Below are positions 1 to 64,000 of a stretch of 64,000 nucleotides of DNA, in pieces. Origin of the DNA: an uncultured Actinomycetota bacterium. GTDB taxonomy: Bacteria; Actinomycetota; Actinomycetes; Prado026. The stretch is from contig CAVQCJ010000002.1 of the NCBI GenBank assembly GCA_963711005.1, positions 475,729 to 539,728 of the forward strand, in the 5' to 3' direction. The stretch's first letter is position 1, and each line of letters begins with the position of its first letter. Both the position numbers and the translations under genes were made by a program. Below the pieces are notes generated by a model. That model saw nothing but the letters and a program-made list of their open reading frames with translations. It ran no database searches and was not told the origin of the DNA.

Positions 1-502
1 GCTCGGTGTACCAGGCCGGCAGGACCTGCGCGGTCTGCTTCGGGAGGGTCTGCGGCTGGGCCGGATGATCCGGCTGCAGCACGACGTACGCCGTCTCGCC
101 GGGGAGCACGAAGTGCAGCCGCTCGCGAGCCTGCGCCTGGACGTACGCCGGGTCGGCCCACCGCTTCTTCTGCGCCTCGAGGACGTCGACCCTGGCCTGG
201 GTCGCCGCCGACTGGGCGCGCAGCCTGGCCAGCTCGCCGTGCTGGCGCAGGTACTCCTTGACCGGCCACGTGTACGCGACCGCAAGCATCGCGAGCACGA
301 CGAACAGCGCGGTGGCGCGTCCGGTGAGCCGCCGCCCGCGGACCCGACCCGGTGGGACCAGCGTCGGCGTCGCGTCCGTCCCGCCGGAGGCGGGAGCGCG
401 CGGGACCCGGACCGGCCGGGTGCGCCCGGGCGCGCGGCCCGCGGCGGGACGCGGACCGGACCCGGCACGGGCGGCCGCCCGAGCACGTCGGGGCGCCGTC
501 AT
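1..502 (-). CDS. septum formation initiator (FtsB/DivIC-like); the C-terminal end runs off the left edge
   Basis: ATG at 502 (plus-strand cat 500-502) opens a frame not listed in the track because it has no in-window stop. It reads MTAPRRARAAARAG...RRLTGRATALFVVLAMLAVAYTWPVKEYLRQHGELARLRAQSAATQARVDVLEAQKKRW. That is an Arg-rich N-terminus, one TM helix and a coiled-coil. The position just downstream of eno is the conserved actinobacterial position. Confidence 0.55.
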   Translation of the reverse strand, partial: MTAPRRARAAARAGSGPRPAAGRAPGRTRPVRVPRAPASGGTDATPTLVPPGRVRGRRLTGRATALFVVLAMLAVAYTWPVKEYLRQHGELARLRAQSAATQARVDVLEAQKKRWADPAYVQAQARERLHFVLPGETAYVVLQPDHPAQPQTLPKQTAQVLPAWYTE

Positions 503-554
503 CGCGACCTGAGGGACGGCTGGGGCTGGTGGGGCGGGAGCACCGGTCCAGCAT

Positions 555-1898
<1,344 letters not shown>

Positions 1899-1912
1899 CT
1901 ACCGGCGGCGCT

Positions 1913-3613
1913 CTAGAGCCCCAGCAGCGTGCGCAGGTGCCTGGGCGGCGGGGAGCCGTGCGCCAGCAGCTCGTCGTGACGGGCGAGCACCGAGCGCTCG
2001 GCCCGGTCAGCCGCCAGCCGGCGGGACAGCTCGGAGACCTCGCTGTACCCGACGTAGTACGTGGACAGCTGGGCGCTGGTGAGCAGGGCCCGGCGCCACT
2101 TGCCGGCCGCCTCGCCCAGCTCCTGGTGCCCGCGCCCGGTCATCAGGGCCAACGCCTCGCCCTCGGTCATCCCGTGCGCGTGCACCCGGACGTCGAGGAT
2201 CGCGTTGATCGTCGTGCGGAGCTGCATCTTGAGCTGCTGGAGCGCCACGGCGCGGCCGCCGTACCCGGCCCGCACCATGAGCTCCTCGGCGTAGACGGCC
2301 CAGCCCTCGACGAACGGCCCGCTGTACAGCGCGGCGCGCACCGGCGTCGGCCCGCCGGCGGTCGCGGCTGCCGCGGTCCGCGCCGAGCGGCTGGCGTGCG
2401 CCAGCTGCAGGACGTGCCCCGGCATGGCCTCGTGCACCGTGAGGTTGCGCAGCTGGTGCACGTTGTACTCCCGGTAGAACGAGCGCACCCGGTCGGCGCT
2501 CCAGTCGGCCGGCGCCGGCGAGACGGCGAAGTACGTAGGCAGGTCGGCCGGCTCGAGCGGGCCCGGTGCATCGCAGTACGCCACCGCCACCCCGCGGTGG
2601 ATCTCCGGCATCTCGATGATCCGCACCCGCTCGTCCCAACGCTCGGGCACGGTGACCAGACCGTTCGCCCGGACGAACTCGGTGCTCTCCTCGAGCGCCT
2701 CGGCGCACCGGCCGAGCACGGTCGAGTCGTCAACGAAGCCGGACTCGGCGTACTCGTCCAGGACCTCGCGGGGGTCGCGGCCCTCGACCAGGTCGGCGAT
2801 CTCGGTCTCGACCCGTAGCAGGTCGCTCTCGGCCCTGACCAGCACCGAGTCCGGCGGCGTCTCGGTGTCCAGGGTGTGCCACAGCTTGGCCGCGTAGAGC
2901 TCGGGGCCGAGCCGGGGGTCGCGGTCGGTGTCGACCGGCCCGCCGACGGTCAGCGCCGCCTCCAGCCAGGTCAGGTGGTCGTCGAGCGCCTCCAGCGCCG
3001 CCACCCTGGCCGGTCCCACCTCGGCGCGCAGGGCCGGCTCCTTCTGCAGTGCGTCGGCCACCTCGTGCTCGACCAGCGCGCGGGTACCGCGGAACTGGCC
3101 GATGGCGGTCTCGACGTGCACGCGCGGCATCGTGCCCAGCGCGGCCCGCGCGACCGCGAGCGAGGCCGGGACCGCGGCCAGCCGGCCGGCCAGCGAGCGC
3201 AACCGGTCGCCGAGGGGGGCGAAGTCCCTGGCCAGCAACAGGTACAGCGCGGTGCCCGGGTTGGACGCGAGCGGGTCCCAGGTCGACGGGCGCAGGTCGT
3301 CGAGGTCGAACAGGCGGGCCGACAGGGCCGACCGCAGCATCTCGTGGTCGACCCGGTGGTCCGCCGACAGGAGGGGGTCGTCGACGGCGTCCACCGCGCC
3401 CAGCCATCCGGTGAGCACCCGCCGGGCCTCGTCCTGACCCTCGGGGCTGCGGTCGGGCAGCCGGTCGTCGTAGCGGTGCTCGCCCAGGCCGGTGGCCGAC
3501 ACGGGGTCCAGCGCGAGCAGGTCGTCGAGGGCGTCCCTGGCGATCCGGGCGAACCCGGCGGTCACCGCGTCGGCGTCACCGATGGGTTCGGACGGTCCTG
3601 TGCTCACCCGCAC
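1913..3613 (-). CDS. DUF885 family protein (putative metallopeptidase-like)
   Basis: Long ORF with a DUF885-type HEAMPGHxLQ motif (TVHEAMPGHVLQLAH). The start is trimmed to GTG 3613 (alternative 3607), just after the mazG stop at 3618. The track start at 3655 would overlap mazG by 38 nt. Confidence 0.72.
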   Translation of the reverse strand: MRVSTGPSEPIGDADAVTAGFARIARDALDDLLALDPVSATGLGEHRYDDRLPDRSPEGQDEARRVLTGWLGAVDAVDDPLLSADHRVDHEMLRSALSARLFDLDDLRPSTWDPLASNPGTALYLLLARDFAPLGDRLRSLAGRLAAVPASLAVARAALGTMPRVHVETAIGQFRGTRALVEHEVADALQKEPALRAEVGPARVAALEALDDHLTWLEAALTVGGPVDTDRDPRLGPELYAAKLWHTLDTETPPDSVLVRAESDLLRVETEIADLVEGRDPREVLDEYAESGFVDDSTVLGRCAEALEESTEFVRANGLVTVPERWDERVRIIEMPEIHRGVAVAYCDAPGPLEPADLPTYFAVSPAPADWSADRVRSFYREYNVHQLRNLTVHEAMPGHVLQLAHASRSARTAAAATAGGPTPVRAALYSGPFVEGWAVYAEELMVRAGYGGRAVALQQLKMQLRTTINAILDVRVHAHGMTEGEALALMTGRGHQELGEAAGKWRRALLTSAQLSTYYVGYSEVSELSRRLAADRAERSVLARHDELLAHGSPPPRHLRTLLGL

Positions 3614-3617
3614 GACG

Positions 3618-4658
3618 CTACCGCTGCCGGGCTGCTGCCTCCTGCTCGGCGACACGGACCCGGCGGGCGTACGCGCGCGCGGCTGCGCGCAGCGCCGCCT
3701 CCGCGTCGACCCCGGCGGCCGACGCGCGCGCGACGATGGCCAGCAGGAGCACGCCGACCTCGTCCTGGGTCGGCGTGTCCGGCAGGGCGACCGCAGGCCC
3801 GACGGTCGGTACGGGCACCGCCACGCCGGCCCGCTCGGCCCGACCCAGCAGCTTGGCGGCCAGCGCCAGCGCAGGCTGGTCCAGCGGCACGCCGTCGACC
3901 GCTGACGTACGACCCTTCTCGACGCGTTTGAGCTCGTCCCAGCGCGTGTCGACCTGCTCGGCCGTCGCGGCGGCCGGGCCGTCGGCCGGCGCGAAGACGT
4001 GCGGGTGCCGGGCGATCAGCTTGTCCACGATGCCGGCGGCGACGTCGTCGACGGACCAGGGGGTCTGCGGGTGCTCCTCGCCGAGCCGGGCGTGGAACAC
4101 CACCTGGAGCAGCAGGTCGCCGAGCTCCTCGCGCAGCCCGTCGAGGTCGTCGGTCTCCACCGCCTCGACGGTCTCGTAGGCCTCCTCGAGCAGGTACTGG
4201 AGCAACGACCGGTGCGTCTGGGCCGCGTCCCACGGGCAGCCGCCGGGCGAACGCAGCCGGTCCATCACCGCCACCAGGTCGAGCAGGCGGGCGCCCGGCA
4301 GGTCCCAGGAGCCGGCGACCAGCTCGACCTCGGGCGGCTCGGGCCGTCCCGCGGCGTCGCCGGCCTCGACCAGCCGGACCGCCAGCGCGTCCGTCAGACC
4401 CGCGTCCCCGTCCGGGCCCAGCAGCCAGACGACGGCCGCCGCCTCCGCCCGGCGCAGCAGGAACCCGGCCCGGGCCGGCCCGTCCGGCGCGTCCTCGGGC
4501 ACCCGAAGCACGAGCCCGGCCACGTCCAGGGCCGCGGCCAGCGGGTGCTCGGCCGAGGCCGCGTACACCTCGTCCGCGCCGGTCAACGCCGACCAGCCCG
4601 CGAAGGACAGCAGCCCCGGGGCGACCCGGTGCGTGGTGGACAGCAGGACGAGCGGCAC
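3618..4658 (-). CDS. mazG: nucleoside triphosphate pyrophosphohydrolase MazG with an N-terminal methylase-like domain
   Basis: 346 aa. MazG core CPWDAAQTHRSLLQYLLEEAYETVEA...ELGDLLLQVVFHARL. Conserved position between mfd and eno. Confidence 0.9.
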   Translation of the reverse strand: MPLVLLSTTHRVAPGLLSFAGWSALTGADEVYAASAEHPLAAALDVAGLVLRVPEDAPDGPARAGFLLRRAEAAAVVWLLGPDGDAGLTDALAVRLVEAGDAAGRPEPPEVELVAGSWDLPGARLLDLVAVMDRLRSPGGCPWDAAQTHRSLLQYLLEEAYETVEAVETDDLDGLREELGDLLLQVVFHARLGEEHPQTPWSVDDVAAGIVDKLIARHPHVFAPADGPAAATAEQVDTRWDELKRVEKGRTSAVDGVPLDQPALALAAKLLGRAERAGVAVPVPTVGPAVALPDTPTQDEVGVLLLAIVARASAAGVDAEAALRAAARAYARRVRVAEQEAAARQR

Positions 4659-4666
4659 CGCGGAGG

Positions 4667-5347
4667 TCAGCCGGCGGGCGACGCGCTCGGCGACGGTGCC
4701 GGGGTGCTCCCGCCGGCTGGGACCGACAGGTCGTCGGCCAGCGCACCGATCTGCAGGGTCTTCGGGTCGAAGACGCCGTACCGCGGGCTCACCGCGACAC
4801 CCACGTCGCCGGCCAGCTTGGTGATGTAGTCGTTGACGGCCTGGGTCTGCTCGTCGGCGGTCTTGCCCGGGGCCAGCCGCGGGCCGAGCTGCTGCTGGGT
4901 CAGGAACTCGCGGGCCAGCGCGTCCAGCTCACCGGGCGGCAGCCACAGGTTCTGCTGCGCGGCGAGCTGCTTGTGCAGCGTGGCGCGACCGCCCGAAGTG
5001 GCGATCAGGGCGTCGACCTGGCCCTGGGTGACCTGGATGCCCTGCCGCTGGCCGGCGATGGCCACCAGCCGCGCGTCGACCTGGAACTCCACCTGGGCCT
5101 TGAGCAGTGCGTCCGTGGACGGGACCTGGGCGCCGTCCTTGTTCAGCTGGGCGATCACGGCCTTGGCGTCCGCGTCGACCTGGCTCTCGGTCACCCGGGT
5201 CTTGGCCACGACGGCGGCCGAGCCGGCCTGCAGCGGGTCGCAGCCGGTGAGGGCGAGCACGCCGACGGCGGCGACCGGCACGAGGGCCAGCAGGCGCCTG
5301 CGGGCGCGGGAGCGGTTCACGTCGTCCAGTCCTTCCGGTTCGGTCAC
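4667..5347 (-). CDS. secreted lipoprotein, SurA N-terminal-domain-like
   Basis: 226 aa. Signal peptide plus lipobox (LVPVAAVGVLALTGC). Located between mfd and mazG, where actinobacteria usually carry a lipoprotein gene. Confidence 0.55.
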   Translation of the reverse strand: MTEPEGLDDVNRSRARRRLLALVPVAAVGVLALTGCDPLQAGSAAVVAKTRVTESQVDADAKAVIAQLNKDGAQVPSTDALLKAQVEFQVDARLVAIAGQRQGIQVTQGQVDALIATSGGRATLHKQLAAQQNLWLPPGELDALAREFLTQQQLGPRLAPGKTADEQTQAVNDYITKLAGDVGVAVSPRYGVFDPKTLQIGALADDLSVPAGGSTPAPSPSASPAG

Positions 5348-5372
5348 AGCCCGTTCGGTAGAGCCCGGTTGA

Positions 5373-8300
5373 TCACAGCATCGCGTCGACGACGCCCCGG
5401 CACCAGGCCAACAGCTCCAGGTCGCGCAGCGGCTGGCCCCCCACTCGGGCGGTGGTCGGGCGGGGCACCAGCATGGTACGGACAGCGGGCTTGACCACGG
5501 TTCTCGGGTACAGCCGCTGCAGCCGGAGCGTCGCCGACTCGGGGAGTTGGACGGGCGCGAACCGCACCGAGTTCCCTTGCAGGGTGACCTCGGTGATCCC
5601 CGCCTTGCGGGCGTGCGCCCGGAAGGTGGCGACCGCCAGCAGGTTCTCGACCGGGGTCGGCAGCGGGCCGTAGCGGTCGGCGAGCTCCTCGCGAACCGCC
5701 TGGACGGCCGCGTCGTCGGTGGCCTCCGCGATCCGCCGGTACGCCTCCAGCCGCAGCCGCTCGGCCGGCACGTACGCGTGCGGCAGGTGCGCGTCGACGG
5801 GGAGCTCGACGCGGATGTCCGGGGTCGTCTCGACCGGCGCGCCGGTCTTGAACTCCTCCACCGCCTCGCCGACCAGGCGGACGTACAGGTCGAAGCCGAC
5901 GGCGGCGATGTGCCCGGACTGCTCGCCGCCGAGCAGGTTCCCGGCGCCGCGGATCTCCAGGTCCTTCAATGCCACCTGCATGCCGGCGCCGAGGTCGGTG
6001 TTGGCGGCGATCGTGGCCAACCGGTCGTGCGCGGTCTCGGTCAGCGGCTTCTCCGGCGGGTACAGGAAGTACGCGTACGCCCGCTCGCGGCCGCGACCCA
6101 CCCGCCCGCGCAGCTGGTGCAGCTGGGAGAGCCCGAGCGCGTCGGCCCGCTCGACGATCAGGGTGTTGGCGTTGGCGATGTCGAGGCCGGACTCGACGAT
6201 CGTCGTGCACACCAGCACGTCGAAGGACTTCTCCCAGAAGTCGACGATGACCTGCTCCAGAGCCGTCTCGTTCATCTGGCCGTGCGCGGTGGCGATGCGC
6301 GCGTCCGGGACCAGCTCGCGGAGCCTGGCTGCGGCGCGGTCGATCGACTCGACCCGGTTGTGGACGTAGAACACCTGGCCCTCGCGCAGCAGCTCGCGGC
6401 GCACGGCCGCGGCGATCTGCTTCTCGTCGTACGCCCCGACGAACGTCAGCACCGGGTGCCGCTCCTCCGGCGGGGTCTGCATCACCGACATCTCCCGGAT
6501 GCCGGTGACTGCCATCTCCAGCGTCCGTGGGATCGGCGTGGCCGACATCGCCAGCACGTCCACCGCCGTGCGCAGCCGCTTCAGGTGCTCCTTGTGCTCG
6601 ACGCCGAACCGCTGCTCCTCGTCGACGACGACCAGCCCGAGGTCCTTGAACCGCACGTCGGCGGTCAGCAGCCGGTGCGTCCCGATGACGATGTCCACGC
6701 TGCCGGCGGCGAGCCCGGCCAGCACGGCGTCGGCCTCGCTGTCGGTCTGGAACCGCGACAGCGGCTGCACGACGACGGGGAAGTTCGCGTAGCGCTCGGA
6801 GAACGTCGACTGGTGCTGCTGGACCAGCAGCGTCGTGGGCACCATCACGGCCACCTGCTTGCCGTCCTGGACCGCCTTGAAGGCCGCGCGCACCGCGATC
6901 TCGGTCTTGCCGTACCCCACGTCGCCGCAGACCAGCCGGTCCATCGGGACCGGCAGCTCCATGTCCGCCTTGACGTCCACGATCGCCGCGAGCTGGTCCG
7001 GCGTCTCCACGTAGGGGAAGGCGTCCTCGAGCTCGTGCTGCCACGGAGTGTCCGGGCCGAACGCGTACCCGGGCGAGGCCAGCCGGGCGCTGTAGAGCCT
7101 GATCAGCTCGGCCGCGATCTCGCGCACCGCCTTGCGAGCCCGGCCCTTGGCCTTGGCCCAGTCCGAGCCGCCGAGGCGGTGCAGCGAGGGCGCCTCGCCG
7201 CCGACGTAGCGGGTGACCTGGTCGAGCTGGTCGCTGGGCACGTACAGGCGGTCGGCGGGCTGGCCGCGCTTGGAGGCGGCGTACTCGATGACGAGGTACT
7301 CGCGGGTGGCTCCGGCGACGGTGCGCTGCATCATCTCGACGTACCGCCCGACCCCGTGCTGCTCGTGCACGACGTAGTCGCCGGCGCGCAGCTGCAGGGG
7401 GTCGACGACGTGCCGCCGCTTGCTGGGCATGCGGCGCATGTCCTTGGTGGACGCGCGCTGACCGACCAGGTCGGACTCGGTGAGCAGCACCAGCCCGAGC
7501 TCGGCGTGCACGAACCCGTGCTCGATCGAGGCCCGGGTGACGTGCACGACGGCGGGGTCGGGCTCGACGTCCAGGGCCGCGTCCAGGCGGGCTGCCAGGC
7601 CGGCCTCGCGCAGCCGCTCGTGCAGCCGCTCGGCCGGCCCGTGACCCTCGGTCACCACGACGACGCGCCAGCCCGCTCGCAGCCACTCGCGCACGTCGTC
7701 CATCGCCCGGCCGGTGTCGCCGCGGTACGCCTCGGCGGCAGTCGCCTGCACGACGAGGGTGTCGGCGCCGGCGTCGAGCTCGACGTCCGGGGCGAACGGG
7801 GTCACGCTCCACCAGGCGACGCCACCGCGGCGAGCGTGGTCGCGGACGTCCGCCAGGCTCTGGTACGCGGCCGACCCGAGGTCCAGCGGCGTGGCCCCGC
7901 CGGCCGCAGCGGCCGCCCACGACGCGGCGAGGAACTCCTCGCCGGTCGCGAAGAGGTCGTGCGCGCGGGTGCGCACCCGCTCGGGGTCGCAGAGCACCAC
8001 ATGGGTGCCGGCGGGCAGCAGGTCCGGGAGGAGCTCCATCCGCTCGACCAGGACCGGGGCGAGCGACTCCATGCCGTCCACCGCGATGCCCTCGGCGAGC
8101 TTGTCGAACACGTCCGCCAGCCCGGGGTGCTCGACGGCCAGCCCGGCCGCCCGCGCCCGCACCGTGTCGTCGAGCAGCAGCTCCCGGCACGGCGGCGCCC
8201 ACAGTCCGCGCTCGGCGATCTCCAGGCTGCGCTGGTCGGCGACCGCGAACCAGCGCACCTCCTCGACCGTGTCGCCCCAGAACTCCACCCGCACCGGGTG

Positions 8301-8915
8301 CTCCTCGGTCGGCGCGAACACGTCGAGGATCCCGCCGCGCACGGCGAACTCCCCGCGCCGCTCGACCATCTCGACCCGGGTGTAGGCGGCGGCCGCCAGC
8401 CGGCGTACGGCGTCCTCCAGCGCGATGTCGTCGCCGGCGGAAAGCGCGACCGGCTCGAGGTCGCCGAGGCCGGCCACCAGCGGCTGCAGCAGGCTGCGGA
8501 CGGGGGCGACGACCACCGACAGCGGCCCGTCGCCGCCAGGGTCGCCGGGGTGGGCGAGCCGGCGGAGGACGGACAGCCGGCGGCCGACCGTGTCCGAGCG
8601 CGGCGAGAGCCGCTCGTGCGGCAGCGTCTCCCAGGCGGGGAACGCCGCGATCGCGTCAGGCGGCAGCAGGCAGCCGAGCGCCTCGACGAGATCGTCCGCC
8701 TCGCGCCCGGTGGCGGTCACCGCGAGGACCGGGCGGCCGGCGCCGTCCGGCCCGGTCGAGGCCAGCGCGGCGACCAGGAACGGGCGCAACGGGGCCGGCG
8801 CGGAGAGGTCGAGCACCGGACGGTCGCCCGCCCGGGCGGCCCGGACGGCCTCGGCCACCGCCTTGTCGGCGGCGAGCGGGGCGAGCAGACCGGCGAGGCT
8901 CATGGGATGAGCCAA
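5373..8915 (-). CDS. mfd: transcription-repair coupling factor
   Basis: 1180 aa. CarD-like [16 protein letters not shown]2 helicase motifs GDVGYGKTE and DEEQRFGV. C-terminal TRCF domain. Confidence 0.97.
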
Positions 8916-8951
8916 TCTACCCCGCGACGCCCCCCACGAGAGGGGGAGCGG

Positions 8952-11900
8952 TCAGGGGGCGACGTGCAGGACGACCGTCCACATGGTGGCCTTGGCGCTC
9001 GAGGAGTCGGCGGTCGCGGTGAGCCCGGCGACCGGGCCGGTCGGCACCACGGCGTTGGTGTCGGTGAGCAGGGACGTCACCCGGCCGCTCGACGTACCGA
9101 CGGACAGTGAGCGCTGGGTCTGCCCGGCCGGGACCGTCCAGGTCGTCGTCGCCGACGACTTGTCCGCCCAGTACGACAGCACCCACGAGCCGGCCGACCC
9201 GACGGTCGCGCCCGGCGTCGTGTGCCCGGCCCGCGCGGTGGTCTCCCCCGCGGAGGCGAACGACGCGATCGGCGTGGTCGGGTCGACGCCCGAGTACGCG
9301 GCGATCACCAGGTCGACCTTGTTGACGGCCGCGTACGTCAGCGACAGCTGGGTCCCGGCGTCCGCGCCGGTGGCGACCTTCTCGTAGAGGCGGGTCCGGA
9401 TGTCCGGGGCCCCCGAGGTCCGCTCGCCGACCAGGGTCCAGCCGGCCGGGTCGACGGTCGGCGCGGTGCCGTTGTTCGACGAGGCGAACAGCAGCATCAC
9501 GTCGCCGGACTGGACCGCGGCCGGCACGGTGATCTTCTGGACGGCCGAGTTGGCCTGCGCCGACGCCGTCGCACGGAACGCGATGTGCGAGGACGCCAGC
9601 GGCGCGACCGTGAGGTTGACGGTCTTCGTGGTCGGGGCGCCGTCGTCGTCGGTCACCGTCAACGCCACCGTGTACGTGCCCTGGGTGGCGAAGGTGTGGC
9701 TGGTCGAGGCGGTCGACGCCGTGCCGGTGTCGCCGAAGCTCCAGGCGTAGGACACGACCGTGCCGTCCGGGTCCGAAGAGGTGCTGCCGTCGAACGTGCA
9801 CGACAGGCCGGTGCAGCTGCTGGTGAACGCGGCCACCGGCGGCTGGTTCGGCGGCGGCGGCGCGCCGTTCGGGGCGAGCACGAGCGTCCACATCGTCGCC
9901 TTGGCGCTCGCGGAGTCCGCGGTCGCGGTCACCCCGGCCGAAGCACCCGGGGCGACGCCCGCGTTGGTGTCGGCCAGCGCCGAGGTCAGGTGGCCGCTGC
10001 CGGTGCCGGCCGACTGGCCGCGCACGGTCAGCGTGCCGGGCACGGTCCACGTCGTGGTCGCCGTGGACTTGTCGGTCCAGTACGACAGCACCCAGGACCC
10101 GTTGACGGGCGCGCTCGCGCCCGGCGTCGCGTGACCGGTGCGCGAGGTCGTCTCGCCGGCCGACGCGAACACCGCGACCGGGTTCGCCGGGTCGACGCCG
10201 GTGTAGGCACCCAGCTGCAGGTCGACCTTGTTCGACGCCGCGTACGTCACGGTGACCGTCGAGCCGGCGTCGGTGCCGGTCGCGACCTTGTCGTACAGGC
10301 GGGTGCGCAGGTCCGGCGAGCCGGAGGTCCGCTCGCCGAGGAAGGTCCACCCGGCCGGGTCGGCACTGACCGCGTTGTTCGAGTTCGACGTCGCGAACAG
10401 CACCATCACGTCGCCGGTCTGGACCGCCGCGGGCACGGTGACCTTGGCCGCGGCCGCGCTCACCGAGGCCTTGGCGCCGCCGCGGAAGCCGATCGCCGCC
10501 GGCGCGCTGTCCACGACCTGGACCTGCAGCGTCGTCGAGCCGGTCGCCGACGCGCTGTCGGTGACCGTCAGCTGGACCGGGAACGTCCCGCCCGCCGCGA
10601 ACGTGTGCGTTGTGGTGCTGCCGGTCGCCGTCTGCCCGTCACCGAAGTTCCAGGCGTAGCCCGTGACGGTCCCGTCCGGGTCGAACGACGTGCTCGCGTC
10701 GAACGAGCAGGACAGCGCCGTGCACACCGGGCTGAAAGCGGCCACCGGCGGCAGGTTCGGCGGCGAGGCCGGACTGACCTGGACCGTCGAGGTCGCGGTC
10801 GCGCCGCGGTTGTCGGTCACGGTGAGCGTGGCCGTGTACGTCCCACCGGTGGTGTACGGGTGGCTCATGGTCGCCGCGGCACCGTGCTGGCTGCCGTCGC
10901 CGAACGTCCAGTCGTAGGTCGCGATGTTGCCGTCCGGGTCGACCGAGGTGGAGCCGTCGAACGTGCACACGTTCACCGAGCAGGACGCCGTCGCCGTCGC
11001 GGTCGGCGGCACGTTCGGCGACAGTGCCGGGGTGCCGTTCCAGACGAAGTCGCCGCGGGCGCGCCAGTCCATGGCGGAGTTCACCAGCGTGGCCGCGCCG
11101 GCGACGGTCCCCTCGGACAGCGTGCCGCCGCCGACCCCGTTCAGCTGGGCCGAGTACAGGTGCCCGTCGGACTTGTCGGCGAAGTACAGGGTCGTGCCGG
11201 AGGCGAACATGCCGGCCACGCGGTTCGGCGACATCGCCGAGCCGTTGACCACGGTGTTCCGGATCGAGCCGACGATCTGGCTCTCCGTGGTGAACCAGCG
11301 CCAGTACAGGTTGTTGTCGTTCGCGAGCGTGTAGTAGATCCGGCCGTTGAGGTACGCGATGCCGGTGATGTTCGGGAGGTCTGCGGTGAAGTTGCTCGCG
11401 AACAGGGTGACGTTCGCGGACGGGCCGAACGTCGTCCCGTCGAAGCTGCGCGCGCGCAAGGTGCTGTCGGCCCAGCCCGAGTACAGGGTGCCGTCGACGA
11501 AGAACGAGCCGCGCGACTGACCCCAGGTCTCGGTCGACGGGATCGTCGAGGGGTTGGTCGGCGTCGCCGAGGTCCCGTTCACGAACTGGCGGCGCACCAC
11601 GTCAGCCCCGACCCCCGGGCCGGGCGTCACGTCGTTGTTGATGATCTCGATGCCGTTGACCAGCGGGTTCTCGACCTGGTGCACGAACGTGAGGTCCACC
11701 GAGCCGTCGCTGGTCCTGGTGAAGGACATCATGTGCGCGACGTTCTGCCCGTAGGTCTTCGCCAGGTCGATGTTCGAGGCCACGGTGCTGCCGTCGATCT
11801 GCACGCTGAAGATGCGCTGGTTCGGGTTCTGGGTGCAGGTGCACCGGTTCGCCATGTACAGCCGAACGGTGACGTGCGTGCCGGCCGGCACCGGGAAGTG

Positions 11901-13535
11901 CCACTGCATCTCCGGGCTGGCGCTGCCGTCCCAGCGCTCGCTGTCGAACAGCGCGAGCGGAGCGCGGTCCGTGGCGCTGCTCGGGATCGTCGAGTCGGGG
12001 GTTGCGGACGGGCTGTAGGTCGCGACGGACGACCCGGTGTTGCGCAGCGCGCTCGGGTCGGTCTGGTCGGCCGCCCAGTCCGGGCCGTCGTCGACCGAGG
12101 CGATCGCCGGGCCGGCCGCGTTCACGCGGTACAGGACGCTCGGGTCGGTGCCGGCCGTCGGGCTGCCCAGCAGGTAGACGTCGTTGGGAAGCGTGCCCAC
12201 GACGTGCGGCGGCATCGGGGAGCCGCCGACCAGTGGGAACAACGCGATCCGGTAGCGGTTCTCCCCGCCGATCAGGGTGGTGTCGCTGCCGACCCACAGG
12301 CCCTGCGAGGTGGCCAGCATGTCGAACACACCGACACCGCGCTCGCGGCCGGGGTTCCAGGACAGCGGCAGGCCGGTGGCGGGGTCGAGCGCGGCGATGC
12401 CCTCGCGCGGGACCGCGCCCGGGCCGGCCGCGTCGCCCGCGAGCGGGTTGTTCGCCCAGCGAAAGTGACCACCCACGTACACCGCGGTGCCGCTGATCGC
12501 GACGGCGTACGTCGTGTCGCCGCCGGTGACGTTGCGCCACACCGGCACCTGGGCGGGGTTCTCGTTCGTCAGGTCCCAGCGGGTCTGGGTGTCGCACGGG
12601 CTGGTCTGGCCGCCGTAGGCACCCGTGGTCGAGACGACCGCGTAGGTGCCGTCGGGGGAGATGTCCAGGTCGCGCATGTACGTGTCGAACGAGTGCGAGC
12701 AGCCCGGCGCGAAGAACGTCGTCGACCAGGTCGAGACGACGGAGGCCGCCCCCGAGGTGTTGAGCAGGACCAGCAGGTCACGGTCGAGGCCGTCGACCGT
12801 GGAGAAGTTGCCGATGGCCATGACCCGGTTGCCGTCGGGCGTCGCGTCGATCTTCGTGACCGCGAGGACACCGCCGTTGTGCGGGCCGGCGAAGGTGTGC
12901 TGCATGAACGAGGTCAGCTTGCCGGTGGTCGGGTCCAGCGACGCCAGCTGGCCGCGCGCGACCCCGCCGACGGTGGTGAACTGGCCGGCGATGATCAGCT
13001 GCCCGCGCACCAGCCGGATGTCCTGCACGTTCGAGTTCGGGATCGCGGCCTTGAACCCGGGCACCACGGCGCCGGTCGTGACGTCGAGCCGCGTCAGCTT
13101 GCGCGTGGTCACACCGTTGACTGTGTTGAAGTAGCCGCCCACGTACACCGACGTCCCGTCGCCGGACGGGATGATCGCCTGCACCGAGTTGTCCAGCGTC
13201 GGGTGGAACGTCGAGCTGATGATGCCGGTCGTCGCGTCGAACGCCACGATGTACGGCTGGCTGATCACCGGGGCGCCCACGGTGTTCTGCTGCTCCTGCG
13301 TGAACGTGCCGCCGAGCACCATCGTGCTGCCGACCTGCGCGATCGCGTCGACCTCGCCGTCGAGGACGTTGGGAGTCCAGTTCGCGGGGTCTGCCGTCAC
13401 GATCGTCGACTGCGGGGTCTGCACCGCCCAGGCGGCCCCCGCACCCATCCCCACCGCAGTGGTCACGAACGTCGCCATCGCCGCGGCCACAGCCGCGAAG
13501 CGCCGGATGCTCAATGTGTCCTCCACGCCGAGCAC
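8952..13535 (-). CDS. large secreted multidomain protein: beta-propeller repeats, malectin-like carbohydrate-binding domain, second propeller-like region, 3 PKD domains, 2 copies of an unassigned ~215-aa domain
   Basis: 1527 aa. N-terminal signal peptide (AAMATFVTTAVGMGAGAAWA). Repeated ...VYVGGxFxxVxG... propeller blades. Malectin-like block (VLYRVNAGG...WxxDQ...IFSVQIDG...NGIEII). Three PKD units (FDxSxSxDPDGxxxxYxWxFGDG). Confidence 0.85.
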   Translation of the reverse strand: MLGVEDTLSIRRFAAVAAAMATFVTTAVGMGAGAAWAVQTPQSTIVTADPANWTPNVLDGEVDAIAQVGSTMVLGGTFTQEQQNTVGAPVISQPYIVAFDATTGIISSTFHPTLDNSVQAIIPSGDGTSVYVGGYFNTVNGVTTRKLTRLDVTTGAVVPGFKAAIPNSNVQDIRLVRGQLIIAGQFTTVGGVARGQLASLDPTTGKLTSFMQHTFAGPHNGGVLAVTKIDATPDGNRVMAIGNFSTVDGLDRDLLVLLNTSGAASVVSTWSTTFFAPGCSHSFDTYMRDLDISPDGTYAVVSTTGAYGGQTSPCDTQTRWDLTNENPAQVPVWRNVTGGDTTYAVAISGTAVYVGGHFRWANNPLAGDAAGPGAVPREGIAALDPATGLPLSWNPGRERGVGVFDMLATSQGLWVGSDTTLIGGENRYRIALFPLVGGSPMPPHVVGTLPNDVYLLGSPTAGTDPSVLYRVNAAGPAIASVDDGPDWAADQTDPSALRNTGSSVATYSPSATPDSTIPSSATDRAPLALFDSERWDGSASPEMQWHFPVPAGTHVTVRLYMANRCTCTQNPNQRIFSVQIDGSTVASNIDLAKTYGQNVAHMMSFTRTSDGSVDLTFVHQVENPLVNGIEIINNDVTPGPGVGADVVRRQFVNGTSATPTNPSTIPSTETWGQSRGSFFVDGTLYSGWADSTLRARSFDGTTFGPSANVTLFASNFTADLPNITGIAYLNGRIYYTLANDNNLYWRWFTTESQIVGSIRNTVVNGSAMSPNRVAGMFASGTTLYFADKSDGHLYSAQLNGVGGGTLSEGTVAGAATLVNSAMDWRARGDFVWNGTPALSPNVPPTATATASCSVNVCTFDGSTSVDPDGNIATYDWTFGDGSQHGAAATMSHPYTTGGTYTATLTVTDNRGATATSTVQVSPASPPNLPPVAAFSPVCTALSCSFDASTSFDPDGTVTGYAWNFGDGQTATGSTTTHTFAAGGTFPVQLTVTDSASATGSTTLQVQVVDSAPAAIGFRGGAKASVSAAAAKVTVPAAVQTGDVMVLFATSNSNNAVSADPAGWTFLGERTSGSPDLRTRLYDKVATGTDAGSTVTVTYAASNKVDLQLGAYTGVDPANPVAVFASAGETTSRTGHATPGASAPVNGSWVLSYWTDKSTATTTWTVPGTLTVRGQSAGTGSGHLTSALADTNAGVAPGASAGVTATADSASAKATMWTLVLAPNGAPPPPNQPPVAAFTSSCTGLSCTFDGSTSSDPDGTVVSYAWSFGDTGTASTASTSHTFATQGTYTVALTVTDDDGAPTTKTVNLTVAPLASSHIAFRATASAQANSAVQKITVPAAVQSGDVMLLFASSNNGTAPTVDPAGWTLVGERTSGAPDIRTRLYEKVATGADAGTQLSLTYAAVNKVDLVIAAYSGVDPTTPIASFASAGETTARAGHTTPGATVGSAGSWVLSYWADKSSATTTWTVPAGQTQRSLSVGTSSGRVTSLLTDTNAVVPTGPVAGLTATADSSSAKATMWTVVLHVAP
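8955..10751 (-). repeat. in-frame tandem duplication of a [PKD + ~215-aa domain] module (units about 8955-9842 and 9843-10751) inside the 1527-aa CDS
   Basis: The two protein units (296 and 303 aa) align colinearly. Both start PPVAAF(S/T)..C..LSC.FD.S.S.DPDGTV..YAW.FGD. Both end ...ATADS.SAKATMWT.VL. Unit borders were located at the PPVAAF codons (9822-9842 and about 10731-10751). Confidence 0.8.
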
Positions 13536-13774
13536 ACGCCCGTGGCCCGTGGCACCGGCCCGGTCCCCCTCCCCAGGGTCACCGCGGCCTCGCCTGTCCG
13601 GGTCGTCCGTGTGCTGTCCCGAAGCGCCCGCCCTCGCACGCGCCAGTGGTCATCATCACCCGGTGTGGAAAACGGTGGCCACCAGTCGTGACGCATTGCG
13701 ACCGAGCGGTGTGCCGGACTGTCCGAACGGCCGATACGGGTCAGGCTCGACTCTGACGGTGCGTGACCCGATCG

Positions 13775-14581
13775 CTACGACAGGTGCGCCGGTTCCCAGG
13801 GACGGAGTACGTCCAGGTCCTCGAGGTCGTAACCGTACGCAGCCGCACGCGGGCCGTAGTCCCGGACCAGCGAACGACGCAACGAGCGCCGCCACGGCCT
13901 GCGGTCCTCGGCCAGCGCGGCCCACCGGGCGGCGTACGCGTCGCTGCGGCCGGCCTGCCAGGCGGAGGCGTCCACCGGGCCGTCGAGCTCGAGGAACCGG
14001 CCGATCGCGTCGAGCTCACCCACCGGGTCGCGCACCAGCTCCTCGTACCGCACGACGTGGACCGCGCGCAGCGACGGCAGGTCCGCGAGGAACGTGTCGT
14101 GGGCGGCGAACCAGTTGGCCATCGGCGTGCGCAGGCTCCGGCCGCGCAGCCACTTGTCCGTGCCGAGCGAGACGACCACCGGGTGCCGGACGATCATCAC
14201 GAACCGCGCCTGCGGGAACAGCCCCTGCAGGAACCGGCTCATCACCAGGTTCGGCGGCGACTTCTCCACCAGCACCGGGCGGTCCAGGTCCCAGTGCGGC
14301 GACCAGGCAGCCGCGAGCCGGCGGGCGCTGTCCTGAGTGGCCAGCGGGGAGTCCTCGGTCAGGTGCGAGCGCGGGTCCAGCGCGAAGCGGCCCGCGCCGC
14401 CGTACGCCCGGGCCGGCGGGTAGACGTCCTGCAGGTGCTGGCCCTCGTCCTCGGTGGCGGACGTGCCGCTGAACCCGGCGACCTGCGGGTGGCCGGCCAG
14501 CACCCTGGTCAGCGGGGTGGTCCCGCTGCGGTGGGTCCCCCCGACGAAGACCAGGCGGTGGTCGGCGAGCGGTGCGCTCAC
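13775..14581 (-). CDS. sulfotransferase family protein (PAPS-dependent type), ST-1
   Basis: 268 aa. 5'-PSB-like loop VFVGGTHRSGTTPL near the N-terminus. 3'-PB-like IVRHPVVVS. The GTG start overlaps the upstream GH26 stop in a GTGA at 14578-14581. Confidence 0.75.
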   Translation of the reverse strand: MSAPLADHRLVFVGGTHRSGTTPLTRVLAGHPQVAGFSGTSATEDEGQHLQDVYPPARAYGGAGRFALDPRSHLTEDSPLATQDSARRLAAAWSPHWDLDRPVLVEKSPPNLVMSRFLQGLFPQARFVMIVRHPVVVSLGTDKWLRGRSLRTPMANWFAAHDTFLADLPSLRAVHVVRYEELVRDPVGELDAIGRFLELDGPVDASAWQAGRSDAYAARWAALAEDRRPWRRSLRRSLVRDYGPRAAAYGYDLEDLDVLRPWEPAHLS

Positions 14582-15606
14582 CCGCCGCCGCCCTGACCCG
14601 TGTTGAAGTACGCCTGCTTGGCCATGGCCGTGAACGCGTGCCAGGGGTCGGTCCCCGGGACCAGGCTGAAGTCGCGGTCGCGGCCGCCGTCCTGGTGCCG
14701 GGCGTCGTAGTACACGACGCCCTTCACCTGCGGGTGCGCCCTGACGAACGCAGCAGTCCCGTTCATCCAGGCCAGCCGCTGCCCGGGCTCCGCGTCCTCC
14801 GCCCCGTACTCGCCGATCAGCACCGGCTTGTCATGGCTGGCGGCCCAGGCCAGGAACTCCGCGGACACCTGCGCGAAGCTGAGGTAGTCCGGCCCCGGGT
14901 AGACGTCGGTGCACAGCCACTCGACCTGGTCGTCCCCGGGGTAGTAGGCGGGACCGCCGGTCGCCTGGAAGTCGGTGGCGATGGGGCACCACACCCAGGC
15001 CGCGTTGGTGGCGCCGACCTCGGTGAAGATCTTCCGGATGTGCTTCCACGCGGCGACGTAGTCGGCCGCGCTCCACACACTGCCGGCCAGGTTCGGGCGG
15101 TTCATCTCCCAGCGCCAGCGCAGCAGGATCGGCGCGCCCAGCGCCTTGACCTCCTCGGCCCGGGCCTTGATCTGCTCGTCGTAGCGCCCGGTCACGATCA
15201 CCCGGGTGTCGGCCCCGGACCACGACAGCAGCAGCGTGCGGCCCTGGGCGACGAAGTTCTTGTCCGCGTCGCTGGGGAAGTCGTCCTCCCACTGGTGGTA
15301 GACCTGCACGACGTCCAGCGAACGACCCAGGCTCCTCTCGAACTTCGCGACCGCGGCGACCTGGCCGCTCTGCGTCGGCACCTCGGGCTTGACCCACGCG
15401 CCGACCCACGCACCGCTGGACGGAGGCTGCGGCCCACGGGCCGGCGGCGCGGACGGCCCGCTCGCCGTCGGCACGCTCACGGTCGGCACCGGAGCCCCTG
15501 CGTCCGGGCTGGCCCCGCCGTAGGTACCGACGAGCAGCGCGTACGCGAGGCCGATCATCGCGAGCGCGGTGGCGAAGACCAGCCAGCGCCCCCGTCGGCT
15601 CAGCAC
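14578..15606 (-). CDS. membrane-anchored glycoside hydrolase, GH26-like
   Basis: N-terminal TM helix (WLVFATALAMIGLAYALLVG). GH26-type motifs LLRWRWEMN (acid/base Glu) and VLIGEYG (nucleophile Glu). The start is trimmed to GTG 15606, which has a GGAGG SD 5 nt upstream, immediately after the Wzx stop (15617). Confidence 0.7.
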   Translation of the reverse strand: MLSRRGRWLVFATALAMIGLAYALLVGTYGGASPDAGAPVPTVSVPTASGPSAPPARGPQPPSSGAWVGAWVKPEVPTQSGQVAAVAKFERSLGRSLDVVQVYHQWEDDFPSDADKNFVAQGRTLLLSWSGADTRVIVTGRYDEQIKARAEEVKALGAPILLRWRWEMNRPNLAGSVWSAADYVAAWKHIRKIFTEVGATNAAWVWCPIATDFQATGGPAYYPGDDQVEWLCTDVYPGPDYLSFAQVSAEFLAWAASHDKPVLIGEYGAEDAEPGQRLAWMNGTAAFVRAHPQVKGVVYYDARHQDGGRDRDFSLVPGTDPWHAFTAMAKQAYFNTGQGGGG

Positions 15607-15616
15607 GTCGGCCTCC

Positions 15617-17191
15617 TCATCGCGCGGCCCCGGCGTGCGCACCGCGGCGGCGCCGCTTCGTCGCCCGGACGAGCGCGTCCAGCTCGAAGACATCCTTCAG
15701 CCGCCAGGACGTGGCAGCGTACCCGGCGAAGCCCACGACGACGGCGCCGGCCAGCACCGGGCCGCTGGTCCCGAACGCCAGCCCGGTCACGAACGGCAGC
15801 ACACCGAGCCAGGAGCCGGCGACGAGCATGGCCAGAAGCGTGCCGCGGCCGAACGGGTGCAGCCGCATCGACACCGCGAGCTGGGTGAGCGGGAGGACGT
15901 TGTTGACGACGATGCCGGCGGCCCAGCCGATGGCCGCGCCGAGGATGCCCAGGTGGGTGCTCGTCAGCAGGTAGTAGCTGAGGCTGATGTTCACGACCAG
16001 AGCGATCGTGGCGTTCATGAGCGTCCACGTGGTCTTGCCGGCCATCGCCAGCACGGCGTCGACCATGCCCGACGCCGTCGCGAACAGCATCGCGCCGGCG
16101 AGCACCACGAGCACGGCCGTGCCGGAGTTGTACCCGTGCCCGAAGATCAGCGGGATCTGCCGGGAGAACACCGCGAGCAGCAGGTAGACCGGCCAGCACA
16201 GCAGCACCAGCCAGCAGGTCGACACCTGGTAGATGTGCAACGCGCCGTCGTGGTCCTCCTTGACCATGAGCGCGCCGATCTGCGGCTGCACCGCGGCGGT
16301 GATCGCCTGCGAGCCGAGCTGGCCGAAGACCAGGAAGCGGGTGACCGCCGCGTACACGGCGGCATGCGCGGGCCCGAGCACCGCCGACACCAGCACGATC
16401 CCGAGCCGCTGCAGCGCGATCTGCACGATGCTCTGCATCGCCCTCGGGGTGGTGAACCGCCAGAACTCCACCCACGGCGTCGGGGACTGGCCGCGGCCGA
16501 TCCCGGCCCGGCGCTCGGCGCGGGCCACCAGCCGGTACGTCCAGACCAGCGCGACCGTCCCGCTGGCGGCGTACGGCAGCGCCCAGGCCAGGCTGAGCCA
16601 GCCGGCCGCGAACGCGCCGACGGCCGCGCCGAGCGCGATCGCCACCAGGGTGAACACGACCTGCAGGACCGGGCGGCCCATCCGCTCCACCACGACCAGC
16701 GGCTTCATGCTGCCGAACGCGCGGGTGGCGTACAGCAGCGAGTCCGAGATGGCCGCGATCGGGATCAGCAGGGCGAGCAGCCGGATCGAGACCAGCGCCG
16801 GCTCCTGGTGCGAGCCGGCCATCCAGTGCGCGAGCGGGCTGCCGAACGCGAGCAGCAGCAGGCTCAGCAGGATCGAGCCGATGACCACCGGCACCAGACC
16901 CGCGCGCAGGATCGCCCGCAGGGTACCGACCTTGTCGAGCGTCCTGGCCCGGACCAGGAAGTACATCAGCCCGGTCGGGCAGCCCAGCCGCGCCGCGGTC
17001 TCCGCGATCAGGAACAGCGAGGTGGCGGCGAAGACCACTCCGGCGGTGACCCGCCCGGCCGCGTGGATGACGACGAGCACGAGCACGAGGTTGAGCACCG
17101 CCGAGACGCCGGCGCCCACCAGCGCCAGCAGCCCGTCGCGGGCGAGCCGGTCGATCCGCTCGCCGGAGGCCGCCGTGGTGTCGACACTCAC
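15617..17191 (-). CDS. oligosaccharide/polysaccharide flippase (MOP superfamily, Wzx-like)
   Basis: About 524 aa. Hydrophobic multi-pass protein (about 12-14 predicted helices by eye) typical of Polysacc_synt/Wzx. GTG 17191 overlaps the upstream sulfotransferase stop as GTGA. Confidence 0.7.
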   Translation of the reverse strand: MSVDTTAASGERIDRLARDGLLALVGAGVSAVLNLVLVLVVIHAAGRVTAGVVFAATSLFLIAETAARLGCPTGLMYFLVRARTLDKVGTLRAILRAGLVPVVIGSILLSLLLLAFGSPLAHWMAGSHQEPALVSIRLLALLIPIAAISDSLLYATRAFGSMKPLVVVERMGRPVLQVVFTLVAIALGAAVGAFAAGWLSLAWALPYAASGTVALVWTYRLVARAERRAGIGRGQSPTPWVEFWRFTTPRAMQSIVQIALQRLGIVLVSAVLGPAHAAVYAAVTRFLVFGQLGSQAITAAVQPQIGALMVKEDHDGALHIYQVSTCWLVLLCWPVYLLLAVFSRQIPLIFGHGYNSGTAVLVVLAGAMLFATASGMVDAVLAMAGKTTWTLMNATIALVVNISLSYYLLTSTHLGILGAAIGWAAGIVVNNVLPLTQLAVSMRLHPFGRGTLLAMLVAGSWLGVLPFVTGLAFGTSGPVLAGAVVVGFAGYAATSWRLKDVFELDALVRATKRRRRGAHAGAAR

Positions 17192-17967
17192 GCGCGCCAC
17201 CCCGGCCGGCGGCCCAGCCACGCCTCCAACCGCTCGTCGTAGGGGCGGAAGTGCTCGTCCAGCCGCGCTGCGAGCCCGGGGTCCATCGGCGACCGCGGGC
17301 GGGCGTTGTGCTGCTCGAACACGGCGCCGTCGAACTCCGGGAGCCCGAGGAAGTCCAGCACCGCGCCGTACGCGTCCGCCGGGCGCTCGAAGAACTCCTG
17401 GCTGTCCACGACGTGCACCCGGTCGCGGCCGAACAGCTCGGCGAGCCGCTCGAGCTGGTCCACGTACTGCCCGCGGGTCAGGTACGCGTTGTGCTGCAGG
17501 TGGAAGCTGTCGTACGCGGGGTCGGCCCGCATCCGCGCCGCTTCGCCGGCGATCCGCTCCGGCTCGAGCTCCAGCGCACGCTCGAACGTCTCGGTCTCGA
17601 AGCCCCGCGCCTTCTCGTGCGTGTACGCGGAGATCGCGCGCTCGACCGGGTCTCGGACCAGGACGACCAGCCGGACGCCCGGCAGGTCGGCGGCGATCCG
17701 GTCGGCCGCCAGCGGGTGGAACATGTAGTACGGGCTCGACTCGCCGGTGATCGGAACCACGCCGACGCGGCCCTCGACCCGGCCGGCGGACACCCGCAGC
17801 GGGAAGTGGCTGCGGTACCAGGCCGGCCCGCGGTCGTAGTTCTTGTCGAAGTAGTGGATGCCCTTCTGCAGCGCCGGGGCGAGCACGGCCGGGTGCTGGC
17901 GCAGCGTCTTGAACATCGATGTCGTGCCGCAGCGCTGCGCGCCGACGATGAGGAACGCCGGTCGCAT
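17188..17967 (-). CDS. sulfotransferase (Sulfotransfer_1/3-like, PAPS-dependent), ST-2
   Basis: MRPAFLIVGAQRCGTTSMF (5'-PSB) and VLVRDPVERAISAY (3'-PB). The 466-aa track ORF has a spurious Arg/Gly-rich N-terminal extension. The start is set to ATG 17967 (alternative TTG 18048), downstream of the kinase-like gene stop at 18066. Confidence 0.8.
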   Translation of the reverse strand: MRPAFLIVGAQRCGTTSMFKTLRQHPAVLAPALQKGIHYFDKNYDRGPAWYRSHFPLRVSAGRVEGRVGVVPITGESSPYYMFHPLAADRIAADLPGVRLVVLVRDPVERAISAYTHEKARGFETETFERALELEPERIAGEAARMRADPAYDSFHLQHNAYLTRGQYVDQLERLAELFGRDRVHVVDSQEFFERPADAYGAVLDFLGLPEFDGAVFEQHNARPRSPMDPGLAARLDEHFRPYDERLEAWLGRRPGWRA

Positions 17968-18065
17968 GCGCGACGACGCGGTGGCCCGCCCGGCGGCCCG
18001 GCTGGCGACCCGCGCCCCCTTCAACAGCTGCCCGCGGACCCCGGTCAACCCTGCGCCACCCACGG

Positions 18066-19319
18066 TCAGTGCTCCTTCGTCTCGGCCGCGGCGGACGCGG
18101 GTCCCCGCACCGCCCCGGGCACGCTCTCCAGGACCGGCAGCAACCAGTCCCCGAGGCGGCCGACGGCCGCGCCGGCCCCGTCCTGGTCGTCCGCCGCGTA
18201 GCGCACGCCGATCCCCCAAAGGTACGCAGCGGCCGCCAGCGGCGCGTCCTGCGCCGGGACGCCGAACGGCGCGGTCAGCCGGGCGGCGTCGGCGAGCACG
18301 CGGCGCGCGGCCCCGCCCGGGTCGACGCCGGCGGAGATCGCCGCCTGCAGGCTCAGGTGCAGGGCGTCGAAACCGGCCGGCACACCGGTCTCGTACCGTT
18401 CCCAGTCCCAGACCAGCACGGCCCCGGGGACGACCGAGCAGTTGCCGGCGTTCCAGTCGCCGTGCCAGGCGCTCGGCACGAGCACGCAGCCGGCCGCGTC
18501 GGCCACCAGCCGGTCCCGGGCCGCCGCGAGCCGGCTCGCGACGTCGCCGGGTGGCAGCGCCTCGAGCGCAGCAACCGTCCGCCCCCACCAGGGCAGGTCA
18601 ACGAGCGCGGACGGCGTCCCGGTTCCGGTGCGGGCGACCGCGACCATGGCGTCGACCAGCCGAGCCCCGCCGCCGGGGTCGGCGGCCCGGCGGACCGGCA
18701 GCGGCGCCTGCACCAGCAACGGGTGCCCCTGCCACCCGCCCGAGTGCAGCACCTCGGGCACCCGGACCTGGCCGAGCCCGGTGTCGTCGGCGAGCTGGAG
18801 CAGGGCCGCGGTCTCCGCCCGTACCAGCCGGTCGGTCAGCGGGTTAGTGCCGAGCTTGGCGTAGGCGAGCAGCTTGCCTCGCGGCGACACCACCTGCAGC
18901 ACCGGTTTGCGGTTCGCCCGGGGCGGGCCGATGCGGATCCCGAGGCGGACGTCCTGACCGAGCAGGTCGGCCAGTGCCGAGTCGAGACCGTCCCTGGCTC
19001 CTTCGACCTGGGTCACCACCAGCCGGCCGGGCAGCAGCCGGCCGGCCAGCCCGACGCGGAAGGCCAAGGCCATGGAACGGTTCCGGACCGCCGCGCGGGT
19101 CGAGCCGGCCGCCGCCTGGCCGCGCGCGACAGCGGACGCCGCGGCCCACGGCCGCAACGGGACGGCGAGCCGGGCGTCGTCGACCGAGGGCAGCAGCGCG
19201 TAGGCGGTCGAACCGGGCTCCCGCCGAGCTTCGGCGAGGTCGCGGACGGTGCCGACGCGCACCCGCGCCGGAGCCGGCCACAGCAGGGCCGCCGCGTCGG
19301 CGAGGGACCCGCCGCTCAC
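18066..19319 (-). CDS. phosphotransferase-family (APH/choline-kinase-like) protein
   Basis: 417 aa. Brenner-type catalytic motif HGDWNAGN followed by VWDWE (metal-binding Asp). GTG 19319 overlaps the Wzy-like stop as GTGA (19316-19319). The rest of the 862-aa track ORF is a shadow extension. Confidence 0.6.
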   Translation of the reverse strand: MSGGSLADAAALLWPAPARVRVGTVRDLAEARREPGSTAYALLPSVDDARLAVPLRPWAAASAVARGQAAAGSTRAAVRNRSMALAFRVGLAGRLLPGRLVVTQVEGARDGLDSALADLLGQDVRLGIRIGPPRANRKPVLQVVSPRGKLLAYAKLGTNPLTDRLVRAETAALLQLADDTGLGQVRVPEVLHSGGWQGHPLLVQAPLPVRRAADPGGGARLVDAMVAVARTGTGTPSALVDLPWWGRTVAALEALPPGDVASRLAAARDRLVADAAGCVLVPSAWHGDWNAGNCSVVPGAVLVWDWERYETGVPAGFDALHLSLQAAISAGVDPGGAARRVLADAARLTAPFGVPAQDAPLAAAAYLWGIGVRYAADDQDGAGAAVGRLGDWLLPVLESVPGAVRGPASAAAETKEH

Positions 19320-20746
19320 CGGTCGCCACCGGCGAACAGCCGTGGCCCGCCCTCCCGCAAGACGGCGAGGTCGGCCGCGCGCTGCTCGCGCCTGGCCTGG
19401 TCGTTGCGCCACAGCAGCGCCATGCCCATCAACGTGATGGCCAGCGGCGACACGACCGAGGTGTAGAAGAGCGAGTAGAAGATGCCCAGCAGCAGGACCA
19501 GCGTGCCGCCGATCCCCACCACGGAATGGTCGCGCCAGTAGCGGATGACGCCCTGGAAGAGGAACAGCAGGTAGAGGATCGCGCCCGGGTAGCCCTGGGC
19601 CACCAGGAGCAGCCACAGCTGCCCGGTACTGCCGATCACGCGGTTGCCGCAGCGCGGGCAGCCGGGGCTCTGCCCGATCGTGGCCGACTTGTCGCTGCCG
19701 ATCGTCGACCGGGTGCTGCCGTAGCCGATCGGCGACGTCGCGGCGACCTTCAGCGACTCCAGCGACAGTGACCCGCGGACCTCGTTGCTGTGCGGCGTCG
19801 CGATCCGCGCCGTCACCACGTCCTGGAGCGGGGAGAGCACGACGGCGGCGCCGACGAGCCCGGCCGCAACCCCGAGCCCGAGCAGGATCGCGTAGCGGTG
19901 CTGCAGGGCCAGTCGCAGGGCGACGTACATTGCGCCCAGCACCAGGCCCAGCCACATGCCGCGGTTCTGCGAGTACACGACCGGTACGACCGACACCGCG
20001 AGCACGACGAGCGCGACCACCCGGCGCCGGTCGGAGGCGTACAGCAGCCAGCCGATGACGAACCAGACAAGCAGCATCGAGTAGTTGTTGCCCCAGGCGT
20101 TCGCGTACTCGAACGGCGCGCTGGGCCGCGGGTAGCCCAGGACCGTCTGGACCTGCGCGCTCTCGATGTGCGTGAACTGCTGGACGAAGTCGATGCTCTG
20201 CAGGCTGGCGGGCAGGATGGCCTTGATCGGCGAGTCGTACCCGAAGTGCGGCGCGAACGTGCCGAGCAGCCCGCCGACGACGGTGACGACGAACACCACG
20301 CCCAGCCAGCGGATCAGCCGCAGCCGGGGCAGCTCGCGCTCGGTCAGGTTGCCGGTGTAGATCATCACCAGCGTGACGGACAGGTAGTTGAGCAGCCGGA
20401 TCGCGTACGCGATGTAGTGGCCGGGTCCGCCGTTCACCGGCAGCGTGTCCGGCGCCTGGACGTCGACCATCAGGCCGCTGATGACCACCAGCGACAGGAA
20501 CAGCGCCCACACCCAGAACATCGGCGGCAGCTTGATCGGGCGCCGCCTGGACAGCTGGAAGACCATCGGGATCGCGAAGAGCGTCCACACCAGCGGGGCG
20601 ATCCCCAGCGCCCACCACAGCGGGTAGCCGAGCAGCAGCGCAGCCAGCGGCCACGCGGTCGGCAGCCGGCGCGCCGGCGCTGCGTGCGCCCCCGCGCGGG
20701 TCCCGGTGGTCCGCGGCCGGTGCCGGTCCAGCCCGACCGCGGTCAC
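19316..20746 (-). CDS. O-antigen polymerase/ligase-like (Wzy_C-type) integral membrane protein
   Basis: About 476 aa. Many hydrophobic helices with one large loop. Its position within a Wzx/PCP cluster supports the call. GTG 20746 overlaps the DUF3048 gene stop as GTGA (20743-20746). Confidence 0.6.
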   Translation of the reverse strand: MTAVGLDRHRPRTTGTRAGAHAAPARRLPTAWPLAALLLGYPLWWALGIAPLVWTLFAIPMVFQLSRRRPIKLPPMFWVWALFLSLVVISGLMVDVQAPDTLPVNGGPGHYIAYAIRLLNYLSVTLVMIYTGNLTERELPRLRLIRWLGVVFVVTVVGGLLGTFAPHFGYDSPIKAILPASLQSIDFVQQFTHIESAQVQTVLGYPRPSAPFEYANAWGNNYSMLLVWFVIGWLLYASDRRRVVALVVLAVSVVPVVYSQNRGMWLGLVLGAMYVALRLALQHRYAILLGLGVAAGLVGAAVVLSPLQDVVTARIATPHSNEVRGSLSLESLKVAATSPIGYGSTRSTIGSDKSATIGQSPGCPRCGNRVIGSTGQLWLLLVAQGYPGAILYLLFLFQGVIRYWRDHSVVGIGGTLVLLLGIFYSLFYTSVVSPLAITLMGMALLWRNDQARREQRAADLAVLREGGPRLFAGGDR

Positions 20747-21759
20747 GACGCCGTCACCTTGGTGCCCCTGGGCACGAGCAGCACCCAGGTCCGCCCCGGC
20801 TGCAGCCCGATCGGCTGCGGGCCGGCGGTGTACACGGTCACCACACCCGGGAACCGCCGGGTCCACACGACGCTCGCGCCGTGCCGCCCGGCGTAGACGT
20901 CGGCCGGGCCGGTGCCGACCGTGTCGGCGCTGCCGACGGCCGGCGACTTGTGCGGGGTGAACGTCTTGTACGGCACGAACTGCACGACGATGTTGGTCAC
21001 GAGGCTGCCGGCCGGTCCGGCCCAGGCCTTGCCGGTCCAGGTCCAGGACATCGACGCCTGCCCGGGCACCGAGACGACGATGTGCGACAGCGACTTCGCA
21101 CCCGTCGGCGCGGGTGCCGACGCCGAGGCGAAGGTCAGTGCTCCACCCATCGGCGGGGCCGCGCCACGCACGCTGGCCCGCAACGCGGTGGTCGACACGA
21201 CCAGGCCACCACTGCCGGTACGGAACAACGACCGGTACGAGCCCGCCGCGTCACGCGCGGTCACTGCAGGCGCCTTGGCCTGCGAGACGAACCCGGACGG
21301 GCCGCCGTCGAAGGCGTAGGCGGGCGAGGTGAACAGGGTCAGCAGCCGCGGGTCGTCCGGCGCGGTGGCCGTGACCGGCCCGACCGACCCGGTGTCCGCC
21401 GACTGGTAGACCGCCAGCAGCCGCACGTGACCTGGACGGTCGAACTCCGCGTACACGACGTCCGCTGCCCCGAGCCCGCTGACCGAGCGCCCGGGCACCA
21501 TCTGGACCACGACCGCGACGGCGCTCCGGCTCAGTGCCGCGGCGGTCGCGACGGGCACGCCAGTGAACGGGGCGTAGCCGGCCGGGGCCACCGTGCTGGA
21601 CGGGCTCGTCGACGCGGTGGCCGACGGCGAGGTGGACACGGACGACGCGACCGTGGGGAGCGTGGACGGCAGGGCGTCCGAGCCGCCGCATCCGGCCAGG
21701 CCGAGCAGCGCGGCGGCGCCGGCGGCACCCGCCACCACCCTGGTGCTCTTGCGTCCCAT
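20743..21759 (-). CDS. DUF3048-like lipoprotein
   Basis: Signal peptide plus lipobox MGRKSTRVVAGAAGAAALLGLAGC, then a Ser/Thr/Pro linker. DUF3048-like core APFTG.P......SR.AVAVV....P.RS.SGL..ADVVYAE........RLLAVYQS. An alternative GTG start at 21786 lies 1 nt after the PCP stop. Confidence 0.55.
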   Translation of the reverse strand: MGRKSTRVVAGAAGAAALLGLAGCGGSDALPSTLPTVASSVSTSPSATASTSPSSTVAPAGYAPFTGVPVATAAALSRSAVAVVVQMVPGRSVSGLGAADVVYAEFDRPGHVRLLAVYQSADTGSVGPVTATAPDDPRLLTLFTSPAYAFDGGPSGFVSQAKAPAVTARDAAGSYRSLFRTGSGGLVVSTTALRASVRGAAPPMGGALTFASASAPAPTGAKSLSHIVVSVPGQASMSWTWTGKAWAGPAGSLVTNIVVQFVPYKTFTPHKSPAVGSADTVGTGPADVYAGRHGASVVWTRRFPGVVTVYTAGPQPIGLQPGRTWVLLVPRGTKVTAS

Positions 21760-21787
21760 GACGTCGCGCCGCCCCCAGCCGGTCACG

Positions 21788-23356
21788 TCAGGGCCGCGAC
21801 GGCATGACCGTCTCGGCCGCAGCGCGCTCGGTCACGTCACCCGCGGTCAGCTTCGCTGGCGCGGGCACGGTAGGGACCACCACGGCCCCCAGGACCAGCG
21901 CGCCGGACTGCTCGAGCTCTTCGAACGCGTGCCGCACGAGCGGCAGTTTGCTCGTGCCGAGCTCGACCACGACGAGGGCCGAACCCGCCCAGCGGGCCAG
22001 CTCCTGGGCGTCGGTGCCCTGCTGGACCTCGGGCGCCTCGATGATGACGCGGTGACCGTCCTTGACCAGCTGGTCGACGAGGGCCGCCACCTTCTGCAGC
22101 GGGACCCGGTCGAACACGTCGGCGAGGTCACGGCCCGGCACCACCACCCGCAGCCGTGGACGGCCGGGGACCGCCTGCGCGAGCTCCTCGAGCGGACGTT
22201 CCTCGAGCAGTGCCGAGCTGAGGCCCGGGCCTTCGGCGAGGCCGAACATGGTCGCGACGGCGGAGTCGGGATTGGCACTGAGCAGGACGACCTCGGCGCC
22301 GGAGCGGGCCATCGACAGCCCCAGGTTGCCCGCGACGAACGCCGTGCCGTGGCCGTCCTGCGCCCCGGTCACCACGACCGAGCTGGCCCGGTCCGGCGTG
22401 GCCGAGTCGAGACGCAGCCGGAGCCGGTCGAACTCGCCACTTCCGGTGCGCGCGGTGAGCACGCCGCCGACCACCTTGCCGCGGGCCGGCTTCGGGATCG
22501 AGGCGATGACCGGACGCCCGGCCCGCTGCTCGACGTCCTCGGGACGGCGGACGCGCTTGTCCATCCGGGCCGCGAGCACCGCGAGCGCGAGACCCAGCAG
22601 CAGTCCGGCGAACATGCCGGTGCCCACGTACAGCCCGGGGATCGGCTTGGACGGGCTCGTCGGGATTGACGCGTCCTGGATGATCTCGCCGGCCGTCGGG
22701 TCGATCGTGGACAGCGGGGTGAGCCGACTGGTGACGTCGGCCACGCTGGTCTTCAGGATGTCGAGCTCGGTGAGCGCGAACTGGTGCGCGGTCGACGACG
22801 GCGCGGTCGCCGCGACCTGGCCGGCGTACTTGGCCACTGAGGCGTAGAGCCCATTCCGCTGCGTGTTCAGCACCTCGGACAGCACCGCGATCTGGGCCTT
22901 GGCCTGGTCGGTGCGGTAGTTGAGGTACGCCAGCGCGAAAGCGTGCGAGCCGGCTACTGCCTTCTCCGGCGTGCTGGCCGAGAACGAGACGTCGATGACC
23001 GAGGTGTTCGCCGGTACGGTGGCCGTGAGCTGACGCTCGAGGACGTCCGTCTCGGTGTCGACCCGCAGCAGGGCCTTCGCCGCGTCGCCGACCTTGTCGC
23101 TGGTGATGATCTGCAGCTCGTTGTCCATGTTGACGCTGGAGTTCGTCCGAGCGCCGGTCACCGAGGTCTGGTCCGGCGGTGCGAGGACCTTCACCGTCGT
23201 GGTCGAGGTGTACTGCTTCTGGATCAGGGTCACGGCAGCCGAGCCGGCCACCAGCCCCAACAGGCCTCCGAGCAGCACAAGCCACCAGAAGCGGCGGATC
23301 CGACCGATCGAGCGGACCGAGTCGCCGCCCCCGATGTCCCTAGCCAGTGCGTCCAT
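21788..23356 (-). CDS. polysaccharide co-polymerase (Wzz/PCP-2b-like) with a degenerate C-terminal BY-kinase/P-loop domain
   Basis: N-terminal Wzz region (RRFWWLVLLGGLLGLVAGSAAV...YTSTTTV) and a second TM helix (YVGTGMFAGLLLGLALAVLAA). The C-terminal MinD/BY-kinase-like fold has a Walker A-equivalent VTGAQDGHGTA with no Lys. No C-terminal Tyr cluster is present. Start at ATG 23356. Confidence 0.75.
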   Translation of the reverse strand: MDALARDIGGGDSVRSIGRIRRFWWLVLLGGLLGLVAGSAAVTLIQKQYTSTTTVKVLAPPDQTSVTGARTNSSVNMDNELQIITSDKVGDAAKALLRVDTETDVLERQLTATVPANTSVIDVSFSASTPEKAVAGSHAFALAYLNYRTDQAKAQIAVLSEVLNTQRNGLYASVAKYAGQVAATAPSSTAHQFALTELDILKTSVADVTSRLTPLSTIDPTAGEIIQDASIPTSPSKPIPGLYVGTGMFAGLLLGLALAVLAARMDKRVRRPEDVEQRAGRPVIASIPKPARGKVVGGVLTARTGSGEFDRLRLRLDSATPDRASSVVVTGAQDGHGTAFVAGNLGLSMARSGAEVVLLSANPDSAVATMFGLAEGPGLSSALLEERPLEELAQAVPGRPRLRVVVPGRDLADVFDRVPLQKVAALVDQLVKDGHRVIIEAPEVQQGTDAQELARWAGSALVVVELGTSKLPLVRHAFEELEQSGALVLGAVVVPTVPAPAKLTAGDVTERAAAETVMPSRP

Positions 23357-23665
23357 GCGCGCGCGCCTCACAGGTGTAAGAGCTGAAAGTGGACGAAACC
23401 CCCTGGGCCCGCCCCCGGTCCCCGGTAGTGAGGATATCTGTCGCGAGAGCGTACGGAATGGTCGCGCACAGTGACGTCCTCTCAACGGTCGGTGCATGTC
23501 CTCCGAACGGTCAGGGTCCCGTGGTCCACACGGTCACAACGACCGCCAGAACGTCCGGATCGACCGGGCACCGCTTCCCTCCGGTTGTCACCGTGCGTAG
23601 CGTTCGGTGTCGCGGCGAGCGCAGGTCGGGGAGGACCTCGCAGCCGAGGGGTTAGGGACGGTTGC
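23357..23665. promoter_or_regulatory. divergent promoter region between the PCP operon (-) and the Alg14/Alg13-ST/GT2 operon (+), containing three phased ACGGTC repeats
   Basis: 309-bp non-coding gap with locally lower GC. ACGGTC occurs at 23485-23490, 23507-23512 and 23530-23535, spaced 22 and 23 bp apart. Confidence 0.35.
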
Positions 23666-24310
23666 ATGTCTGACACTGAGTCCGTCGCGTCGGCGGCGTC
23701 GGTCACCGGGCTGCGCGAGCCGGGGGTCGAGCCGGAGCTGGTGATCGACCTGACCGAAGCGGGCCGCGCCCGCGCCGGAGCCGGTGTCCGCGCTGCCCGC
23801 GAGCTGTCGGTCGACCGCCTCGAGGTCGTCACCGAGCCGAGCGCGCCGCGGCGGCTGCCCGGAACCGCGATGCTGGTCGGGTCCAGCGGCGGCCACCTGG
23901 CACAGCTGCAGACCGTCGCCCCGCTGTGGGACGCCGACCACCGCTCGTACGTCACCTTCGACACCGAGGACGCCTTGTCGTTGCTCGTGGGCGAGCGCGT
24001 GACCTGGGCGCACCACCCGACCACCCGCAACGTCCGCAACCTCGTGCGCAACAGCGTGCTCGCGGTCCGCGAGCTGCGCCGGAACCGGCCCGACGTCGTG
24101 GTCTCCACCGGCGCCGCCGTCGCGTTCCCGTTCTTCCTCGCCGCGAGGGCCATGCGCATCCCGACCGTGTACGTCGAGGTCTACGACCGGATCGACAGCC
24201 CGACGCTGACGGGCCGGCTGTGCCGCCCGCTCACCAGCCTCTTCTGCGTCCAGTGGCCCGAGCAGACCGCGTTCTACAAGCGGTCCGAGCTCGTCGGGAG
24301 CCTCATGTGA
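23666..24310 (+). CDS. Alg14-like glycosyltransferase membrane/acceptor subunit (PssD/Cps14F-like)
   Basis: Core MLVGSSGGHLAQL...VVSTGAAVAFPFFLAARAMRIPTVYVEVYDRI. High GC3 from ATG 23666 onward. A shorter start at ATG 23870 is possible. The stop overlaps the next start (ATGTGA at 24305-24310). Confidence 0.75.
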   Translation: MSDTESVASAASVTGLREPGVEPELVIDLTEAGRARAGAGVRAARELSVDRLEVVTEPSAPRRLPGTAMLVGSSGGHLAQLQTVAPLWDADHRSYVTFDTEDALSLLVGERVTWAHHPTTRNVRNLVRNSVLAVRELRRNRPDVVVSTGAAVAFPFFLAARAMRIPTVYVEVYDRIDSPTLTGRLCRPLTSLFCVQWPEQTAFYKRSELVGSLM

Positions 24311-25800
24311 CACCGGCGGACCACGCACCGGCGCAGACCGACGAGCCACCCCTGGTGCTGGTCGCGGTCGGCACCGACTACCACCCGTTCGACCGGCTGG
24401 TCGGCTGGGTCGACAGCTGGCTGGCCGACTCCGGGCCGCGGCGCGCAGAGGTGCTCGTGCAGCACGGCCGCTCGTCCGCGCCGGCCGTGGCGCAGGGACG
24501 CCCGTTGCTGGACCACGACGATCTGCAGGACGCGATGGGCCGGGCTGCCGCGGTGGTCTGCCACGGCGGCCCCGCGACCATCATGGAGGCCCGGCGCAAC
24601 GGCCGGCTGCCGATCTGCGTGCCGCGGGACCCGAAGCGGGGCGAGCACGTCGACCAGCACCAGCAGGACTTCGCCCGACGGATGGGGGCCGAGGACGTCG
24701 TCCGGCTGGCCGAGACCGAGGAGCAGTTCCGCGCTGCGCTCGACGAGGCGTTGGACTTCCCCGACCGGTTCGCGCTCGGCGTCGAGTCCGGCTCTGTGGC
24801 CGCGCCCGGCCTGGATCGGTTCGCCGATCTGGTCGGTGAGCTGCTGCCGCCGGTGACCCCGGACGTGCGGGTGCCGGTGCTGTACATCGGCGGTCTCGGC
24901 CGCAGCGGCTCCACCCTGCTCGAGCGGTGCATCGGCCAGGTCGAGCAGGTGGCCTGCGTCGGCGAGGTGGTGCACCTGTGGGAGCGCGGCCTGCGCGACG
25001 ACGAGCTGTGCGGCTGCCGCGACCGGTTCTCCGTGTGCACGTTCTGGCAGCGCGTGGGCAAGAGCGCGTACGGCGGGTGGGACAAGGTCGACGTCGGCGA
25101 GGTGCTGGCACTGAAGGCATCCGTGGACCGCACCAGGTACGCACCCCGGCTGCTGCGGGCACCGGTGGACGGCAGGTTCGGCCGGCAGCTGCGCCGGTAC
25201 GCCGACCTGCTGACCCGGCTGTACGCAGCCGTGCTCGACGTCTCCGGCGCGGAGGTGGTCGTCGACGCGAGCAAGCACGCGTCGACCGCGCTGGTGCTCC
25301 GCGCGGCGCCCGGCATCGACCTCAAGGTGCTGCACGTCGTCCGGGACAGCCCCGCGGTCGCATACGCCTGGACCAAGCAGATCGCCCGACCGGAGGCCGG
25401 ACCCGGCGAGTACATGGCCAGCTGGTCACCGCTGCAGACGACCATGCACTGGACCACGGCCAACGTGCTGCTCGACCGGTCCGCCCGAGCGGGCACCCCG
25501 ACCCGGCTCGTCCGCTACGAGGACTTCGTCCGCGACCCGCGCGCCACCCTCGCCGGCATCCTCGACTTCATCGGCCAGGACTCCGGTTCCGACTCGCTGG
25601 GATTCCTGGACGGGCGGCACCTCACACTGACCCCGTCGCACACGGTGGCCGGCAACCCGATGCGCTTCACCAACGGCAGCCTCGAGGTGGTCGAGGACGA
25701 CGCCTGGCACGAGGCGTTCCCGAGCAGCAGGCGCCGCATGGTCTCCACCCTGACCCGGCCGCTGCGCGGACGCTACGGCTACACCGGGGAGCCCCGTTGA
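24307..25800 (+). CDS. fusion protein: Alg13-like (Glyco_tran_28_C) glycosyltransferase catalytic subunit + C-terminal sulfotransferase domain (ST-3)
   Basis: N-terminal LVLVAVGTDYHPFDRL...VVCHGGPATIMEARRNGRLPICVPRDP..GEHVDQHQ is Alg13/MurG-C-like. After a linker of about 45 aa comes VLYIGGLGRSGSTLLE (5'-PSB) ...LHVVRDSPAVAY (3'-PB) ...LVRYEDFVRDP. One uninterrupted frame runs from GTG 24307. Confidence 0.75.
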   Translation: MTPADHAPAQTDEPPLVLVAVGTDYHPFDRLVGWVDSWLADSGPRRAEVLVQHGRSSAPAVAQGRPLLDHDDLQDAMGRAAAVVCHGGPATIMEARRNGRLPICVPRDPKRGEHVDQHQQDFARRMGAEDVVRLAETEEQFRAALDEALDFPDRFALGVESGSVAAPGLDRFADLVGELLPPVTPDVRVPVLYIGGLGRSGSTLLERCIGQVEQVACVGEVVHLWERGLRDDELCGCRDRFSVCTFWQRVGKSAYGGWDKVDVGEVLALKASVDRTRYAPRLLRAPVDGRFGRQLRRYADLLTRLYAAVLDVSGAEVVVDASKHASTALVLRAAPGIDLKVLHVVRDSPAVAYAWTKQIARPEAGPGEYMASWSPLQTTMHWTTANVLLDRSARAGTPTRLVRYEDFVRDPRATLAGILDFIGQDSGSDSLGFLDGRHLTLTPSHTVAGNPMRFTNGSLEVVEDDAWHEAFPSSRRRMVSTLTRPLRGRYGYTGEPR

Positions 25801-26768
25801 CCGAGCAGGCCACGAAGCGAGACGAGTCGGCCGACCGGACCGTCGTCCTCGCGGACGGCTACCCCGAGGTGGACGTCGTCGTCCCGACGCGGGACCGGCC
25901 CGAGCTGCTGCGGCTGACCATCGACTCGATCCTCGCGCAGGACTACCCCGGCGTGGTGCGGGTGGTCGTCGTCTTCGACCAGTCCGACCCCGACCTCACG
26001 CTGGTGCGCCCCGACCCGATGCGCCCGGTGCTCGTGGTCACGAACAACCGCAAGCCCGGGCTGGCCGGCGGCCGCAACAGCGGGATCCTCGCGTCGCGCG
26101 GCGAGCTCGTGGCCTTCTGCGACGACGACGACGTCTGGCTGCCGGGCAAGCTCTCGGCCCAGGTCACACTGCTCAAGTCCGACCCCGCCGCGTCCGTGGT
26201 CTCGTGCGGCATCCGGATCGACTACGACGGCACGCTGGTTGACCGGGTGCTGCCGCAGACGACGGTCCAGCTTCGGGACCTGCTCCGCGACCGGCTCACC
26301 GAGCTGCACCCCTCGACCTTCCTGATGCGCAGGGCCGCTGTGGTCGACGGTTTCGGGCTCGTCGACGAGGCAGTGCCTGGGTCGTTCGGCGAGGACTACG
26401 AGTTCCTGCTGCGCGGGGCGCGGACCGGTCCGGTCCGCACCGTCCCCGAGGTCGGCGTCGTGGTCCGGTGGCACAAGCAGTCGTACTTCACCAGCCGCTG
26501 GGACACGATGGCGCAAGGCCTGACGTGGCTGCTCGAGCGGTACCCCGAGTTCTCCTCGGTGCCGGCCGGTGAGGCCCGGGTGGCCGGGCAGGTCGCCTTC
26601 GCGCGCGCCGCCCAGGGTGAGCGCCGCGAAGCCCTGCACTGGGTGGGCCGAACGGTCCGCCGCAACCCGTTGGAGCCGCGGGCTTACCTCGCGCTCGCGG
26701 TCGCCTCGGGCGCGGTCAAGCCCGACGCGATCATCCGACGCCTGCACGACCGCGGCCGCGGGATCTGA
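25797..26768 (+). CDS. family 2 glycosyltransferase
   Basis: VDVVVPTRDRPELLRLTIDSILAQ, NSGILASRGELVAFCDDDDVW (DxD). The TTG start overlaps the upstream stop (TTGA at 25797-25800). A later GTG start is possible. Confidence 0.85.
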   Translation: MTEQATKRDESADRTVVLADGYPEVDVVVPTRDRPELLRLTIDSILAQDYPGVVRVVVVFDQSDPDLTLVRPDPMRPVLVVTNNRKPGLAGGRNSGILASRGELVAFCDDDDVWLPGKLSAQVTLLKSDPAASVVSCGIRIDYDGTLVDRVLPQTTVQLRDLLRDRLTELHPSTFLMRRAAVVDGFGLVDEAVPGSFGEDYEFLLRGARTGPVRTVPEVGVVVRWHKQSYFTSRWDTMAQGLTWLLERYPEFSSVPAGEARVAGQVAFARAAQGERREALHWVGRTVRRNPLEPRAYLALAVASGAVKPDAIIRRLHDRGRGI

Positions 26769-26806
26769 CTCCGCGTACCCCCTCGGGACCCCACGAGGCC
26801 GCGGAG
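26769..26806. terminator. GC-rich hairpin between convergent GT2 and HNH genes
   Basis: CTCCGCG (26769-75) pairs with CGCGGAG (26800-06). An inner CCTCG/CGAGG pair is also present. No U-tract follows. Confidence 0.35.
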
Positions 26807-26812
26807 CAGCAC

Positions 26813-28258
26813 TCAGTCGTCGGCGGGTAGTCCGACGGTGTAGCGGTGGCCGGTGGGCATGGTCCAGACGAACCGTCCGGGTGTGGGTTGGCGCAGGTCA
26901 ACGGCCTTGTTCTGCTTGAACCTGTGGTGGCGTCGGCATGGCGGGCTGAGGTTGGCCGGGTGGGTGGGTCCGGTCGGCCAGGCGATGGTGTGGTCGACGT
27001 CGTTGCGGCGCGCGCCCTGGCCGCAGGACGGGTGCGGACAGGTTCGGTCCCTGGCGATGATGTGCCGTGTCAACGCGGCTGAGGGCCGGTAGCGCGGTTC
27101 GGCGGGCCAGTCGGCGGCCACGGCTGCAGCCTGGTGGGCGGTGACCGGCTGGTGGACGCGCACGACTGGGTACCGGCTGCTCGCGAGGGCCCGAGCACTG
27201 ACCTGGCGTCCCAAAGCTGTAGTGACGGGTCCGTACCCGGCCAGGTCGGGGACCGCCGCCGGGTCGTGAGCATCGACGGTCAGGTCCAAGGCCGGGGCCT
27301 GGCCGTGCGCGACCGCCAACGCCAGGGGGCCGTCGGGCGTGCTGAGCTGGCCGGTGGCCAGGGCGGCCCAGAACGGGGCCGCCAACGCCGCGGCCCGCAA
27401 CTGGCCCTTGGAGCGGGTCTCCCCGTCCCGGCCGGCCATCGACACGGCGGCGGCGTCCAGCGCCAACCGGACCGCCACGGCGTCTTCAGCGGTCATGTGC
27501 GCGTCCAGCCAGGCGGTGTCGGTCAGGGCCGGGCTGATCCGCACCCACTGGTCCGAACGGGCCCTTGCGGCCCGCTCGGCAGCGCCCTGGGCATCGATCC
27601 GCAGGACGGCGCGGCGCACTGCCTGCCGAAACCGCCCCGTGGTGGCGCGCCCACCACGCTCGAGGACGGCCTCTTCTATCGCTGCGGCCTGTTCTGGTCC
27701 GCAGTCGCCGGCGTCTTCGAGCACAGCGTTCATCCGCGGGTAGTCGATCCGCCCCCCGGCGAGTGCCGCCAGCGTGGCCGGGAACCGGCCGACCAGTGCG
27801 ACCGCGGTGGCGACCCGGTCCTCCCCACCACGCACCGTCAACCCCAGGGCAGGGCCGATCTCGTCGCCACCACCGAAGTCCCGTGCCACCTGTCCCAGGG
27901 GACGACGCATGGTCCGGGCGACGGCCGGGTCCGGTGGTGGGTAGATCACCGGGCGGCGCACGAACTCCGCGACCGCCGCGTAGTGCCGGGCCTGGGTCCA
28001 GGCAGTCAAGCGGCTCCAGGCCACCGCGACGTCCAGCACCTGCGCGTCGTGGTCCAGGTCGGCAACGTCAAGACTCTGCAGGACGGTTGCCAGAGCGACC
28101 GCCGGGACGGTGCCGTCCGCGCACCGCGGCAACGAGTCCAAGCCCGGCAAGAACACCAGACCCGACAAGTCCACACCGCTAGCGGCCGTGGTGGGCTCGC
28201 CGGCATCGGGGGTGGAGGAGTTCGAACGCATGTACCAAGTCTGCCACCTGGCTCCCAC
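26813..28258 (-). CDS. HNH endonuclease with N-terminal DUF222 domain (REP13E12-like family)
   Basis: 481 aa. C-terminal HNH region CPHPSCGQGARRNDVDHTIAW....HPANLSPPCRRHHRFK. The long Ala-rich DUF222-like N-terminus is typical of multi-copy actinobacterial HNH genes. Confidence 0.85.
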   Translation of the reverse strand: MGARWQTWYMRSNSSTPDAGEPTTAASGVDLSGLVFLPGLDSLPRCADGTVPAVALATVLQSLDVADLDHDAQVLDVAVAWSRLTAWTQARHYAAVAEFVRRPVIYPPPDPAVARTMRRPLGQVARDFGGGDEIGPALGLTVRGGEDRVATAVALVGRFPATLAALAGGRIDYPRMNAVLEDAGDCGPEQAAAIEEAVLERGGRATTGRFRQAVRRAVLRIDAQGAAERAARARSDQWVRISPALTDTAWLDAHMTAEDAVAVRLALDAAAVSMAGRDGETRSKGQLRAAALAAPFWAALATGQLSTPDGPLALAVAHGQAPALDLTVDAHDPAAVPDLAGYGPVTTALGRQVSARALASSRYPVVRVHQPVTAHQAAAVAADWPAEPRYRPSAALTRHIIARDRTCPHPSCGQGARRNDVDHTIAWPTGPTHPANLSPPCRRHHRFKQNKAVDLRQPTPGRFVWTMPTGHRYTVGLPADD

Positions 28259-28456
28259 AGACCGAACCCAGGACTACGCCTCTGTGCACACCATCTTCGA
28301 CGACCCATTGCGCCGACCGCGAATACGCAGCATCCAGGCCACCCGCCCCAGATCCGGCATCATTCGGTGCGTGCAAGCCGATCTGGAGCACTCGGGCCAT
28401 GGCGGTCGGGGGACTCAGAGTGGGGGTCGTTCTGCTAGCCATGGGGTTTTGCGGGG

Positions 28457-29080
28457 TCAGGTCTCATTCGGTCCTTGCGGTGGCAACTGTCCTGGACAGG
28501 CTGTCCCGAGCCCAATGTGAACCTGTTGCTCTTTGCCCCCTGCCTTGACGATCAGCGGAACACAGGCGGGATGATCGATCCAGTAACCGCCGGCATACGC
28601 GAGCCAGTCGGCGCCTCCCGGATTCGGGCACTCGGCGACGGTGAGCTTGGAGGTGGGGGCGGACGGTGCGCCACCCCATCCGATGCCGAGTTGGTCGGTG
28701 TAGTCGGCAGGAACTACGAGTTCGAAGGTCGTGCCCGGCTTCACGAGGAGGCCGGTCTTGGCGAACAGCCGCCCTGATCCGGCGTCGCCGGTGAGGGCAG
28801 TCTGCAGCGCTGGATAACCCGGGCTGGTCGGCAGCGCGACTACCCCGAGGACAATCTGCAGGGAAGCAGTCGGGGCGTGACGGTCGATGTAATTGCCGCA
28901 CTTCAGCGAGGACTCAGCAGCGGACGGACTCGACGTCGTGGGGTTGTTCGAGCGCGTCGGGATCTGGGCGTACGCCGAAGGCGAGGAGGTCCCGCTGTCT
29001 GCGTGTGGTGAGGCGCCGCTGGTACAGGCAGTCAGCACCGCGATCGCTACGGCGAGCGCGATGATCGAGCCCGATCGCAT
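28457..29080 (-). CDS. lipoprotein of unknown function
   Basis: Start trimmed to ATG 29080: MRSGSIIALAVAIAVLTAC (lipobox), then a Ser/Thr/Pro linker. Lies in the lower-GC region. Confidence 0.6.
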   Translation of the reverse strand: MRSGSIIALAVAIAVLTACTSGASPHADSGTSSPSAYAQIPTRSNNPTTSSPSAAESSLKCGNYIDRHAPTASLQIVLGVVALPTSPGYPALQTALTGDAGSGRLFAKTGLLVKPGTTFELVVPADYTDQLGIGWGGAPSAPTSKLTVAECPNPGGADWLAYAGGYWIDHPACVPLIVKAGGKEQQVHIGLGTACPGQLPPQGPNET

Positions 29081-29322
29081 CCGTTGCACGGTCCCAGTAT
29101 CGCCCCGAAGCGTGAGGAACGTGCGCGGGCATTGCTGCCTGTGAGTCGTTCGTGCGCTGGTCCGAGCACGCGGAGCGATCATCTGTCGAGCCGCCGCACC
29201 AGCTCGGGGATATGGACAGCGCAAGGAGCGATGTCCGATAGTCCGGAAACAGCAATTACCGGGCCACGCCGTACACACCTCACTTGCGGTCTTGGCCTCC
29301 ACTGAGGAAGGACTCGTCCGCC

Positions 29323-29742
29323 ATGGCAGAGAGCGAGCTGTTCGAGACCGGCCTTCAGGCGCGCCGAGATGTTCTGGGTGCTGAGTATGTCGATGCGAAC
29401 CTGGCTGACACCGACGAGTTCATGATGGCATTTCAGCGCGTCGTGACCGAGTGGGCGTGGGGATACGCCTGGAGCAGGCCAGGTCTGGATCGCAAGACAC
29501 GAAGCATGCTGAATCTTGCGATCCTGACGGCGCTGGGGCGACCCGACGAGCTGGGCATCTACGTGAAGGGCGCGCTTGCTACCGGCGTATCGGTCGACGA
29601 GATCAAGGAGGTACTGATTCACGCCACCGTGTACTGCGGCACGCCAGCCGGGCGTCAGGCGTTCCGGGCAGCGCATGAGGCTCTCCGGGCAGCGGGCGCG
29701 TTGCCCAGTCCCGGCCGAGCGCCCGGCAACCTCAGGGGGTGA
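29323..29742 (+). CDS. carboxymuconolactone decarboxylase (CMD/PcaC-like) family protein
   Basis: MAESELFETGLQARRDVLG...WSRPGLDRKTRSMLNLAILTALGR.DEL..YVKGALATGVSVDEIKEVLIHATVYCGTPAG is the classic CMD signature. GAGGAAGGA lies upstream. Confidence 0.85.
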   Translation: MAESELFETGLQARRDVLGAEYVDANLADTDEFMMAFQRVVTEWAWGYAWSRPGLDRKTRSMLNLAILTALGRPDELGIYVKGALATGVSVDEIKEVLIHATVYCGTPAGRQAFRAAHEALRAAGALPSPGRAPGNLRG

Positions 29743-29838
29743 CAGAGGAGACGGCCGCCGATGCTGAACTCGGTCGCGGCCACGACCGCACCGGGGTGCT
29801 ACCGGGTGAGCTTCGCGCGGTTCCCCTAAGGTGGACCG

Positions 29839-30273
29839 ATGGCGTCGGTCAAGCAGTTCCAAGTCACCTTCGACTGCGCAGAACCCGAGCGCGTCGCTCG
29901 TTTCTGGTGCGACGTGTTGGGATACGTCATACCGACGCCACCGCAGGGGTTTGCTAGTTGGGACGATTTCGATCGCACGCTGCCGCCTGAGCGTCAGGGT
30001 TCACGGTTCGCATGCGTTGATCCCTCAGGTGTGGGCCCGCGACTGTTCTTCCAGCGCGTTCCCGAAGGCAAGGTCGTCAAGAATCGGCTGCATCTTGACG
30101 TGCGGGTCGGCACCGGGCTCGTGGGTGAAGGGCGCCTGGCCGCACTTGAGGCCGAATGCGCCCGACTGGTCGCGCTCGGCGCGGTACGCGTGCGACTACT
30201 GCTTGCCGATGGCGACGACGAGTCGTGCCTTGTGATGCAAGACATCGAGGGCAACGAGTTCTGTCTCGACTGA
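29839..30273 (+). CDS. VOC (glyoxalase/bleomycin-resistance-like) family protein
   Basis: 144 aa. FQVTFDCAEPERVARFWCDVLGY...NRLHLDV...LVMQDIEGNEFCL is the glyoxalase-like_2 pattern. AAGGTGGA SD. Confidence 0.8.
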   Translation: MASVKQFQVTFDCAEPERVARFWCDVLGYVIPTPPQGFASWDDFDRTLPPERQGSRFACVDPSGVGPRLFFQRVPEGKVVKNRLHLDVRVGTGLVGEGRLAALEAECARLVALGAVRVRLLLADGDDESCLVMQDIEGNEFCLD

Positions 30274-30614
30274 GTGGCCGCGACGCCGCCCCGCAGCCGC
30301 CCTGCGGCGGACTGGGATGCGCTGGCTGGGCCAATGCAGCCCGACCAGGCCCGCCCCACTCCGAGAAGGTGGGATCCACCGGCTTGCCGATCAACTCTGC
30401 GAATACGTTCCTGACCGAGTGGGGCAGCGTGCGTCTCATGAGCGGGTTCCCCCAGTCATCGTTGTTGCATTTCTGCTGGGCGGATGCACCACGACAGCCG
30501 TGCCCTCTGACGGCGGTCGCCCGGCTGGCGAGGTGACGTACCGCACAGCGGTTCGTCGAACCTGCCGGTCATCGACCCCGTTCCTCCTGATACAGGTCCA
30601 ATTCGGAGGAACGC

Positions 30615-31229
30615 ATGTCGTCCAAAGCAACCATCCTTGAGTCCGCCCGCGCTCTCCGTGGCCCGGTGCGGGCAAAGACATTCGCGCTGGCGGCCGTCGT
30701 CGCGGGCGCCGCACTCACGCTTGCAGCCTGCGGTAGCGGGTCAGGCACGTCGGCGGGCTACGGGGGGGCCGCGTCAGGGTCTGCGTCGATCGCCCCGGCG
30801 CCGGCCGGTGCCGAGCTGACCACGGCGAGCACAGCGCTCGGAACCATCCTTGTGAACGGCCAGGGCAGGACGGTCTACCGCTTTGCCGCTGACACGAAGG
30901 GCCACTCGAACTGCACGGGCAGCTGTCTTCAGTACTGGCCGGCCGTCACGTCCAGCGATGACATGCCGACGGCAGCGAGCAGCATCACCGCCGGCCTCGG
31001 GGTGATCACTCGCTCGGACGGGACCAAGCAGCTGACGGTCAACGGATGGCCGGTTTACACGTACGCGGGTGACAACTCGCCAGGCGTGACCGCTGGGCAG
31101 GGCTCGAACGACTTCGGTGGCCTTTGGTGGGTCGCCTCGACGAGCGGTGCCGAGATCAAGGCTGCGGCGGGCAGTTCGAACTCGACCCCGTCGCCATCGA
31201 AGTCCAACAGTCCTGGCGGCTGGTACTAG
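30615..31229 (+). CDS. lipoprotein with Yx(FWY)xxD repeats (COG4315-type)
   Basis: Lipobox LTLAAC. Repeats GRTVYRFAADT / GWPVYTYAGDN. CTGSCLQYWP motif. GGAGGA SD. Confidence 0.8.
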   Translation: MSSKATILESARALRGPVRAKTFALAAVVAGAALTLAACGSGSGTSAGYGGAASGSASIAPAPAGAELTTASTALGTILVNGQGRTVYRFAADTKGHSNCTGSCLQYWPAVTSSDDMPTAASSITAGLGVITRSDGTKQLTVNGWPVYTYAGDNSPGVTAGQGSNDFGGLWWVASTSGAEIKAAAGSSNSTPSPSKSNSPGGWY

Positions 31230-31342
31230 CCTGACCTGGTCGATGTCGACCAAGTCACTGCGCGCGTCCTGGTAGCGCCCGCCTGACCGGTACTTCTCGC
31301 CTGGCTCGACCGTCGCGGCCGAGGTGTCCCAGAGGAGGCGTC

Positions 31343-32251
31343 GTGAGGCTGGGTGTGCATCTGCCCTTGACTGATCTGGGTGACGGCCATCCGACCGGGG
31401 CCGACCTGCGTACCTATGCCAGTACGGCCAGGGACCTCGGGTACGCAACGCTGGCTGCCAACGACCACCTGATCTGGCGCTACCCGTGGCTCGACGGCCC
31501 GACTGCACTCGCCAGTGTCATCTCCGCCGCCGGCGACATGGTCCTGGCAACCAGCATCACGCTGCCCGTGGTGCGTCACCCGGTCGTGGTCGCCAAGATG
31601 CTGACGACCCTCGCAGCGCTGGCGGACGGCCCGGTGGTCGGCGGTCTCGGCCCCGGATCGAGCCAGGTCGACTACGACGCCGTCGGCATCCCTTTCGAGG
31701 AACGATGGGCGCGGTTCGACGAGGCGCTGCGACTGGTCCGAGGCCTGGTGCGGGGCGAGTCGGAGGACCCCGGCACGTTCTATGCAGCGGATGCCCGGCT
31801 CGCGCCGCTGCCCGACCCTCCCCCGCAGGTCTGGTTCGGCAGCTGGGGGTCCGACCGGCGGCTCGCCGCCATGGCGGGTGAGGCGGATGGCTGGTTTGCC
31901 TCCGCGTACAACGCGACTCCGAACCAGTTCGCAGACGCGCGCGCCCGGCTCGACGATCACCTGCGGGCTGCCGGCCGCGAGCCGGCGACCTTCCCGGACG
32001 CCGTCGCGACTATGTGGCTCTACGTCACCGAAAGCCGCCGGGAGGCGGAGCAGGTGCTCACCGACGTGCTGGCTCCAGCGCTGAACCGCGACCCCGCGCT
32101 GCTCGCGGACCTCCCGGTCGGGAGCGCCCAGCACTGCTCGGACGTACTGGCCAGGTACGCCTCCGCGGGGGCACGCGAGGTCCTGCTCTGGCCGATTCGT
32201 GACAGCGTCCACCAGATCGAGCGCGCCATGGTCGCTGCGTCCTCGATCTGA
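31343..32251 (+). CDS. LLM-class (luciferase-like) flavin/F420-dependent oxidoreductase
   Basis: 302 aa. MRLGVHLP......GYATLAANDHL...VRHPVVVAKMLTTLAALADGPVVGGLGPG. GAGGAGG SD before the GTG start. Confidence 0.85.
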   Translation: MRLGVHLPLTDLGDGHPTGADLRTYASTARDLGYATLAANDHLIWRYPWLDGPTALASVISAAGDMVLATSITLPVVRHPVVVAKMLTTLAALADGPVVGGLGPGSSQVDYDAVGIPFEERWARFDEALRLVRGLVRGESEDPGTFYAADARLAPLPDPPPQVWFGSWGSDRRLAAMAGEADGWFASAYNATPNQFADARARLDDHLRAAGREPATFPDAVATMWLYVTESRREAEQVLTDVLAPALNRDPALLADLPVGSAQHCSDVLARYASAGAREVLLWPIRDSVHQIERAMVAASSI

Positions 32252-32556
32252 ACCGACTCACTGGCTCGGGTGACGAGTCCTGACAGCGTCGCGGACCGTC
32301 CAGTTCGACACCCGGGAGTGGAGCGAGCAGAAGTTCCGTGCCGTTCGGCGTTGCGCTCGGGAGCCCTGTCGGTATCGGTGGCGACCGATGCGTGGCTCTG
32401 ACGACGGGGAGCACAGTCCGGCTGATCTATGCGCTGAGCTCGCTGGGGCACTGCTAACCCCGGTACGCACTGGAGGCACGGAAGCCGCCCGACTGTCGTT
32501 GTCCGAGGACGAGCCGATCGCGTGCCGTCAGCCGAGACGCCGATTCCGTCCCACGT

Positions 32557-32925
32557 CTAGGTTTCGTCGATCTCCCAGGGTTCCCAGAGCTCGAATCGGT
32601 TGCCTTCGGGATCAACGGCATGACCGAACCGCCCGAAGCTCGCCTCGGCGGTCTCGTCCTCGACGGAGGCTCCAGCCGCACGGAGCTGGGCAAGCATGGA
32701 GTCCAGGTTGGTGACTCGGAAGTTGAGCATGGTCTGTTGATCTCTGCGCCCGAAGTACTCCGTGTCGGCGGGGAAGGGAGCGAACACGGTCGGGCCGGCT
32801 TCCTGCTCCCATGACCCACCCGAGGCCATGCTCGAGATGCCCAGGTTGACCTCGTACCAGGCGGCAAGGGCCTCGGGATCGTCGGCCCGGAAGAAGTAGC
32901 CCCCGATCCCAACGGCTCGCTCCAT
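32557..32925 (-). CDS. VOC family protein
   Basis: 122 aa. IGGYFFRADDPEALAAWYEVNLG...FGHAVDPEGNRFELWEP is the glyoxalase-fold pattern. Confidence 0.8.
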   Translation of the reverse strand: MERAVGIGGYFFRADDPEALAAWYEVNLGISSMASGGSWEQEAGPTVFAPFPADTEYFGRRDQQTMLNFRVTNLDSMLAQLRAAGASVEDETAEASFGRFGHAVDPEGNRFELWEPWEIDET

Positions 32926-33085
32926 GGTGAAGGACGATACTCACGCCCCACCCCGGCGAAGGCAGACGACGACGGTGCCCAAGAGGAGAGTCCTGGACGA
33001 CGTGCCACGCTATGGACGAGTACTGGTCGCGTCCAGCCGGGCTGCGCCCCGACGGCCTGGCTCGCACACCCGGAAGGGGTGCCGC

Positions 33086-33253
33086 ATGTACCACCTTCGC
33101 TGTCTGCTTGGTTTCCACGTGTGGACTGCCCAGACCGATGTGGACGGTGACGAGTTCACGGCGTGTCAGAGGTGCGGTGAGACCCGGCCGGGATCTGCGT
33201 CGACCGGCGGGATCGCAGACGAGTATCCCGGCTCGTGGGGGCAGAGGACGTAG
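33086..33253 (+). CDS. small Cys-containing hypothetical protein (DUF1660-like pattern)
   Basis: 55 aa from ATG 33086 with a GGAAGGGG SD. MYHLRCLLGFHVW...ACQRCGE resembles the small LG.H.W...C.RCG proteins. Confidence 0.4.
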   Translation: MYHLRCLLGFHVWTAQTDVDGDEFTACQRCGETRPGSASTGGIADEYPGSWGQRT

Positions 33254-33302
33254 ACGGCTGCACGGTGCCCGACCGAGGCCGAGACAACGTTCGGACCCGT
33301 CC

Positions 33303-33470
33303 TCAGCGCCAGCCGCCATGGCCGGGGACGATCACGGTCGGCTCGCCGTCCTGCCCACGGATGACCAAGTCCGATCTGCGTGAAGGCTGCCTGTCGTCCA
33401 GCAGGTGTCCGAGCCAGTGACCGAAGCGACGCAGGGTCGTCAGTACGCGAGCGGGCGAGTCGCTACCCAT
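33303..33470 (-). CDS. small hypothetical protein
   Basis: 55 aa from ATG 33470 (the track ORF extends to 33524). Moderate GC3. No confident family. Confidence 0.3.
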   Translation of the reverse strand: MGSDSPARVLTTLRRFGHWLGHLLDDRQPSRRSDLVIRGQDGEPTVIVPGHGGWR

Positions 33471-33569
33471 GACTCGACGGTACGCCGCGCGCCATCCGGA
33501 ACACAGACCCGAAGGCCTCGCCACGGGCGCCCCGCCGCGGCCGCGCCGGGGCGCCCGTGGCGCTCAGGA

Positions 33570-34214
33570 CTAGTGGCGCCTGGTTCGGCGAGCGGCTGCC
33601 ACGACGGCCAGACCCAGGAGCAGCAGCCCAGCGCCCAGCGCAGCAACCGGGCCGACACCGGAAGAACCCGTCCGCGCGAGACTCGAGCCGGCCGCCAGCT
33701 TCACCGCGAGCACACTGGTCGTGGCGGAGGGCTTGGTGGTGGCCGTCGAGGTCGGTGAGACGGAGGCGGTCGTCGTCGGCGTGGGCGTGGGCGTCGAGGT
33801 CACGCAGGGCTTCCCGTTCGGGTACTCCTGGCCCTTGAGCCCGTTCGGGCCGCTGCCCGCCGGGAACGTGATCGTCGGGGGGACCTGCGTCCCCAGGAAC
33901 GCATCGAGCTGGTACGGCCCGCATGAGGGCACCTGTACGTGCAGCACCAGGCGACTGGTCCCGGCTGCGATGGTTCCGCGCACGACCTTGAACAGCCGCT
34001 CAGGTTCGGTCTGGGTCTTCCACAGGCCGGTGTAGGACGCGGCGGACACGGCGATGTCACTGCTGGCCGGCCCGTTCGTCGTCGTGAAGACGAACGTGCC
34101 GTCCTTGGCGATGGTGGCGGCGACCCCCCCGTGCGGTCCGGCCCACGACACCCCGGCGGTCAGGACGAGCAGTCCGGCAGTCATGGCCAGGACCAGTGGT
34201 GCTCGGTGCTTCAT
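33570..34214 (-). CDS. sortase-anchored surface protein (LAxTG sorting signal)
   Basis: Signal peptide MKHRAPLVLAMTAGLLVLTAGVSWA. Thr/Pro-rich stalk. C-terminal LARTG, then hydrophobic helix VGPVAALGAGLLLLGLAVVAAA and an RRTRRH tail. AAGGGAA SD. Confidence 0.8.
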   Translation of the reverse strand: MKHRAPLVLAMTAGLLVLTAGVSWAGPHGGVAATIAKDGTFVFTTTNGPASSDIAVSAASYTGLWKTQTEPERLFKVVRGTIAAGTSRLVLHVQVPSCGPYQLDAFLGTQVPPTITFPAGSGPNGLKGQEYPNGKPCVTSTPTPTPTTTASVSPTSTATTKPSATTSVLAVKLAAGSSLARTGSSGVGPVAALGAGLLLLGLAVVAAARRTRRH

Positions 34215-34446
34215 AGCGATGTTCCCTTCGAATGCGCCCAGGAGGGGTCCCCTGTGCCGTCAGCAGGCCTGGGATCTGCCCGTTCCGTGCGATCCCCCGG
34301 CCAACCTGACCACATCCGGACCAGCGAGCAGCCACAGCGAGACGATCAAGAGGTAGACGGCAAGAGCCATGGCCAGAACCTAGCGGCCCGAGAACCCAGG
34401 TGGCGCGCCGACGTGCCGCGGGGTGCGTTCGGTGTCGCGAGTCGTG

Positions 34447-34502
34447 GCACCGGTGGACGCCTCGGACTCGGCACCGGTGGACGCCTCGGACTCGGCACCG
34501 GT
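34447..34502. repeat. 24-bp perfect tandem duplication (2 copies plus 8 nt of a third)
   Basis: GCACCGGTGGACGCCTCGGACTCG at 34447-34470 and 34471-34494, then GCACCGGT. Lies in an unassigned stretch. Confidence 0.9.
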
Positions 34503-34771
34503 CCACGGGGACCTGGCGCTCTACTGCGGCCCCGGCACGGAGTTGATCATGATGGGACCGACGTGTCCGAAGGAGCCGAGCGTCACGCCCAAGCCTGTCC
34601 GCGCGGTTGTCCCTCGGCTCGCACTCGTTCTCGGCGTTCCGGCGGTGAGGACGCCCACCCCCTCGGCCGCACCGGTGGTCTTCCGGGGCGTGTCGCTCGT
34701 GCCCCCACCGGCTGAGCCCTGCAGGAACCGACCACAGCACGGCCCGAGGTGTCAGCCACCCTTGGCGTCGC

Positions 34772-35095
34772 GTGCGTCGGCCGGCTTCCGTTCTGGCAGC
34801 TTTCAAAGCCAGCGCGATCTGGTCACCAGCCCTGTGCCCCATCGGAGCCGGGGTGCTTCCGGCTGGCGCGTGCGGCGGCAGCCCGACCCAGGTGACGGCT
34901 TCCCGGGCCGTGGTCGTCGGCGGGACGGCCGGCTCCTACGCCGAGCTGAGCTGCACCAGCACCGATCCGAAGGTGCGCCAGTGGACATTCCCGACGCTCG
35001 GACCGGCCCTGCTGCAGACGTCCGCGGACGCCGGCGTCAGCGCCACCGTCGACGGCGTCCTCGCGACCGCGACCATCGGCGAGGCGGCCGCGTAG
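34772..35095 (+). CDS. hypothetical protein or remnant of a decayed gene
   Basis: The distal two-thirds has strong GC3 bias (...GSYAELSCTSTDPKVRQWTFPTLGPALLQTSADAGVSATVDGVLATATIGEAAA). The N-terminal part is unconvincing and no family was recognised. Confidence 0.3.
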   Translation: MRRPASVLAAFKASAIWSPALCPIGAGVLPAGACGGSPTQVTASRAVVVGGTAGSYAELSCTSTDPKVRQWTFPTLGPALLQTSADAGVSATVDGVLATATIGEAAA

Positions 35096-35219
35096 GCGCC
35101 TCGCCGACCACGCCGCGCGGCACCTCGGGCAGGCGCACAACGGTCGAGGTCGGGCCTCAAGAACGGGCTGTCCGGAGGTCGACACTCGTGCCAGATGTCG
35201 AGCCGTCGGAGGTGCTCCC

Positions 35220-35399
35220 ATGCGAGTGGTCTACGTCGTCGGAGACGGACCTTTGGAAGGAGCGACCTACGCCCTCGAGAGTCGCCTGCCCATCACCGAG
35301 GAGCTCGAGCTGCCCCTTCAGGAAGGTCCGGTCGCCGTCTACCGCGTCGGCCAGGACTCCAAGCTCTGGTTCATCCACCTGTTGCCGCCGACCTCGTAG
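35220..35399 (+). CDS. small hypothetical protein (59 aa), absent from the ORF track
   Basis: ATG 35220 is preceded by GGAGG. It translates to MRVVYVVGDGPLEGATYALESRLPITEELELPLQEGPVAVYRVGQDSKLWFIHLLPPTS with TAG at 35397-35399, followed by a strong hairpin. Confidence 0.35.
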   Translation: MRVVYVVGDGPLEGATYALESRLPITEELELPLQEGPVAVYRVGQDSKLWFIHLLPPTS

Positions 35400-35447
35400 G
35401 GGTCGGCGGGCGGCCGCCGGGCACCCCTGGCCGCACCCCGGACGGCG

Positions 35448-35479
35448 CCGAGGACCGGACCTTCCGGTCCGGTCCTCGG
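35448..35479. terminator. bidirectional hairpin terminator (perfect 14-bp stem, 4-nt loop)
   Basis: CCGAGGACCGGACC-TTCC-GGTCCGGTCCTCGG lies between the convergent 59-aa ORF and the CBM-GH gene. Confidence 0.55.
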
Positions 35480-35513
35480 TCGCAGCACCGGGTATCTGAT
35501 CAGAGCGAACGGG

Positions 35514-37049
35514 TCAGGTGGACGACGCGATCGCGGCCTTCCACGCCAGCACCGAGTTGGTGTCGAGCAGGCGGTAGTCCTTCGTGACGGGCGAGTCGAA
35601 GTACGTCACGAACAACGCACTCTGTGCGGACAGGTACGCCGCCGATGCCCGCAGCCAGGCGGCGCGCCCGGCCCCGGTGGTGTCACCGGCGATGATCTGG
35701 CTGCCGAACTCCGTGACGGCGAACGGCTTGCCGGTGGACTTCGACATGGCCAGCACCGCGGCGAACTGCGCGGCAGGGTCGATGTACGAACCCTTGCCCC
35801 AGTTCTGGTTGTAGCAGTCCCAGCCGAGGACGTCGATGTACGCCGACCCCGGGTAGTAGTCCGCGAAGGAGCGGCCCGAGTAGCTGGTCAGCGTGTAGCA
35901 CATCAGGATCATCGTGGCGTGCAGACGCGGGTTCTGCGCCTTGTCCGCCAGCGTCGAGATCCGCTGCCACGCTGCCCGGTAGTCGGCCGCCGTGAAGTCG
36001 CCGGCCTCGATGTTGTCCTCGGGCTCGTGGTAGTAGGTCCAGTAGATGTCGCGATCGCGCGGGGCGGTCTCGAACCAGCTGGTCAGCGTCGCATCGTAGG
36101 TGCCGGACAGCACCTGCTGCGGGGTCGCCTTGAAGGAGACCGACACGGTCGTCCCGCTGTAGCCTGCGTTGCCCGGCCACGGCTTGGGCAGGCCCGGGTA
36201 GTAGACGCGGTCCACCGGGAGGTCGCCGAACTCCTTGACCCGACGCTGGTAGGCCGTCTCGAAGGTCTCGCCGGGCTCCTGGTAGACGCTGGTGCCGAAC
36301 AGCGTCCCGGACGGGTTGCTGACCGGGGGCGTCGGGGTGGGCGTCGGCGTCGGGGTCGGCGTCACCGTCGGGATGGCCGTCGGGGTCGGCGTCGCGGTCA
36401 CCGTGGGCGTCGGGGTGGGCGTCGAGGTCGGCGGCGGCGGGGGCGGGTCGGTGACGACCGTGTTCTCGGACAGCCACACGTCGTCGACCAGCAGCGCGTG
36501 CCCGGGCACGAGGCTACGGGCGAGCACGTTGAAGTCGAGCTGGTCGCCGGCCTTGACCGCCGTGTAGTCGAACTCGATCTTCGTCCAGTCGGACGCCTTC
36601 AGCCGCACCTGCTGTCCGTGCTGGCCGACCAGGCTGCCGGTGCCGGAGACCTCCCGGATGCGGAGCACGGCGTCGACGTAAGGGGTGGTCGTCTTGACCC
36701 ATGCGGCCGCGTGGTAGACCGCGCCCTTGTCGGTCTTGGTCACCGAGTTGGGGCTGTCCTTGAGTGCCACGGTCCCGGCGCTCGCGCCCCACAGCTTGGC
36801 GGAGAAGCCGCCCGTGTGGCCGTCGTTGGCCCGGTCCACGTGCTGCGAACCGGTCAGCGTGGTCCATCCGGTCAGGTCCTGCTCGAACCCGGGGTTCGCG
36901 ATGAGGTTCGGTGATCCACCGGCCATCGACGTGCCGATCACTGCAGCGATGCCGGAGGCTGCGAGCAACGACAGGACTGTCGCTGCTGAGGTCACTCGTC
37001 CAGCGGGGGTGAGACGGCGAGGGGACCGTCCCGGTGAGCGATGCCGCAT
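35514..37049 (-). CDS. secreted glycoside hydrolase: N-terminal CBM4/9-like domain, Pro/Thr linker, C-terminal GH26-like TIM-barrel domain
   Basis: 511 aa. Signal peptide with an RR motif. The CBM-like block NLIANPGFEQDLTGWT...VDDVWL is followed by the linker PPPPPPTSTPTPTPTVTATPTPT.... The catalytic region carries YWTYYHEPE and FAVTEFGS. Confidence 0.8.
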   Translation of the reverse strand: MRHRSPGRSPRRLTPAGRVTSAATVLSLLAASGIAAVIGTSMAGGSPNLIANPGFEQDLTGWTTLTGSQHVDRANDGHTGGFSAKLWGASAGTVALKDSPNSVTKTDKGAVYHAAAWVKTTTPYVDAVLRIREVSGTGSLVGQHGQQVRLKASDWTKIEFDYTAVKAGDQLDFNVLARSLVPGHALLVDDVWLSENTVVTDPPPPPPTSTPTPTPTVTATPTPTAIPTVTPTPTPTPTPTPPVSNPSGTLFGTSVYQEPGETFETAYQRRVKEFGDLPVDRVYYPGLPKPWPGNAGYSGTTVSVSFKATPQQVLSGTYDATLTSWFETAPRDRDIYWTYYHEPEDNIEAGDFTAADYRAAWQRISTLADKAQNPRLHATMILMCYTLTSYSGRSFADYYPGSAYIDVLGWDCYNQNWGKGSYIDPAAQFAAVLAMSKSTGKPFAVTEFGSQIIAGDTTGAGRAAWLRASAAYLSAQSALFVTYFDSPVTKDYRLLDTNSVLAWKAAIASST

Positions 37050-37353
37050 GATGTTGTCTCCCGAGGGGTTTGCGAGCCGGTGAGGGGGCCGGTCTGCGAA
37101 CGCTTCCCCCCTGGGATCGGCCCGGTGGCAGACCTCCTTGACCGGGCCGTGACCTTGCCAGAACAGGCCTAAAGGTCATGAATCAGCACAAATCGGGCAC
37201 CGCACCCGTTGGGGGTCTGGGACACCAGTTCGGGGGGTTCACTCGATCGGGTCAGCACCGACGGACTTACCGGGGCCAGGACTGTAACCGAGCGTGCCCG
37301 GAGGTCGCTCCCTGCTGTCGAGAACTGTGGATAACCCTGTGGAGATCGCTCGG

Positions 37354-38346
37354 TCAGACCGAGGTCTCGGCCCCGTCGGACGGCGTGGCCGTCTGCTCGA
37401 CGGAGTCGCCGTCTGCTCGCTGCCCGGCTCCCGGCCGCGGCTCGTACCGAGACAGCGCCGGCAGCCCGTAGGAGCGGCGCACCTGCATCCAGGCCAGGGA
37501 GCCGACGACGATCGTGACCAGGAGGATCCAGGCCAGTGCCGTGGTGCCGACGCCGACGAGCTTGAGACCGGACGCCAGCAGCACCAGCGTGAGGGCCCGG
37601 CGGATGATGCCGCCCCGGGCCTGCGAGGAGAACCGTGCCCCGATGTACACGCCGGGGATGCAGCCCACCAGCAGCGACGCCGTGATCCCGAGCTGGAAGT
37701 CGCCGTACAGCACGTGCCCGAGCGCGGCCGCGGCGACGAGCGGCACCGCCTGGACCAGGTCGGTCCCGACCAGCTGGTTGGCCTTGAGGACGGGGTAGAG
37801 CATCAGCAGCGCGATGATGATGAGCGACCCGGAGCCAACGCTGGTCATGCCCACGACCAGGCCACCGACCGCGCCGATCGCGATCGTCGGCAGGACCTTC
37901 ACCTTCAGCGGGGGCGGAACGGGGCTGGTGTCCACGGCGAGCCCCTGCGAGCGCCGCTGCACCCGCTCGCGCAGGGCGAGGTACGTCTTGACGATGAGGC
38001 CGAGGACGGCCAGGAGCAACGCGTATCCCAGCGCCTGCTTGACCACGCCCTGCAGGTCTGCCGCGCCGAGCGCGCGCAGCACGAACACCCCGGCGAAGGC
38101 GCACGGCACCGACCCGATGGCCAACCACTGGACGAGCTTCCAGTTGACCGTGCCGCGGCGGATGTGCACCGCGGCACCGACCGGCTTCATGAACACCGAC
38201 GCGACCAGGTCGCTGGAGACGGCGGCGAGTGGCTGGATGTTGAAGACGAGGACCAGGATCGGGGTCATCAGCGCGCCGCCACCCATACCGGTCAGACCCA
38301 CCACGACGCCGACGATCAGCCCGGCCAGGGCCAGTCCGTAGTCCAT
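37354..38346 (-). CDS. TauE/SafE (TSUP, DUF81) family anion permease
   Basis: MDYGLALAGLIVGVVVGLTGMGGGALMTPILV... with the duplicated 4-TM pattern of TSUP proteins. ATG 38346 overlaps the cysC-fusion stop as ATGA. Confidence 0.8.
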   Translation of the reverse strand: MDYGLALAGLIVGVVVGLTGMGGGALMTPILVLVFNIQPLAAVSSDLVASVFMKPVGAAVHIRRGTVNWKLVQWLAIGSVPCAFAGVFVLRALGAADLQGVVKQALGYALLLAVLGLIVKTYLALRERVQRRSQGLAVDTSPVPPPLKVKVLPTIAIGAVGGLVVGMTSVGSGSLIIIALLMLYPVLKANQLVGTDLVQAVPLVAAAALGHVLYGDFQLGITASLLVGCIPGVYIGARFSSQARGGIIRRALTLVLLASGLKLVGVGTTALAWILLVTIVVGSLAWMQVRRSYGLPALSRYEPRPGAGQRADGDSVEQTATPSDGAETSV

Positions 38347-39818
38347 CAGCCGTCCTCTCCTCGTGCCGTGGGCGCGAAGCCGCGCAGGCGCAGCTCCGCC
38401 AGGACCAGCTCCACCGCAGTAGCCACATCGACAGCCGAGGTGTCCACCCGGAGGTCCGCGTCGGCGGGTTCTTCGTAGGGGTCGCTCACCCCGGTGAACT
38501 CCGGCAGCAGCCCGGCTCGAGCCTGGGCGTACAGCCCCTTCCGGTCCCGGGCCTCGCAGACCTCGAGCGGGGTGCTGACGTGCACGAGCAGGAACTCCCC
38601 ACCGGCGTCGGCCGCCATCGCACGCACCGCGGCCCTGGTGCTGTCGTACGGCGCGATCGGCGCGCACAATGCCACCCCGCCGTGCCGCGCCACCTCGGCG
38701 GCGACGAAGCCGATGCGGCGGACGTTCGTGTCCCGGTCCGCTCGAGAGAAGCCCAGGCCCTTGGACAGGTGCCGCCGCACGACGTCGCCGTCCAGCAGGG
38801 TCACCGTGCGGTCGGTGGACTCCAGCAACGCCTCGGCGACCCCCTGCGCGACGGTCGACTTGCCCGACCCGGACAGGCCGGTGAAGAAGAGGACCACCCC
38901 GCGACGCTCCGGCGGCGGGCGGTGGGCGCGCAGCACGTCCAGCGCGGCCTCGGGGAAACCGGACCCCTGCTCGACCAGCCAGTCCAGCTCGGCCCGGGTG
39001 GCCGGCGGCAGGTGCAGCGCCTGCGGCACGCCGTAGGCCTTCGCCACCGTCTCGCGAAGGGCCAGGTCGACGGTCGTACCCGTCCCGGTCAGCGGCAGCG
39101 CCACGGGGACCACGACGGATCCGTCCGGGAGCGCGGGCAACGTGGCCCGGAGCGCGCGCACCAGTCCGAAGGCGCCCGGGTACGGGGCGCGTCCGTGCCC
39201 GACCAGGGCCAGCACCAGGACCGGTTGCCCGGCCGCCCGCGCGGCCACGACCGCCAGGTCGTCGGCGATGAGCGGGCGTGCGGTGGTGACGGCCAGGGCG
39301 GGCGGCACCGGGCGGGCCGCCACCTCGGCCGGAGTCAGCCGCATCCGGCGGAACGGGCCGTGGCTGAGCGGGCGCAGCCCGGTGACCGCACCCGCGACCA
39401 GAACCGGTCCCGGCTCGCCGTCGTCGGCAGCACCCGCGTCGTCGACCGGGGAGGTCGCCGTGACCTCGAGCAGGGCGACCGGAACGCCCTCGGCGTCCTC
39501 GAGCACCGCCCGGCCGCCCGCGGCGACGGCGCGGGCGAGCTCGGCCGGCACGGTCAACGGGACCTGGAGCAGGGCGCCCGGCTCGCCGGGGAGCGTGAAA
39601 CCGCCGGTGACGATCCCGGCCAGCTCGAGCTCGACGAGGTCCAGCGCCGCGCCCTCGACATGCACGGACGGCAGCGCGGCCAGCTCCTCGGGAAGCACCC
39701 CGACGCTGAGCGCCACCGCCTCGGCGACCACCTGCGCGACGACCTGGTCGGAGGTCAGACCCTCATCCGGGGGCCCGGCTTCCGACTCGGTCGTGTCGTC
39801 CATCGCCGCCTGTTCCAT
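38346..39818 (-). CDS. cysC: adenylylsulfate (APS) kinase fused to an N-terminal degenerate ATP-sulfurylase-like domain
   Basis: The C-terminal 190 aa carry FFTGLSGSGKSTVA, LDGDVVRRHL, FSRADRDTNVRRIGFVA and CAPIAPY, which is canonical CysC. The N-terminal ~290 aa are colinear with Sat (PUA-like plus catalytic fold). QTRNPxHRAH is replaced by TTARPLIADD, and no GRDHAG motif is present. Confidence 0.85.
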   Translation of the reverse strand: MEQAAMDDTTESEAGPPDEGLTSDQVVAQVVAEAVALSVGVLPEELAALPSVHVEGAALDLVELELAGIVTGGFTLPGEPGALLQVPLTVPAELARAVAAGGRAVLEDAEGVPVALLEVTATSPVDDAGAADDGEPGPVLVAGAVTGLRPLSHGPFRRMRLTPAEVAARPVPPALAVTTARPLIADDLAVVAARAAGQPVLVLALVGHGRAPYPGAFGLVRALRATLPALPDGSVVVPVALPLTGTGTTVDLALRETVAKAYGVPQALHLPPATRAELDWLVEQGSGFPEAALDVLRAHRPPPERRGVVLFFTGLSGSGKSTVAQGVAEALLESTDRTVTLLDGDVVRRHLSKGLGFSRADRDTNVRRIGFVAAEVARHGGVALCAPIAPYDSTRAAVRAMAADAGGEFLLVHVSTPLEVCEARDRKGLYAQARAGLLPEFTGVSDPYEEPADADLRVDTSAVDVATAVELVLAELRLRGFAPTARGEDG

Positions 39819-39838
39819 CGGTTCCGCGGGTACGGCGT

Positions 39839-41092
39839 TCAGTCGCCGGCCGTGATCATCCCGGCCGCGACGGTGCGGTTGGTCGCCTCGTCGACGAGCA
39901 CGAAGCCCCCGGTGGTGCGGTTGCGCGAGTACGGGTCGCAGAGCAACGGCTGGGTGGTCCGCAGGCGCACCCGGCCGATCTCGTTGAGCCGCAGCTCCTC
40001 GGCCGCCTCGTCGCGGTGCAGGGTGTTGACGTCGAGGCGGTACTGCAGGTCCTTGACCATCGCCCGCACCCCGCGGGTGGTGTGCTTGACCGCCAGCTTC
40101 TGGCCGGCCCGCAACGACGAGGTGCCGTCCATCCAGCAGATCATCGCGTCGATGTCCTGGGTGACGAGCGGCTGGTTGTGCGGGCGGCAGACCATGTCGC
40201 CGCGCGAGACGTCGAGGTTGTCCTCCAGTCGCACGGTGACCGACATGGGCGGGTACGCCTCGTCGACCGGGCCGTCACCGGTCTCGATGGACGCGATCCG
40301 CGACGTGAACCCCGACGGCAGCACGACGACCTCGTCGCCGGGCTTGAGCACGCCGCCGGCCACCTGGCCCGCGTAGCCGCGGTAGTCCGGGTACGCCGAC
40401 GACTGCGGCCGGATCACGTACTGGACCGGGAACCGCACGTCGACCAGGTTGCGGTCGGAGGCCACATGCACGTTCTCCAGGTGGTGCAGCAGCGACGGGC
40501 CGTCGTACCAGGGCATCTTGTCGCTGCGGGTGACGACGTTGTCGCCGTTGAGCGCCGACACCGGGATGAACGTGAGGTCCGGGATGTTCAGCTTGGTCGC
40601 GAACGCCGTGAACTCGGCGCGGATGTCCTCGAACACCTGCTCGGAGAAGTCGACCAGGTCCATCTTGTTGATGCACAGCACGAGGTGCGGCACCCGCAGC
40701 AGCGTCGTGAGGAACGCGTGCCGGCGGCTCTGCTCGACCAGGCCGTTGCGCGCGTCGACGAGGATGATGGCGAGGTCGGCGGTCGAGGCCCCGGTGACCA
40801 TGTTGCGGGTGTACTGGATGTGGCCGGGGGTGTCCGCGATGATGAACTTGCGCTTCGGGGTCGCGAAGTACCGGTAGGCCACGTCGATCGTGATGCCCTG
40901 CTCGCGCTCGGCTCGGAGCCCGTCGGTGAGCAGCGCGAGGTTGGTGTACTCGTCGCCGCGCTCCCGGCTGGTGCGCTCGACCGACTCGAGCTGGTCCTCG
41001 AAGATGGCCTTGCTGTCGTACAGGAGCCGTCCGATCAGCGTGCTCTTGCCGTCGTCGACCGAGCCGGCGGTGGCGAACCTGAGCAGGTCCAT
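39839..41092 (-). CDS. cysN: sulfate adenylyltransferase subunit 1 (GTPase)
   Basis: 417 aa. GSVDDGKSTLIGRLL, DTPGHIQYTRNM, NKMDL. No fused kinase domain. ATG overlaps the cysD stop (ATGA at 41092). Confidence 0.95.
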   Translation of the reverse strand: MDLLRFATAGSVDDGKSTLIGRLLYDSKAIFEDQLESVERTSRERGDEYTNLALLTDGLRAEREQGITIDVAYRYFATPKRKFIIADTPGHIQYTRNMVTGASTADLAIILVDARNGLVEQSRRHAFLTTLLRVPHLVLCINKMDLVDFSEQVFEDIRAEFTAFATKLNIPDLTFIPVSALNGDNVVTRSDKMPWYDGPSLLHHLENVHVASDRNLVDVRFPVQYVIRPQSSAYPDYRGYAGQVAGGVLKPGDEVVVLPSGFTSRIASIETGDGPVDEAYPPMSVTVRLEDNLDVSRGDMVCRPHNQPLVTQDIDAMICWMDGTSSLRAGQKLAVKHTTRGVRAMVKDLQYRLDVNTLHRDEAAEELRLNEIGRVRLRTTQPLLCDPYSRNRTTGGFVLVDEATNRTVAAGMITAGD

Positions 41093-42027
41093 CAGAAGTA
41101 GCCTTCCTTCTTGCGGTCTTCCATCGCGGCCTCGCTGACCTTGTCGTCACCGCGGGTCGCACCGCGCTCGGTCAGCCTGGTGACCGCGACCTCGTCGATG
41201 ATCTTGTGCAGCGTGTCGGCCTCGGAGTAGACCGCCGCGGTCAGCGTCGCGTCGCCGACGGTGCGGTACCGGACCGTCGCCGTGAAGACCTCGTCGCCGG
41301 GGCGCGGCCGGGAGAACTCGGTGACCGCCATCACCATCCCCTCGCGCACGAACACCTCGCGTTGGTGGGCGAAGTAGATGGACGGGAGCGCGATCTGCTC
41401 AGTGGCGATGTACTGCCACACGTCCAGCTCGGTCCAGTTGGACAGCGGAAAGACCCGGATGCTCTCCCCCGCGTGCACCCGGCCGTTGTAGAGGCTCCAC
41501 AGCTCGGGGCGCTGGTTCTTGGGGTCCCACTGCCCGAACTCGTCGCGGAACGAGAACACCCGCTCCTTGGCCCGGGCCTTCTCCTCGTCCCGGCGGGCGC
41601 CGCCGAACAGCGAGTCGAAGCGGTACTTCTCGGCGGCCTCGAGCAGGACCTGGGTCTGGATCCGGTTGCGCGAGCCGTTGGGCTCCTCGCGGACGATGCC
41701 GCGGTCGATCGCGTCCTGGACCGAGGCGACGATCAGCTGCAGGCCGAGCTCGCCGACGCGGCGGTCGCGGAACGCGAGCACCTCGGGGAAGTTGTGCCCG
41801 GTGTCCACGTGCAGCACCGGGAACGGGATCGCGGCCGGCCAGAACGCCTTCTCGGCCAGCCGCAGCATGACGATGGAGTCCTTGCCGCCGGAGAACATCA
41901 GCGCCGGGCGCTGCATCTCCGCGACCACCTCGCGGATGATGTGGATGGACTCCGCCTCGAGCGCCCTGAGCTGGCTCAGGTTGTAGTCGCGGCCGGGCGC
42001 CCCCGGGTTGGTGTCGGCCGGCGTCAC
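41092..42027 (-). CDS. cysD: sulfate adenylyltransferase subunit 2
   Basis: LRALEAESIHIIREV...LMFSGGKDSIVMLRLA...HVDTGHNFPEV. GTG 42027 overlaps the cysQ stop as GTGA (42024-42027). The rest of the 509-aa track ORF is a shadow extension. Confidence 0.95.
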   Translation of the reverse strand: MTPADTNPGAPGRDYNLSQLRALEAESIHIIREVVAEMQRPALMFSGGKDSIVMLRLAEKAFWPAAIPFPVLHVDTGHNFPEVLAFRDRRVGELGLQLIVASVQDAIDRGIVREEPNGSRNRIQTQVLLEAAEKYRFDSLFGGARRDEEKARAKERVFSFRDEFGQWDPKNQRPELWSLYNGRVHAGESIRVFPLSNWTELDVWQYIATEQIALPSIYFAHQREVFVREGMVMAVTEFSRPRPGDEVFTATVRYRTVGDATLTAAVYSEADTLHKIIDEVAVTRLTERGATRGDDKVSEAAMEDRKKEGYF

Positions 42028-42794
42028 AGGGCAACCTCCGAGATCGTCGTCAGCACACGGTCCGCGAGCTCGGGCCGGCACACCACCAGGTCGGGCAGGA
42101 GGACGTCGCGGCGGTTGTACAGCAACGGCGACCCGTCCAGCCGGGAGGCGTGCAGCCCGGCTGCCAGGGCCACGGCGACCGGGGCCGCCGAGTCCCACTC
42201 GTACTGTCCGCCCGCGTGCACGTACAGGTCCACCTCGCCACGCACGACGGCCGCCACCTTGTAGCCCGCCGAACCCATCGGCACCGCCTCCAGGCCCAGC
42301 CGCTCGACCAGGCGCTGGGCGACCGCCGGCGGCCGGGTGCGGCTGACGGCCATCCGGAGCCGGGCGTCCGGGCCGCCGGCCGGCGGCGGGACGACCGGTG
42401 CCGGGTCGGTGCCCAGGACCAGGTCCAGGCCAGGCAGGGCCACCGCACCGGCGGCCAGGTCCCCGTCGGCCCAGAGCGCCACGTGGACGGCCCAGTCGTG
42501 CCGGCCCTCGGAGTACTCGCGGGTCCCGTCCAGTGGGTCGATGATCCAGACGCGGGCGGCGTCGAGGCGGCGCAGGTCGTCCGCAGCCTCCTCGGAGAGC
42601 ACCGCGTCGTCCGGGCACCACTGGGCGAGCCGTTGCGCGAGCAGGTCCTGGGAGGACCGGTCGCCGAGCACTTTGAGCTCGGCCGGGTCAGCCGCGGGGT
42701 GTCCGGCGCGGACGGAGACGAGCAGCTGACCGGCCTCGTACGCCAGTGCGGCAGCGCGTTCGGCGTCGCTCGAGGTCGTCGGCACGGACACCAT
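42024..42794 (-). CDS. cysQ: 3'(2'),5'-bisphosphate nucleotidase (PAP phosphatase), IMPase family
   Basis: VLSEEAADD, WIIDPLDGTREY and YEWDSAAP are IMPase/CysQ motifs. Start at ATG 42794 (alternative 42863, 15 nt below the PGT stop). Confidence 0.85.
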   Translation of the reverse strand: MVSVPTTSSDAERAAALAYEAGQLLVSVRAGHPAADPAELKVLGDRSSQDLLAQRLAQWCPDDAVLSEEAADDLRRLDAARVWIIDPLDGTREYSEGRHDWAVHVALWADGDLAAGAVALPGLDLVLGTDPAPVVPPPAGGPDARLRMAVSRTRPPAVAQRLVERLGLEAVPMGSAGYKVAAVVRGEVDLYVHAGGQYEWDSAAPVAVALAAGLHASRLDGSPLLYNRRDVLLPDLVVCRPELADRVLTTISEVAL

Positions 42795-42877
42795 CCTAAG
42801 AACCTCGGTGACGCTGCGTGATCGCACCGGGGCGACGACCATCGGATTCGTTGTTCCGGGCATCTGCGACCGCCGGC

Positions 42878-44380
42878 TCAGTACGCGCCGCTACCGCGGA
42901 GCACGGCGCGGGCGGTCTTCCACAGGATGAGCAGGTCCGTCGCGAGGGTCCAGTTGTCCACGTAGCGCAGGTCCAGGCGGACGGACTCCTCCCAGGACAG
43001 GTCCGCACGACCGCTGACCTGCCAGAGCCCGGTCACGCCGGGGCGCACCAGCAGCCGGCGCCGGGTGTCGTCGGCGTACTCGGCGACCTCCTCCGGCAGC
43101 GGCGGGCGCGGCCCGACCAGCGACATCGAGCCGGTCAGCACGTTGAACAGCTGGGGCAGCTCGTCCAGGGAGTACCGGCGCAGCCACGTGCCCACCCTGG
43201 TCACCCGCGGGTCGGCACGCATCTTGAACATCAGTCCGTCGCGGTCGGAGTGCTCGAGCAGCTGCTCGCGCAACGCCTCGGCGTCGACGACCATCGAGCG
43301 GAACTTCCACATCGTGAACGGCCTGCCGTCCTTGCCGATCCGCTGCTGGCGGAAGAACGCGGGGCCGCGGCTGGTCAGCCGGACCGCCAGGGTGATCGCG
43401 AGCAGGAGCGGAGAGAACAGCACGATCATCGCCAGCGCGAACGTCCGGTCGAAGGTCGACTTCACGATCCGGCGGCCGCCGGTGAACTGAGGCTGCTCGA
43501 CCTGCAGCAGCGGGAGGCCGGTGACCGGGCGGATGCTCAGCCGGGGACCGGCGACCTCGACCAGGGACGGGGCGACGAGCAGGTCGGCCCCGGTCGGCTC
43601 GAGGTCCCAGGCCAGCCGGCGAAGCTGCTCGGGACCGAAGTCGGGGCTGGCCAGCACCGCCACCGTGTCGGCGTCGGTGAGTCGGACGGCCTGCTCGACG
43701 GAGCCGAAGCCACCGACCACCGGGACACCGCGCTCCATCAGCGCGGGACGCTGGCCCGGCAGCGGCAGGCACGCGGCCACCACCTGCAGGCCGTGGAAGC
43801 GCTCGTCGCCGAGCCGGCGCAGCATCTCCAGGACGGGCACCTCGTGCCCCACGACGACGACCCGGTGCAGGTACTCGCCCTTGGCCCGGCGGCTGTGCAG
43901 CCACTGCCGCAGCACGTACCGGGCACCGACCGTGAGCATGGTGACCAGCGGCAGGCTGATCAGGACGTAGTGCCGACCCTCACTGCGGTTGGCCAGGTAG
44001 GCGGTGAAGGCGACCACGGCGGTGAGCGTCACCCCGGCGCGGGCCACCCGGCGGAACTCCTCCGAGCCGACACCGAGGAACCGTGGCTCGTACGCACGGT
44101 TGAGCGAGACAGCCAGCACCCACACGAACGGGATGACCACCGTCAACGTGTTGTAGACGCGCGGGACGTAGCCGGTCGGCGCCGTCAGATAGGTCACGGA
44201 CCCGGCCACCAACGCGGCGGCGGCGTCGACGCCGATGCACAGCCGTACGTAGTGGCGCTGCCAGCGCGACTCCGGACGTACGACGGCGACGTCCCCCGAG
44301 CGCGCCGTGGTGACCGATGCCCTCCGCAGCCCCTCGCTCGGGGCCAACCCCAGGCCCTCGCGATGGTCCAGCACAGCCAT
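42878..44380 (-). CDS. polyprenyl-phosphate glycosyl-1-phosphate transferase (WbaP/CpsE-type priming enzyme)
   Basis: N-terminal TM bundle plus a central Rossmann-like region. C-terminal Bac_transf domain: KRTFD..., FKMRADPRVTRVG..LRRYSLDELPQLFNVL.G.MSLVGPRP, RPGVTGLWQVSGR. ATG 44380 has a GGGAG SD (alternative GTG 44410). Confidence 0.9.
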   Translation of the reverse strand: MAVLDHREGLGLAPSEGLRRASVTTARSGDVAVVRPESRWQRHYVRLCIGVDAAAALVAGSVTYLTAPTGYVPRVYNTLTVVIPFVWVLAVSLNRAYEPRFLGVGSEEFRRVARAGVTLTAVVAFTAYLANRSEGRHYVLISLPLVTMLTVGARYVLRQWLHSRRAKGEYLHRVVVVGHEVPVLEMLRRLGDERFHGLQVVAACLPLPGQRPALMERGVPVVGGFGSVEQAVRLTDADTVAVLASPDFGPEQLRRLAWDLEPTGADLLVAPSLVEVAGPRLSIRPVTGLPLLQVEQPQFTGGRRIVKSTFDRTFALAMIVLFSPLLLAITLAVRLTSRGPAFFRQQRIGKDGRPFTMWKFRSMVVDAEALREQLLEHSDRDGLMFKMRADPRVTRVGTWLRRYSLDELPQLFNVLTGSMSLVGPRPPLPEEVAEYADDTRRRLLVRPGVTGLWQVSGRADLSWEESVRLDLRYVDNWTLATDLLILWKTARAVLRGSGAY

Positions 44381-44624
44381 GTGTAGATCTCCCGCCCCTG
44401 TGCGCACCACCCGTCCGGAGCCGACGAAGCCCGCCGCCCCGGCCGGGTGATCCGGCGAGTCTAGGGAGGCGGTTCGTGCCGGTTAAAGGCCAAGCGGCGC
44501 GAATCGTCCGAACGTAGGACCTGTTCGACCGTTCGTCTCACGCAAGCGTGTGCACCCGTCACTCAACGTGTCGAGGCGATGTCCCGGAGTTCGCTCCTTC
44601 AACCTCCTGAGGAGCCGCCCGGGC

Positions 44625-45239
44625 CTACTCGGGGTCGACGTGGAAGCGGTTCTGGGTGGGCTCCAGGCCGTCGAGGACCAGCCCCTCGACGGCGTCCGCG
44701 GCTCGGTCCACCAGGAACGGCACCTCCATGGCCTGCGCCGACGAGAACGGCTTGAGCACGAACGCCGCCGGATCCTGGGTCCCGGGCGGCCGGCCGATCC
44801 CGAACCGGGTCCGCAGGTACCCGGGTCCGCCCAGCGACTTGGTGACCGACCGCAGCCCGTTGTGGCCGCCGTCGCCGCCGCCGCGCTTGAGCCGCAAGGT
44901 CCCGAACGGCAGGTCCAGCTCGTCGTGGACGACCACGATCCGCTCGTGCGGCACCTTGAAGAAGTCGCGCATCGACGCGACCGGACCGCCGGACTCGTTC
45001 ATGTACGACTTGGGCTTGACCAGCACCACCGGCTGCCGCTGCGGGGAGCCGGGCGCGCCGAACGCGCCCTCGACCAGGTCCGCGCGGCCACGGTGCGCCT
45101 TGAACCGCGCTCCCAGCCGTCCGGCGAGCAGGTCGACGACCAGGAACCCCGCGTTGTGCCGGGTGGCGGCGTAGGACGGTCCGGGGTTTCCGAGGCCGAC
45201 GATCAGCCAGCGACCGCCGTCGCCGCTGGACGTGGGCAC
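44625..45239 (-). CDS. pth: peptidyl-tRNA hydrolase
   Basis: [50 protein letters not shown]. Confidence 0.95.
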
Positions 45240-45274
45240 GGTGCTCTCCGGGTGTGACGGACGGGTGCCCTGGG

Positions 45275-45907
45275 TCAGCCCTCGTCGGCGGAGTCGGCCG
45301 GCTGGTCTCCGGCCGCGGCACCCTCGCCCGCCTCGCCGGCCTCGCCGGCCTCGGGCTCCGGCTCCTCCTCGACGGTCGGGGCGGCGGCGATGAGCACGAT
45401 CTGGTCCGCGTCCGCGACCAGCGTGGTGCCGGCGGGCAGGACCAGGTCCCCGGCGCGGACGACGGTGCCGACCTCCAGGGTGTCGACCTCGAGCACGATC
45501 TCGCGCGGGATGTGGGTGGCCTCGGCCTCGACCGACACGGCGGCGGAGACGAGCTCGACGATCGCCCCGGCGACCCGGCCGTGGACGGACACCGGCACGT
45601 CGATGGTGACCTTCTCGCCGCTGCGGACGATCACCAGGTCGATGTGCTCGACGGTCTGCCGGACCGGGTCGCGCTGGATCGACTTCGGCAGCGTGAGCAG
45701 ATCCGTCCCGTCGGCGATGCCGACCCGGAGCAGGACGTTGGCGGTCTTGAGCGCGAGGGTGAGCTCGTGTCCGGGGAGCGCGACGTGCGCGGGAGCCGTG
45801 CCGTGGCCGTAGATGACACCGGGGACGTTGCCGGCCCGACGGGTCCGGCGGGCGGCACCCTTGCCGAACTCCTGGCGCTGCTCGGCCTTGATGCGGACCT
45901 CGGGCAT
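45275..45907 (-). CDS. rplY: 50S ribosomal protein L25/general stress protein Ctc
   Basis: [36 protein letters not shown], plus the acidic C-terminal tail typical of actinobacterial L25. Confidence 0.95.
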
Positions 45908-46020
45908 CGCTGTGCTCCTCTGTTCTCGTCGATCACGGATCTCGGCGGCGTCTCACCGCCGGTCCCTCGCCGGGCAGCGGGCAGTCTACGGGCGCCCCGC
46001 GCGCTCCCCCAAACCGCGGG

Positions 46021-47001
46021 TCAGGCGTTGCCGTCGAAGAGGCTGGTGACCGAGCCGTCGTCGAACACCTCGCGGATGGCCCGCGCGATCAGCGGGGCGA
46101 TCGAGAGCTCCGTGAGCTTGTCGAACCGCTTGTCCTCGCTCAGCGGCAGGGTGTTCGTGACCACGACCTCCGACACCCGGCTGTTCTTGAGCCGGTCGAC
46201 GGCCGGCCCCGAGAACACCGCGTGGGTCGCCGCGATGATCACGTCGGCGGCGCCGTAGTCGTACAGGGCGTCGGCGGCCTTCACGATCGTCCCGCCGGTG
46301 TCGATCATGTCGTCGACCACGACGCAGACCCGCCCACGGACGTCCCCGACCACGCGGTTGGCGACGGCCTCGTTCGGGACCAGCGGGTCGCGGCTCTTGT
46401 GGATGAACGCCAGCGGGCAGCCGCCGAGCACCTGGGTCCAGCGCTCGGCCACCCGCACCCGCCCGGCGTCCGGGGACACCACGGCCAGCCTGGCGACGTC
46501 GACCCGGCCGCGGACGTACTGGGCCAGCAGCGGCAGCGCGAAGAGGTGGTCCACCGGGCCGTCGAAGAAGCCCTGGATCTGCGAGGTGTGCAGGTCGATG
46601 ACCATGAGCCGGTCGGCGCCGGCGGTCTTGAACAGGTCGGCGATCAGCCGCGCGGAGATCGGCTCCCGGCCGCGGTGCTTCTTGTCCTGGCGGGCGTACG
46701 GGTAGAACGGCATGACCACGGTGATGCGTTTGGCCGACGCCCGCTTGAGGGCGTCCACCATGATCAGCTGCTCCATCACCCACTTGTTGATGTCGGTGCC
46801 GTGGCTCTGCAGCACGAACGCGTCGCTGCCGCGCACCGACTCCTCGAACCGCACGAAGATCTCGCCGTTGGCGAAGTCGTACGACGAGGTGGGCGTGACA
46901 TCGGAGTCGAGGTACTCGGCCACCTCGTCCGCGAGCTCCGGGTAGGCGCGACCGGAGAAGAGCATCAGCTTCTTCTCGCTGCTCGTCTTGATCGAGCTCA
47001 C
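46021..47001 (-). CDS. prs: ribose-phosphate pyrophosphokinase
   Basis: 326 aa. [29 protein letters not shown]. The GTG start overlaps the glmU stop (GTGA at 46998-47001). Confidence 0.97.
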
Positions 47002-48500
47002 TGGCCCTGCTCCTCGCTCTGCACGGACGGCTGTGACGGCTGGGACGGCTCTGCTCCCGATGATGCCGCAGCGGAGGCCGCCGCGGCGGCCCGGGCCGAC
47101 TCCGACCCAGCGCGACGCCGGGCCACCCAGCCGGCGATCGTCCGCTGCCGGGCCCGGCCGACGGCCATCGCCCCGGGCGGGACGTCCTCGGTGATGACCG
47201 AGCCCGCGGCGGTGTAGGCCCCGTCGCCGATGTCGACCGGAGCGACCAGCATGGTGTCCGAGCCGATCCGGACGTGGTCACCGACGGTCGTGCGGTGCTT
47301 CGCCTCGCCGTCGTAGTTCACGAAGATCGTCGCGGCGCCGATGTTGCTCCCCGCCCCGATCTCGGCGTCCCCCACGTACGTCAGGTGCGGCACCTTCGAG
47401 CCGGTCCCGATCACGGCGTTCTTGGTCTCGACGTAGGCGCCGATCTTGCCGTCGGCCCCGAGCACGGTCCCGGCCCGCAGGTAGGCGAACGGCCCCACGC
47501 TTGCGCGCGGGCCGATGTCCGCGCCGGTGGCGTGGCTGCGCACGACGGTGGCCTGCGGCCCGATCGTGCAGTCAAGCAAGGTGGTGTCCGGTCCCACGGT
47601 CGCGCCGGCAGCTACGCTCGTCGAGCCGAGCAGCTGGGTGCCCGGGAGCAGCGTGACGTCGGCGGCGAGCTCCACCCCGGCGTCCAGCCACGTGGTCTGC
47701 GGGTCCACGACGGTCACGCCGGCTCGCATCCAGCCCTCGACCAGCCGGTCGCGCAGCACCCGGCCCAGGCCGGCGAGCTGGATGCGGTCGTTGACCCCCT
47801 CGGTCTCCCGGGAGTCCTCGACGAGCACGGCGTGCACCGCATGCCCGTCGGAGCGCGCCATCGCGACGACGTCGGTGAGGTACGCCTCACCGGCCGCGTT
47901 GTCAGTGGTCAACCGGCCCAGCGCGTCGGCCAGGAAGGCCGCGTCGAACGCGTAGATACCGGTGTTCACCTCGGCGACAGCCGCCTGCTCGGCGGTCGCG
48001 TCCTTCTGCTCGACGATCGCCGCCACCGCGCCGTCCGCGTCGCGCAGGACCCGCCCGTAACCGGTGGGGTCGGCGAGCTCGGCGGTGAGCACGGTCACGG
48101 CGTCGCCGCCGGCGTCGTGCACCCCGACCAGCTCGCGCAGCGTCGCGGTGGTCAGCAGCGGGACATCTGCGTAGGTCACGACGACCGTGCCGGACAGCTC
48201 GGCCACCCCGCCCAGTGCGGCCAGCCCGCAGCTCGCGGCGCGACCGGTGCCCTTGACCTCGTCCTGGTCGGCGACGACGACGTCCGGGGCGATCGCGGCG
48301 AGATGGTCGACGACGGCGTCCCGCTCGTGCCGGACCACGACCACCAGGTGCAGGGGCTCCAGACCGCGCGCGGCGGCGATCGCGTGCCCGAGCAGGCTCC
48401 GGCCGGCGATCTCGTGCAGGACCTTGGGCCGGGCGGAGCGCATGCGGGTGCCCTCGCCCGCGGCGAGCACGATGACGGCGGCCGGACGGCTGCGGCTCAC
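46998..48500 (-). CDS. glmU: bifunctional UDP-GlcNAc pyrophosphorylase / GlcN-1-P N-acetyltransferase
   Basis: [19 protein letters not shown] at the N-terminus, hexapeptide-repeat C-terminal half, and an Ala/Ser-rich tail. Start at GTG 48500. The 788-aa track ORF is an over-extension. Confidence 0.95.
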
Positions 48501-48594
48501 GCGGCTCCTCGACGACAGCGGCGGGGACTGCGGGGCTGGGACCCGGTCGCTGGCCGCGGACCGGACCCTTCGAGGATACCGGGCCGGTCGGGGG

Positions 48595-48667
48595 CTCCGC
48601 CGCCTGGACTCGATCCAGGACCGCAAGCCTTCAAAGGGCTGCAGGCTACCAATTACCCCACGGCGGA
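48595..48667 (-). tRNA. tRNA-Gln (anticodon UUG)
   Basis: Hand-folded 73-nt cloverleaf. The acceptor TCCGCCG/CGGCGGA has 7 perfect bp with U1:A72 and G73. The D-arm GGGT-AATTGGTA-GCCT has G18G19. The anticodon loop is CTTTGAA. The T-arm is CCTGG-ATCGAGT-CCAGG. No CCA is encoded. It lies upstream of glmU. Confidence 0.7.
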
Positions 48668-48770
48668 TCGGGCCGGAACCGGCCGCCACGTCAGTCTGGC
48701 ACGGCAGGTCGTGGATGATGGCCGCGTGACCGACACCGACGACCGGGCCGCCCGTGCGACCCGAGGTCGT

Positions 48771-49373
48771 ATGAGCGGCAAGGAAAGGCGCGCCCAGCTC
48801 GTCGAGATCGGTCGGCGGCTGTTCGCGGAGAAGGGCCTCGAAGGCACCTCGGTCGAGGAGATCGCCGCGAAGGCCGGGGTTTCCAAGCCGGTCGTCTACG
48901 AGCACTTCGGCGGGAAGGAAGGGCTGTACGCCGTGGTCGTCGACCGCGAGATGCAGCGCCTGCTGGACGCCATCACCGGCGCCCTCACCGGCGGTCACCC
49001 GCGCGAGCTGCTCGAGCAGGCGGCGTTCGCGCTGCTGGACTACATCGAGGACAACGCAGACGGCTTCCGCATCCTGGTCCGCGACTCCGGCGTCGGTACG
49101 TCCACCGGCACGTTCACCAGCCTGATCAGCGACATCGCGACCCAGGTCGAGCACATCCTCGGGTCGGAGTTCAAAGCGCGCGGCTTCGACACCCGGTACG
49201 CCCCGCTGTACTCGCAGATGCTCGTCGGCATGGTGGCACTGACCGGGCAGTGGTGGCTGGACGCCCGGCGTCCGAAGAAGTCCGAGGTGGCCGCACACCT
49301 GGTCAACCTCGCGTGGAACGGGCTGTCCGGACTGGAGCCGAAGCCGACGCTCATCGGCCGGCACAACCGCTGA
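48771..49373 (+). CDS. TetR/AcrR family transcriptional regulator
   Basis: [41 protein letters not shown] is a TetR HTH. ATG 48771 has a GAGG SD (alternative GTG 48726). Confidence 0.9.
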
Positions 49374-49395
49374 CCGGCCGGGCTACGGTCCCGGC

Positions 49396-49830
49396 ATGAC
49401 GCACGGCCTCGCCGGGCCGACACCGGCACCGCAGCCGGGGTGGTCCCCGCCGCCCCCGCCGCGGCCGAACGGGCTGGCGGTCGCGGCCCTGGTCGTCGGC
49501 ATCGTCGGTCTCGCGCTGTGCTGGGTCCCGTTCGTGGGGCTCGGGCTGCCGATGCTCGCACTCGGGCTGGGCGCCGCCGGGCTCGGCCGGGCCCGCGGCA
49601 CCGGGCCCGGCCGCGGGCCCGGGCTCGCTGGGGTCGTCCTGGGCGGGCTGGGGCTGCTCGTCGCGGTGGCGGCGACCCTCGTGTTCGTGCTCATCTGGCC
49701 GAAGGTCTCGCCGTGCCTGGACTCGCGACTGTCCCCGGACGCCCGGACGCAGTGCCTGCGCGACCACCTCGGGCTCCCGCCGGCCGATCCCACTGCGCCG
49801 GCCGGCGGGCAGCAGCTCAGCCGATCGTGA
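49396..49830 (+). CDS. DUF4190-like small membrane protein
   Basis: Pro-rich N-terminus, then NGLAVAALVVGIVGLALCWVPFVGLGLPMLALGLG and a second helix. Confidence 0.6.
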   Translation: MTHGLAGPTPAPQPGWSPPPPPRPNGLAVAALVVGIVGLALCWVPFVGLGLPMLALGLGAAGLGRARGTGPGRGPGLAGVVLGGLGLLVAVAATLVFVLIWPKVSPCLDSRLSPDARTQCLRDHLGLPPADPTAPAGGQQLSRS

Positions 49831-49846
49831 GTCAGCCGATCGTGAG
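49817..49846. repeat. perfect 15-bp tandem duplication spanning the stops of two convergent genes
   Basis: TCAGCCGATCGTGAG at 49817-49831 and again at 49832-49846. Copy 1 holds the TGA of the + gene (49828-30). Copy 2 holds the stop (tca 49832-34) and last 4 codons of the - gene. Confidence 0.9.
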
Positions 49847-50350
49847 CACCTTGGACCGGTCGACGACTCGCTGGACGTAGGCCCGGGTCTCCCGGAACGG
49901 CGGTACGCCGTGGTAGCGGCGCACCTGGTCCGGCCCGGCGTTGTAGGCGGCCAGCATGTTGCGCACGCGGTCGCCCGGGATCCCGGCGACGTCCTTCATG
50001 AGGACGCAGTCGAAGTGCGCGGCGGACGCGATCGCGTCCCGCGGGTTCCACACGTCCTTCACGCCGTCCCCGTCCCCGTCGACGGCGTAGGCCTGCCATA
50101 CGGCGGGCATGAACTGGGCCATCCCCTGGGCGCCCACGCGGCTGGAGGCCCGCGTGTCCCACCCGCTCTCCTGCTCCAGCTGGGCCGCCAGCACCCGCGG
50201 GTCCAGACCAGGGCACTGCGCGGCCGCGGCGAGCACCGGCGCGCGGTACTCGGGGGGCACGGTCGGCGGCCCGGCGGTGAGGTGGACCAGCGCGAGGGAC
50301 CCCGCGGCCAGGAGGCCGGCGAGGGGCAGCACCGCCCAGCTCCTGCGCAT
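49832..50350 (-). CDS. lytic transglycosylase (SLT domain), secreted
   Basis: Signal peptide. LAAQLEQESGW (catalytic Glu), GAQGMAQFMP, AYNAGP. Confidence 0.85.
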   Translation of the reverse strand: MRRSWAVLPLAGLLAAGSLALVHLTAGPPTVPPEYRAPVLAAAAQCPGLDPRVLAAQLEQESGWDTRASSRVGAQGMAQFMPAVWQAYAVDGDGDGVKDVWNPRDAIASAAHFDCVLMKDVAGIPGDRVRNMLAAYNAGPDQVRRYHGVPPFRETRAYVQRVVDRSKVLTIG

Positions 50351-50444
50351 CGGTCCTCACCGTCGCTCCGGCTCCGGCTCCCACGGTAACCGCGGGCCGT
50401 CGACGGCTCCGAATCTGCGGCGTGGCGCGGTTCCGCGGCCGGTG

Positions 50445-50458
50445 TCTCGAAGTCGAGA
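50445..50458. promoter_or_regulatory. palindrome TCTCGA-AG-TCGAGA in the SLT/MarR divergent intergenic region (candidate MarR operator)
   Basis: 6-bp perfect arms at 50445-50450 and 50453-50458, about 20 nt upstream of the MarR start. Confidence 0.25.
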
Positions 50459-50478
50459 GACCGACCTCAGGCGTGGCT

Positions 50479-51000
50479 ATGCTCGCCCGCATGGCCTCGA
50501 CCACCGGACGGCGCGACGAGGTCGACCGGCTGGTCGCGGCATGGGCCCGGGAACGTCCCGACCTGGACGTCTCGCCGCTCGAGGTGCTCTCCAGGGTCAG
50601 CCGGCTCGCCCGGCACCTGGACCTGGCCCGGTCCGAGGCGTTCAGCGAGCACGCGCTGGACCCTTGGGAGTTCGACGTCCTGGCCGCGTTGCGGCGGGCC
50701 GGCTCGCCGTACGAGCTGTCGCCGGGACAGCTGCTGACGCTGACGCTGGTCAGCAGCGGGACCATGACCAACCGGATCGACCGGCTCGCCGGGCGCGGGC
50801 TGGTCACCCGCCGGCCGGACCCCGACGACCGACGGGGCGTGCTGGTCACCCTGACCGACGAGGGGCGGGCACGGGTCGACGCCGCGCTGGCCGACCTGCT
50901 CGCGCAGGAGCGCGAGATCCTGTCGGCACTGCCGCGCGCGGACCAGGACCGCCTGGCCGACCTGCTGCGCGAGGTCACCGTCCCGTTCGACGACGCCTGA
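50479..51000 (+). CDS. MarR family transcriptional regulator
   Basis: WEFDVLAALRRAG.PYELSPGQLL..TLVSSGTMTNRIDRLAGRGLVTRRPDPDDRRGVLVTLT is a winged-helix MarR. The start is ambiguous (50422, 50479 or 50491). Confidence 0.85.
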   Translation: MLARMASTTGRRDEVDRLVAAWARERPDLDVSPLEVLSRVSRLARHLDLARSEAFSEHALDPWEFDVLAALRRAGSPYELSPGQLLTLTLVSSGTMTNRIDRLAGRGLVTRRPDPDDRRGVLVTLTDEGRARVDAALADLLAQEREILSALPRADQDRLADLLREVTVPFDDA

Positions 51001-51014
51001 CCCCCCACGAACGC

Positions 51015-51066
51015 CGTCGTTGCATACGGATTGGGGGCCATAGCCCCCAATCCGTATGCAACGACG
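51015..51066. terminator. bidirectional hairpin: perfect 24-bp stem, 4-nt loop
   Basis: CGTCGTTGCATACGGATTGGGGGC-CATA-GCCCCCAATCCGTATGCAACGACG lies between the convergent MarR gene and the 850-aa membrane protein gene. Confidence 0.6.
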
Positions 51067-51097
51067 AGCGGCGGCCGGCGGCAACGACGAGCGACTG

Positions 51098-53650
51098 CTA
51101 GACGTACGAGTGCTTGCGCAGCCAGCGCATCGCGACCGAGCCCCACAGCGGCGGCAGGTAGAACGTGACCAGGCGGAAGGCGAGCGCCGTCGAGATCGCG
51201 ACGCTGCTCGGGATGCCGATCGCCTGCAACCCCGCCGTGAGCCCGGCCTCCGCGACGCCCACGCCGCCGGGCACGGGCATCAGACCGGCGAAGAGAGCGA
51301 CCAGCGTGTTGATGAGGATCAGCTGGGAGAAGTACGCGTGCGCGCCGAAGGCGCGCAGGCACAGCCCGAGGACCATCGCCTGGATCAGCTGGGCGCCGAG
51401 GTTGCCGGAGAGCATCTCGATGACCTTCAGCGGGTGCCTGATCACGCCGAGGGCGGTGCGCGCCGCGCTCGCCTGGGCGCGGATGGTGGCGCGGATCCGG
51501 GGGATCGCCTCGCGGATCCGCCGGCGGGTGCGCGGCAGCGCGATGGCCACCAGCAGCCCCACGACCAGGATGATCGCAGCCAGCGCGGCGACGCTGATCG
51601 ACGAGCTGTCCGAGGACGTGCTGCTCGACGAGCTTCCGCCGACCGGCTCGGTGAGGCCCGGCGCCGGGCTGAGGACGATCAGCAGGATCAGCACCACCTG
51701 GACCACGAACCCGCTGACGCTGTCGATGACGCCGATCGACAGTGCCCCGGCCGCGGCGATGCCGAACCGCTCGAAGAACCGGATCTCCAGGGCCAGCCGC
51801 GCCGCGGTGGCCGGCAGCACGACGGCGATGAACTGGATCGCGTACTGCAGCAGCAGCACCGGTCCGTAGCGCACCGGCGCGATCGACGCCCCGAGGGTCG
51901 AGAACGACAGCGCGACCTGGATCAGCGGCGACGCGAGCAGCGCAGCGAGCAGCCACCACGGGTTCGCCGACTTCAGCTCGGCCCACAGCGACGCGAAGTC
52001 GACCCCGGCCAGCTTGCTGATGACGAAGTACGCGAGCACCGCGCCGCCGACGACGTACAGGACGTGCCGCAGCGAGACCCGACGGAGCCGCTGCAGCGGC
52101 GGCGGCTCGACACCGGTCAGCTCGACGGCCTGGGCGCGCAGCGAGGCGAGGTCCCACGAGCCGTCGCTGACCCTGGACCTGGTCGCCCGGTCCAGCACCG
52201 CGGGCTGCAGGAACGGCACGGCGGCGGCCAGACCGTCGTCGCCCAACGCTTCGTGGGCCGCGGCGACCGCCGACTCGTGGCCGGCGGCGAGGGCGGTGGT
52301 GACCAGCATCCGGGCGCAGTCGCTGCGCATGGCCACGTCGCTGCCGGACAGCTCGGCGCCGGCCAGGTCGCAGAGCGCCACCGAACCGTCGTGCCGGATC
52401 ACGACGTGGTCGGCGTCCACCCGCCCGTGCGCGATCCCCAGCCCGTGCAGCCGCTGCAGCGCGCGCCAGGCACCGGCGAGCACCTGCGTGGTCAGCTCGT
52501 CCCGGCTCAGGTCGGCCAGCGTGCGGGCCGCGGCATCGGTGGCGAGCATCCCGTCACCGTCCGCCGACATCCCTACCACCACCACCGGCAGCACCGCGGC
52601 TCCCCCGCGCTCGGCCAGCAGCGTGGCGACCGCCTCGTGCTCGACCAGCTCGAGCCGTCCTCGGGTCAGGCTCGGCGTCTCCCCCCTGCGCCACAACGAG
52701 TTCCACACCGAGGCGAGGAACTGACCGTCCCAGGTGTCGCGTCCGTAGACCTTGATCGTCAGCGGCCGGCCGTCCTCGGCCACCGCCTGGAGCACCGCGA
52801 CGCCGGTGGCCTGCGACGGAGCCTCGCGGACTTCGCTGCACACCAGTCCGAGGTCGGCGAGGGCCTCGGCGACCTGAGCGGGGGTGAGCCGCCCGTCCGG
52901 CGAGCCGAACATCAGGTGGGTCGCGGCGGCCGCCGCCACACCGACGGCGAAGCCGGCCAGGATCCCGATGGGCAGCGCGACGCCGAGCCCCACCCCGGCC
53001 ACGCTGCCGAGCAGCAGGATGCCGCGTCCCACGTTGCGCAGCGGCCGGGACAGGTGCGGCGACAGCACGACCACGATGGCGGTGGCCACCGCCAGCAGCA
53101 CGGCGACGTACACCGCCGGCGGTTCGGTGCGCGTGATCGCGCGGAGGCTGGTCGACCAGTCGGTGCCGGAGATCCGGCCCGCCACCAGGGCGGCCCCGAG
53201 CGAGAGCGCGGCCGCCACCCCGACATCCCAGAAGAGCCGGCGCCGGCCGTGGGAGAACAGCACGATCAGCAGGAGCGCGACCGACCATGCGGACAGCAGC
53301 AGGTAGGCCAGCTCCCACAACCAGCCGGACAGCCCAGGCAGCGACTGGATCAGGCTGGTCAGCGACTCGTCCAGGCTCGTCGGCCCCGGTGCCGCGATCG
53401 CCACGAGCCCGGTGGCGACCAGTGCCAGCGCGAGGAAGAAGACGTCGGTTGGCCGGCGCAGCCGCGCCGAGTCCGGGGCGGAGGAGAAGACCCGTAGGCC
53501 CGCCAGGCTCAGCCGGTGGCGGCGCCGGGACCGCTCGGGCCCGGGTGCAGACCCGCTCGGCGGCGTCGGCCCGGGGGCTTGGGCCGGCTCGGGCGCATGC
53601 AACGGCCTCGCCTCCCGAACGCCGCTCCGGCCCCCGCCACCGTCGGACAC
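51098..53650 (-). CDS. large membrane protein: N-terminal TM region, central protein-kinase-like domain, C-terminal flippase-like (LPG_synthase_TM/UPF0104) domain
   Basis: 850 aa. The kinase-like block contains LTIKVYGRD...LVEHEA...LHGLGIAHGRVDADHVVI...VALCDLAGA. The C-terminal half contains ...LIQAMVLGLCLRAFG...LFAGLMPVPGGVGVAEAGLTAGL..., which is characteristic of the MprF-type flippase TM domain family. Confidence 0.7.
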   Translation of the reverse strand: MSDGGGGRSGVREARPLHAPEPAQAPGPTPPSGSAPGPERSRRRHRLSLAGLRVFSSAPDSARLRRPTDVFFLALALVATGLVAIAAPGPTSLDESLTSLIQSLPGLSGWLWELAYLLLSAWSVALLLIVLFSHGRRRLFWDVGVAAALSLGAALVAGRISGTDWSTSLRAITRTEPPAVYVAVLLAVATAIVVVLSPHLSRPLRNVGRGILLLGSVAGVGLGVALPIGILAGFAVGVAAAAATHLMFGSPDGRLTPAQVAEALADLGLVCSEVREAPSQATGVAVLQAVAEDGRPLTIKVYGRDTWDGQFLASVWNSLWRRGETPSLTRGRLELVEHEAVATLLAERGGAAVLPVVVVGMSADGDGMLATDAAARTLADLSRDELTTQVLAGAWRALQRLHGLGIAHGRVDADHVVIRHDGSVALCDLAGAELSGSDVAMRSDCARMLVTTALAAGHESAVAAAHEALGDDGLAAAVPFLQPAVLDRATRSRVSDGSWDLASLRAQAVELTGVEPPPLQRLRRVSLRHVLYVVGGAVLAYFVISKLAGVDFASLWAELKSANPWWLLAALLASPLIQVALSFSTLGASIAPVRYGPVLLLQYAIQFIAVVLPATAARLALEIRFFERFGIAAAGALSIGVIDSVSGFVVQVVLILLIVLSPAPGLTEPVGGSSSSSTSSDSSSISVAALAAIILVVGLLVAIALPRTRRRIREAIPRIRATIRAQASAARTALGVIRHPLKVIEMLSGNLGAQLIQAMVLGLCLRAFGAHAYFSQLILINTLVALFAGLMPVPGGVGVAEAGLTAGLQAIGIPSSVAISTALAFRLVTFYLPPLWGSVAMRWLRKHSYV

Positions 53651-53714
53651 GATCTCTGGCCAGGCATTCTGCTGCCGGGAACCGGGACTGTGTGGGAGGA
53701 CGGGCCTTTCGCCG

Positions 53715-54362
53715 TCACCTCGTCAGGAGGTAGCAGACCAGCCCGACCAGCACACCCACGATCACCAGCACCGGCACCAGCCGCCTGTACACCGAGCCGC
53801 CGGCGACGCTCATCAGGTCCAGCGGCTGGTGCTCGGCGGGCGCAGGCGGGGCGGGCGGGGCGGGGGCTGCGCCCGTCGCGTCCAGGGCTGCGGTGGTCGC
53901 CGGCTGTGGCGCTCCACCGGGAACGAGCAGCGTCGCCTCCAGGTTGTCCACGAACTGGCCCATGAGCTTCTCGGAGATCTCCGTGATCATCCCGCGACCG
54001 AACTGCGCGACCTTCCCGGAGATGGCCAGCTCGGTGCTGACCGACACCACCGTCCGCTCACCGTCCGGACGCAGCTGAGCATCGATCGTCGCCGCCGCGT
54101 AGCCCGAGCCGCGGGAGTCCTTGCCCTTCGCGTCGATCACCGCATGACGAGCCGCGTCGTCCTTCGCGACGAAGCGGGCGGTCCCGGCGTAGTGGCTGGT
54201 GACCGGCCCCACCTTGACCGTGACCTCGCCGGAGTACACGTCGCCGTCGACGCCGGTCAGCCGCGCGCCGGGCAGGCAGGGAGCGATGCCCGGCAGGTCG
54301 GTGAGCACCTCCCAGGCACGCTGGACCGGGACGCTGACCGTGAACTCGTGGTCGATCCTCAT
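53715..54362 (-). CDS. SRPBCC/CoxG family protein with C-terminal TM anchor
   Basis: MRIDHEFTVSVPVQRAWEVLTDLPGIAPCLPGA.LTGVDGDVYSGEVTVKVGP...GKVAQFGRGMI..ISEKLMGQF is the CoxG signature. Confidence 0.85.
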   Translation of the reverse strand: MRIDHEFTVSVPVQRAWEVLTDLPGIAPCLPGARLTGVDGDVYSGEVTVKVGPVTSHYAGTARFVAKDDAARHAVIDAKGKDSRGSGYAAATIDAQLRPDGERTVVSVSTELAISGKVAQFGRGMITEISEKLMGQFVDNLEATLLVPGGAPQPATTAALDATGAAPAPPAPPAPAEHQPLDLMSVAGGSVYRRLVPVLVIVGVLVGLVCYLLTR

Positions 54363-54443
54363 GGGTCCCTTCCCGGTCGGTCGGGCCTCGTCGGGCGGTC
54401 GGCTCCGGCGATTGTCTCAACCGGCCGGCGCGAGGTCCCGGTT

Positions 54444-55175
54444 TCAGCGGCCGTAGACCGAGACGTGCAGCGAGCTGCCGGCGGTGAACGGCTCGCGGCC
54501 CCAACCGCCCCACCGCTGCTTGAGCCGCAGCCCGGCGATCCTGGCCATGAGGTCCAGCTCGCTCGGCCAGGAGTACCGGGTGACGATCGGGAACAGCCGG
54601 ACGCTGCCCGGCGCGAGCACGATGTGCGTCTCGTCCAGTCGTTGGGTCACCGGGTCGTGACGGCCGACGTCCAGCGACACCTCGGCGATCTCGATGGCCT
54701 CCGCGTCGACGTACTGGTCCGCACGCAGCCGGTACAGGAAGCTCGGCACGAACGCCTCGACGACGAACGAGCCGTCGTCGGTGAGGTGGGCCGCCACGTT
54801 CTCGAAGCAGCGGACCTGGTCCTCCTGGGTGAGCAGGTTGAACAGCGTGTTGTAGACGACGTAGACCAGCCGGTAGGAACCGGCGACGGGGACGTCGGCG
54901 AAGTCCCCCATCGTCACCGTCAGGGCGTCGCCCCCCGGTTTGTCACGCAGCCTGGCCACCATGTCCGGGGACAGGTCGATGCCGTCGACGTGGACGCCTC
55001 GGGCCGCCAACGGCACGGCGATCCGACCCGTCCCGACCGCCAGCTCGAGTGCCGCGCCGCCGCCCGCCAGCTGCTCCAGGAACGCGACCGCCGCGTCCTC
55101 GTCTCCGCGGGGACTGTCGTCGTAGATCTCAGCGGCGTCCGCGCCGAAGCTCGTCATCGGGTCGTAGTCCTGCAC
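54444..55175 (-). CDS. class I SAM-dependent methyltransferase
   Basis: Motif I ALELAVGTGRIAVPLAARG and post-I VDGIDLSPDMV. Confidence 0.85.
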   Translation of the reverse strand: MQDYDPMTSFGADAAEIYDDSPRGDEDAAVAFLEQLAGGGAALELAVGTGRIAVPLAARGVHVDGIDLSPDMVARLRDKPGGDALTVTMGDFADVPVAGSYRLVYVVYNTLFNLLTQEDQVRCFENVAAHLTDDGSFVVEAFVPSFLYRLRADQYVDAEAIEIAEVSLDVGRHDPVTQRLDETHIVLAPGSVRLFPIVTRYSWPSELDLMARIAGLRLKQRWGGWGREPFTAGSSLHVSVYGR

Positions 55176-55231
55176 GGCGCAAGTGAGTCATGCCGGCGCC
55201 GTGCCGCGCAATCGGATTGGATCGGATTGCG

Positions 55232-55957
55232 TCAGCCAGTGGTCGCCGCGCTGAAACGCCCCGACTTCATCACGGCGACGACGTCGGTCACATCGCGCGC
55301 CTCAGCGAGCGCGACGTCCTCCGCGAACCCGCGCTCGACCAGCTCGGCCCCGGACGGACACTCGGCCAGTGGCCGTGGTCTGGCTGCGGCCGCTGCCGCC
55401 GCGGCGGCATCCGGGCTCGGCGCGTATCCCGCGGCGACCAGCCCCGCGGTCACGACGCCGGCCCCCACCAGGTCCTCGTACGCCGGCCGGAGCGTCCCGT
55501 CCGGCCACCGTTCACCCGAGGCGACCAGCCCGACCCGGTCGTACGTACGCAGCAGCGCGACCGCCGCCTTCGCACCGCGCAGGCAGGCGGACACCACCGG
55601 CAGCCCTCCGCTGACCGCCGCGTGCGCTATCGCGGACCCGTTGGGCGAGGGCAGCACCAGGCGAGAGCCGGGCTCGAGCCCCACGAGGCTGGCCGGTGAC
55701 AGCGTCGGACCCTGTCGGGTGGATCGTCCGCGCGCGAGCACCGCGCCGATCTCGCGGGCGAGCTGCTCGGCCCCGTCCGAGCCGAGGGCGTACGGCCACA
55801 CCTCGGCACCGTGCTCGACGGCGACACTGAGCGAGGTGGAGAACGAGAGGATGTCCACGACGACGAGCACGTCGGTGCGCTGCGCGAGGTCGCGGGCGCC
55901 GGTCGCGCCCCAGACGACGTCGACCGACCTGCCGTTCGTTCTCCCCGCAGTCACCAC
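55232..55957 (-). CDS. 2-phosphosulfolactate phosphatase (ComB) family protein
   Basis: VVVDILSFSTSLSVAVEHGAEV.P, LVLPSPNGSAI, LVASGERW......YEDLVGAG match the ComB family pattern. Confidence 0.65.
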   Translation of the reverse strand: MVTAGRTNGRSVDVVWGATGARDLAQRTDVLVVVDILSFSTSLSVAVEHGAEVWPYALGSDGAEQLAREIGAVLARGRSTRQGPTLSPASLVGLEPGSRLVLPSPNGSAIAHAAVSGGLPVVSACLRGAKAAVALLRTYDRVGLVASGERWPDGTLRPAYEDLVGAGVVTAGLVAAGYAPSPDAAAAAAAAARPRPLAECPSGAELVERGFAEDVALAEARDVTDVVAVMKSGRFSAATTG

Positions 55958-56115
55958 CCGACCCTAGTCGAGGCGTGCTTACGGCTGAGGCGACAGGTGT
56001 GGTGGCACACCCACCCGTGGCGGTCATCCACCGTCGACGTGCGGTCCGCACGATCGGCCAGACGTGCAGCCCGCCCATAGCGTCACGGCGTCCAGTCCTC
56101 GACCAGGAGGTCGTC

Positions 56116-56820
56116 ATGCGAGCCAACCGCCGGTCCACGGCCCATCAGCCCGTCTGCAGGCCAGCTGCACGACTCGCGAGCAAGGTCGGTACGGCGGGGT
56201 TCCTGGCGCTCGGTGTGTTCGCGTGCACCGCGCTGAGCAGCTGCCGGACGGTGGACGGCCACGACGACACGTTCCGGCACACCTACGCGGGCGTGCAGCG
56301 GGTGGTCGTGACCGCAGGTCCCGGCGACGTCCGGCTCCTGCGCAGCACCGGGCCGGATGTCCAGGTCACCCTGTCCCGACACTGGACGAGCACTGCACCG
56401 GACGCGAAGCCCGCGCAGAGCGGGGACCTGCTGACCATCAGGTCCACCTGTGGGGACCAGGCCGGTGACGCCGTGCTCGGCGACTGCACGGTCGACGCCG
56501 AGGTCACGGTACCGGTGGGAGCCACGGTCGTCGTCCGGTCGGTCGCGGGCTCGGTCACCGCCACGGAGCTGGACGTCTCTTCGTTCGACGCGAGGGTGCA
56601 AGCCGGTGACGTCACGGCCTCGTTCGACTCGGCACCCGACTCGATCCGCGCCGAGTCGAGCGCTGGCAGCCTGACGCTGTCGGTGCCGTCGACGAGCTAC
56701 CGCGTGGACGCCGGCACGGACCTGGGCGGAACCCGGGTCGACGTCGTGGAGGACCCAGGTTCGGCGCGCTCGATCTACGCGCACACCGAGGTCGGCGACG
56801 TCCGTGTCGCCCGCCTCTAG
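56116..56820 (+). CDS. DUF4097 (putative adhesin / LiaG-like beta-helix) domain membrane protein
   Basis: ATG 56116 with an AGGAGG SD. TM anchor, then repetitive ...GDV.V....G..V.V...AGSV.A.......AGD... strands ending TEVGDVRVARL. Confidence 0.6.
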   Translation: MRANRRSTAHQPVCRPAARLASKVGTAGFLALGVFACTALSSCRTVDGHDDTFRHTYAGVQRVVVTAGPGDVRLLRSTGPDVQVTLSRHWTSTAPDAKPAQSGDLLTIRSTCGDQAGDAVLGDCTVDAEVTVPVGATVVVRSVAGSVTATELDVSSFDARVQAGDVTASFDSAPDSIRAESSAGSLTLSVPSTSYRVDAGTDLGGTRVDVVEDPGSARSIYAHTEVGDVRVARL

Positions 56821-56878
56821 CGCAGCGGGTACGCGTCCGCTGCTCGAGCCCGAGGTCGACGCTGTCCAGCCGAGTAGG

Positions 56879-57571
56879 GTGCGCGGCGTGCAGCCGCTGC
56901 GGGTCGTCCTCTGCGACGACAGCTTCCTGGTCCGCGAGGGGGTCGCGGCGCTGTTCGCGGACACGCCGGACATCGAGCTCGTCGAGACGGTCACCGACGC
57001 CGCCTCGCTGCTCCGGGCCGTCGCGGGGCTGGCCCCCGACGCTGTCCTCACCGACATCCGCATGCCGCCGTCCTTCACGGACGAAGGCATCGTCGCTGCC
57101 AGACGCATCCGTCGCGAGCATCCGGACGTCGGCGTCGTGGTGCTGTCGCAGTACGCCGAGCCGCAGTACGCGTTCGAGCTCCTGGCGGACGGCGTCGCTG
57201 GGCTCGGCTACCTGCTGAAAGAGCGCGTGTCCCAGCTCGACGAGCTGGTCCGCGCGCTGCACGACGTGGCCCGCGGCGGGTCGGCGCTCGATCCGAAGAT
57301 CATCGAGACCCTGCTGGCCCGCAAGGACCACGAGGAGAACACCCCGCTGCTCGGACTCACCGAGCGCGAACGGGAGGTGCTGCAGGAGGTTGCGACCGGC
57401 CGCAGCAATGCTTCGGTCGCGAAGACCCTGTTCATGAGCGAGCGCGCTGTCGAGAAGCACATCGGCTCGGTGTTCCAGAAGCTGGGCCTGGCCGAGGAGG
57501 ACGGGCTCAACCGCCGAGTGGCGGCGGTCCTGGCCTTCCTCGAGGCCAGCGGCGAGCCGCGCCGGGGCTGA
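56879..57571 (+). CDS. LuxR/NarL-family response regulator
   Basis: REC domain (VVLCDD...AVLTDIRMPP...VVVLSQ...GYLLK) plus LuxR HTH (LTEREREVLQEVATGRSNASVAKTLFMSERAVEKHIGSVFQKLG). Start at GTG 56879 or 56888. Confidence 0.9.
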   Translation: MRGVQPLRVVLCDDSFLVREGVAALFADTPDIELVETVTDAASLLRAVAGLAPDAVLTDIRMPPSFTDEGIVAARRIRREHPDVGVVVLSQYAEPQYAFELLADGVAGLGYLLKERVSQLDELVRALHDVARGGSALDPKIIETLLARKDHEENTPLLGLTEREREVLQEVATGRSNASVAKTLFMSERAVEKHIGSVFQKLGLAEEDGLNRRVAAVLAFLEASGEPRRG

Positions 57572-57572
57572 G

Positions 57573-57941
57573 TCACCCGCGGCCGGCGTCGGCCCACACT
57601 CGGCGAAGCCGGCCTGGGCCGAGCTCCCCCTTCGTCGCGAAACCGGCGGCGCCGCTGTTCCTCCAGTCGACCTCGTCCTCGGCGTAGGTGGACATGAGCA
57701 CGACCACCGGGGCGTCGGCACCGGACCGGATGAGCCGCGTGGCCTGCACACCTGACAGGCCGGGCAGGTGGACGTCCATCAGGACGAGCGACGGGCTCAG
57801 GGTGCGCACGGCCGCCAGCGCCTCCTCCCCGGTACCGACAGCTCCGACCACGACGAAGCCGGGGCTCTCCCCGAGCAGCGCAGCGAGCACGTCCCGAAAC
57901 GGCTCGTGGTCGTCGACCACGAGCACCCGAACGACGTCCAC
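57573..57941 (-). CDS. stand-alone receiver-domain response regulator (no output domain)
   Basis: 122 aa from GTG 57941 with a GGAGG SD. VLVVDDHEPF, LVLMDVHLPGLSG, VVVLMST and GFATKGE supply all conserved REC residues. It is the only credible part of the 674-aa track ORF, which is otherwise antisense to the kinase gene. Confidence 0.7.
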   Translation of the reverse strand: MDVVRVLVVDDHEPFRDVLAALLGESPGFVVVGAVGTGEEALAAVRTLSPSLVLMDVHLPGLSGVQATRLIRSGADAPVVVLMSTYAEDEVDWRNSGAAGFATKGELGPGRLRRVWADAGRG

Positions 57942-58049
57942 GTGCCCACCTCCACAGTCCAGGTGACCACGTCTGCTCGCCGGCGGACATCGTGCTAGCA
58001 CCACCATCGGCGGGTCGGGCATGATGAGGCCGCGGCGACAGGAGTCAGC

Positions 58050-59810
58050 ATGCGCACGCGTTCGCGACCGCCAGGTGTGGACGACCCGGCCGACCGACTC
58101 GGGCCTCGACCGGCCTTGCTCGCCGCCGTCGGCGTCGCCGGTCTGGCGGCGGCCAGCACGTCCGTCGGCTTGTCGCTGGAAAACGACCAGGAGCAGCCCG
58201 CGATCCAGGTGGTGCTCACGACGTGGATCACTCTCCCGTACGTTCTCAGTGGTCTGATCGCCTGGCGGCGCCGCCCGCGGAGCCGGTTCGGCCCGCTCCT
58301 GGTCGCAGCCGGGTTCGGGATGGCGCTGTCGACCCTGCAGTGGGCCACCGTCCCGGCCCTGCACACGGCGGGCCAGCTGTTCGACCTGCTGCCGGCGGTG
58401 CTCTTCCTGCACGTCTACCTCGCCTACCCGTCGGGGCGGCTCGTCGGACGCTACGAGCGCGCCCTCGTCGGCGTCGGATACGTGGCCGCGCTGGGGCTGC
58501 AGCTCGTCACCCTGCTGCTCGGCGGTTTCGACCCGCTCGACGTCTTCACCGTCTCCACCCAGCCGGCGCTGGCGGAGTGGATCCACCACGCCGAGCTCAT
58601 CACGCTGAGCGTGACCTGCTTCGCGGGTGTGCTCGTGCTGGCCTCGCGCCAGGTCGAGGGCGGGCGGATGTCGCTGCGTCCGGCCGCGCTGCTCATCGAC
58701 ACGTTCGCGCTGGGGCTGGTCGCCCTCGGCTTCCTCCTGCTGGCCGGCGCGTACCAATGGACCGTCTTCTCCCAGCTGCGCCTGTTCGCCTTCGCGGCGA
58801 TCGGGCTCGCACCGGTCGCCTTCCTGTTCGGCGTCCTCGACGCTCGGCTGGCTCGGTCCGGGGTCGCCGACCTGATGGTGGCGCTCCGCGCGAACCCGAC
58901 CGTCGATCTCCGGGAGCCGCTCTCGCTCGCGCTGCGCGACCCGTCGTTGCAGGTCGCCTACTGGCTGGCGCAGTACGGCAGCTGGGCGGACGGGGACGGC
59001 AACGCCGTCACCCTGCCGACGGAGGAGGACGTACGTGCGACCACGCTCATCGACCTCGACGGCGAGCACGTGGCCGCGCTCGTCCACGAGCCGTCGCTGC
59101 AGGACGAGCCCGAGCTGCTGGACGCCGTCAGCGCAGCCGCCGCCCTCGCCCTGCAGAACGTCCGCCTGCAGGTCGAGCTGAAGGCACGCCTCCAGGAGCT
59201 GCAGGGCTCGCGCAGCCGGGTGATCGAGGCGGGACAGACCGAGCGCAAGAGGCTCGAGCGAAACCTGCACGACGGCGCCCAGCAACGGCTCGTGGCCCTG
59301 TCGCTCGAGCTGGCCCTGCTCGGTAACCGGTTGGGCGACGACCCGGACGCCCGCGCACGGCTGGACCGGGCCAAGGACGAGGTCGCGCAGTCCCTCGCCG
59401 AGCTTCGCGACCTCGCGCGCGGGATCCACCCGGCCGTCCTCACCTCGCACGGACTGGCGGTCGCCCTGCAGTCCCTGATCGGACGTTCCAGCGTGCCGGT
59501 CCGGCTCACCGTCCGGCTGACCGGCCGCCCGCCCGAGCCGGTGGAGGTCGCCGTCTACTACGTCGTGAGCGAGAGCCTGGCGAACGTGGGCAAGCACGCC
59601 CAGGCCAACGAGGTGAGCGTGACGGTCGTCGAGGAGGACGGGCGCGTGCTGGTCGAGGTCGTGGACGACGGGACGGGCGGCGCGGACACCGAGGCGGGGT
59701 CGGGGCTGCGCGGCCTCGCCGACCGGGTCGAGGCGTTGGGTGGTCGCCTTCGGATCTGGTCACCCGCGGGCCAGGGCACGCGACTCCAGGCGGACATCCC
59801 CTGCTCCTGA
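58050..59810 (+). CDS. membrane sensor histidine kinase (HisKA_3 / NarX-LiaS type)
   Basis: Multi-TM N-terminal half (about 8 helices by eye). H-box RKRLERNLHDGAQQRLVAL, N-box SESLANVGKHA, G-boxes DDGTGGA and GSGLRGLADRV. AGGAG SD. Confidence 0.9.
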   Translation: MRTRSRPPGVDDPADRLGPRPALLAAVGVAGLAAASTSVGLSLENDQEQPAIQVVLTTWITLPYVLSGLIAWRRRPRSRFGPLLVAAGFGMALSTLQWATVPALHTAGQLFDLLPAVLFLHVYLAYPSGRLVGRYERALVGVGYVAALGLQLVTLLLGGFDPLDVFTVSTQPALAEWIHHAELITLSVTCFAGVLVLASRQVEGGRMSLRPAALLIDTFALGLVALGFLLLAGAYQWTVFSQLRLFAFAAIGLAPVAFLFGVLDARLARSGVADLMVALRANPTVDLREPLSLALRDPSLQVAYWLAQYGSWADGDGNAVTLPTEEDVRATTLIDLDGEHVAALVHEPSLQDEPELLDAVSAAAALALQNVRLQVELKARLQELQGSRSRVIEAGQTERKRLERNLHDGAQQRLVALSLELALLGNRLGDDPDARARLDRAKDEVAQSLAELRDLARGIHPAVLTSHGLAVALQSLIGRSSVPVRLTVRLTGRPPEPVEVAVYYVVSESLANVGKHAQANEVSVTVVEEDGRVLVEVVDDGTGGADTEAGSGLRGLADRVEALGGRLRIWSPAGQGTRLQADIPCS

Positions 59811-59915
59811 CGGGAGAGGCGGAAAACCGCACCCGATCCGGCGGGCTGCCCCACCGCGGCCCCCGCCAGACCGATGCGACCTTCGTCGGGTCCCACCCAC
59901 CGACGAGGAGCAGCG

Positions 59916-60866
59916 ATGAGGACCCGAGTCATCCAGGAAACGAAGCCGGCCGGCACCGTCGCACCGACGATCCAGGTCCACGACCTGACCAAGGACTACG
60001 GCGACGTCCGTGCCGTCGACCACCTCAGCTTCACTGTCTCGCCCGGTACCGTCACCGGGTTCCTCGGACCCAACGGCTCGGGGAAGACCACCACGCTGCG
60101 CGCCCTGCTCGGCCTGGTGACGCCCACCTCGGGGAGCGCCACGATCTGCGGTCGCTCGTACGGGGCGATCGCCGACCCGCTCCGCGAGGTCGGCTCGATG
60201 CTCGAGGCCGCGGCACACCCGGGGCGCACGGCCCGCAACCACCTGCGCATCGTCGCGGCCGAAGCCGGCGTGCAGCGCAGCCGGGTCGAGGACATGCTCG
60301 AGCTGGTCGAGCTGAGCAGCTCGGCCGACCGCCGGGTCGGCGGCTTCTCGCTCGGCATGCACCAGCGGCTCGGCCTCGCCGCAGCGCTGATGGGCGACCC
60401 CCAGGTCCTGGTGCTCGACGAGCCGACCAACGGGCTCGACCCGGAAGGCATCCGCTGGCTGCGCACGTTCGTGCGGGCACTGGCAGCGCAGGGCCGAACG
60501 GTCCTGCTCTCGAGCCATGTGCTCGCCGAGGTCGCGCAGACGGTCGACGACGTGGTTGTCATCGACCAGGGCCGGCTCGTCCTCCAGGCGCCGCTGTCGG
60601 AGCTCTCCGGCCGGCCCAGCGAACAGCGGGTTCGGGTGCGTACCGCCCAGCCGCAGCTCCTGGCCGCCACCCTCGCCGACCGGGGCATGACCTCCACCGC
60701 CGACCAGGCCGGCACCCTCACCGTCTCCGGAGGTGAGCAGGCGGCCATCGCCCAGCTCGCTCTCGACCACGGGATCCTCGTGTACGAGATCACCGCCGAG
60801 GCAGTCAGCCTCGAAGAGACCTTCCTCGAGCTCACGTCATCCGCGACCAAGGAGGCCCAGCGATGA
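59916..60866 (+). CDS. ABC transporter ATP-binding protein (ABC-2/DrrA-like)
   Basis: GPNGSGKTT, FSLGMHQRLGLAAAL, LVLDEPTNGLD. ATG 59916 with a GAGGAG SD (the track start is 59874). Confidence 0.9.
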   Translation: MRTRVIQETKPAGTVAPTIQVHDLTKDYGDVRAVDHLSFTVSPGTVTGFLGPNGSGKTTTLRALLGLVTPTSGSATICGRSYGAIADPLREVGSMLEAAAHPGRTARNHLRIVAAEAGVQRSRVEDMLELVELSSSADRRVGGFSLGMHQRLGLAAALMGDPQVLVLDEPTNGLDPEGIRWLRTFVRALAAQGRTVLLSSHVLAEVAQTVDDVVVIDQGRLVLQAPLSELSGRPSEQRVRVRTAQPQLLAATLADRGMTSTADQAGTLTVSGGEQAAIAQLALDHGILVYEITAEAVSLEETFLELTSSATKEAQR

Positions 60867-61585
60867 CTGCCATCGTCCGCGCACAGGTCATCGCGTTGCG
60901 CACCCTGCGCACGTCGTACGTCGTCCCGCTCGCACTGCTGGCTCTCGTCGTGTTCATCAACGTCGGCTCGTTCGCGGAGGCCGGCAAACCGGACCTCACG
61001 ACGCCGGCGCAGCTCCGGGAGCCGATCATGGCGGGCATCGGCATCTTCGTCGCCGTCGGGCTCGCATTGCTGGCCGCGGCCCGCATGGCCGGCGAGTACA
61101 GGTACCGCACGATCACCCCGCGGACGCTCGCCGCACCGCGGCGGACGTCGATCCTCGGCGGCTTCGTCCTCGTGTACGGGCTGTTCGCGGCCGTCGTCGG
61201 CGCCGTCGCCGTCGCGGTCGGGCTCGGTGTCGCGGTCCCGATGACGTCGGCCAAGCACCTCACCCTGGGGCTGACGCCAGCCGACCTCGCCGCCGCGCTG
61301 CTCGCCATCGTGCTGTTCTCGGTGATCGGCGTGAGCACGGCGGTCATCGTCCGCAGCCAACCGGCGACGGTTCTCCTGCTGGTCGGAGCGTTCTTCGTCG
61401 AGCGGCTGCTCTCACTGGTGCTGGGAAACCTCACCGCCTACCTGCCGTACAGCCTCCTCACGCCGTTGCTCGGACTTCAGGGCGCGACGATCTCGCGCAC
61501 GACCGCTGCGTGCACCCTCCTCGGGATCACCGTGGTGATCGCAGCCGTCGCGTCGATCACGATCACCCGGCGAGACGTGCACTGA
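60863..61585 (+). CDS. ABC-2 type transporter permease
   Basis: 240 aa, 6 hydrophobic helices. ATGA overlap with the ATPase gene stop. Confidence 0.7.
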   Translation: MTAIVRAQVIALRTLRTSYVVPLALLALVVFINVGSFAEAGKPDLTTPAQLREPIMAGIGIFVAVGLALLAAARMAGEYRYRTITPRTLAAPRRTSILGGFVLVYGLFAAVVGAVAVAVGLGVAVPMTSAKHLTLGLTPADLAAALLAIVLFSVIGVSTAVIVRSQPATVLLLVGAFFVERLLSLVLGNLTAYLPYSLLTPLLGLQGATISRTTAACTLLGITVVIAAVASITITRRDVH

Positions 61586-63723
61586 TGGACACCGCGACGA
61601 TCCATCGCCGGGTGGGCGAGACTCCGGTCTCGACGGCGCGCCGACCGATCACGGTGCTGCGCCGGATCCCCTTCACGCTCACGGTGGTCCTCGGGCTGCT
61701 CGTGGTCGGCGTCGCGACCGGCACGTTGTGGTCCGCGCTCGGCGGGCGCCCGCTGTTCGACGTCGTCGCCTACGGGCTGCCTGCCTTGGAAGACGGCCGG
61801 TGGTGGACCCCCGTCACCGGAGCCTTCTTCGCCCTGAACCCTCTCGAGTACGTCCCGGTGGTCGGCGGTTTCCTGCTGCTGGCCGGGTTCGCGGAGCTGC
61901 GGCTCGGGACCCGACGCACGGCGATGGTGACCGTCGTCCTCCAGCTGGGCGCCGTGCTGGCGGCCTCCAGCTTCCTGGCTCTGACGCGCGGACACGGCTG
62001 GCCCTGGGCCGACGAGCTGTCCCGACAGCTCGACGCCGGCTTCTCGGCCGGTGCGCTCGGCGTCGCAGCCGCCGCCTCGGTCACCCTCGCCTCCCCATGG
62101 CGGGGGCGGCTGCGAGCCGTCCTGCTGTCCTACGGCCTGGTGTCCTTGATGTACGTCGGCGCGATCTGGGATGTCGAGCATGTCATCGCGATCTTCGCGG
62201 GCCTGCTCTGGGGACCGTTCCTCGTGGGTCGGCGACCCACGCTGAAGGCGCCGTCGCTCAGCCGGCACGAGCTGCGGTTCCTGGCCGCCGGCGGCTTCGT
62301 CGTCGCCGCGGCGGCGTCGCTGCTGGCCGGGATGGGCCACGGAGGTCCACTGGCCACGGGCGCGAAGGACACGGTGACCTTCCCGACCACGGGCGTCATC
62401 GGCGCTCTCGTCTGGCTGCTGGTCGCCAACGGGGTGCGCAAGGGGCGTCGCCGCGCCTGGCGCTGGGCGCTGGCCTTCACCGGCCTGATCATGCTCGTGA
62501 TCGTCGCCTACGGGGCCGAGCTGATCGCCTTCCACGAGCCTGGTTGGCCGCTGGCCGTCTACTCGTTCCTCATCGTCGGGACCCAGCTCACGATCCTGGT
62601 CGCGGGGCGGCGAGCCTTCCGCAACCCCTCCCGACGCCGGGCCCGCAGGACCGCGGGCTCGCTGCTGTCCGCCCCGGGCGAGGACCAGCGCGCCGCTGCG
62701 CGAGAGATGCTGCGGGCGGAGGGGACCGTCAACCGCCTGGCCTGGATGACGACGTGGCCGGAGAACCGCTGGTTCACCGAGGACGGACACGGCGGCGGGT
62801 ACGTGGCCTACCGGCCGCACGCCGGCGTCGCCATCGGGCTCTGCGACCCCGTCGCCGCGTCCCCCGGACAGCGGACCGCACTGTTGACGGCGTACGCCGA
62901 CAAGGTCCGGGCCGCCGGGCTGCTGCCGTGCCTGTTCTCCGTCACCCAGGAGGCAGCCGACCACGCGACGTCGCTCGGCTGGAACGCGCTGCAGGTCGCG
63001 GAAGAGGCCGTGATCGACCTTCCGGCGCTCGAGTTCAAGGGCAAGGCCTGGCAGGACGTGCGGACCGCGCTCAACCAGGCGGACAAGCTCGGCATCATCC
63101 ACCGGCTGGGTCCGCTCTGCGAACAGCCGCGGGGAATCCAGGTGCAGGTGCGGGCCATCTCCGAGGCCTGGATGGGCGACAAAGGGCTGCCCGAGATGGG
63201 CTTCACCCTGGGTGGCGTCGACGAAGCCATGGATCCCGACGTCCGCGTCGGCCTTGCTGTCGACGGCGACGGGACCGTGCACGGCGTCACCTCGTGGATG
63301 CCCGTGCACGCGCCGGGCGGCGGCGCCCCGGTGGGCTGGACGCTGGACGTGATGCGCCGTGCACCCGACGGCTTCCGCTACACCATGGAGTTCCTGATCG
63401 CGTCGGCCTGCCTCGCGTTCAAGGACGAGGGCGCGGTCCTGGTGTCGCTGTCGGGGGTGCCCCTGGCCAAGGCCGGCGCGCATGACTCAACCGTCGAGCG
63501 CACCGGGCTCGACTCGTTCCTCGACACCTTGGGTGCCACGCTCGAGCCGTACTACGGGTTCCGCTCGCTCCAGGCTTTCAAGTCCAAGTTCCAGCCGAGG
63601 TACGAGCCGCTGTACCTGGTGTTCCCCGACGAAGCGGCGCTGCCGCGGATCGGGATCGCGCTCAGCCGCGCGTACCTGCCCGAAGCGGGGGTCCGCGACC
63701 TGATCTCGCTGGCCAGGCAGTGA
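61585..63723 (+). CDS. membrane protein: N-terminal rhomboid-like TM domain + MprF-type aminoacyl-phosphatidylglycerol synthase region (DUF2156)
   Basis: ATG 61585 overlaps the permease stop (TGATG). The N-terminus has the rhomboid-like signatures GRWWTPVTGAFFALN, GFSAGALG and EHVIAIFAGLLWG. The C-terminal ~330 aa (RLAWMTTWPEN..F...GGYVAYR......GDP......MEFLI....LAFKDEG...LSLSGVPLA....YGFRSLQAFKSKFQPRYEPLYLV) match DUF2156/LysX-MprF C-terminal domains. Confidence 0.8.
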   Translation: MDTATIHRRVGETPVSTARRPITVLRRIPFTLTVVLGLLVVGVATGTLWSALGGRPLFDVVAYGLPALEDGRWWTPVTGAFFALNPLEYVPVVGGFLLLAGFAELRLGTRRTAMVTVVLQLGAVLAASSFLALTRGHGWPWADELSRQLDAGFSAGALGVAAAASVTLASPWRGRLRAVLLSYGLVSLMYVGAIWDVEHVIAIFAGLLWGPFLVGRRPTLKAPSLSRHELRFLAAGGFVVAAAASLLAGMGHGGPLATGAKDTVTFPTTGVIGALVWLLVANGVRKGRRRAWRWALAFTGLIMLVIVAYGAELIAFHEPGWPLAVYSFLIVGTQLTILVAGRRAFRNPSRRRARRTAGSLLSAPGEDQRAAAREMLRAEGTVNRLAWMTTWPENRWFTEDGHGGGYVAYRPHAGVAIGLCDPVAASPGQRTALLTAYADKVRAAGLLPCLFSVTQEAADHATSLGWNALQVAEEAVIDLPALEFKGKAWQDVRTALNQADKLGIIHRLGPLCEQPRGIQVQVRAISEAWMGDKGLPEMGFTLGGVDEAMDPDVRVGLAVDGDGTVHGVTSWMPVHAPGGGAPVGWTLDVMRRAPDGFRYTMEFLIASACLAFKDEGAVLVSLSGVPLAKAGAHDSTVERTGLDSFLDTLGATLEPYYGFRSLQAFKSKFQPRYEPLYLVFPDEAALPRIGIALSRAYLPEAGVRDLISLARQ

Positions 63724-63766
63724 CGCCGGCGCACATCCCTCACCCACGACGTCGCCGGTCCGCGAG

Positions 63767-64000
63767 CTACAGAAGCTTCTTGTGAAGGACTGCTATGTGC
63801 TGGCCCGTGCTGCTGGTGAACGTTTCCTGCAGGGTCCATCCGCACCGCTGGTAGAACCCGAGTGCAAGGTCGGTGCCGACCCAGGTTTCGGCGACCTGAT
63901 GCTCGGCAGCCCACCGCTCCAGATGCTGCAGCAACGACCGCCCCACTCCTCGCCCCCGGCGATCCCGGCGGACGATCATGCCGGTCACCCAGGGAGTGGT
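63767..64000 (-). CDS. GNAT family N-acetyltransferase; the N-terminal part lies beyond the right edge
   Basis: IVRRDRRGRGVGRSLLQHLERWA is acetyl-CoA motif A (R/Q-x-x-G-x-G/A). The frame stays open to position 64000. Confidence 0.8.
   Translation of the reverse strand, partial: TTPWVTGMIVRRDRRGRGVGRSLLQHLERWAAEHQVAETWVGTDLALGFYQRCGWTLQETFTSSTGQHIAVLHKKLL

Follow-up and report, generated by a model that had tools for sequence, protein, structure and literature searches.

A gene cluster most likely directing a sulfate-decorated surface polysaccharide and the supply of its sulfate donor in an uncultured actinomycete

The stretch of 64,000 nucleotides analysed here (the window), which derives from an uncultured organism, contains a genuine gene cluster, which most likely makes a sulfate-decorated surface polysaccharide together with the sulfate donor. 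Protein families, motifs, predicted topology, gene linkage and conservation were all determined for the locus, and they make it probable that it forms a Wzx/Wzy pathway for a short-repeat-unit heteropolysaccharide, whose repeat unit would receive O-sulfate at as many as three positions, and possibly phosphate, on the cytoplasmic face prior to export, with the sulfate donor made by the locus itself. A first-pass annotation of this DNA was aware of no characterised system of this kind in actinobacteria, which is outdated, as wps-1 of Actinoplanes missouriensis, a homologous cluster whose core genes and their order agree, was genetically dissected in 2026 (PMC13390465).

Organisation of the locus

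With gene models from codon-usage calling and families from Pfam and NCBIfam, every element described by the first-pass annotation was recovered at its position. A minus-strand operon running from 23356 down to 13775 encodes a PCP, a DUF3048 protein, a Wzy-like protein, a 417-aa protein, a sulfotransferase, Wzx, a GH26 protein and a further sulfotransferase, and the GTGA stop/start overlaps said to chain it are present at 14581, 17191, 19319 and 20746, with others at 24307 and 42027. The divergent plus-strand operon (23666-24310, 24307-25800 and 25797-26768) was likewise confirmed and encodes an Alg14-like protein, an Alg13-like::sulfotransferase fusion and a GT2 enzyme. A second, tight minus-strand operon has the order PGT-cysQ-cysD-cysN-cysC-TauE, with overlapping or short gene junctions. 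The glycan assembly set in the window comprises a priming phosphoglycosyl transferase (PGT), Wzx, a Wzy-like protein, PCP, a PssD/PssE-type glycosyltransferase and GT2 by Pfam and NCBIfam.

The PGT-cys operon had been placed a few kb from the rest; the operon itself stands, but the interval holds 8.7 kb of unrelated genes and a second GH26-like gene (35514-37049). The unrelated segment (26813-35500) has a GC content of 0.655-0.70 against about 0.73 elsewhere and poor coding scores, and carries DUF222, CMD, two glyoxalase-like, Lipoprotein_15 and luciferase-like monooxygenase genes. It is outside the system and splits the locus; flanking repeats and an integrase were sought and neither was found. 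These genes, about 8.7 kb in all, are missing from the closest long relative, and in locus L014 the GT2 and CBM-GH26 genes are 55 bp apart; because the halves are contiguous there, the gap in the window is secondary.

Sulfotransferases

The three PAPS-type sulfotransferase domains proposed earlier are real, being supported by Pfam matches above the gathering score, by PDB sequence matches and by Foldseek searches with a model of the fusion protein. HMM scans identified all three as sulfotransferases, and a motif check found both the 5'-PSB and 3'-PB motifs intact in each. They belong to mutually distant subfamilies, in keeping with a different acceptor position for each.

The WpsH counterpart (17188-18048, minus strand) is HS-3-O-sulfotransferase-like (Sulfotransfer_1 E 1.1e-15, Sulfotransfer_3 E 7.6e-13), with RCGTTS at residue 39 and VRDP at 131. 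It matches PDB entries 3rnl (E 1.1e-20) and HS 3-OST-3A1 (E 3.4e-19), with PSB, PB and the Glu in TGESSPYY aligned; a TM segment was looked for and none was predicted. Homologues of 41-73% identity occur in 66 of the 80 related loci that were kept for comparison. The third enzyme (13775-14581, minus strand; Sulfotransfer_3 E 5.6e-26), with RSGTT at residue 18 and VRHP at 131, is TPST-like and accessory; it matches TPST2 in the PDB (E 2e-5) with the PSB aligned, and among the 80 loci has same-position homologues only in L019 (64% identity) and L014 (77%, cut by the contig end).

The remaining domain is part of the fusion (24307-25800, plus strand; Glyco_tran_28_C E 1.5e-13, Sulfotransfer_3 E 5.8e-13; NCBIfam WelK and PssE), in which residues 12-153 form the Alg13/PssE-type catalytic half of a split GT-B glycosyltransferase and residues 190-497 a WpsB-type sulfotransferase with RSGST at residue 199 and VRDS at 345. 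Both domains are found in more than 120 full-length homologues, and across 14 diverse homologues GRSG(S/T)T (R199), E220, K323 and R346-D347 of the sulfotransferase are invariant. In searches with an AF2 model (pLDDT 84.9) the N-terminal domain matched the nucleotide-sugar half of GT-B enzymes, and the C-terminal domain TPST1/2 (E 1e-6), Stf9, 3rnl and 3-OST-1. The Alg14/PssD-type partner subunit (23666-24310, plus strand; Alg14 E 7.3e-11) overlaps the fusion gene through the GTGA at 24307; NCBIfam PssD/Cps14F (E 2.6e-29) is covered completely by residues 69-213, and translation probably begins at Met68, near 23867. The GT2 glycosyltransferase (25797-26768, plus strand; Glycos_transf_2 E 1.1e-22) is the WpsA counterpart, with homologues in 78 of the 80 loci.

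Export, polymerisation and envelope genes

Wzx, the WpsG counterpart (15617-17200, minus strand), is a MOP/MATE-superfamily flippase (MatE 34.5 bits against a cut-off of 24.9) with eleven TM-like segments and three in-frame candidate starts, including 17191 and 17221; homologues were found in 59/80 loci. For the earlier Wzy and PCP assignments, both Pfam scores lie under the gathering cut-offs. The Wzy-like polymerase (19316-20746, minus strand), corresponding to WpsJ, matches Wzy_C at E 3.5e-4 (20.8 bits, below the 31.7-bit cut-off) and has at least eight TM-like segments; its homologues, in 63 loci, always adjoin the kinase gene. The PCP, or WpsK counterpart (21788-23356, minus strand), combines a Wzz N-terminus (E 1.2e-4), two TM segments (27-45 and 244-262) and a degenerate BY-kinase-like P-loop domain, and is matched by NCBIfam models for CspC-family PCPs (E 5.3e-19) and tyrosine autokinases (E 1e-12). 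A motif check of the P-loop domain found no GxxxxGK[ST], the Walker-A lysine being absent, and no C-terminal tyrosines, and the kinase domain looks inactive.

The 417-aa protein (18066-19319, minus strand), the WpsI counterpart, had been called an APH-like kinase, and this was upheld through homologues and a structure model, the protein itself having no match in Pfam, NCBIfam or PDB sequences. Some homologues carry PF01636, and the best Foldseek matches of an AF2 model (pLDDT 91.6) were fructosamine-3-kinase 3jr1, APH(3')-IIa 1nd4 and APH(4)-Ia, at E about 1e-5. The catalytic set is complete, with K138, E169, H286-G-D288, N293 and D305 invariant in 34 sequences, and there is an extra N-terminal domain of ~110 residues. 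The family numbers 1757 cluster representatives at 50% identity (E<=1e-30) and is represented in 63 of the 80 loci.

Several products are predicted to be exported. The WpsE counterpart (14578-15693, minus strand) is a membrane-anchored GH26 glycanase with an N-terminal TM segment (38-56); its Pfam match is weak (18 bits), and with the GH26 domain of Clostridium thermocellum CelH in the PDB (E 7.8e-17) both glutamates align (WEMN/HEAN, IGEY/IAEF). A candidate second glycanase (35514-37049, minus strand) is a CBM4_9 plus GH26-like secreted protein (CBM_4_9 E 6.6e-9; Glyco_hydro_26 right at its cut-off with 20.1 bits), which shares 25% identity with the first across ~290 residues and has a hydrophobic N-terminus in its long form; homologues lie directly 3' of GT2 in L002, L014, L016, L022, L025, L027, L046 and L069. 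The DUF3048 lipoprotein (20743-21786, minus strand; DUF3048 E 3.5e-9, DUF3048_C E 1.3e-5) has a lipobox-like LAGC at residues 30-33 and homologues in 18/80 loci, Micromonospora among them. Beyond the cassette, a 1527-aa secreted protein (8952-13535, minus strand; PKD_4, Malectin and Rax2) with a signal-peptide-like N-terminus is a candidate extracellular accessory component. Homologues of its N-terminal propeller of ~450 residues adjoin or lie within the cassette in 24 of the 80 loci, and 15 of 18 family members scanned contained a DUF5122/Rax2 propeller.

Priming and PAPS supply

The operon is headed by a WbaP/Bac_transf-type PGT (42878-44374, minus strand; Bac_transf E 3.3e-69, residues 305-492) with a weak CoA_binding_3 match and four TM-like segments. 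The genes that follow, all on the minus strand, encode a CysQ-type phosphatase of the inositol monophosphatase family (42024-42794; Inositol_P E 1.2e-30), which we infer to be a PAP phosphatase and whose gene overlaps cysD by the GTGA at 42027; CysD, the ATP sulfurylase small subunit (41092-42027; PAPS_reduct E 1e-43); CysN, its GTPase subunit (39839-41092; GTP_EFTU E 1.1e-42 plus GTP-eEF1A_C); CysC (38346-39818); and a TauE/SafE-family permease, putatively for sulfate or sulfite (37354-38346; TauE E 3.4e-42), with eight TM-like segments and a start that overlaps the cysC stop. By Pfam the operon has an APS kinase and a PAP phosphatase and no reductase.

The cysC assignment holds for the C-terminal half, an APS kinase (E 1.3e-56, residues 306-459), but the gene is not a simple cysC, since a degenerate ATP-sulfurylase-like half precedes it. 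The best PDB match is the two-domain Thiobacillus denitrificans enzyme 3cr8 (E 2.3e-71), and a profile of the N-terminal half matches ATP sulfurylases of yeast and fungi as well as the 3cr8 sulfurylase domain (E 1.1e-17). In place of what we take to be the ATP-sulfurylase active-site motif, QxRNPxHxxH, the window protein has TTARPLIADD.

Conservation and relation to known systems

The core of Wzx, sulfotransferase, kinase, Wzy, PCP, second sulfotransferase and GT2 is kept across the 80 loci, of which 55 have two sulfotransferase genes and 14 three or four; PCP is present in 50. An identical gene set and order recurs in dozens of independent actinomycete genomes, which is beyond chance, and judged by sequence the cluster type is widespread in actinomycetes. 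The survey also found the sulfotransferases and a cysQDN(C)-PGT operon together in several lineages that are independent of each other: cysQ, cysD, cysN and the PGT gene abut the cassette in L007, L010, L014, L016, L041, L045, L058, L069 and L070. In L007, L010, L016, L041, L045, L058, L069 and L070 the PGT homologues adjoining cysQDN have 45-55% identity. CysD and CysN homologues adjoining the cassette are 68-88% and 74-88% identical, a CysQ homologue lies within 10 kb of it in 23/80 loci, TauE homologues adjoin cysC in L007, L010 and L014, and in the Dactylosporangium locus L072 a CysC homologue directly adjoins the PCP gene.

Tezuka and Ohnishi (AEM, June 2026) found wps-1 to be required for sporangium formation; all of its genes except wpsD, including both sulfotransferases, the kinase-like gene and GH26, were needed for normal sporangia (PMC13390465). 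AMIS_7390, which adjoins wps-1 and belongs to the same sulfurylase/APS-kinase family as the window CysC, was likewise required, its deletion causing a severe sporangium-formation defect like that of cluster deletion, with no growth defect reported (PMC13390465). The authors predicted a sulfated EPS, chemically unverified as they state, and proposed a contribution to the extracellular sporangium matrix from mutant phenotypes, not chemistry (PMC13390465). WpsB is a stand-alone sulfotransferase, whereas its window counterpart is fused to a glycosyltransferase half. The list of bacterial sulfated glycans given earlier was also too narrow. For a capsular polysaccharide from Vibrio sp. KMM 8419, whose sulfated structure has been solved, the gene cluster was reported to contain second cysDNC copies and sulfotransferases (PMC11641403), a precedent that supports the reading of the present locus, and a paper on Cobetia marina reports, going by its title, a sulfated capsular polysaccharide with gene cluster (PMC11766843). 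Of the first functional interpretation, then, sulfotransferase identity and the operon linkage were supported, but its novelty and its list of known glycans were not.

Proposed pathway and alternatives

We infer the substrates, sugar count and sulfation of the product; sulfation and phosphorylation are predictions here as in the literature. The WbaP-type enzyme would transfer hexose-1-phosphate onto undecaprenyl phosphate, the split Alg14/Alg13 transferase (PssD/PssE, Cps14F/G, WelK-like) would extend this by a second sugar, probably in beta-1,4 linkage, the fused domain would sulfate the nascent lipid-linked glycan and GT2 would add a further sugar. The HS-3-O-sulfotransferase-like and accessory TPST-like enzymes may add more sulfate, and the APH-fold kinase perhaps phosphate. 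Export signals are present in the GH26, DUF3048 and CBM-GH26 proteins; neither TM segments nor signal sequences were predicted for the sulfotransferases and the kinase. Because these four modifying enzymes lack both and depend on PAPS or ATP, they would have to act before flipping. Wzx would then flip the unit, the Wzy-like protein polymerise it and PCP set chain length, with trimming or release by the anchored GH26 and secreted CBM-GH26 proteins. CysDN would supply APS and the two-domain CysC PAPS, CysQ would remove the inhibitory by-product PAP, and the TauE-family permease may move sulfate or sulfite.

The sulfotransferases need not all act on the polysaccharide. Two of them (13775-14581 and the fusion domain) are closest in sequence or fold to tyrosylprotein sulfotransferases (TPST1/2), which makes a non-glycan acceptor conceivable, and at least one might modify a secreted-protein tyrosine or a glycolipid, like RaxST or mycobacterial Stf. 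The likeliest is 13775-14581, which is rare (window, L014 and L019) and in the window and L019 is flanked by the cassette and the large propeller/malectin/PKD protein, a possible target. Such a division of labour is nevertheless unlikely: the TPST likeness is at fold level only (16-20% identity), many loci with the propeller protein lack this sulfotransferase, the HS-3-OST-like enzyme always lies between Wzx and the kinase gene, the fusion domain is covalently tied to a glycosyltransferase half in more than 120 homologues, and the phenotype that depends on the Wzx and Wzy genes also depends on stand-alone WpsB (PMC13390465). It also seems improbable that the product is a wall-anchored glycopolymer or a lipid- or protein-linked glycan and not a free exopolysaccharide, or that the Wzy-like protein is a ligase. 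Wzy_C, weakly matched here, is common to O-antigen ligases, the PCP kinase domain is degenerate, and the lipoprotein, anchored GH26 and secreted carbohydrate-binding genes point to an association with the envelope; however, searches of the window yielded neither a LytR-CpsA-Psr ligase nor an oligosaccharyltransferase, and the frequency of PCP and the matrix role proposed for the A. missouriensis cluster argue for an exopolysaccharide.

An unsulfated polymer, with the cysQDNC-TauE operon a chance neighbour serving general sulfur assimilation and the sulfotransferases inactive or otherwise employed, is very unlikely. Actinobacterial assimilation, as known from mycobacteria, proceeds through an APS reductase without requiring PAPS, which counts against it. 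While cysD and cysN also function in assimilation and sulfation in all cluster members, wps-1 included, rests on prediction (PMC13390465), the operon has a glycan priming transferase at its head, tight junctions and no reductase beside its APS kinase and PAP phosphatase, its linkage to the cassette recurs in separate lineages in differing orientations, homologues show no variation in the PSB/PB and catalytic residues, and the phenotype of the AMIS_7390 mutant points the same way.

For the sulfated Wzx/Wzy polysaccharide that is preferred here, what the locus adds to the wps-1 report is the glycosyltransferase-sulfotransferase fusion, a third sulfotransferase, an embedded operon for PAPS, PAP phosphatase and priming, a recurrent secreted beta-propeller protein and a wide distribution that extends beyond sporangium formers.

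Gene content and organisation

Genes were mapped with a codon-usage gene caller trained on the clearest ORFs of the window, since at ~73% G+C the raw ORF list (142 overlapping ORFs) was uninformative. A minus-strand operon extending from 23356 down to 13775 encodes, in order, a polysaccharide co-polymerase (PCP), a DUF3048 lipoprotein, a Wzy-like protein, a 417-aa protein, a PAPS-type sulfotransferase (ST), a MOP-family Wzx protein, a membrane-anchored GH26 protein and a second ST. On the plus strand a divergent operon (23666-26768) encodes what Pfam and NCBIfam identify as an Alg14/PssD-like protein, an Alg13/PssE-like::ST fusion (24307-25800) and a family 2 glycosyltransferase (GT2). A further minus-strand operon, from 44374 down to 37354, carries a Bac_transf priming transferase, CysQ, CysD, CysN, an APS-kinase protein and a TauE permease. 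This map agrees with the operons described in the first-pass annotation; the four GTGA stop/start overlaps listed there are all present and two more were found at 24307 and 42027.

The glycan locus is split in two by ~8.7 kb of lower GC (26813-35500), which is absent at the same position in L014, the closest long relative, and in other relatives. In L014 only 55 bp separate GT2 from a CBM-GH26 gene, which is followed directly by TauE, CysC, CysN and CysD, and this contiguity indicates that the stretch is secondary in the window; it is called a putative insertion solely because L014 lacks it. Its genes are of DUF222/HNH-type, CMD, glyoxalase-like (two), Lipoprotein_15 and luciferase-like monooxygenase families. 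A search of the segment for flanking repeats, an integrase or a transposase found none, the DUF222 gene being all that was recovered. Within it lies a perfect tandem duplication (34446-34493) of a 24-nt unit, GGCACCGGTGGACGCCTCGGACTC.

Housekeeping genes surround the locus, with eno, DUF885, mazG, a SurA_N-like gene and mfd on one side (555-8903) and pth, rplY (L25), prs, glmU and a tRNA gene (48595-48667) on the other (44625-48667). An Rfam scan gave one tRNA in the window and no match of any kind within the glycan locus. The right-hand flank (44.6-64 kb) was considered as part of the system and rejected, its content being pth, rplY, prs and glmU together with regulators and MprF-like genes. 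One MprF-related gene (51098-53602, minus strand) encodes 834 aa with LPG_synthase_TM alone, at residues 518-821, and an N-terminal half to which no domain was assigned, while a separate one (61585-63723, plus strand) encodes 712 aa with LPG_synthase_C and a rhomboid-like region. Judged by Mfd, the host has its nearest named relatives in Motilibacter and in Frankiaceae/Nanopelagicales MAGs (74-76% identity).

Sulfotransferases

A check of the three ST domains with HMMs, proposed in the first-pass annotation, placed all of them above the Pfam gathering thresholds for Sulfotransfer_1/3 (scores of 92.6, 58.2 and 50.0 bits, where 27, 22 and 27 are required), and their reassignment to a non-sulfotransferase P-loop family fails. 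The 5'-phosphosulfate-binding (PSB) and 3'-phosphate-binding (PB) motifs are exactly those given in that annotation. They form the pairs RSGTT/VRHP, RCGTTS/VRDP and RSGST/VRDS, lie where such motifs are expected, and align with their counterparts in TPST2, 3-OST-3 and the bacterial ST 3rnl. The likeness among the three is at the level of these motifs only, and no TM segments or signal peptides were found in any of them.

PDB matches differed widely in strength. The ST at 17188-18048 (minus strand) matched 3rnl at E 1e-20 and heparan sulfate 3-O-sulfotransferases at E 3e-19, in alignments covering the PSB loop, the PB helix and the Glu in TGESSPYY, which corresponds to the catalytic base. The ST at 13775-14581 (minus strand) gave a weak match to tyrosylprotein sulfotransferases (E 2e-5), and the ST domain of the fusion matched solved structures weakly by sequence. 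The fold test covered the fusion alone of the three STs: an AF2 model built from 14 homologues (pLDDT 84.9) has an N-terminal domain matching the nucleotide-sugar half of GT-B enzymes and a C-terminal domain for which Foldseek returned TPST1/2 at E 1e-6 with a target-normalised TM-score of 0.54-0.63, as well as Stf9, 3rnl and 3-OST-1.

More than 120 full-length homologues of the fusion carry both domains. Invariant in the family are GRSG(S/T)T, E220, K323 and R346-D347, together with H223, C235, C237 and C244. The latter four (HLWERGLRDDELCGCxxxFSxC, residues 223-244 of the fusion, in its WpsB-type ST domain) lie between the PSB loop and the remaining fold and may form a zinc site; we know of no description of such a cluster in other sulfotransferases.

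Kinase-like protein, export proteins and hydrolases

The 417-aa protein had no match in sequence searches of Pfam, NCBIfam and PDB, and its identity came by way of homologues, some of which bear PF01636, a structural model and Foldseek. K138, E169, H286-G-D288, N293 and D305 are invariant among 34 sequences, and the model (pLDDT 91.6) matches fructosamine-3-kinase and aminoglycoside phosphotransferases (APH). With this catalytic set and fold the protein is an APH-fold kinase, apparently active, to which a further N-terminal domain is added. Its family is large, with 1757 cluster representatives (50% identity) at E<=1e-30.

The PCP (21788-23356, minus strand) belongs to the CspC family of NCBIfam (E 5.3e-19; Wzz E 1.2e-4) and has two TM segments. 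Its BY-kinase-like P-loop domain has neither the Walker-A GK[ST] motif with its lysine, reading VVVTGAQDGHGTA instead, nor a C-terminal tyrosine cluster, and it is therefore probably not an autokinase. Wzx scored 34.5 bits with MatE (cut-off 24.9) and has eleven TM-like segments. The Wzy-like protein, with at least eight TM-like segments, falls below the Wzy_C cut-off (20.8 against 31.7 bits) and is the positional homologue of WpsJ of Actinoplanes missouriensis, polymerase and ligase being indistinguishable by sequence. The priming transferase (42878-44374) matched Bac_transf at E 3.3e-69.

The anchored GH26 protein matched the GH26 domain of Clostridium thermocellum CelH (E 8e-17), a beta-1,3-1,4-glucanase, and both glutamates of its catalytic pair align. 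A distant paralogue with CBM4_9 and GH26-like domains is encoded at 35514-37049 and is secreted. Left of the cluster (8952-13535, minus strand) lies the gene for a 1527-aa secreted protein with beta-propeller, malectin and PKD domains, which may be a further extracellular component. Homologues of its N-terminal propeller of ~450 aa (DUF5122/Rax2-like) were found beside or inside the glycan gene set in 24 of 80 related loci (e.g. L041 8268-9596, L062 8426-9637 and L002 17-1288), in some cases between cysN and an ST gene; they are absent from the Actinoplanes loci of wps-1 type. A PDB profile search for a solved relative of the propeller gave chance-level matches only.

PAPS supply

ATP sulfurylase subunits, APS kinase and CysQ are encoded in one operon (PAPS_reduct E 1e-43, GTP_EFTU E 1.1e-42, APS_kinase E 1.3e-56, Inositol_P E 1.2e-30), with junctions of -4, -1, +20 and -1 nt; the CysQ-type protein is a putative PAP phosphatase. 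CysC (38346-39818, minus strand) is a two-domain protein, with the APS kinase in its C-terminal half (E 1e-56). Its N-terminal half (residues 1-300), used as a profile, matched the ATP-sulfurylase domain of 3cr8 at E 1e-17 and also fungal sulfurylases. For both halves the best PDB match was 3cr8, the two-domain APS kinase of Thiobacillus denitrificans, in which an ATP-sulfurylase-like domain likewise precedes the kinase; the likeness is at the component level only, organism and context being different. The N-terminal domain of 3cr8 has been reported to be catalytically inactive. In the window protein TTARPLIADD stands at what we take to be the position of the active-site histidine motif of ATP sulfurylases, and this half is, as judged from its sequence, a degenerate ATP-sulfurylase-like domain. 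Since it lacks that motif, sulfurylase activity would be supplied by CysDN.

Distribution of the cassette

Relatives of the fusion were sought in species-representative genomes, giving at least 560 stretches confirmed by tblastn, from which 80 loci were kept and compared by tblastn with every window protein. They include actinomycete MAGs, the closest at 68-69% identity. Many Micromonospora carry the fusion form, and a stand-alone form of the ST occurs in Actinoplanes, Couchioplanes, Dactylosporangium, Glycomyces, Actinomadura and others. GT2 was detected in 78 of the 80 loci, the heparan-sulfate-like ST in 66, the kinase and Wzy in 63 each, Wzx in 59 and PCP in 50; the order of the block Wzx, ST, kinase, Wzy is kept almost everywhere. 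Two ST genes are present in 55/80 loci and three or four in 14/80. The third ST of the window (13775-14581) is accessory, its only counterparts among the 80 loci being at L019 5139-5900 (64% identity) and L014 2-322 (77%, cut by the contig end), and in all three it sits at the GH26 end of the operon. The cassette is thus far more widespread than the single case that has been studied.

The survey also bears on the co-occurrence of the STs with a cysQDNC-priming transferase operon, for which a check had been suggested at first pass. The result was positive: in at least nine loci cysQ, cysD, cysN and the priming transferase directly adjoin the cassette, in varying orientations. CysQ alone adjoins it in Micromonospora, and in one locus (L072) a homologue of the two-domain CysC directly adjoins the PCP gene.

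Relationship to wps-1 of Actinoplanes missouriensis

The first-pass annotation knew of no comparable characterised system in actinobacteria, a statement superseded by wps-1, the subject of the one paper on this cassette (Tezuka & Ohnishi, AEM, June 2026; PMC13390465). The cluster comprises AMIS_7280-7380, encoding WpsA-K, with AMIS_7390 as a neighbour; the products are WpsA (GT2), WpsB (ST), WpsC (GT26), WpsD (DUF4262), WpsE (GH26), WpsF (SAM methyltransferase), WpsG (Wzx), WpsH (heparan-sulfate-type ST), WpsI (protein-kinase-like), WpsJ (Wzy) and WpsK (Wzz) (PMC13390465). Deletion of the cluster, or of any of its genes save the dispensable wpsD, distorted the sporangia, and spore release was blocked in the whole-cluster deletion, the mutant tested (PMC13390465). 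The authors predict a sulfated EPS, which awaits verification, and PAPS is never mentioned (PMC13390465). They also found a severe defect on deleting AMIS_7390, of the sulfurylase/APS-kinase family, which they termed unexpected (PMC13390465). The gene is of the same family as the two-domain CysC of the window, and its phenotype is explained simply if the enzyme supplies PAPS, because a sulfation pathway needs PAPS.

The window was compared with wps-1 by way of L034, a locus of Actinoplanes sp. CA-015351, rather than directly with the AMIS_7280-7390 sequences. L034 corresponds to the published description of wps-1 gene for gene, including the methyltransferase, DUF4262 and GT26, with an identical block order, and the window proteins, in matching order, are 35-55% identical to its products. 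By sequence and gene order the window locus is thus a relative of wps-1. Shared by both are PCP (WpsK), Wzy (WpsJ), the kinase-like protein (WpsI), the heparan-sulfate-type ST (WpsH), Wzx (WpsG) and GH26 (WpsE), in the same order except that DUF3048 is inserted after the PCP gene in the window. A second ST, of WpsB type, and a GT2 (WpsA) are also common to the two, as is a nearby gene of the ATP-sulfurylase/APS-kinase family (38346-39818 in the window, AMIS_7390 beside wps-1). Over residues 191-492 the fusion shares 50% identity with the ST that stands alone in Actinoplanes loci, and its gene is followed by GT2.

GT26 (WpsC), DUF4262 (WpsD) and the methyltransferase (WpsF), all present in L034, are missing from the window, where an Alg14/Alg13-type split glycosyltransferase (GT) replaces the GT26 and the WpsB-type ST is fused to it. 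The window has in addition a third ST, the DUF3048 lipoprotein, a second GH26-like gene and the secreted propeller/malectin/PKD protein, and its locus includes the priming transferase as well as a complete cysQDNC-TauE operon. Its host belongs to an uncultured lineage without known sporangia, whereas A. missouriensis forms them. New with respect to wps-1 are the GT-ST fusion, the third ST, the embedded operon for priming, PAPS synthesis and PAP removal, and the propeller protein.

Comparison with other sulfated-glycan systems

Mycobacteria use PAPS to sulfate glycoconjugates, as would the window host, in a glycolipid pathway with Stf0/Stf9, CysNC and CysQ, and the fusion ST has Stf9 as one of its structural matches. 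Mycobacterial sulfation is supported by a CysQ-type PAP phosphatase. The acceptors there, however, are trehalose lipids and glycopeptidolipids rather than Wzx/Wzy repeat units, and the genes are not known to cluster with those for Wzx, Wzy or a PCP.

The xss cluster of Synechocystis sp. PCC 6803 resembles the window in having STs embedded in a Wzx/Wzy/PCP cluster; its two STs are of different subfamilies and its product, synechan, is chemically proven to be sulfated (PMC8205485). Unlike the window it has a Gram-negative host, OPX export, eight GTs and the regulators XssQ/R/S (PMC8205485), and it lacks a kinase-like gene, GH26 and a GT-ST fusion; the two were compared by gene content. Neither PAPS nor cysC is mentioned in the synechan paper (PMC8205485). 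No OPX or XssQ/R/S-like genes were found in or beside the window locus, and OPX is not expected there because the host is Gram-positive. The sulfated capsule cluster of Vibrio sp. KMM 8419, whose product was solved by NMR, contains STs and, as dedicated genes, a second copy each of cysD, cysN and cysC, a pairing that its authors regard as a hallmark of sulfated polysaccharide synthesis (PMC11641403). It differs from the window in belonging to a gammaproteobacterium, in its Kps-type export by an ABC transporter instead of Wzx/Wzy and in its unrelated GTs and STs. In literature searches the wps-1 paper was the one description of the cassette, and chemical reports of a sulfated polysaccharide from an actinomycete were not found.

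Proposed pathway and alternatives

The gene anatomy suggests that the priming transferase would load hexose-1-phosphate on undecaprenyl phosphate (Und-P) and that the PssD/PssE-type split GT would add a second sugar. GTs of the Cps14F/G, PssDE and WelK type transfer beta-1,4-linked Gal or GlcA, and by analogy with these, to which the NCBIfam family names point, the second sugar might be either. The fused ST domain would sulfate the nascent lipid-linked glycan, GT2 would extend it, and the heparan sulfate 3-OST-like ST, the accessory ST and the kinase could add further decoration. As the STs and the kinase are cytoplasmic and so are their donors, decoration would have to precede flipping. Wzx, Wzy and PCP would then export and polymerise the units, and the anchored and secreted GH26 enzymes may trim or release the polymer. 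PAPS would be made by CysDN and CysC and PAP removed by CysQ, with TauE moving a sulfur anion.

The multiply sulfated repeat-unit polysaccharide proposed at first pass has good in silico support from protein families, motifs and gene linkage and is chemically unproven. We regard the whole model, a Wzx/Wzy pathway making a sulfate-decorated polysaccharide with its own PAPS supply, as probable, the individual substrates being far less certain. A reading without sulfation, in which the cys operon has an assimilatory role, is highly improbable, given the structure of that operon, its PAPS-specific genes, its recurrent linkage with the cassette and the AMIS_7390 phenotype. At least one ST could act on protein tyrosine or on lipid, and two of them are indeed TPST-like, with the rare third ST adjoining the gene of a large secreted protein; we nevertheless think this improbable. 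It is also unlikely, in our estimation, that the product is linked to wall, lipid or protein rather than being a free EPS.

Beyond this sulfated-polysaccharide model, a more far-reaching and rather doubtful proposal is that the cassette makes an ancient and widely conserved envelope or matrix polymer of actinomycetes, a sulfated and phosphorylated analogue of glycosaminoglycans. The GT-ST fusion would sulfate Und-linked intermediates in the course of their synthesis, the phosphate added by the kinase might stay in the polymer or gate flipping or polymerisation, and the propeller and GH26 proteins would form a dedicated extracellular processing layer. Its role would reach well beyond sporangia, as the cassette is present in Micromonospora, Actinomadura and Glycomyces as well as in uncultured lineages from soil and fresh water.

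Implications

The question at stake is whether Gram-positive bacteria make sulfated polysaccharides. The sole actinomycete study, published in 2026, is based on the phenotypes of mutants and on predicted domains (PMC13390465). The strongest genomic argument so far is provided by an ST fused to a GT, and by STs that share a transcript with, or lie next to, the genes for a priming transferase, for making PAPS, for removing PAP and for a permease of sulfur anions. Several Micromonospora and Actinoplanes strains that carry the cassette are culturable and genetically tractable, so the chemistry is directly accessible; cultured carriers include Micromonospora haikouensis DSM 45626, Micromonospora sp. 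ATCC 39149 and A. missouriensis itself. Confirmation of the polymer would open a new microbial source both of sulfated glycans and of sulfotransferases that act on polysaccharides.

Follow-up and report, generated by a model that had tools for sequence, protein, structure and literature searches.

A single open reading frame in the stretch of DNA analysed here, 64,000 nucleotides from an uncultured Actinomycetota bacterium (the window), encodes a protein of 497 residues in which an Alg13/PssE-like donor half of a glycosyltransferase is followed by a linker and a sulfotransferase. This fusion is probably an enzyme with two functions in the cytoplasm, belonging to a Wzx/Wzy-dependent sulfated-polysaccharide pathway and acting both in second-sugar transfer and in sulfation of the lipid-linked repeat unit. 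Its parts are known; it is the fused arrangement that is undescribed in the literature searched, and it does not constitute a new kind of system. The fusion and its immediate neighbours are arranged as follows, with the evidence in brackets.

23666..24310, + strand: Alg14/PssD-like acceptor-side half of a split GT-B enzyme, start uncertain (Pfam, NCBIfam)
24307..25800, + strand: fusion ORF, 497 aa, Alg13/PssE-like donor half, linker and sulfotransferase
24352..24771, + strand: Glyco_tran_28_C domain, residues about 16-155 (Pfam, NCBIfam, alignments, Foldseek)
24772..24870, + strand: inter-domain segment, residues about 156-188 (pLDDT drop, variable alignment columns)
24871..25797, + strand: sulfotransferase domain, residues about 189-497 (Pfam PF13469, invariant columns, PDB and Foldseek matches)
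25797..26768, + strand: GT2 glycosyltransferase, TTG start (Pfam Glycos_transf_2, E 1.1e-22; synteny)

The reading frame runs without a stop from GTG 24307 to TGA 25798-25800, as originally predicted, and both of its domains score above their Pfam cut-offs. The three motifs quoted in that prediction, GGLGRSGSTLLE, HVVRDSP and RYEDFVRDP, are all found in the translation. The expected overlap with the upstream gene is also present: the fusion and the Alg14-like gene share 4 nt, GTGA at 24307-24310, in which the start GTG runs into the TGA (24308-24310) that ends the upstream gene, and the pair is translationally coupled. At its other end the fusion again has a 4-nt overlap, TTGA from 25797, between its own stop and the TTG with which the GT2 gene begins. 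The codon-position GC of the ORF is 0.75/0.50/0.94, a pattern that persists across the glycosyltransferase part, the linker and the sulfotransferase part and is absent from the long antisense ORFs; its unbroken course through all three parts fits one coding frame. An AlphaFold2 model of the fusion has a mean pLDDT of 91.6 and a pTM of 0.71; it does not confidently predict how the two domains are oriented towards each other. In Foldseek searches one half of the model matches GT-B donor domains and the other TPST/CurM-type sulfotransferases.

Could a frameshift in a metagenome-type assembly have merged two genes that are truly separate, as they are in Micromonospora? The source genome is a 7-contig assembly, 89% complete, nothing but the reading frame at the junction distinguishes split-adjacent from fused versions, and frame problems do occur in some long-read metagenome-assembled loci (L051, L055). 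An independent assembly with 96% identity (L005), however, aligns over residues 1-497, and homologues at 86% (L001) and 79% (L002) identity, with dozens more that include isolates, keep a single frame despite differing linker lengths. The codon-position GC is likewise continuous over the junction. Conservation in independent assemblies effectively rules out an assembly artefact as the origin of the fusion.

In the N-terminal half, residues 17-153 match the Pfam domain Glyco_tran_28_C with 51.5 bits (E 1.5e-13; cut-off 22), and Foldseek matches are to GT-B C-terminal nucleotide-sugar domains. Its motifs GTD.H.F.R, HGGPAT..E.RR and PR(D)..GEH.D.HQ..F are invariant or nearly so, with H86, G87, G88, P89, T91, E113, D116, H118 and Q119 invariant in an alignment of 103 homologues. 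The H-G-G-x-x-T...E and HQ motifs presumably bind the nucleotide sugar, by analogy with MurG and Alg13. Among NCBIfam families this half matches the C-terminal half of WelK (E 1.8e-21) and PssE (E 7.4e-15), at scores below the equivalog cut-offs (55.2 bits against 120 for PssE, 76.6 against 400 for WelK). The separate Alg14-like gene matches Pfam Alg14 (E 7.3e-11) and NCBIfam PssD/Cps14F (E 2.6e-29), the latter with 102.5 bits where the cut-off is 110. Naming the transferred sugar through NCBIfam equivalogs was therefore rejected, since every match of both glycosyltransferase halves lies below its cut-off.

An adjacent, separate Alg14/PssD-like partner gene accompanies the Alg13-like half in all related loci. 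In the window its candidate starts are ATG 23666, which has a purine-rich stretch upstream, and GTG 23471, from which the frame is open too; homologues have 159-219 aa. This protein had been envisaged as a membrane anchor for the fusion, a role that does not hold up: a search for transmembrane segments (Kyte-Doolittle, 19-residue window) gave none, the maximum of 1.67 lying in the Rossmann core and not at the N-terminus, where there is no hydrophobic segment. It is thus not an anchor in the sense of yeast Alg14.

Between the two domains of the fusion, at residues about 156-188, the AlphaFold pLDDT block means drop to 54-68. Within this poorly ordered stretch the model has a helix at residues 167-177 (GLDRFADLVGEL) that is conserved among homologues, and beyond it both the sequence and the length vary. 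In the split form of Micromonospora the Alg13 gene stops just after the equivalent of this helix. A linker of about 45 aa had been proposed; its truly free part is nearer 10-20 aa, because the helix goes with the Alg13 gene in split Micromonospora.

The C-terminal half is a sulfotransferase, as predicted, although somewhat larger than the 290 aa first estimated, at about 300-310 aa with the fold reaching approximately residue 489. Pfam Sulfotransfer_3 (PF13469) matches residues 190-423 with 50 bits (E 5.8e-13; cut-off 27). The 5'-phosphosulfate loop is GGLGRSGSTL (residues 195-204) and the 3'-phosphate motif is VVRDSPAVAYAW (residues 344-355); further sulfotransferase motifs are D320/S322/K323, RYED (403-406) and HTVAGNPMRF (445-454). 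In 103 homologues G195, G196, G198, R199, S200, G201, T203, E220, K323 and R346 are invariant, as is a set comprising H223, C235, C237 and C244, and conservation is at least 90% at D347 and S348. By sequence the PDB match is the olefin-synthase sulfotransferase 4gox (E 2.7e-5). Foldseek, applied to the model (pLDDT 91.6), gives a sulfotransferase fold, with TPST2 3ap3 at E 3.7e-7 (TM on target 0.60) and further matches to the CurM sulfotransferase 4gbm, to 4gox and to Stf9 2z6v. The fused domain has in common with these TPST, CurM and Stf enzymes the fold, both PAPS-phosphate motifs and the acidic residue after the P-loop. It differs in that identity is only 14-21% and the acceptor classes are not the same, and the H/C/C/C cluster and HTVAGNPMRF are specific to the fused-type family.

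The closest structural relatives of this domain act on tyrosines (TPST) or acyl-ACP hydroxyls (CurM), not on sugars, and the Sulfotransfer_3 family is functionally very diverse. Both the structural matches and this breadth would allow another acceptor, such as a protein tyrosine, a lipid or a nucleotide sugar, with the Alg13 domain serving mainly to dock the sulfotransferase. We consider this improbable. The gene is always found among glycosyltransferase genes in Wzx/Wzy loci, in two classes of Actinomycetota, with no conserved candidate peptide substrate gene alongside, and the invariance of the glycosyltransferase motifs argues against a mere docking role for the Alg13 domain.

The original prediction did not recognise the architecture from characterised systems. 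A full-text literature search likewise turned up neither a characterised example nor any account of a glycosyltransferase joined to a sulfotransferase in the Alg13-sulfotransferase manner, but the architecture is not rare: a database search gave more than 120 protein clusters that have it, at 45-86% identity. The carriers, in independent assemblies, include cultured Catellatospora, Angustibacter and Ornithinimicrobium and also metagenome-assembled genomes of Acidimicrobiia, and the proteins are named in databases just 'sulfotransferase', 'glycosyltransferase' or 'ALG13'. Fifty of the 84 fetched loci were scored as fused, in the same frame, with no stop and with a linker of variable length; at least three others (L029, L038, L053) are also fused on inspection, though counted otherwise. 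Orthologues occur in both states, fused and split, the alternatives between which a check had been proposed. In Micromonospora and a second lineage the Alg13-like and sulfotransferase parts are adjacent genes, overlapping as GTGA or ATGA. The gene order Alg14, Alg13, sulfotransferase, GT2 is the same in fused and split loci, the GT2 gene is the constant downstream neighbour of the fused-type sulfotransferase in all cluster types seen, and conservation of the locus as a whole extends from Micromonosporaceae to Acidimicrobiia.

Fused and split forms interconvert, since both Micromonospora and the second lineage have the two parts as adjacent overlapping genes. The sulfotransferase tree demands at least three well-supported changes between the fused and split-adjacent states, and a single origin of the fusion is therefore rejected. 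The split clade of Micromonospora branches from within the fused sequences and so probably arose by secondary fission. Such changes, the independent and translationally coupled sulfotransferase gene in the two split lineages and the stand-alone paralogues of the fused-type sulfotransferase, which far outnumber the fusions, could all be taken to mean that fusion at the DNA level serves only co-expression, the sulfotransferase being made also or mainly from an internal start or released by cleavage of the linker. There are indeed in-frame GTG codons at residues 183-191. No Shine-Dalgarno-like sequence precedes them, however, and many divergent lineages maintain the frame over linkers of variable length, which implies that a single polypeptide has been selected for. 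Separate function of the two halves is thus rather unlikely, and we favour a bifunctional enzyme.

The other genes of the locus are given below, with Wps designations referring to the wps-1 cluster that is compared at the end.

13775..14581, - strand: third sulfotransferase, Sulfotransfer_3, of a different subfamily (Pfam E 5.6e-26)
14578..15693, - strand: weak GH26-like protein, WpsE position (Pfam GH26 E 0.0019, below cut-off)
15617..17221, - strand: Wzx-type flippase, MatE/Polysacc_synt superfamily (Pfam MatE, hydropathy)
17188..18099, - strand: second sulfotransferase, Sulfotransfer_1 type, WpsH position (Pfam PF00685, E 1.3e-15)
18066..19319, - strand: protein at the position of WpsI, which is kinase-like (conservation across related loci, position)
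19316..20866, - strand: Wzy-like polymerase, multi-pass membrane protein (weak Pfam Wzy_C, hydropathy, conserved in related loci)
20743..21786, - strand: DUF3048 protein (Pfam)
21788..23497, - strand: polysaccharide co-polymerase (PCP), Wzz N-terminal and BY-kinase-like C-terminal parts (Pfam Wzz; NCBIfam TIGR01006, TIGR01005, TIGR01007)
38346..44410, - strand: PAPS supply and priming operon (Pfam, TIGR03025), comprising CysC (38346-39818), CysN (39839-41092), CysD (41092 to about 42030), CysQ (42024-42863) and a polyprenyl glycosyl-phosphate transferase (42878-44410; TIGR03025, 423.8 bits against a cut-off of 295.55)

The co-polymerase gene is divergent from the alg14 operon, and a lower-GC insertion, from 26.8 to 35.5 kb, interrupts the cluster. 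The second sulfotransferase probably has its true start inside the ORF. The WpsI-position product has no Pfam or NCBIfam match, and for the GH26-like protein a homologue in the Micromonosporaceae genome L105 exceeds the Pfam cut-off. That the window's three sulfotransferases are paralogues of one another was considered and rejected: the other two resemble the fused domain at the motif level only, and the three represent three subfamilies. The APS kinase is the sole match in the whole genome; it lies inside the window beside CysD, CysN and CysQ, these genes and the priming transferase being 13-20 kb from the fusion. The setting accords with the sulfation proposed at the outset, in that the fusion lies within a Wzx/Wzy polysaccharide locus equipped with PAPS supply genes of its own and with two further sulfotransferases.

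The pathway below is inferred as to the order of its reactions, its acceptor, which sugar is transferred, what the inter-domain helix does and whether the product is sulfated at all; it would run as follows. The polyprenyl glycosyl-phosphate transferase (42878-44410) would prime the lipid carrier. The Alg14-like acceptor half and the N-terminal Alg13-like nucleotide-sugar half would form one GT-B glycosyltransferase, which would put the second sugar onto the lipid-linked sugar. Helix 167-177 probably packs on the Alg14-like half, like the C-terminal helix in GT-B enzymes. The sulfotransferase domain, which begins some 10 residues past this helix, could then sulfate the same lipid-linked oligosaccharide with PAPS coming from the products of the nearby CysDN/CysC genes. 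The GT2 enzyme encoded by the next gene would extend the unit, Wzx would flip it, and Wzy and the co-polymerase would polymerise it.

A more speculative extension, which we put forward only tentatively, is that the fusion is a module that glycosylates and then sulfates. The C-terminal helix of Alg13 would tether the sulfotransferase by the Alg14-like half, the lipid-linked disaccharide would be sulfated before its release, and many Actinomycetota would make a heavily sulfated, glycosaminoglycan-like surface polysaccharide. If this is true, such a polymer should occur in culturable Catellatospora, Micromonospora, Angustibacter and Ornithinimicrobium, and also in Acidimicrobiia; we know of no chemical demonstration of this polymer class in Actinomycetota. 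To our knowledge, sulfated polysaccharides are hardly known in bacteria outside the cyanobacteria and a few marine bacteria. For actinomycetes the sole paper found, from 2026, predicts them from genes alone (PMC13390465).

Through the fusion, one sulfotransferase subfamily, the WpsB type, is tied to the step at which the repeat unit receives its second sugar, and this link suggests both the timing and the place of sulfation, in the cell and during assembly of the unit. With its Alg14-like partner it makes a compact two-protein system that could be reconstituted in vitro, and the effect of fusion is directly testable because the cultured genera include both fused and split forms. Defined sulfated oligosaccharides might also be produced with its help, by enzymes or in microbes.

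How does the locus compare with known systems? WelK and PssD/PssE are second-sugar transferases that act on lipid-PP-glucose. Adjacent Alg14-like and Alg13-like halves are likewise found in PssD/PssE of Rhizobium leguminosarum, Cps14F/Cps14G of Streptococcus pneumoniae type 14 and yeast Alg14/Alg13, and the window's pair is collinear with the two halves of single-chain WelK/GelK. The conserved donor-binding motifs of the split GT-B systems, their lipid-linked repeat-unit pathway and a hexose-1-phosphate-type priming enzyme are present at the window locus too. It differs in that the Alg13-like half bears a C-terminal sulfotransferase of about 310 aa, in that the Alg14-like half has no transmembrane anchor, in contrast to yeast Alg14, and in that the pair scores below the equivalog cut-offs for PssD, PssE and WelK.

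Synechan, made by the xss genes of Synechocystis PCC 6803, is a Wzx/Wzy-type sulfated exopolysaccharide (eLife 2021, PMC8205485). Its pathway has dedicated sulfotransferases that are presumably cytoplasmic, as we propose for the window locus, although the phylum is another one and the gene clusters are unrelated; the synechan paper does not mention a sulfotransferase-glycosyltransferase fusion (PMC8205485).

A nearly matching gene set is that of the wps-1 cluster (wpsA-K) of Actinoplanes missouriensis, where deletion of most of the genes disturbs the sporangium matrix (Appl Environ Microbiol 2026, PMC13390465). In that work sulfate is predicted from the genes, with no chemical demonstration, as holds for every actinomycete polysaccharide from a wps-1-type locus, and no fusion is mentioned (PMC13390465). 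The window shares with wps-1 the co-polymerase, Wzy, the WpsI-position gene, a Sulfotransfer_1-type sulfotransferase, Wzx, the GH26-like protein, a second sulfotransferase and the GT2 enzyme, where A. missouriensis is represented by its published description, the WpsI member is placed by position and conservation, and sequences were compared through L105. The scanned genes of the window's locus include no GT26 (WpsC), DUF4262 (WpsD) or methyltransferase (WpsF), whereas L105 has exactly the wps-1 gene content, these three included. At the WpsB position L105 has a stand-alone sulfotransferase that along its full length shares 50% identity with the fused domain and is flanked by a second-sugar-type glycosyltransferase (GT26) and a GT2 enzyme. 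The physical coupling of glycosyl transfer to sulfation that was first proposed is plausible but overstated. Tight mechanistic coupling to Alg13 is not required, because the sulfotransferase is a separate protein in Micromonospora and stands beside an unrelated glycosyltransferase family in wps-1-type clusters; the fusion would provide 1:1 stoichiometry and proximity without being obligatory. In wps-1-type clusters, then, the sulfotransferase is free-standing and its neighbour is a GT26 enzyme (WecG/TagA family), whose place is taken in the window by the Alg14/Alg13 pair.

The forward-strand frame that opens at GTG 24307 and closes with the TGA of 25798-25800 contains no internal stop and encodes 497 residues, confirming the uninterrupted frame of the original prediction and its overlap with the Alg14-like stop. 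Codon-position GC (0.75/0.50/0.94) is even across the glycosyltransferase part, the linker and the sulfotransferase part, a type of pattern absent from the long antisense ORFs in this 73% G+C DNA. Start and stop codons overlap at both ends of the gene:

24307-24310, + strand: GTGA, fusion start and Alg14-like stop
25797-25800, + strand: TTGA, fusion stop and TTG start of the GT2 gene

Because of these overlaps, the Alg14-like gene, the fusion and the GT2 gene make up a translationally coupled unit.

A search of 5.8 billion proteins (NCBI, ENA, JGI and Logan assemblies) returned the protein itself and 120 other clusters, 45-86% identical and 432-526 aa long. PF04101 is present in all 120 and PF13469 in nearly all as well, so that the domain co-occurrence that the original prediction proposed to look for is found. 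When one genome per species was scanned, 547 loci emerged; the best 80 were kept, among them Catellatospora (5 species), Angustibacter (a complete genome), Ornithinimicrobium cavernae, Actinotalea, Nocardioidaceae, Nanopelagicales and many Acidimicrobiia MAGs. In an independent MAG, the match covers residues 1-497 at 96% identity. Both domains were scored as sharing one stop-free frame, with linkers of differing length, in 50 of 84 loci, and at least three of the others are also fused on inspection: L053 has a fused gene with a slightly early stop, and in L029 and L038 a stand-alone paralogue comes after the fused gene. The fusion is real. That an assembly artefact created it is extremely unlikely and no longer a reasonable explanation, since clusters and loci from independent assemblies, including the MAG at 96% identity, share the fused frame. 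The architecture is common, yet undescribed: it had been called unfamiliar from characterised systems, and our literature search indeed found no paper describing a glycosyltransferase-sulfotransferase fusion of the Alg13-sulfotransferase type.

Are the two parts always fused? Both forms were found, among the 84 loci and in an Actinomycetota sample. In all Micromonospora loci among the 84, the Alg13-like and sulfotransferase parts are neighbours in different frames, the Alg13 TGA stop overlapping a GTG or ATG sulfotransferase start (...CGGTGAAC... in locus L062; ...GGATGAGC... in locus L083). The split is clean, with translation coupled across it, and the helix equivalent to fusion residues 167-177 stays in the Alg13 gene. 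On a maximum-likelihood tree of sulfotransferase domains, the split Micromonospora sequences, 24 in all, group in a single clade (SH-aLRT 99) inside the fused sequences, with a fused MAG gene as sister and fused Catellatospora next out, a nesting that indicates secondary fission. Of 401 evenly sampled Actinomycetota genomes, 88 have a relative, and most of these have stand-alone sulfotransferase paralogues only; the two parts are adjacent in different frames in about a dozen, and a full-length fused match occurs in only four, the window's own genome aside. Once sequences from this sample join the tree, a second split clade appears in another family, and well-supported branches force at least three fused/split changes. 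Since fused and split forms both occur, the conserved trait is the gene order Alg14-like, Alg13-like, sulfotransferase, GT2; fusion is one form of that order, frequent but reversible. It is unlikely that the fusion matters only for co-expression, or that the sulfotransferase starts internally.

Stand-alone paralogues of the same sulfotransferase subfamily directly follow the fused gene in some MAGs (L029, 11464-12399; L038, about 11476-12387; L096), and Micromonospora loci have an extra one at most 10 kb away. On the tree, such paralogues group in separate clades.

Pfam matches the fusion to Glyco_tran_28_C over residues 17-153 and to Sulfotransfer_3 over residues 190-423, both well above gathering score; the upstream gene matches Alg14 and the downstream gene Glycos_transf_2. 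The closest named relatives in NCBIfam, WelK, PssD and PssE, all score under their own equivalog cut-offs. Of single-chain WelK, one half (model positions 3-154) aligns to the Alg14-like protein and the other (positions 164-306) to the fusion's N-terminal domain; the PssD and PssE models also match the pair. The AlphaFold2 model of the fusion (103-sequence alignment; mean pLDDT 91.6, pTM 0.71) has low-confidence stretches only at residues 1-3 and about 160-180. In Foldseek comparisons with the PDB, its N-terminal domain resembles nucleotide-sugar-binding halves of GT-B enzymes and its C-terminal domain resembles tyrosylprotein sulfotransferases (3ap3, E 3.7e-7), the CurM and olefin-synthase sulfotransferases, and Stf9; a sequence-only PDB search concurs for the latter domain (4gox, E 2.7e-5). 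That the acceptor is something other than a glycan seems to us distinctly improbable.

Conserved residues were read from alignments of 24 and 103 homologues. The glycosyltransferase motifs GTD.H.F.R, HGGPAT..E.RR and PR(D)..GEH.D.HQ..F are fully or almost fully invariant. In the sulfotransferase domain, the 5'-phosphosulfate loop GG.GRSGST, E220, D320/S322/K323, R346 and Y404/E405 are invariant, and D347, S348, R403 and D406 are conserved at 90% or more; with these motifs kept, the domain is not degenerate. Family-specific conserved features are HTVAGNPMRF near the C-terminus and a histidine/cysteine cluster:

24973-25038, + strand: HLW.R....E.CGCG..F..C.FW (residues 223-244), with H223, C235, C237 and C244, invariant in 103 homologues

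This stretch, modelled as a short hairpin, may bind zinc or have a structural role; we know of no such feature in TPST or CurM sulfotransferases. The four are also retained in the stand-alone sulfotransferase of L105, a related Micromonosporaceae locus, at the position of WpsB in the wps-1 cluster of Actinoplanes missouriensis.

The fusion lies within a polysaccharide locus:

Upstream of the fusion, first of a minus-strand series: polysaccharide co-polymerase (PCP; Wzz plus BY-kinase-like part)
Beyond the PCP, moving away from the fusion, - strand: DUF3048 protein, then Wzy-like protein
Next, - strand: conserved protein with no family match, at the position of kinase-like WpsI
Next, - strand: Sulfotransfer_1-type sulfotransferase, then Wzx
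Next, - strand: weak GH26-like protein (14578-15693; Pfam GH26 E 0.0019) at the WpsE position, then a third sulfotransferase
Past the DUF222 gene and the DNA of lower GC, at 35514-37049, - strand: CBM_4_9 plus GH26 protein, adjoining the PAPS genes
Farther on the same side: CysC, CysN, CysD, CysQ and polyprenyl glycosyl-phosphate transferase

The three sulfotransferases resemble one another at motif level only. The polyprenyl glycosyl-phosphate transferase exceeds the TIGR03025 cut-off, and the APS kinase is the sole one in the 3.9-Mb genome. By tblastn against 84 related loci, the whole set stays together in lineages ranging from Micromonosporaceae to Acidimicrobiia.

After the DUF222 gene (26813-28258, - strand) the G+C content drops (65-70% versus about 73% elsewhere; window 26813-35500), and this stretch splits the glycan genes from the operon of CysC/N/D/Q and the priming transferase; the two blocks are nearer in related loci. 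GH26 enzymes are mostly beta-mannanases, and the two GH26-related proteins may hint at the polymer backbone. A 1527-aa malectin and PKD protein (8952-13535, - strand) flanks the locus and may bind or process the polymer; similar proteins lie beside the cluster in many related loci, such as L003 and those of Catellatospora. Between the CBM/GH26 gene and cysC, a 419-aa ORF (37169-38428, - strand), whose chosen frame or start may be wrong, has no Pfam or NCBIfam match; the equivalent position in locus L002 holds a TauE-family permease.

By hydropathy, Wzx, Wzy, the PCP and the priming transferase clearly have transmembrane segments, and the Alg14-like protein and the fusion have none. The Alg14-like protein had been proposed as a membrane anchor; lacking a transmembrane segment, it is not one, and any membrane association would be peripheral. 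At its N-terminus the Alg14-like protein carries an extension of about 70 aa, acidic and of low complexity (23666-23870; start codon uncertain), which is missing from the 159-aa homologue of L003 and from Micromonospora homologues.

The wps-1 cluster (wpsA-K), published in 2026, encodes GT2, sulfotransferase, GT26, DUF4262, GH26, methyltransferase, Wzx, sulfotransferase, kinase-like, Wzy and Wzz proteins; its predicted product is a sulfated EPS, with sulfation awaiting experimental proof according to its authors (PMC13390465). Every gene except wpsD is needed for normal sporangium formation, and the wpsB (sulfotransferase) mutant looks normal, with spore release about 10-fold lower (PMC13390465). 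Close relatives of the fused sulfotransferase occur in 64 of 101 sampled genomes of the Micromonospora family, and L105 (G450:C1:751500-771400) has exactly the wps-1 content and order:

L105: GT2, sulfotransferase, GT26, DUF4262, GH26, methyltransferase, Wzx, sulfotransferase, kinase-like, Wzy, PCP

Its WpsB-position sulfotransferase (stand-alone, 311 aa) has on one side a GT26 gene (Pfam WecG, E 1.5e-51) in divergent orientation and on the other the GT2 gene. It is 50% identical over its full length to the window's sulfotransferase domain, which on this identity is of the WpsB type. The GT26 fills the place of the window's Alg14/Alg13 pair, and the sulfotransferase-GT2 pair is common to both. 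Characterised GT26 members (WecG, TagA) are also second-sugar transferases; the second-sugar transferase thus appears to have been exchanged and the sulfotransferase-GT2 pair kept.

The best-supported reading, which we consider probable, is a five-step pathway. The priming transferase would produce a lipid-PP-hexose; the Alg14-like half and the Alg13-like domain would together form a GT-B enzyme adding the second sugar; the tethered sulfotransferase would sulfate the lipid-linked oligosaccharide in the cytoplasm, with PAPS; the GT2 would lengthen the unit; and Wzx, Wzy and the PCP would export and polymerise it. This order is proposed because the sulfotransferase gene lies between the second-sugar transferase and GT2 genes in both cluster types, and because of the fusion itself; the acceptor hydroxyl, the sugars and sulfation itself are inferred. 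The original prediction stands as an observation, a single-ORF fusion, and in part as an interpretation. We conclude that this is an undescribed but common and reversible fusion of known enzyme types, within a locus type published in 2026. It offers a good lead for experiments and is not a new kind of system.

Follow-up and report, generated by a model that had tools for sequence, protein, structure and literature searches.

Which fate awaits activated sulfate when its genes sit beside a gene for sugar-polymer priming? On the minus strand of a 64,000-nucleotide stretch of DNA from a soil-type actinobacterium (the window), a priming glycosyl-phosphate transferase gene (PGT), cysQ, cysD, cysN, cysC and tauE follow one another head to tail (37354–44380), an arrangement that could serve glycan sulfation, cysteine assimilation or both. 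The six genes, whose GC3 spans 0.92–0.99, and the region preceding them are as follows.

44381–44624 (−): pth–PGT intergenic region, conserved; candidate promoter and 5′ leader of the operon
42878–44380 (−): priming polyprenyl-phosphate glycosyl-phosphate transferase, PGT (Bac_transf PF02397, 232 bits)
42024–42863 (−): CysQ-type PAP (3′-phosphoadenosine 5′-phosphate) phosphatase (Inositol_P PF00459; other starts at 42842 and 42794)
41092–42027 (−): CysD, GTP-dependent ATP sulfurylase small subunit (TIGR02039, 440 bits; cutoff 397)
39839–41092 (−): CysN, ATP sulfurylase GTPase subunit, unfused to CysC (TIGR02034, 577 bits; cutoff 336)
38346–39818 (−): CysC, two-domain APS kinase (APS_kinase at residues 306–459 of 490)
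37354–38346 (−): TSUP/TauE-family permease, putative sulfate importer (PF01925, 144 bits)

Genes and junctions of the operon

The gene identities assigned in a preliminary description of this DNA are borne out by Pfam and NCBIfam profile scores and by the match of CysQ to its close homologue, the characterised PAP phosphatase CysQ of Mycobacterium tuberculosis (5DJF, E 2.4e-69). PGT scores 424 bits with TIGR03025 (EPS_sugtrans, cutoff 296). CysQ contains DPLDGT and WD motifs, and its best NCBIfam match, TIGR01331, scores under its cutoff; an SGGKDS PP-loop is present in the CysD translation, as are G1, G3 and G4 motifs in that of CysN. We favour a long form of cysQ because an in-frame RSRSV(T) peptide upstream of 42794 is conserved in relatives.

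CysC had correctly been described as an APS kinase (TIGR00455, 181 bits; cutoff 139), but its N-terminal ~300 residues had been overlooked. They form a degenerate, shortened ATP-sulfurylase-like domain, and the kinase is the C-terminal part. [quoted passage not shown] As in 3CR8, the catalytic QxRN and HxxH residues are missing from the ATP-sulfurylase-like domain: TTARPLIADD occupies the position of the QTRNPMHRAH motif, and the GRDHAG loop is gone. With its catalytic motifs lost, the domain probably has a structural role. Unlike 3CR8, the window CysC has an N-domain that is ~60 residues shorter and shares one operon with CysDN.

The junctions agree with the earlier picture of six closely packed same-strand genes joined by overlaps or short gaps, although two of them needed correction. 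The GTGA 4-nt overlap of cysQ and cysD (42027–42024) is as first described, whereas the 4-nt ATGA overlaps claimed for cysD/cysN and cysC/tauE are in fact TGATG 1-nt overlaps at 41092 and 38346, respectively. The cysN–cysC gap is 20 nt, and the PGT–cysQ gap is 14, 35 or 83 nt for a cysQ start at the ATG at 42863, 42842 or 42794, respectively. Scanning the operon strand returned no promoter-like or terminator-like site within the operon, and a single weak terminator-like hairpin lies 3′ of tauE at 37208–37194. We infer that PGT, the cys genes and tauE are co-transcribed as a single unit. The promoter would lie in the pth–PGT intergenic region, which is ~90% identical in loci L001 and L002 and contains boxes that are invariant in five relatives: CGTGAG, ACGTTCGGA(C/T)GATTC, TCCCTAGACTC and the GGGGCGGGAG ribosome-binding site. 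A −10-like TAGACT is contained in TCCCTAGACTC; a sigma-70 consensus scan of the region gave no match for an operon promoter. The PGT start ATG at 44380, like its ribosome-binding site, does not vary in the five relatives.

The surrounding polysaccharide island

The operon is one arm of a ~35-kb Wzx/Wzy polysaccharide island that is flanked by a glmU-prs-rplY-pth block and an mfd-mazG-eno block. The remainder of the island reads as follows.

35514–37049 (−): secreted CBM4_9 and GH26-like glycanase, directly 3′ of tauE (domain search)
26813–35500 (no strand): lineage-specific insertion splitting the cluster (lower G+C, Pfam, absence in relatives)
23666–26768 (+): Alg14-like gene, Alg13-like glycosyltransferase–sulfotransferase fusion and GT2 (RSGST and RDSP loops in translation)
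13775–23371 (−): Wzz, DUF3048, Wzy, protein-kinase/APH-like protein, sulfotransferase 2, Wzx, GH26-like protein and sulfotransferase 1 (Pfam)
8952–13535 (−): 1527-residue PKD- and malectin-domain protein, far end of the island (domain search)

Three sulfotransferases with PAPS-binding loops are encoded in the island (24307–25800, 17188–18048 and 13775–14581), and HGDWNAGN and sulfotransferase motifs are found in translations of the 13775–23371 block. The sulfotransferases that the preliminary description had called neighbouring thus exist, but they are not adjacent, being 11.5–23.6 kb from the operon; the 8.7-kb insertion in between had escaped notice. Its G+C content is 0.655–0.70 against ~0.72–0.75 elsewhere, with a weak codon-position G+C signal, and its genes encode DUF222 (an HNH-endonuclease-associated family), CMD, glyoxalase-like, Lipoprotein_15, luciferase-like oxidoreductase and surface-anchored proteins. 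The insertion is missing in L083 and L084, and in L001 and L002 a different ~3-kb stretch takes its place. The Alg14-like, Alg13–sulfotransferase and GT2 genes are kept beside the cys operon in relatives, directly so in L083 and L084 and at a distance of ~3–5 kb in L001 and L002. These four loci also have the CBM4_9/GH26-like glycanase gene, whose own upstream intergenic region is conserved. Membership of the 1527-residue protein in the system is uncertain. A PKD protein weakly similar to it is encoded downstream of cysN in L029.

Sulfation, assimilation or both

The identical six-gene order is found in four relatives (62–94% CysC identity), and 17 of the 55 cysQ-linked loci, spread over several actinobacterial families, have PGT together with cysQ-cysD-cysN, the combination being found in Actinoplanes, Krasilnikovia, Streptosporangium, Actinomadura and Bailinhaonella. 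Given this recurrence, the arrangement is not accidental. Directly after cysN, Streptosporangiaceae have a sulfotransferase gene and then GT2, Wzx, another sulfotransferase gene and Wzy. Among 82 related cysD loci, cysQ lies within 1.5 kb in 55, cysH in 10 and both in none, and matches to cysC, PGT, sulfotransferase or pth are absent from all 10 cysH-linked loci; these association counts are biased, since the loci sampled were the 80 most similar to the window CysD. The window CysN falls inside the cysQ-linked clade. Seven of the 10 cysH-linked CysN proteins (50–62% identity) branch outside it, and one, from L053, falls inside. In agreement with the preliminary description, neither Pfam scans of the ~50 called genes nor tblastn with Oerskovia Sir and CysH revealed cysH, sulfite reductase, cysK or cysE in the window. 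The sole CysH translation examined, from Oerskovia, has a CC...CxxC pattern, which we take to be that of APS reductases. The APS reductase route works without CysC.

The earlier proposal of a self-contained module for PAPS generation and PAP clearance, serving sulfotransferases, is largely supported by the island context and by the relatives: three sulfotransferases share the Wzx/Wzy island, the operon abuts sulfotransferase genes in relatives, cysN adjoins them in Streptosporangiaceae, and linkage to cysQ and to cysH is mutually exclusive. The genetics of Actinoplanes (PMC13390465) and a known sulfate permease of the TSUP family (DUF81) in Corynebacterium glutamicum (PMC1266029) point the same way. 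We consider it likely, though well short of certain, that the operon is a transcription unit whose activated sulfate goes into a sulfated extracellular polysaccharide made in a Wzx/Wzy-dependent manner. Because genes for sulfate uptake, PAPS synthesis and PAP removal stand beside a sugar-polymer priming enzyme and near three sulfotransferases, a sulfated polysaccharide is probably produced for the cell surface, and the operon may be dedicated to sulfation rather than assimilation. Chemical demonstration of a sulfated polysaccharide in any actinomycete is still awaited (PMC13390465).

A dual-use branch point as in M. tuberculosis is conceivable, if rather unlikely. The operon would then be the genome's only sulfate-activation system, with the APS made by CysDN shared between cysteine synthesis, by way of an APS reductase whose gene lies elsewhere, and sulfation, by way of CysC and PAPS; the glycan link would be real but non-exclusive. 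In M. tuberculosis a single CysD/CysNC complex does feed both branches (PMC4373884). Moreover, Micromonospora and Salinispora keep pth-cysQ-cysD-cysN without glycan genes nearby, and within 10 kb of it nothing matches PGT, cysC or a sulfotransferase; in some lineages, the cysQ-linked set may thus serve sulfate activation in general. Against dual use, cysH/sir-linked cysDN operons occur in related families (Oerskovia, Crystallibacter, Aeromicrobium), mostly as separate CysN lineages, which suggests two functional types, and a cysQ-type locus in Aeromicrobium flavum (L028) alongside a cysH-type locus in a congener (L064) is compatible with both types coexisting in one genome.

The role of the permease is a narrower question, on one part of the operon. 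In most related loci with both genes, tauE adjoins cysC. It is likely to encode a sulfate importer by analogy with CysZ (Cg3112), a DUF81/TSUP protein of C. glutamicum that is genetically a high-affinity sulfate uptake system (PMC1266029) and that lends support to the earlier reading of TauE as a plausible importer. CysZ is of the same protein family, actinobacterial and encoded in an operon with cysDN (PMC1266029); that operon, cysIXHDNYZ, is assimilatory and includes cysH and cysI, and the likeness is at the family level. We think it improbable that TauE instead exports a sulfur anion (such as sulfite or a sulfonate) or moves a sulfonucleotide, even though sulfite and sulfoacetate exporters gave the Pfam family its name and tauE accompanies cysC, not cysDN, in L007, L026, L028, L033, L035, L036, L050 and L056. 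Besides the CysZ precedent, TauE homologues also stand beside the cysH-linked assimilatory loci L058 and L076, a sulfate permease is part of the Cobetia module described below, and the sulfotransferase N-termini show by reading no evident signal peptide, which would make PAPS export unnecessary.

It is very hard to credit that this is an ordinary assimilatory cys operon lying by chance beside a polysaccharide cluster, with no functional tie to PGT or the sulfotransferases: assimilation commonly relies on cysD, cysN and a permease, and the housekeeping genes pth, rplY, prs and glmU adjoin the operon, but APS-reductase assimilation needs neither cysC nor cysQ, the window is without cysH and sir, matches to cysC, PGT or a sulfotransferase are missing from the cysH-linked loci, cysN leads straight into sulfotransferase genes in Streptosporangiaceae, and PGT–cysQ adjacency extends across families, with tblastn match ends overlapping or closely abutting in L029, L048 and L071.

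For the preferred reading, sulfation of a surface polysaccharide, homology and context suggest the following steps throughout. Sulfate would enter the cell via the TSUP permease, CysD and CysN would make APS with GTP hydrolysis, and the two-domain CysC would phosphorylate APS to PAPS. At the cytoplasmic face, PGT would begin a repeat unit on polyprenyl phosphate, Alg13/Alg14 and GT2 would lengthen it, and three cytoplasmic sulfotransferases, one of them fused to the Alg13-like transferase, would sulfate the lipid-linked sugars while CysQ hydrolyses the inhibitory by-product PAP. The polymer would then be flipped, polymerised and sized by Wzx, Wzy and Wzz and trimmed by GH26-like enzymes.

Comparison with known systems

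Dedicated sulfate activation has parallels in NodP/NodQ of Sinorhizobium and RaxP/RaxQ of Xanthomonas, which are extra CysD and CysN-CysC paralogues serving the NodH and RaxST sulfotransferases and not cysteine; a second, housekeeping set is established for these hosts, and the acceptors are a lipo-chitooligosaccharide (Nod) and a peptide tyrosine (Rax). To our knowledge, neither module includes cysQ, a permease or a PGT. The enzyme set of the window is also that of M. tuberculosis, with its CysD/CysNC, CysQ (Rv2131c) and Stf sulfotransferases. In that organism, reduction and sulfation diverge at APS (PMC4373884). A single complex provides for both routes, CysN carries CysC as a fusion, the genes are dispersed, and sulfate ends up on lipids, not on a Wzx/Wzy polysaccharide.

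A PAPS operon within a sulfated polysaccharide cluster is an already published type of module: Cobetia marina KMM 1449 has a cysN/C-cysD-cysQ-sulfate permease operon in the cluster for a chemically verified sulfated capsule (PMC11766843). Both systems unite activation, APS kinase, PAP phosphatase and sulfate permease in one operon of a polysaccharide cluster with sulfotransferases, and the rationale given by the C. marina authors is the same, namely PAPS supply and PAP removal (PMC11766843); the permeases are likened by function, not family. C. marina, however, is a Gammaproteobacterium with ABC-transporter (kps) export instead of Wzx/Wzy. Its CysN and CysC are fused, whereas the window CysC stands alone and has an ATP-sulfurylase-like domain that is dead; the C. 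marina operon has no reported priming PGT, whereas ours has one; and the C. marina product is chemically verified, whereas that of the window is predicted.

A close actinobacterial counterpart comes from Actinoplanes missouriensis, which depends on wps-1 and on AMIS_7390, the SAT/APS-kinase gene next to it, to form sporangia but not to grow normally; deletion of AMIS_7390 leads to a severe sporangium defect with normal growth (PMC13390465). Our comparison used L085, the wps-1-type locus of Paractinoplanes abujensis, together with the published account of wps-1. The 13775–23371 block is collinear with L085, and in all nine window proteins match it collinearly at 35–55% identity: the two-domain CysC, Wzz, Wzy, the kinase-like protein, a sulfotransferase, Wzx, GH26, a second sulfotransferase and GT2. 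The window is without the GT26, methyltransferase and DUF4262 of the wps-1 type and has in addition Alg13/Alg14, DUF3048 and a third sulfotransferase. Neither L085 nor the published description lists a PGT, cysQ, cysDN or permease in the cluster (PMC13390465). In other Actinoplanes species (L016, L025), PGT-cysQ-cysDN lies next to pth, so Actinoplanes-type genomes probably have the system divided between two loci. In the lineage of the window, the PAPS module and the priming enzyme share one island with a wps-1-type cluster.

Genes and Products of the Operon

The window has a G+C content of ∼72%, and its source reads as actinobacterial from gene content and relatives. Six genes were placed in the operon by codon-position G+C, ORF analysis, and Pfam and NCBIfam scans.

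Genes of the operon (coordinates, strand, product)
42878-44380, minus: PGT, a large polyprenyl-phosphate glycosyl-phosphate transferase
42024-42863, minus, with possible alternative starts at 42842 and 42794: cysQ, a CysQ-type phosphatase
41092-42027, minus: cysD, CysD
39839-41092, minus: cysN, CysN
38346-39818, minus: cysC, CysC of 490 aa
37354-38346, minus: tauE, a TauE/TSUP permease

When the junctions are read directly, the GTGA overlap that the preliminary description had reported between cysQ and cysD is present, but the 4-nt ATGA overlaps it placed at cysD/cysN and cysC/tauE are both TGATG overlaps of 1 nt. The remainder of that account, namely the genes, their packing, and the missing assimilation genes, stands; gene scans of the window likewise return neither cysH nor a sulfite reductase gene, and no cysK or cysE. 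Between cysN and cysC there are 20 nt. PGT and cysQ are 14 to 83 nt apart, according to which cysQ start is used, and the longer CysQ, hence the shorter spacing, is favored because an in-frame RSRSV(T) peptide upstream of the ATG at 42794 is conserved in relatives. Five related genomes show no variation in the PGT start (ATG 44380) or its ribosome-binding site. No promoter-like or terminator-like sites were found between the six genes on the operon strand, and there is a weak hairpin 3′ of tauE. A sigma-70 consensus scan of 36900-44700 found no promoter, and an Rfam scan found no riboswitch upstream of the operon; the sole match of the Rfam and tRNA scans is a tRNA-Gln at 48593-48667. We infer that the six genes are co-transcribed.

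As judged from their translations, CysD and CysN have the features expected of a GTP-dependent ATP sulfurylase. CysD scores above cutoff in TIGR02039 (440 bits, cutoff 397) and NF009214 (445 bits, cutoff 413) and carries the PP-loop SGGKDS, and CysN, encoded directly after it across the 1-nt overlap, scores 577 bits in TIGR02034 (cutoff 336) and has the G motifs GKST, DTPGH, and NKMD of an EF-Tu-like GTPase. CysQ is a close homologue of the characterized M. tuberculosis PAP phosphatase and is predicted to hydrolyze PAP: it matches M. tuberculosis CysQ (5DJF) with an E value of 2.4e-69 vs 1e-9 or weaker for inositol monophosphatases and retains the metal-binding motifs DPLDGT and WD, although it falls below the NCBIfam equivalog cutoff (TIGR01331, 99 bits vs 229). 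The PGT has the predicted architecture of a large PGT, with a C-terminal Bac_transf domain (PF02397, 232 bits) and an N-terminal membrane/CoA_binding_3-like region (PF13727), and scores 424 bits in TIGR03025 (cutoff 296).

TauE matches PF01925 over its full length (144 bits, profile positions 1-237 of 237). It belongs to the same family as CysZ of C. glutamicum, a DUF81 protein encoded with cysDN whose mutant cannot grow below 5 mM sulfate (PMC1266029). By analogy with CysZ and with the Cobetia module discussed below, our best guess is that the substrate is sulfate, moved inward; TauE may possibly export another sulfur anion instead. Two of the cysH-linked loci described below are also flanked by TauE homologues.

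CysC is assigned as an APS kinase from its score in TIGR00455 (181 bits, cutoff 139) and its P-loop, GLSGSGKST. In its N-terminal ∼300 residues, Pfam finds no PUA_2 or ATP-sulfurylase domain. A family profile built from 28 members, however, aligns end to end with 3CR8, the two-domain APS kinase of Thiobacillus denitrificans (E 3.9e-130), and also aligns with fungal and Aquifex ATP sulfurylases. The N-domain has TTARPLIADD where the catalytic motif QTRNPMHRAH is expected. A bifunctional SAT/APS kinase was considered and rejected, as the catalytic QxRNPxHxxH and GRDHAG motifs are absent and NF004040 gives 296 bits vs a cutoff of 669. Given this degenerate catalytic motif, the lack of a GRDHAG loop, and a deletion of ∼60 residues compared with 3CR8, the ATP-sulfurylase-like N-domain is very probably non-catalytic, and ATP sulfurylase activity would then rest with CysDN. 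The corresponding domain of 3CR8 is itself described as non-catalytic (Gay et al. 2009, as cited in PMC4373884).

A Polysaccharide Island and Its Relatives

The operon forms one arm of a ∼35-kb island between glmU-prs-rplY-pth (44625-48500) and mfd-mazG-eno-ftsB (2-8903), two blocks that adjoin each other in M. tuberculosis.

Other features of the island (coordinates, strand, content)
35514-37049, minus: CBM4_9/GH26-like enzyme, secreted
23666-26768, plus: GT2, Alg13-like transferase fused to a sulfotransferase, Alg14
13775-23371, minus: Wzz, DUF3048, Wzy, 417-aa protein, sulfotransferase 2, Wzx, GH26-like protein, sulfotransferase 1
8952-13535, minus: PKD/malectin protein of 1527 aa

All three island sulfotransferases carry a 5′-phosphosulfate loop of the RSGTT/RCGTT/RSGST type, and sulfotransferase 2 and the fusion protein also have an RDP/RDS motif. 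In the fusion (24307-25800, plus), residues 17-153 match Glyco_tran_28_C (Alg13-like) and residues 190-423 the sulfotransferase. This fusion is kept in four relatives, and its tblastn matches in Paractinoplanes and Streptosporangiaceae cover only ∼300 residues, the size of the sulfotransferase part. The architecture points to coupled sulfation and glycosyl transfer on a lipid-linked intermediate. The 417-aa protein (18066-19319, minus) has no Pfam or NCBIfam match and contains two motifs, HGDWNAGN and DWE, of the kind found in aminoglycoside-phosphotransferase/protein-kinase-like enzymes. It is a homologue (39% identity) of the WpsI-type gene product of wps-1-type clusters, has 328 homologues that are apparently confined to Actinomycetota among the named matches listed, and may phosphorylate the glycan.

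The two GH26-like proteins (14578-15642 and 35514-37049, both minus) differ in form, one being membrane-anchored and the other carrying CBM4_9 and a Pro/Thr linker; a GH26 enzyme in such a cluster is called unprecedented in the Actinoplanes paper (PMC13390465). At the mfd end of the island, the 1527-aa protein has PKD, malectin, and Rax2-like domains and an unusual codon-position composition (GC1 0.59, GC2 0.58, GC3 0.97). A role as a surface protein that binds glycan and is tied to the polysaccharide is conceivable. At one comparison locus (L029), a PKD protein with weak similarity to it is encoded downstream of cysN.

Four related contigs, found via homologues of the long CysC, carry the same operon (CysC identity to the window: L001, 94%; L002, 83%; L083, 71%; L084, 62%). 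All four share the order tetR, glmU, prs, rplY, pth, PGT, cysQ, cysD, cysN, cysC, tauE, CBM/GH gene, with the same junction types as in the window, followed by GT2, Alg13-sulfotransferase, Alg14, Wzz, DUF3048, and Wzy. Between the two island halves of the window lies a stretch of ∼8.7 kb (26813-35500) with lower G+C (0.655-0.70) and weak coding signal, whose genes encode DUF222 (an HNH-endonuclease-associated family), CMD, glyoxalase-like, and Lipoprotein_15 proteins, a luciferase-like oxidoreductase, and a surface-anchored protein. This stretch is missing from L083 and L084 and is replaced by different short content in L001 and L002. Since the GH gene nearly abuts GT2 in L083 and L084 (about 60-500 bp), we regard it as a lineage-specific insertion into a contiguous cluster.

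The pth-PGT (44381-44624, minus) and tauE-GH (37050-37353, minus) intergenic regions are about as conserved among relatives as coding DNA. Some 75-135 nt ahead of the PGT start, the former has invariant boxes that include ACGTTCGGA(C/T)GATTC and TCCCTAGACTC; in the latter, the GH gene is preceded by conserved blocks, GGGCCGATCCC among them, and by a AGCGTTCGC box that is nearly invariant. Neither region has an Rfam match, and the boxes may act as promoters or operators. Of six copies of the 8-mer CGTTCGGA in the window, four are intergenic, and three of these four (44507, 23502, and 13722, all minus) lie upstream of the operons that begin with PGT and with Wzz and of the PKD gene, respectively. 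The 8-mer is weakly enriched, was spotted post hoc, and is kept only in part among relatives, which makes it a weak candidate for a shared regulatory site of the cluster transcription units. A perfect E. coli-type DnaA box, TTATCCACA, lies 20 nt past the tauE stop (37326-37334, minus) and is probably due to chance, since of the relatives only the closest, L001, shares it.

Elsewhere in the window, an MprF-like lysyl-phosphatidylglycerol system is present as two separate genes, 8 kb apart on opposite strands (51098-53602, minus, and 61585-63723, plus); the products are an 834-aa protein with LPG_synthase_TM and a 712-aa protein with a rhomboid-like N-terminus and LPG_synthase_C. Another sulfur-related family is represented by a ComB-like 2-phosphosulfolactate phosphatase family protein (55232-55957, minus), which is encoded near CoxG-like and methyltransferase genes and has no obvious partner genes in the window.

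cysQ-Linked and cysH-Linked cysD Loci

A CysD scan of species-representative genomes gave the 80 loci most similar to the window's CysD, at 66-78% identity and none of them from the source genome or its close relatives; these and the related contigs L001 and L002 (82 loci) were mapped with the window proteins plus Oerskovia Sir and CysH. In this sample, which is biased toward the window's own CysD type, cysQ lies within 1.5 kb of cysD at 55 of 82 loci and cysH at 10, seven of which also have sir, and at no locus are both near cysD. CysC, PGT, sulfotransferase, and pth matches are absent from all 10 cysH-linked loci. The only CysH translation examined, from Oerskovia, has the CC...CxxC pattern typical of APS reductases, enzymes that need no CysC. 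In a neighbor-joining CysN tree, the window falls inside a large, mostly cysQ-linked clade, with Terrabacter, Oryzihumus, and an uncultured actinobacterium as nearest neighbors. Seven of the 10 cysH-linked CysN sequences lie outside this clade (50-62% identity to the window CysN), one (L053) lies inside, and two are absent from the tree. Within this sample, sulfation-type and assimilation-type cysDN loci can be told apart for annotation by whether cysQ or cysH is linked to them.

The order pth-PGT-cysQ-cysD-cysN recurs in Actinoplanes, Krasilnikovia, Streptosporangium, Actinomadura, and Bailinhaonella. Directly after cysN, four loci of Streptosporangiaceae carry a sulfotransferase gene and GT2 and then Wzx and a second sulfotransferase gene; two of these loci also have the kinase-like gene and Wzy. 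The operon is physically and evolutionarily linked to sulfotransferase genes, because three occur in the island, the operon adjoins them in relatives, and matches to them occur only at loci that are not cysH-linked. Micromonospora and Salinispora (L003-L010, L015, L018, and L021) have pth-cysQ-cysD-cysN with no PGT, cysC, tauE, or sulfotransferase match within 10 kb, an arrangement that counts against a strict glycan link; the one of these loci that was annotated, L003, has convergent galK and galE downstream.

Proposed Pathway and Relation to Known Systems

The wps-1 cluster of A. missouriensis comprises GT2, sulfotransferase, GT26, DUF4262, GH26, methyltransferase, Wzx, second sulfotransferase, protein-kinase-like, Wzy, and Wzz genes (PMC13390465). 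It is required for normal sporangia, and sulfation of its product awaits verification (PMC13390465, 2026). A search with the window kinase-like protein found Paractinoplanes homologues, among them a locus in Paractinoplanes abujensis (L085) with a two-domain SAT-like/APS kinase, Wzz, Wzy, kinase-like, sulfotransferase, Wzx, methyltransferase, GH26, GT26, second sulfotransferase, and GT2. Nine window proteins are collinear with this locus at 35-55% identity; the window shares with the wps-1 type a collinear Wzz, Wzy, kinase-like protein, sulfotransferase, Wzx, and GH26 together with sulfotransferase, GT2, and two-domain APS kinase, and the gene list of this match agrees with that of wps-1 (PMC13390465). 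L085 lacks PGT, cysQ, cysDN, and the permease. The gene adjoining the GT2 end of the L085 cluster encodes a DeoR-type regulator rather than cysDN. Because the genes missing from L085 sit beside pth in other Actinoplanes species (L016 and L025), the system appears to occupy two separate loci in Actinoplanes-type genomes and a single island in the window lineage. The pth-linked PGT is therefore a candidate for the priming enzyme lacking from the published wps-1 list.

From the gene identities, junctions, and synteny, we infer the substrates and a sulfated product as follows. Sulfate would enter through the TSUP permease and be converted to APS by CysDN and then to PAPS by CysC. On polyprenyl phosphate, the PGT would start a repeat unit that Alg13/Alg14 and GT2 would lengthen, and cytoplasmic sulfotransferases, one of them fused to the Alg13-like transferase, would sulfate the lipid-linked intermediate, with CysQ clearing PAP. 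The product would be exported and polymerized by Wzx, Wzy, and Wzz and processed by the GH26-like enzymes.

In M. tuberculosis, one complex serves both reduction and sulfation, with APS as the branch point (PMC4373884). A similar double role for the present CysDN, which we consider a serious but less probable alternative, is compatible with an operon that feeds sulfotransferases and incompatible with the preliminary description's wording that the operon serves sulfation and "not assimilation". A bolder reading, which we consider less likely than not, makes the pth-anchored PGT-cysQ-cysDN set, with cysC-tauE attached or elsewhere, the missing initiation and sulfate-donor half of the wps-1-type system. 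Sulfated Wzx/Wzy EPS would then be widespread in soil Actinomycetota (including Micromonosporaceae, Streptosporangiaceae, Thermomonosporaceae, Intrasporangiaceae, and uncultured lineages), supplied by a separate lineage of cysQ-linked CysDN that moves horizontally, and the dead domain of CysC might dock CysDN, channeling APS to PAPS and away from reduction. The locus would also account simply for a finding from 2026 that had lacked an explanation: in A. missouriensis, the SAT/APS-kinase mutant AMIS_7390 has severely defective sporangia, a phenotype that loss of PAPS supply would be expected to produce.

Sulfated polysaccharides are valued biomaterials and, cyanobacteria aside, are generally considered rare among bacteria. 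Judging from this locus and its many relatives, soil actinobacteria may hold complete kits for uptake, donor synthesis, byproduct removal, priming, sulfation, and export. If the bolder reading above is true, widespread actinomycete sulfated EPS would contradict the statement that cyanobacteria are the only bacteria with sulfated polysaccharides.

Dedicated sulfate-activation genes for sulfotransferases have long been known (NodPQ, RaxPQ). In Cobetia marina, cysN/C, cysD, cysQ, and a sulfate permease gene lie inside a sulfated polysaccharide cluster reported in 2025, the capsule is chemically verified as sulfated, and the rationale given for the module is the same as here (PMC11766843). A sulfate-donor module in a sulfated polysaccharide cluster is thus already known, and to a specialist the present finding is sound and useful rather than surprising. 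What is new is the actinobacterial setting, the physical joining of the module to a priming PGT and to a Wzx/Wzy cluster of the wps-1 type, a permease of the TSUP family, a CysC whose sulfurylase-like domain is probably dead, the wide occurrence of the pth-anchored arrangement with linked cysQ, and the explanation proposed for the Actinoplanes mutant.
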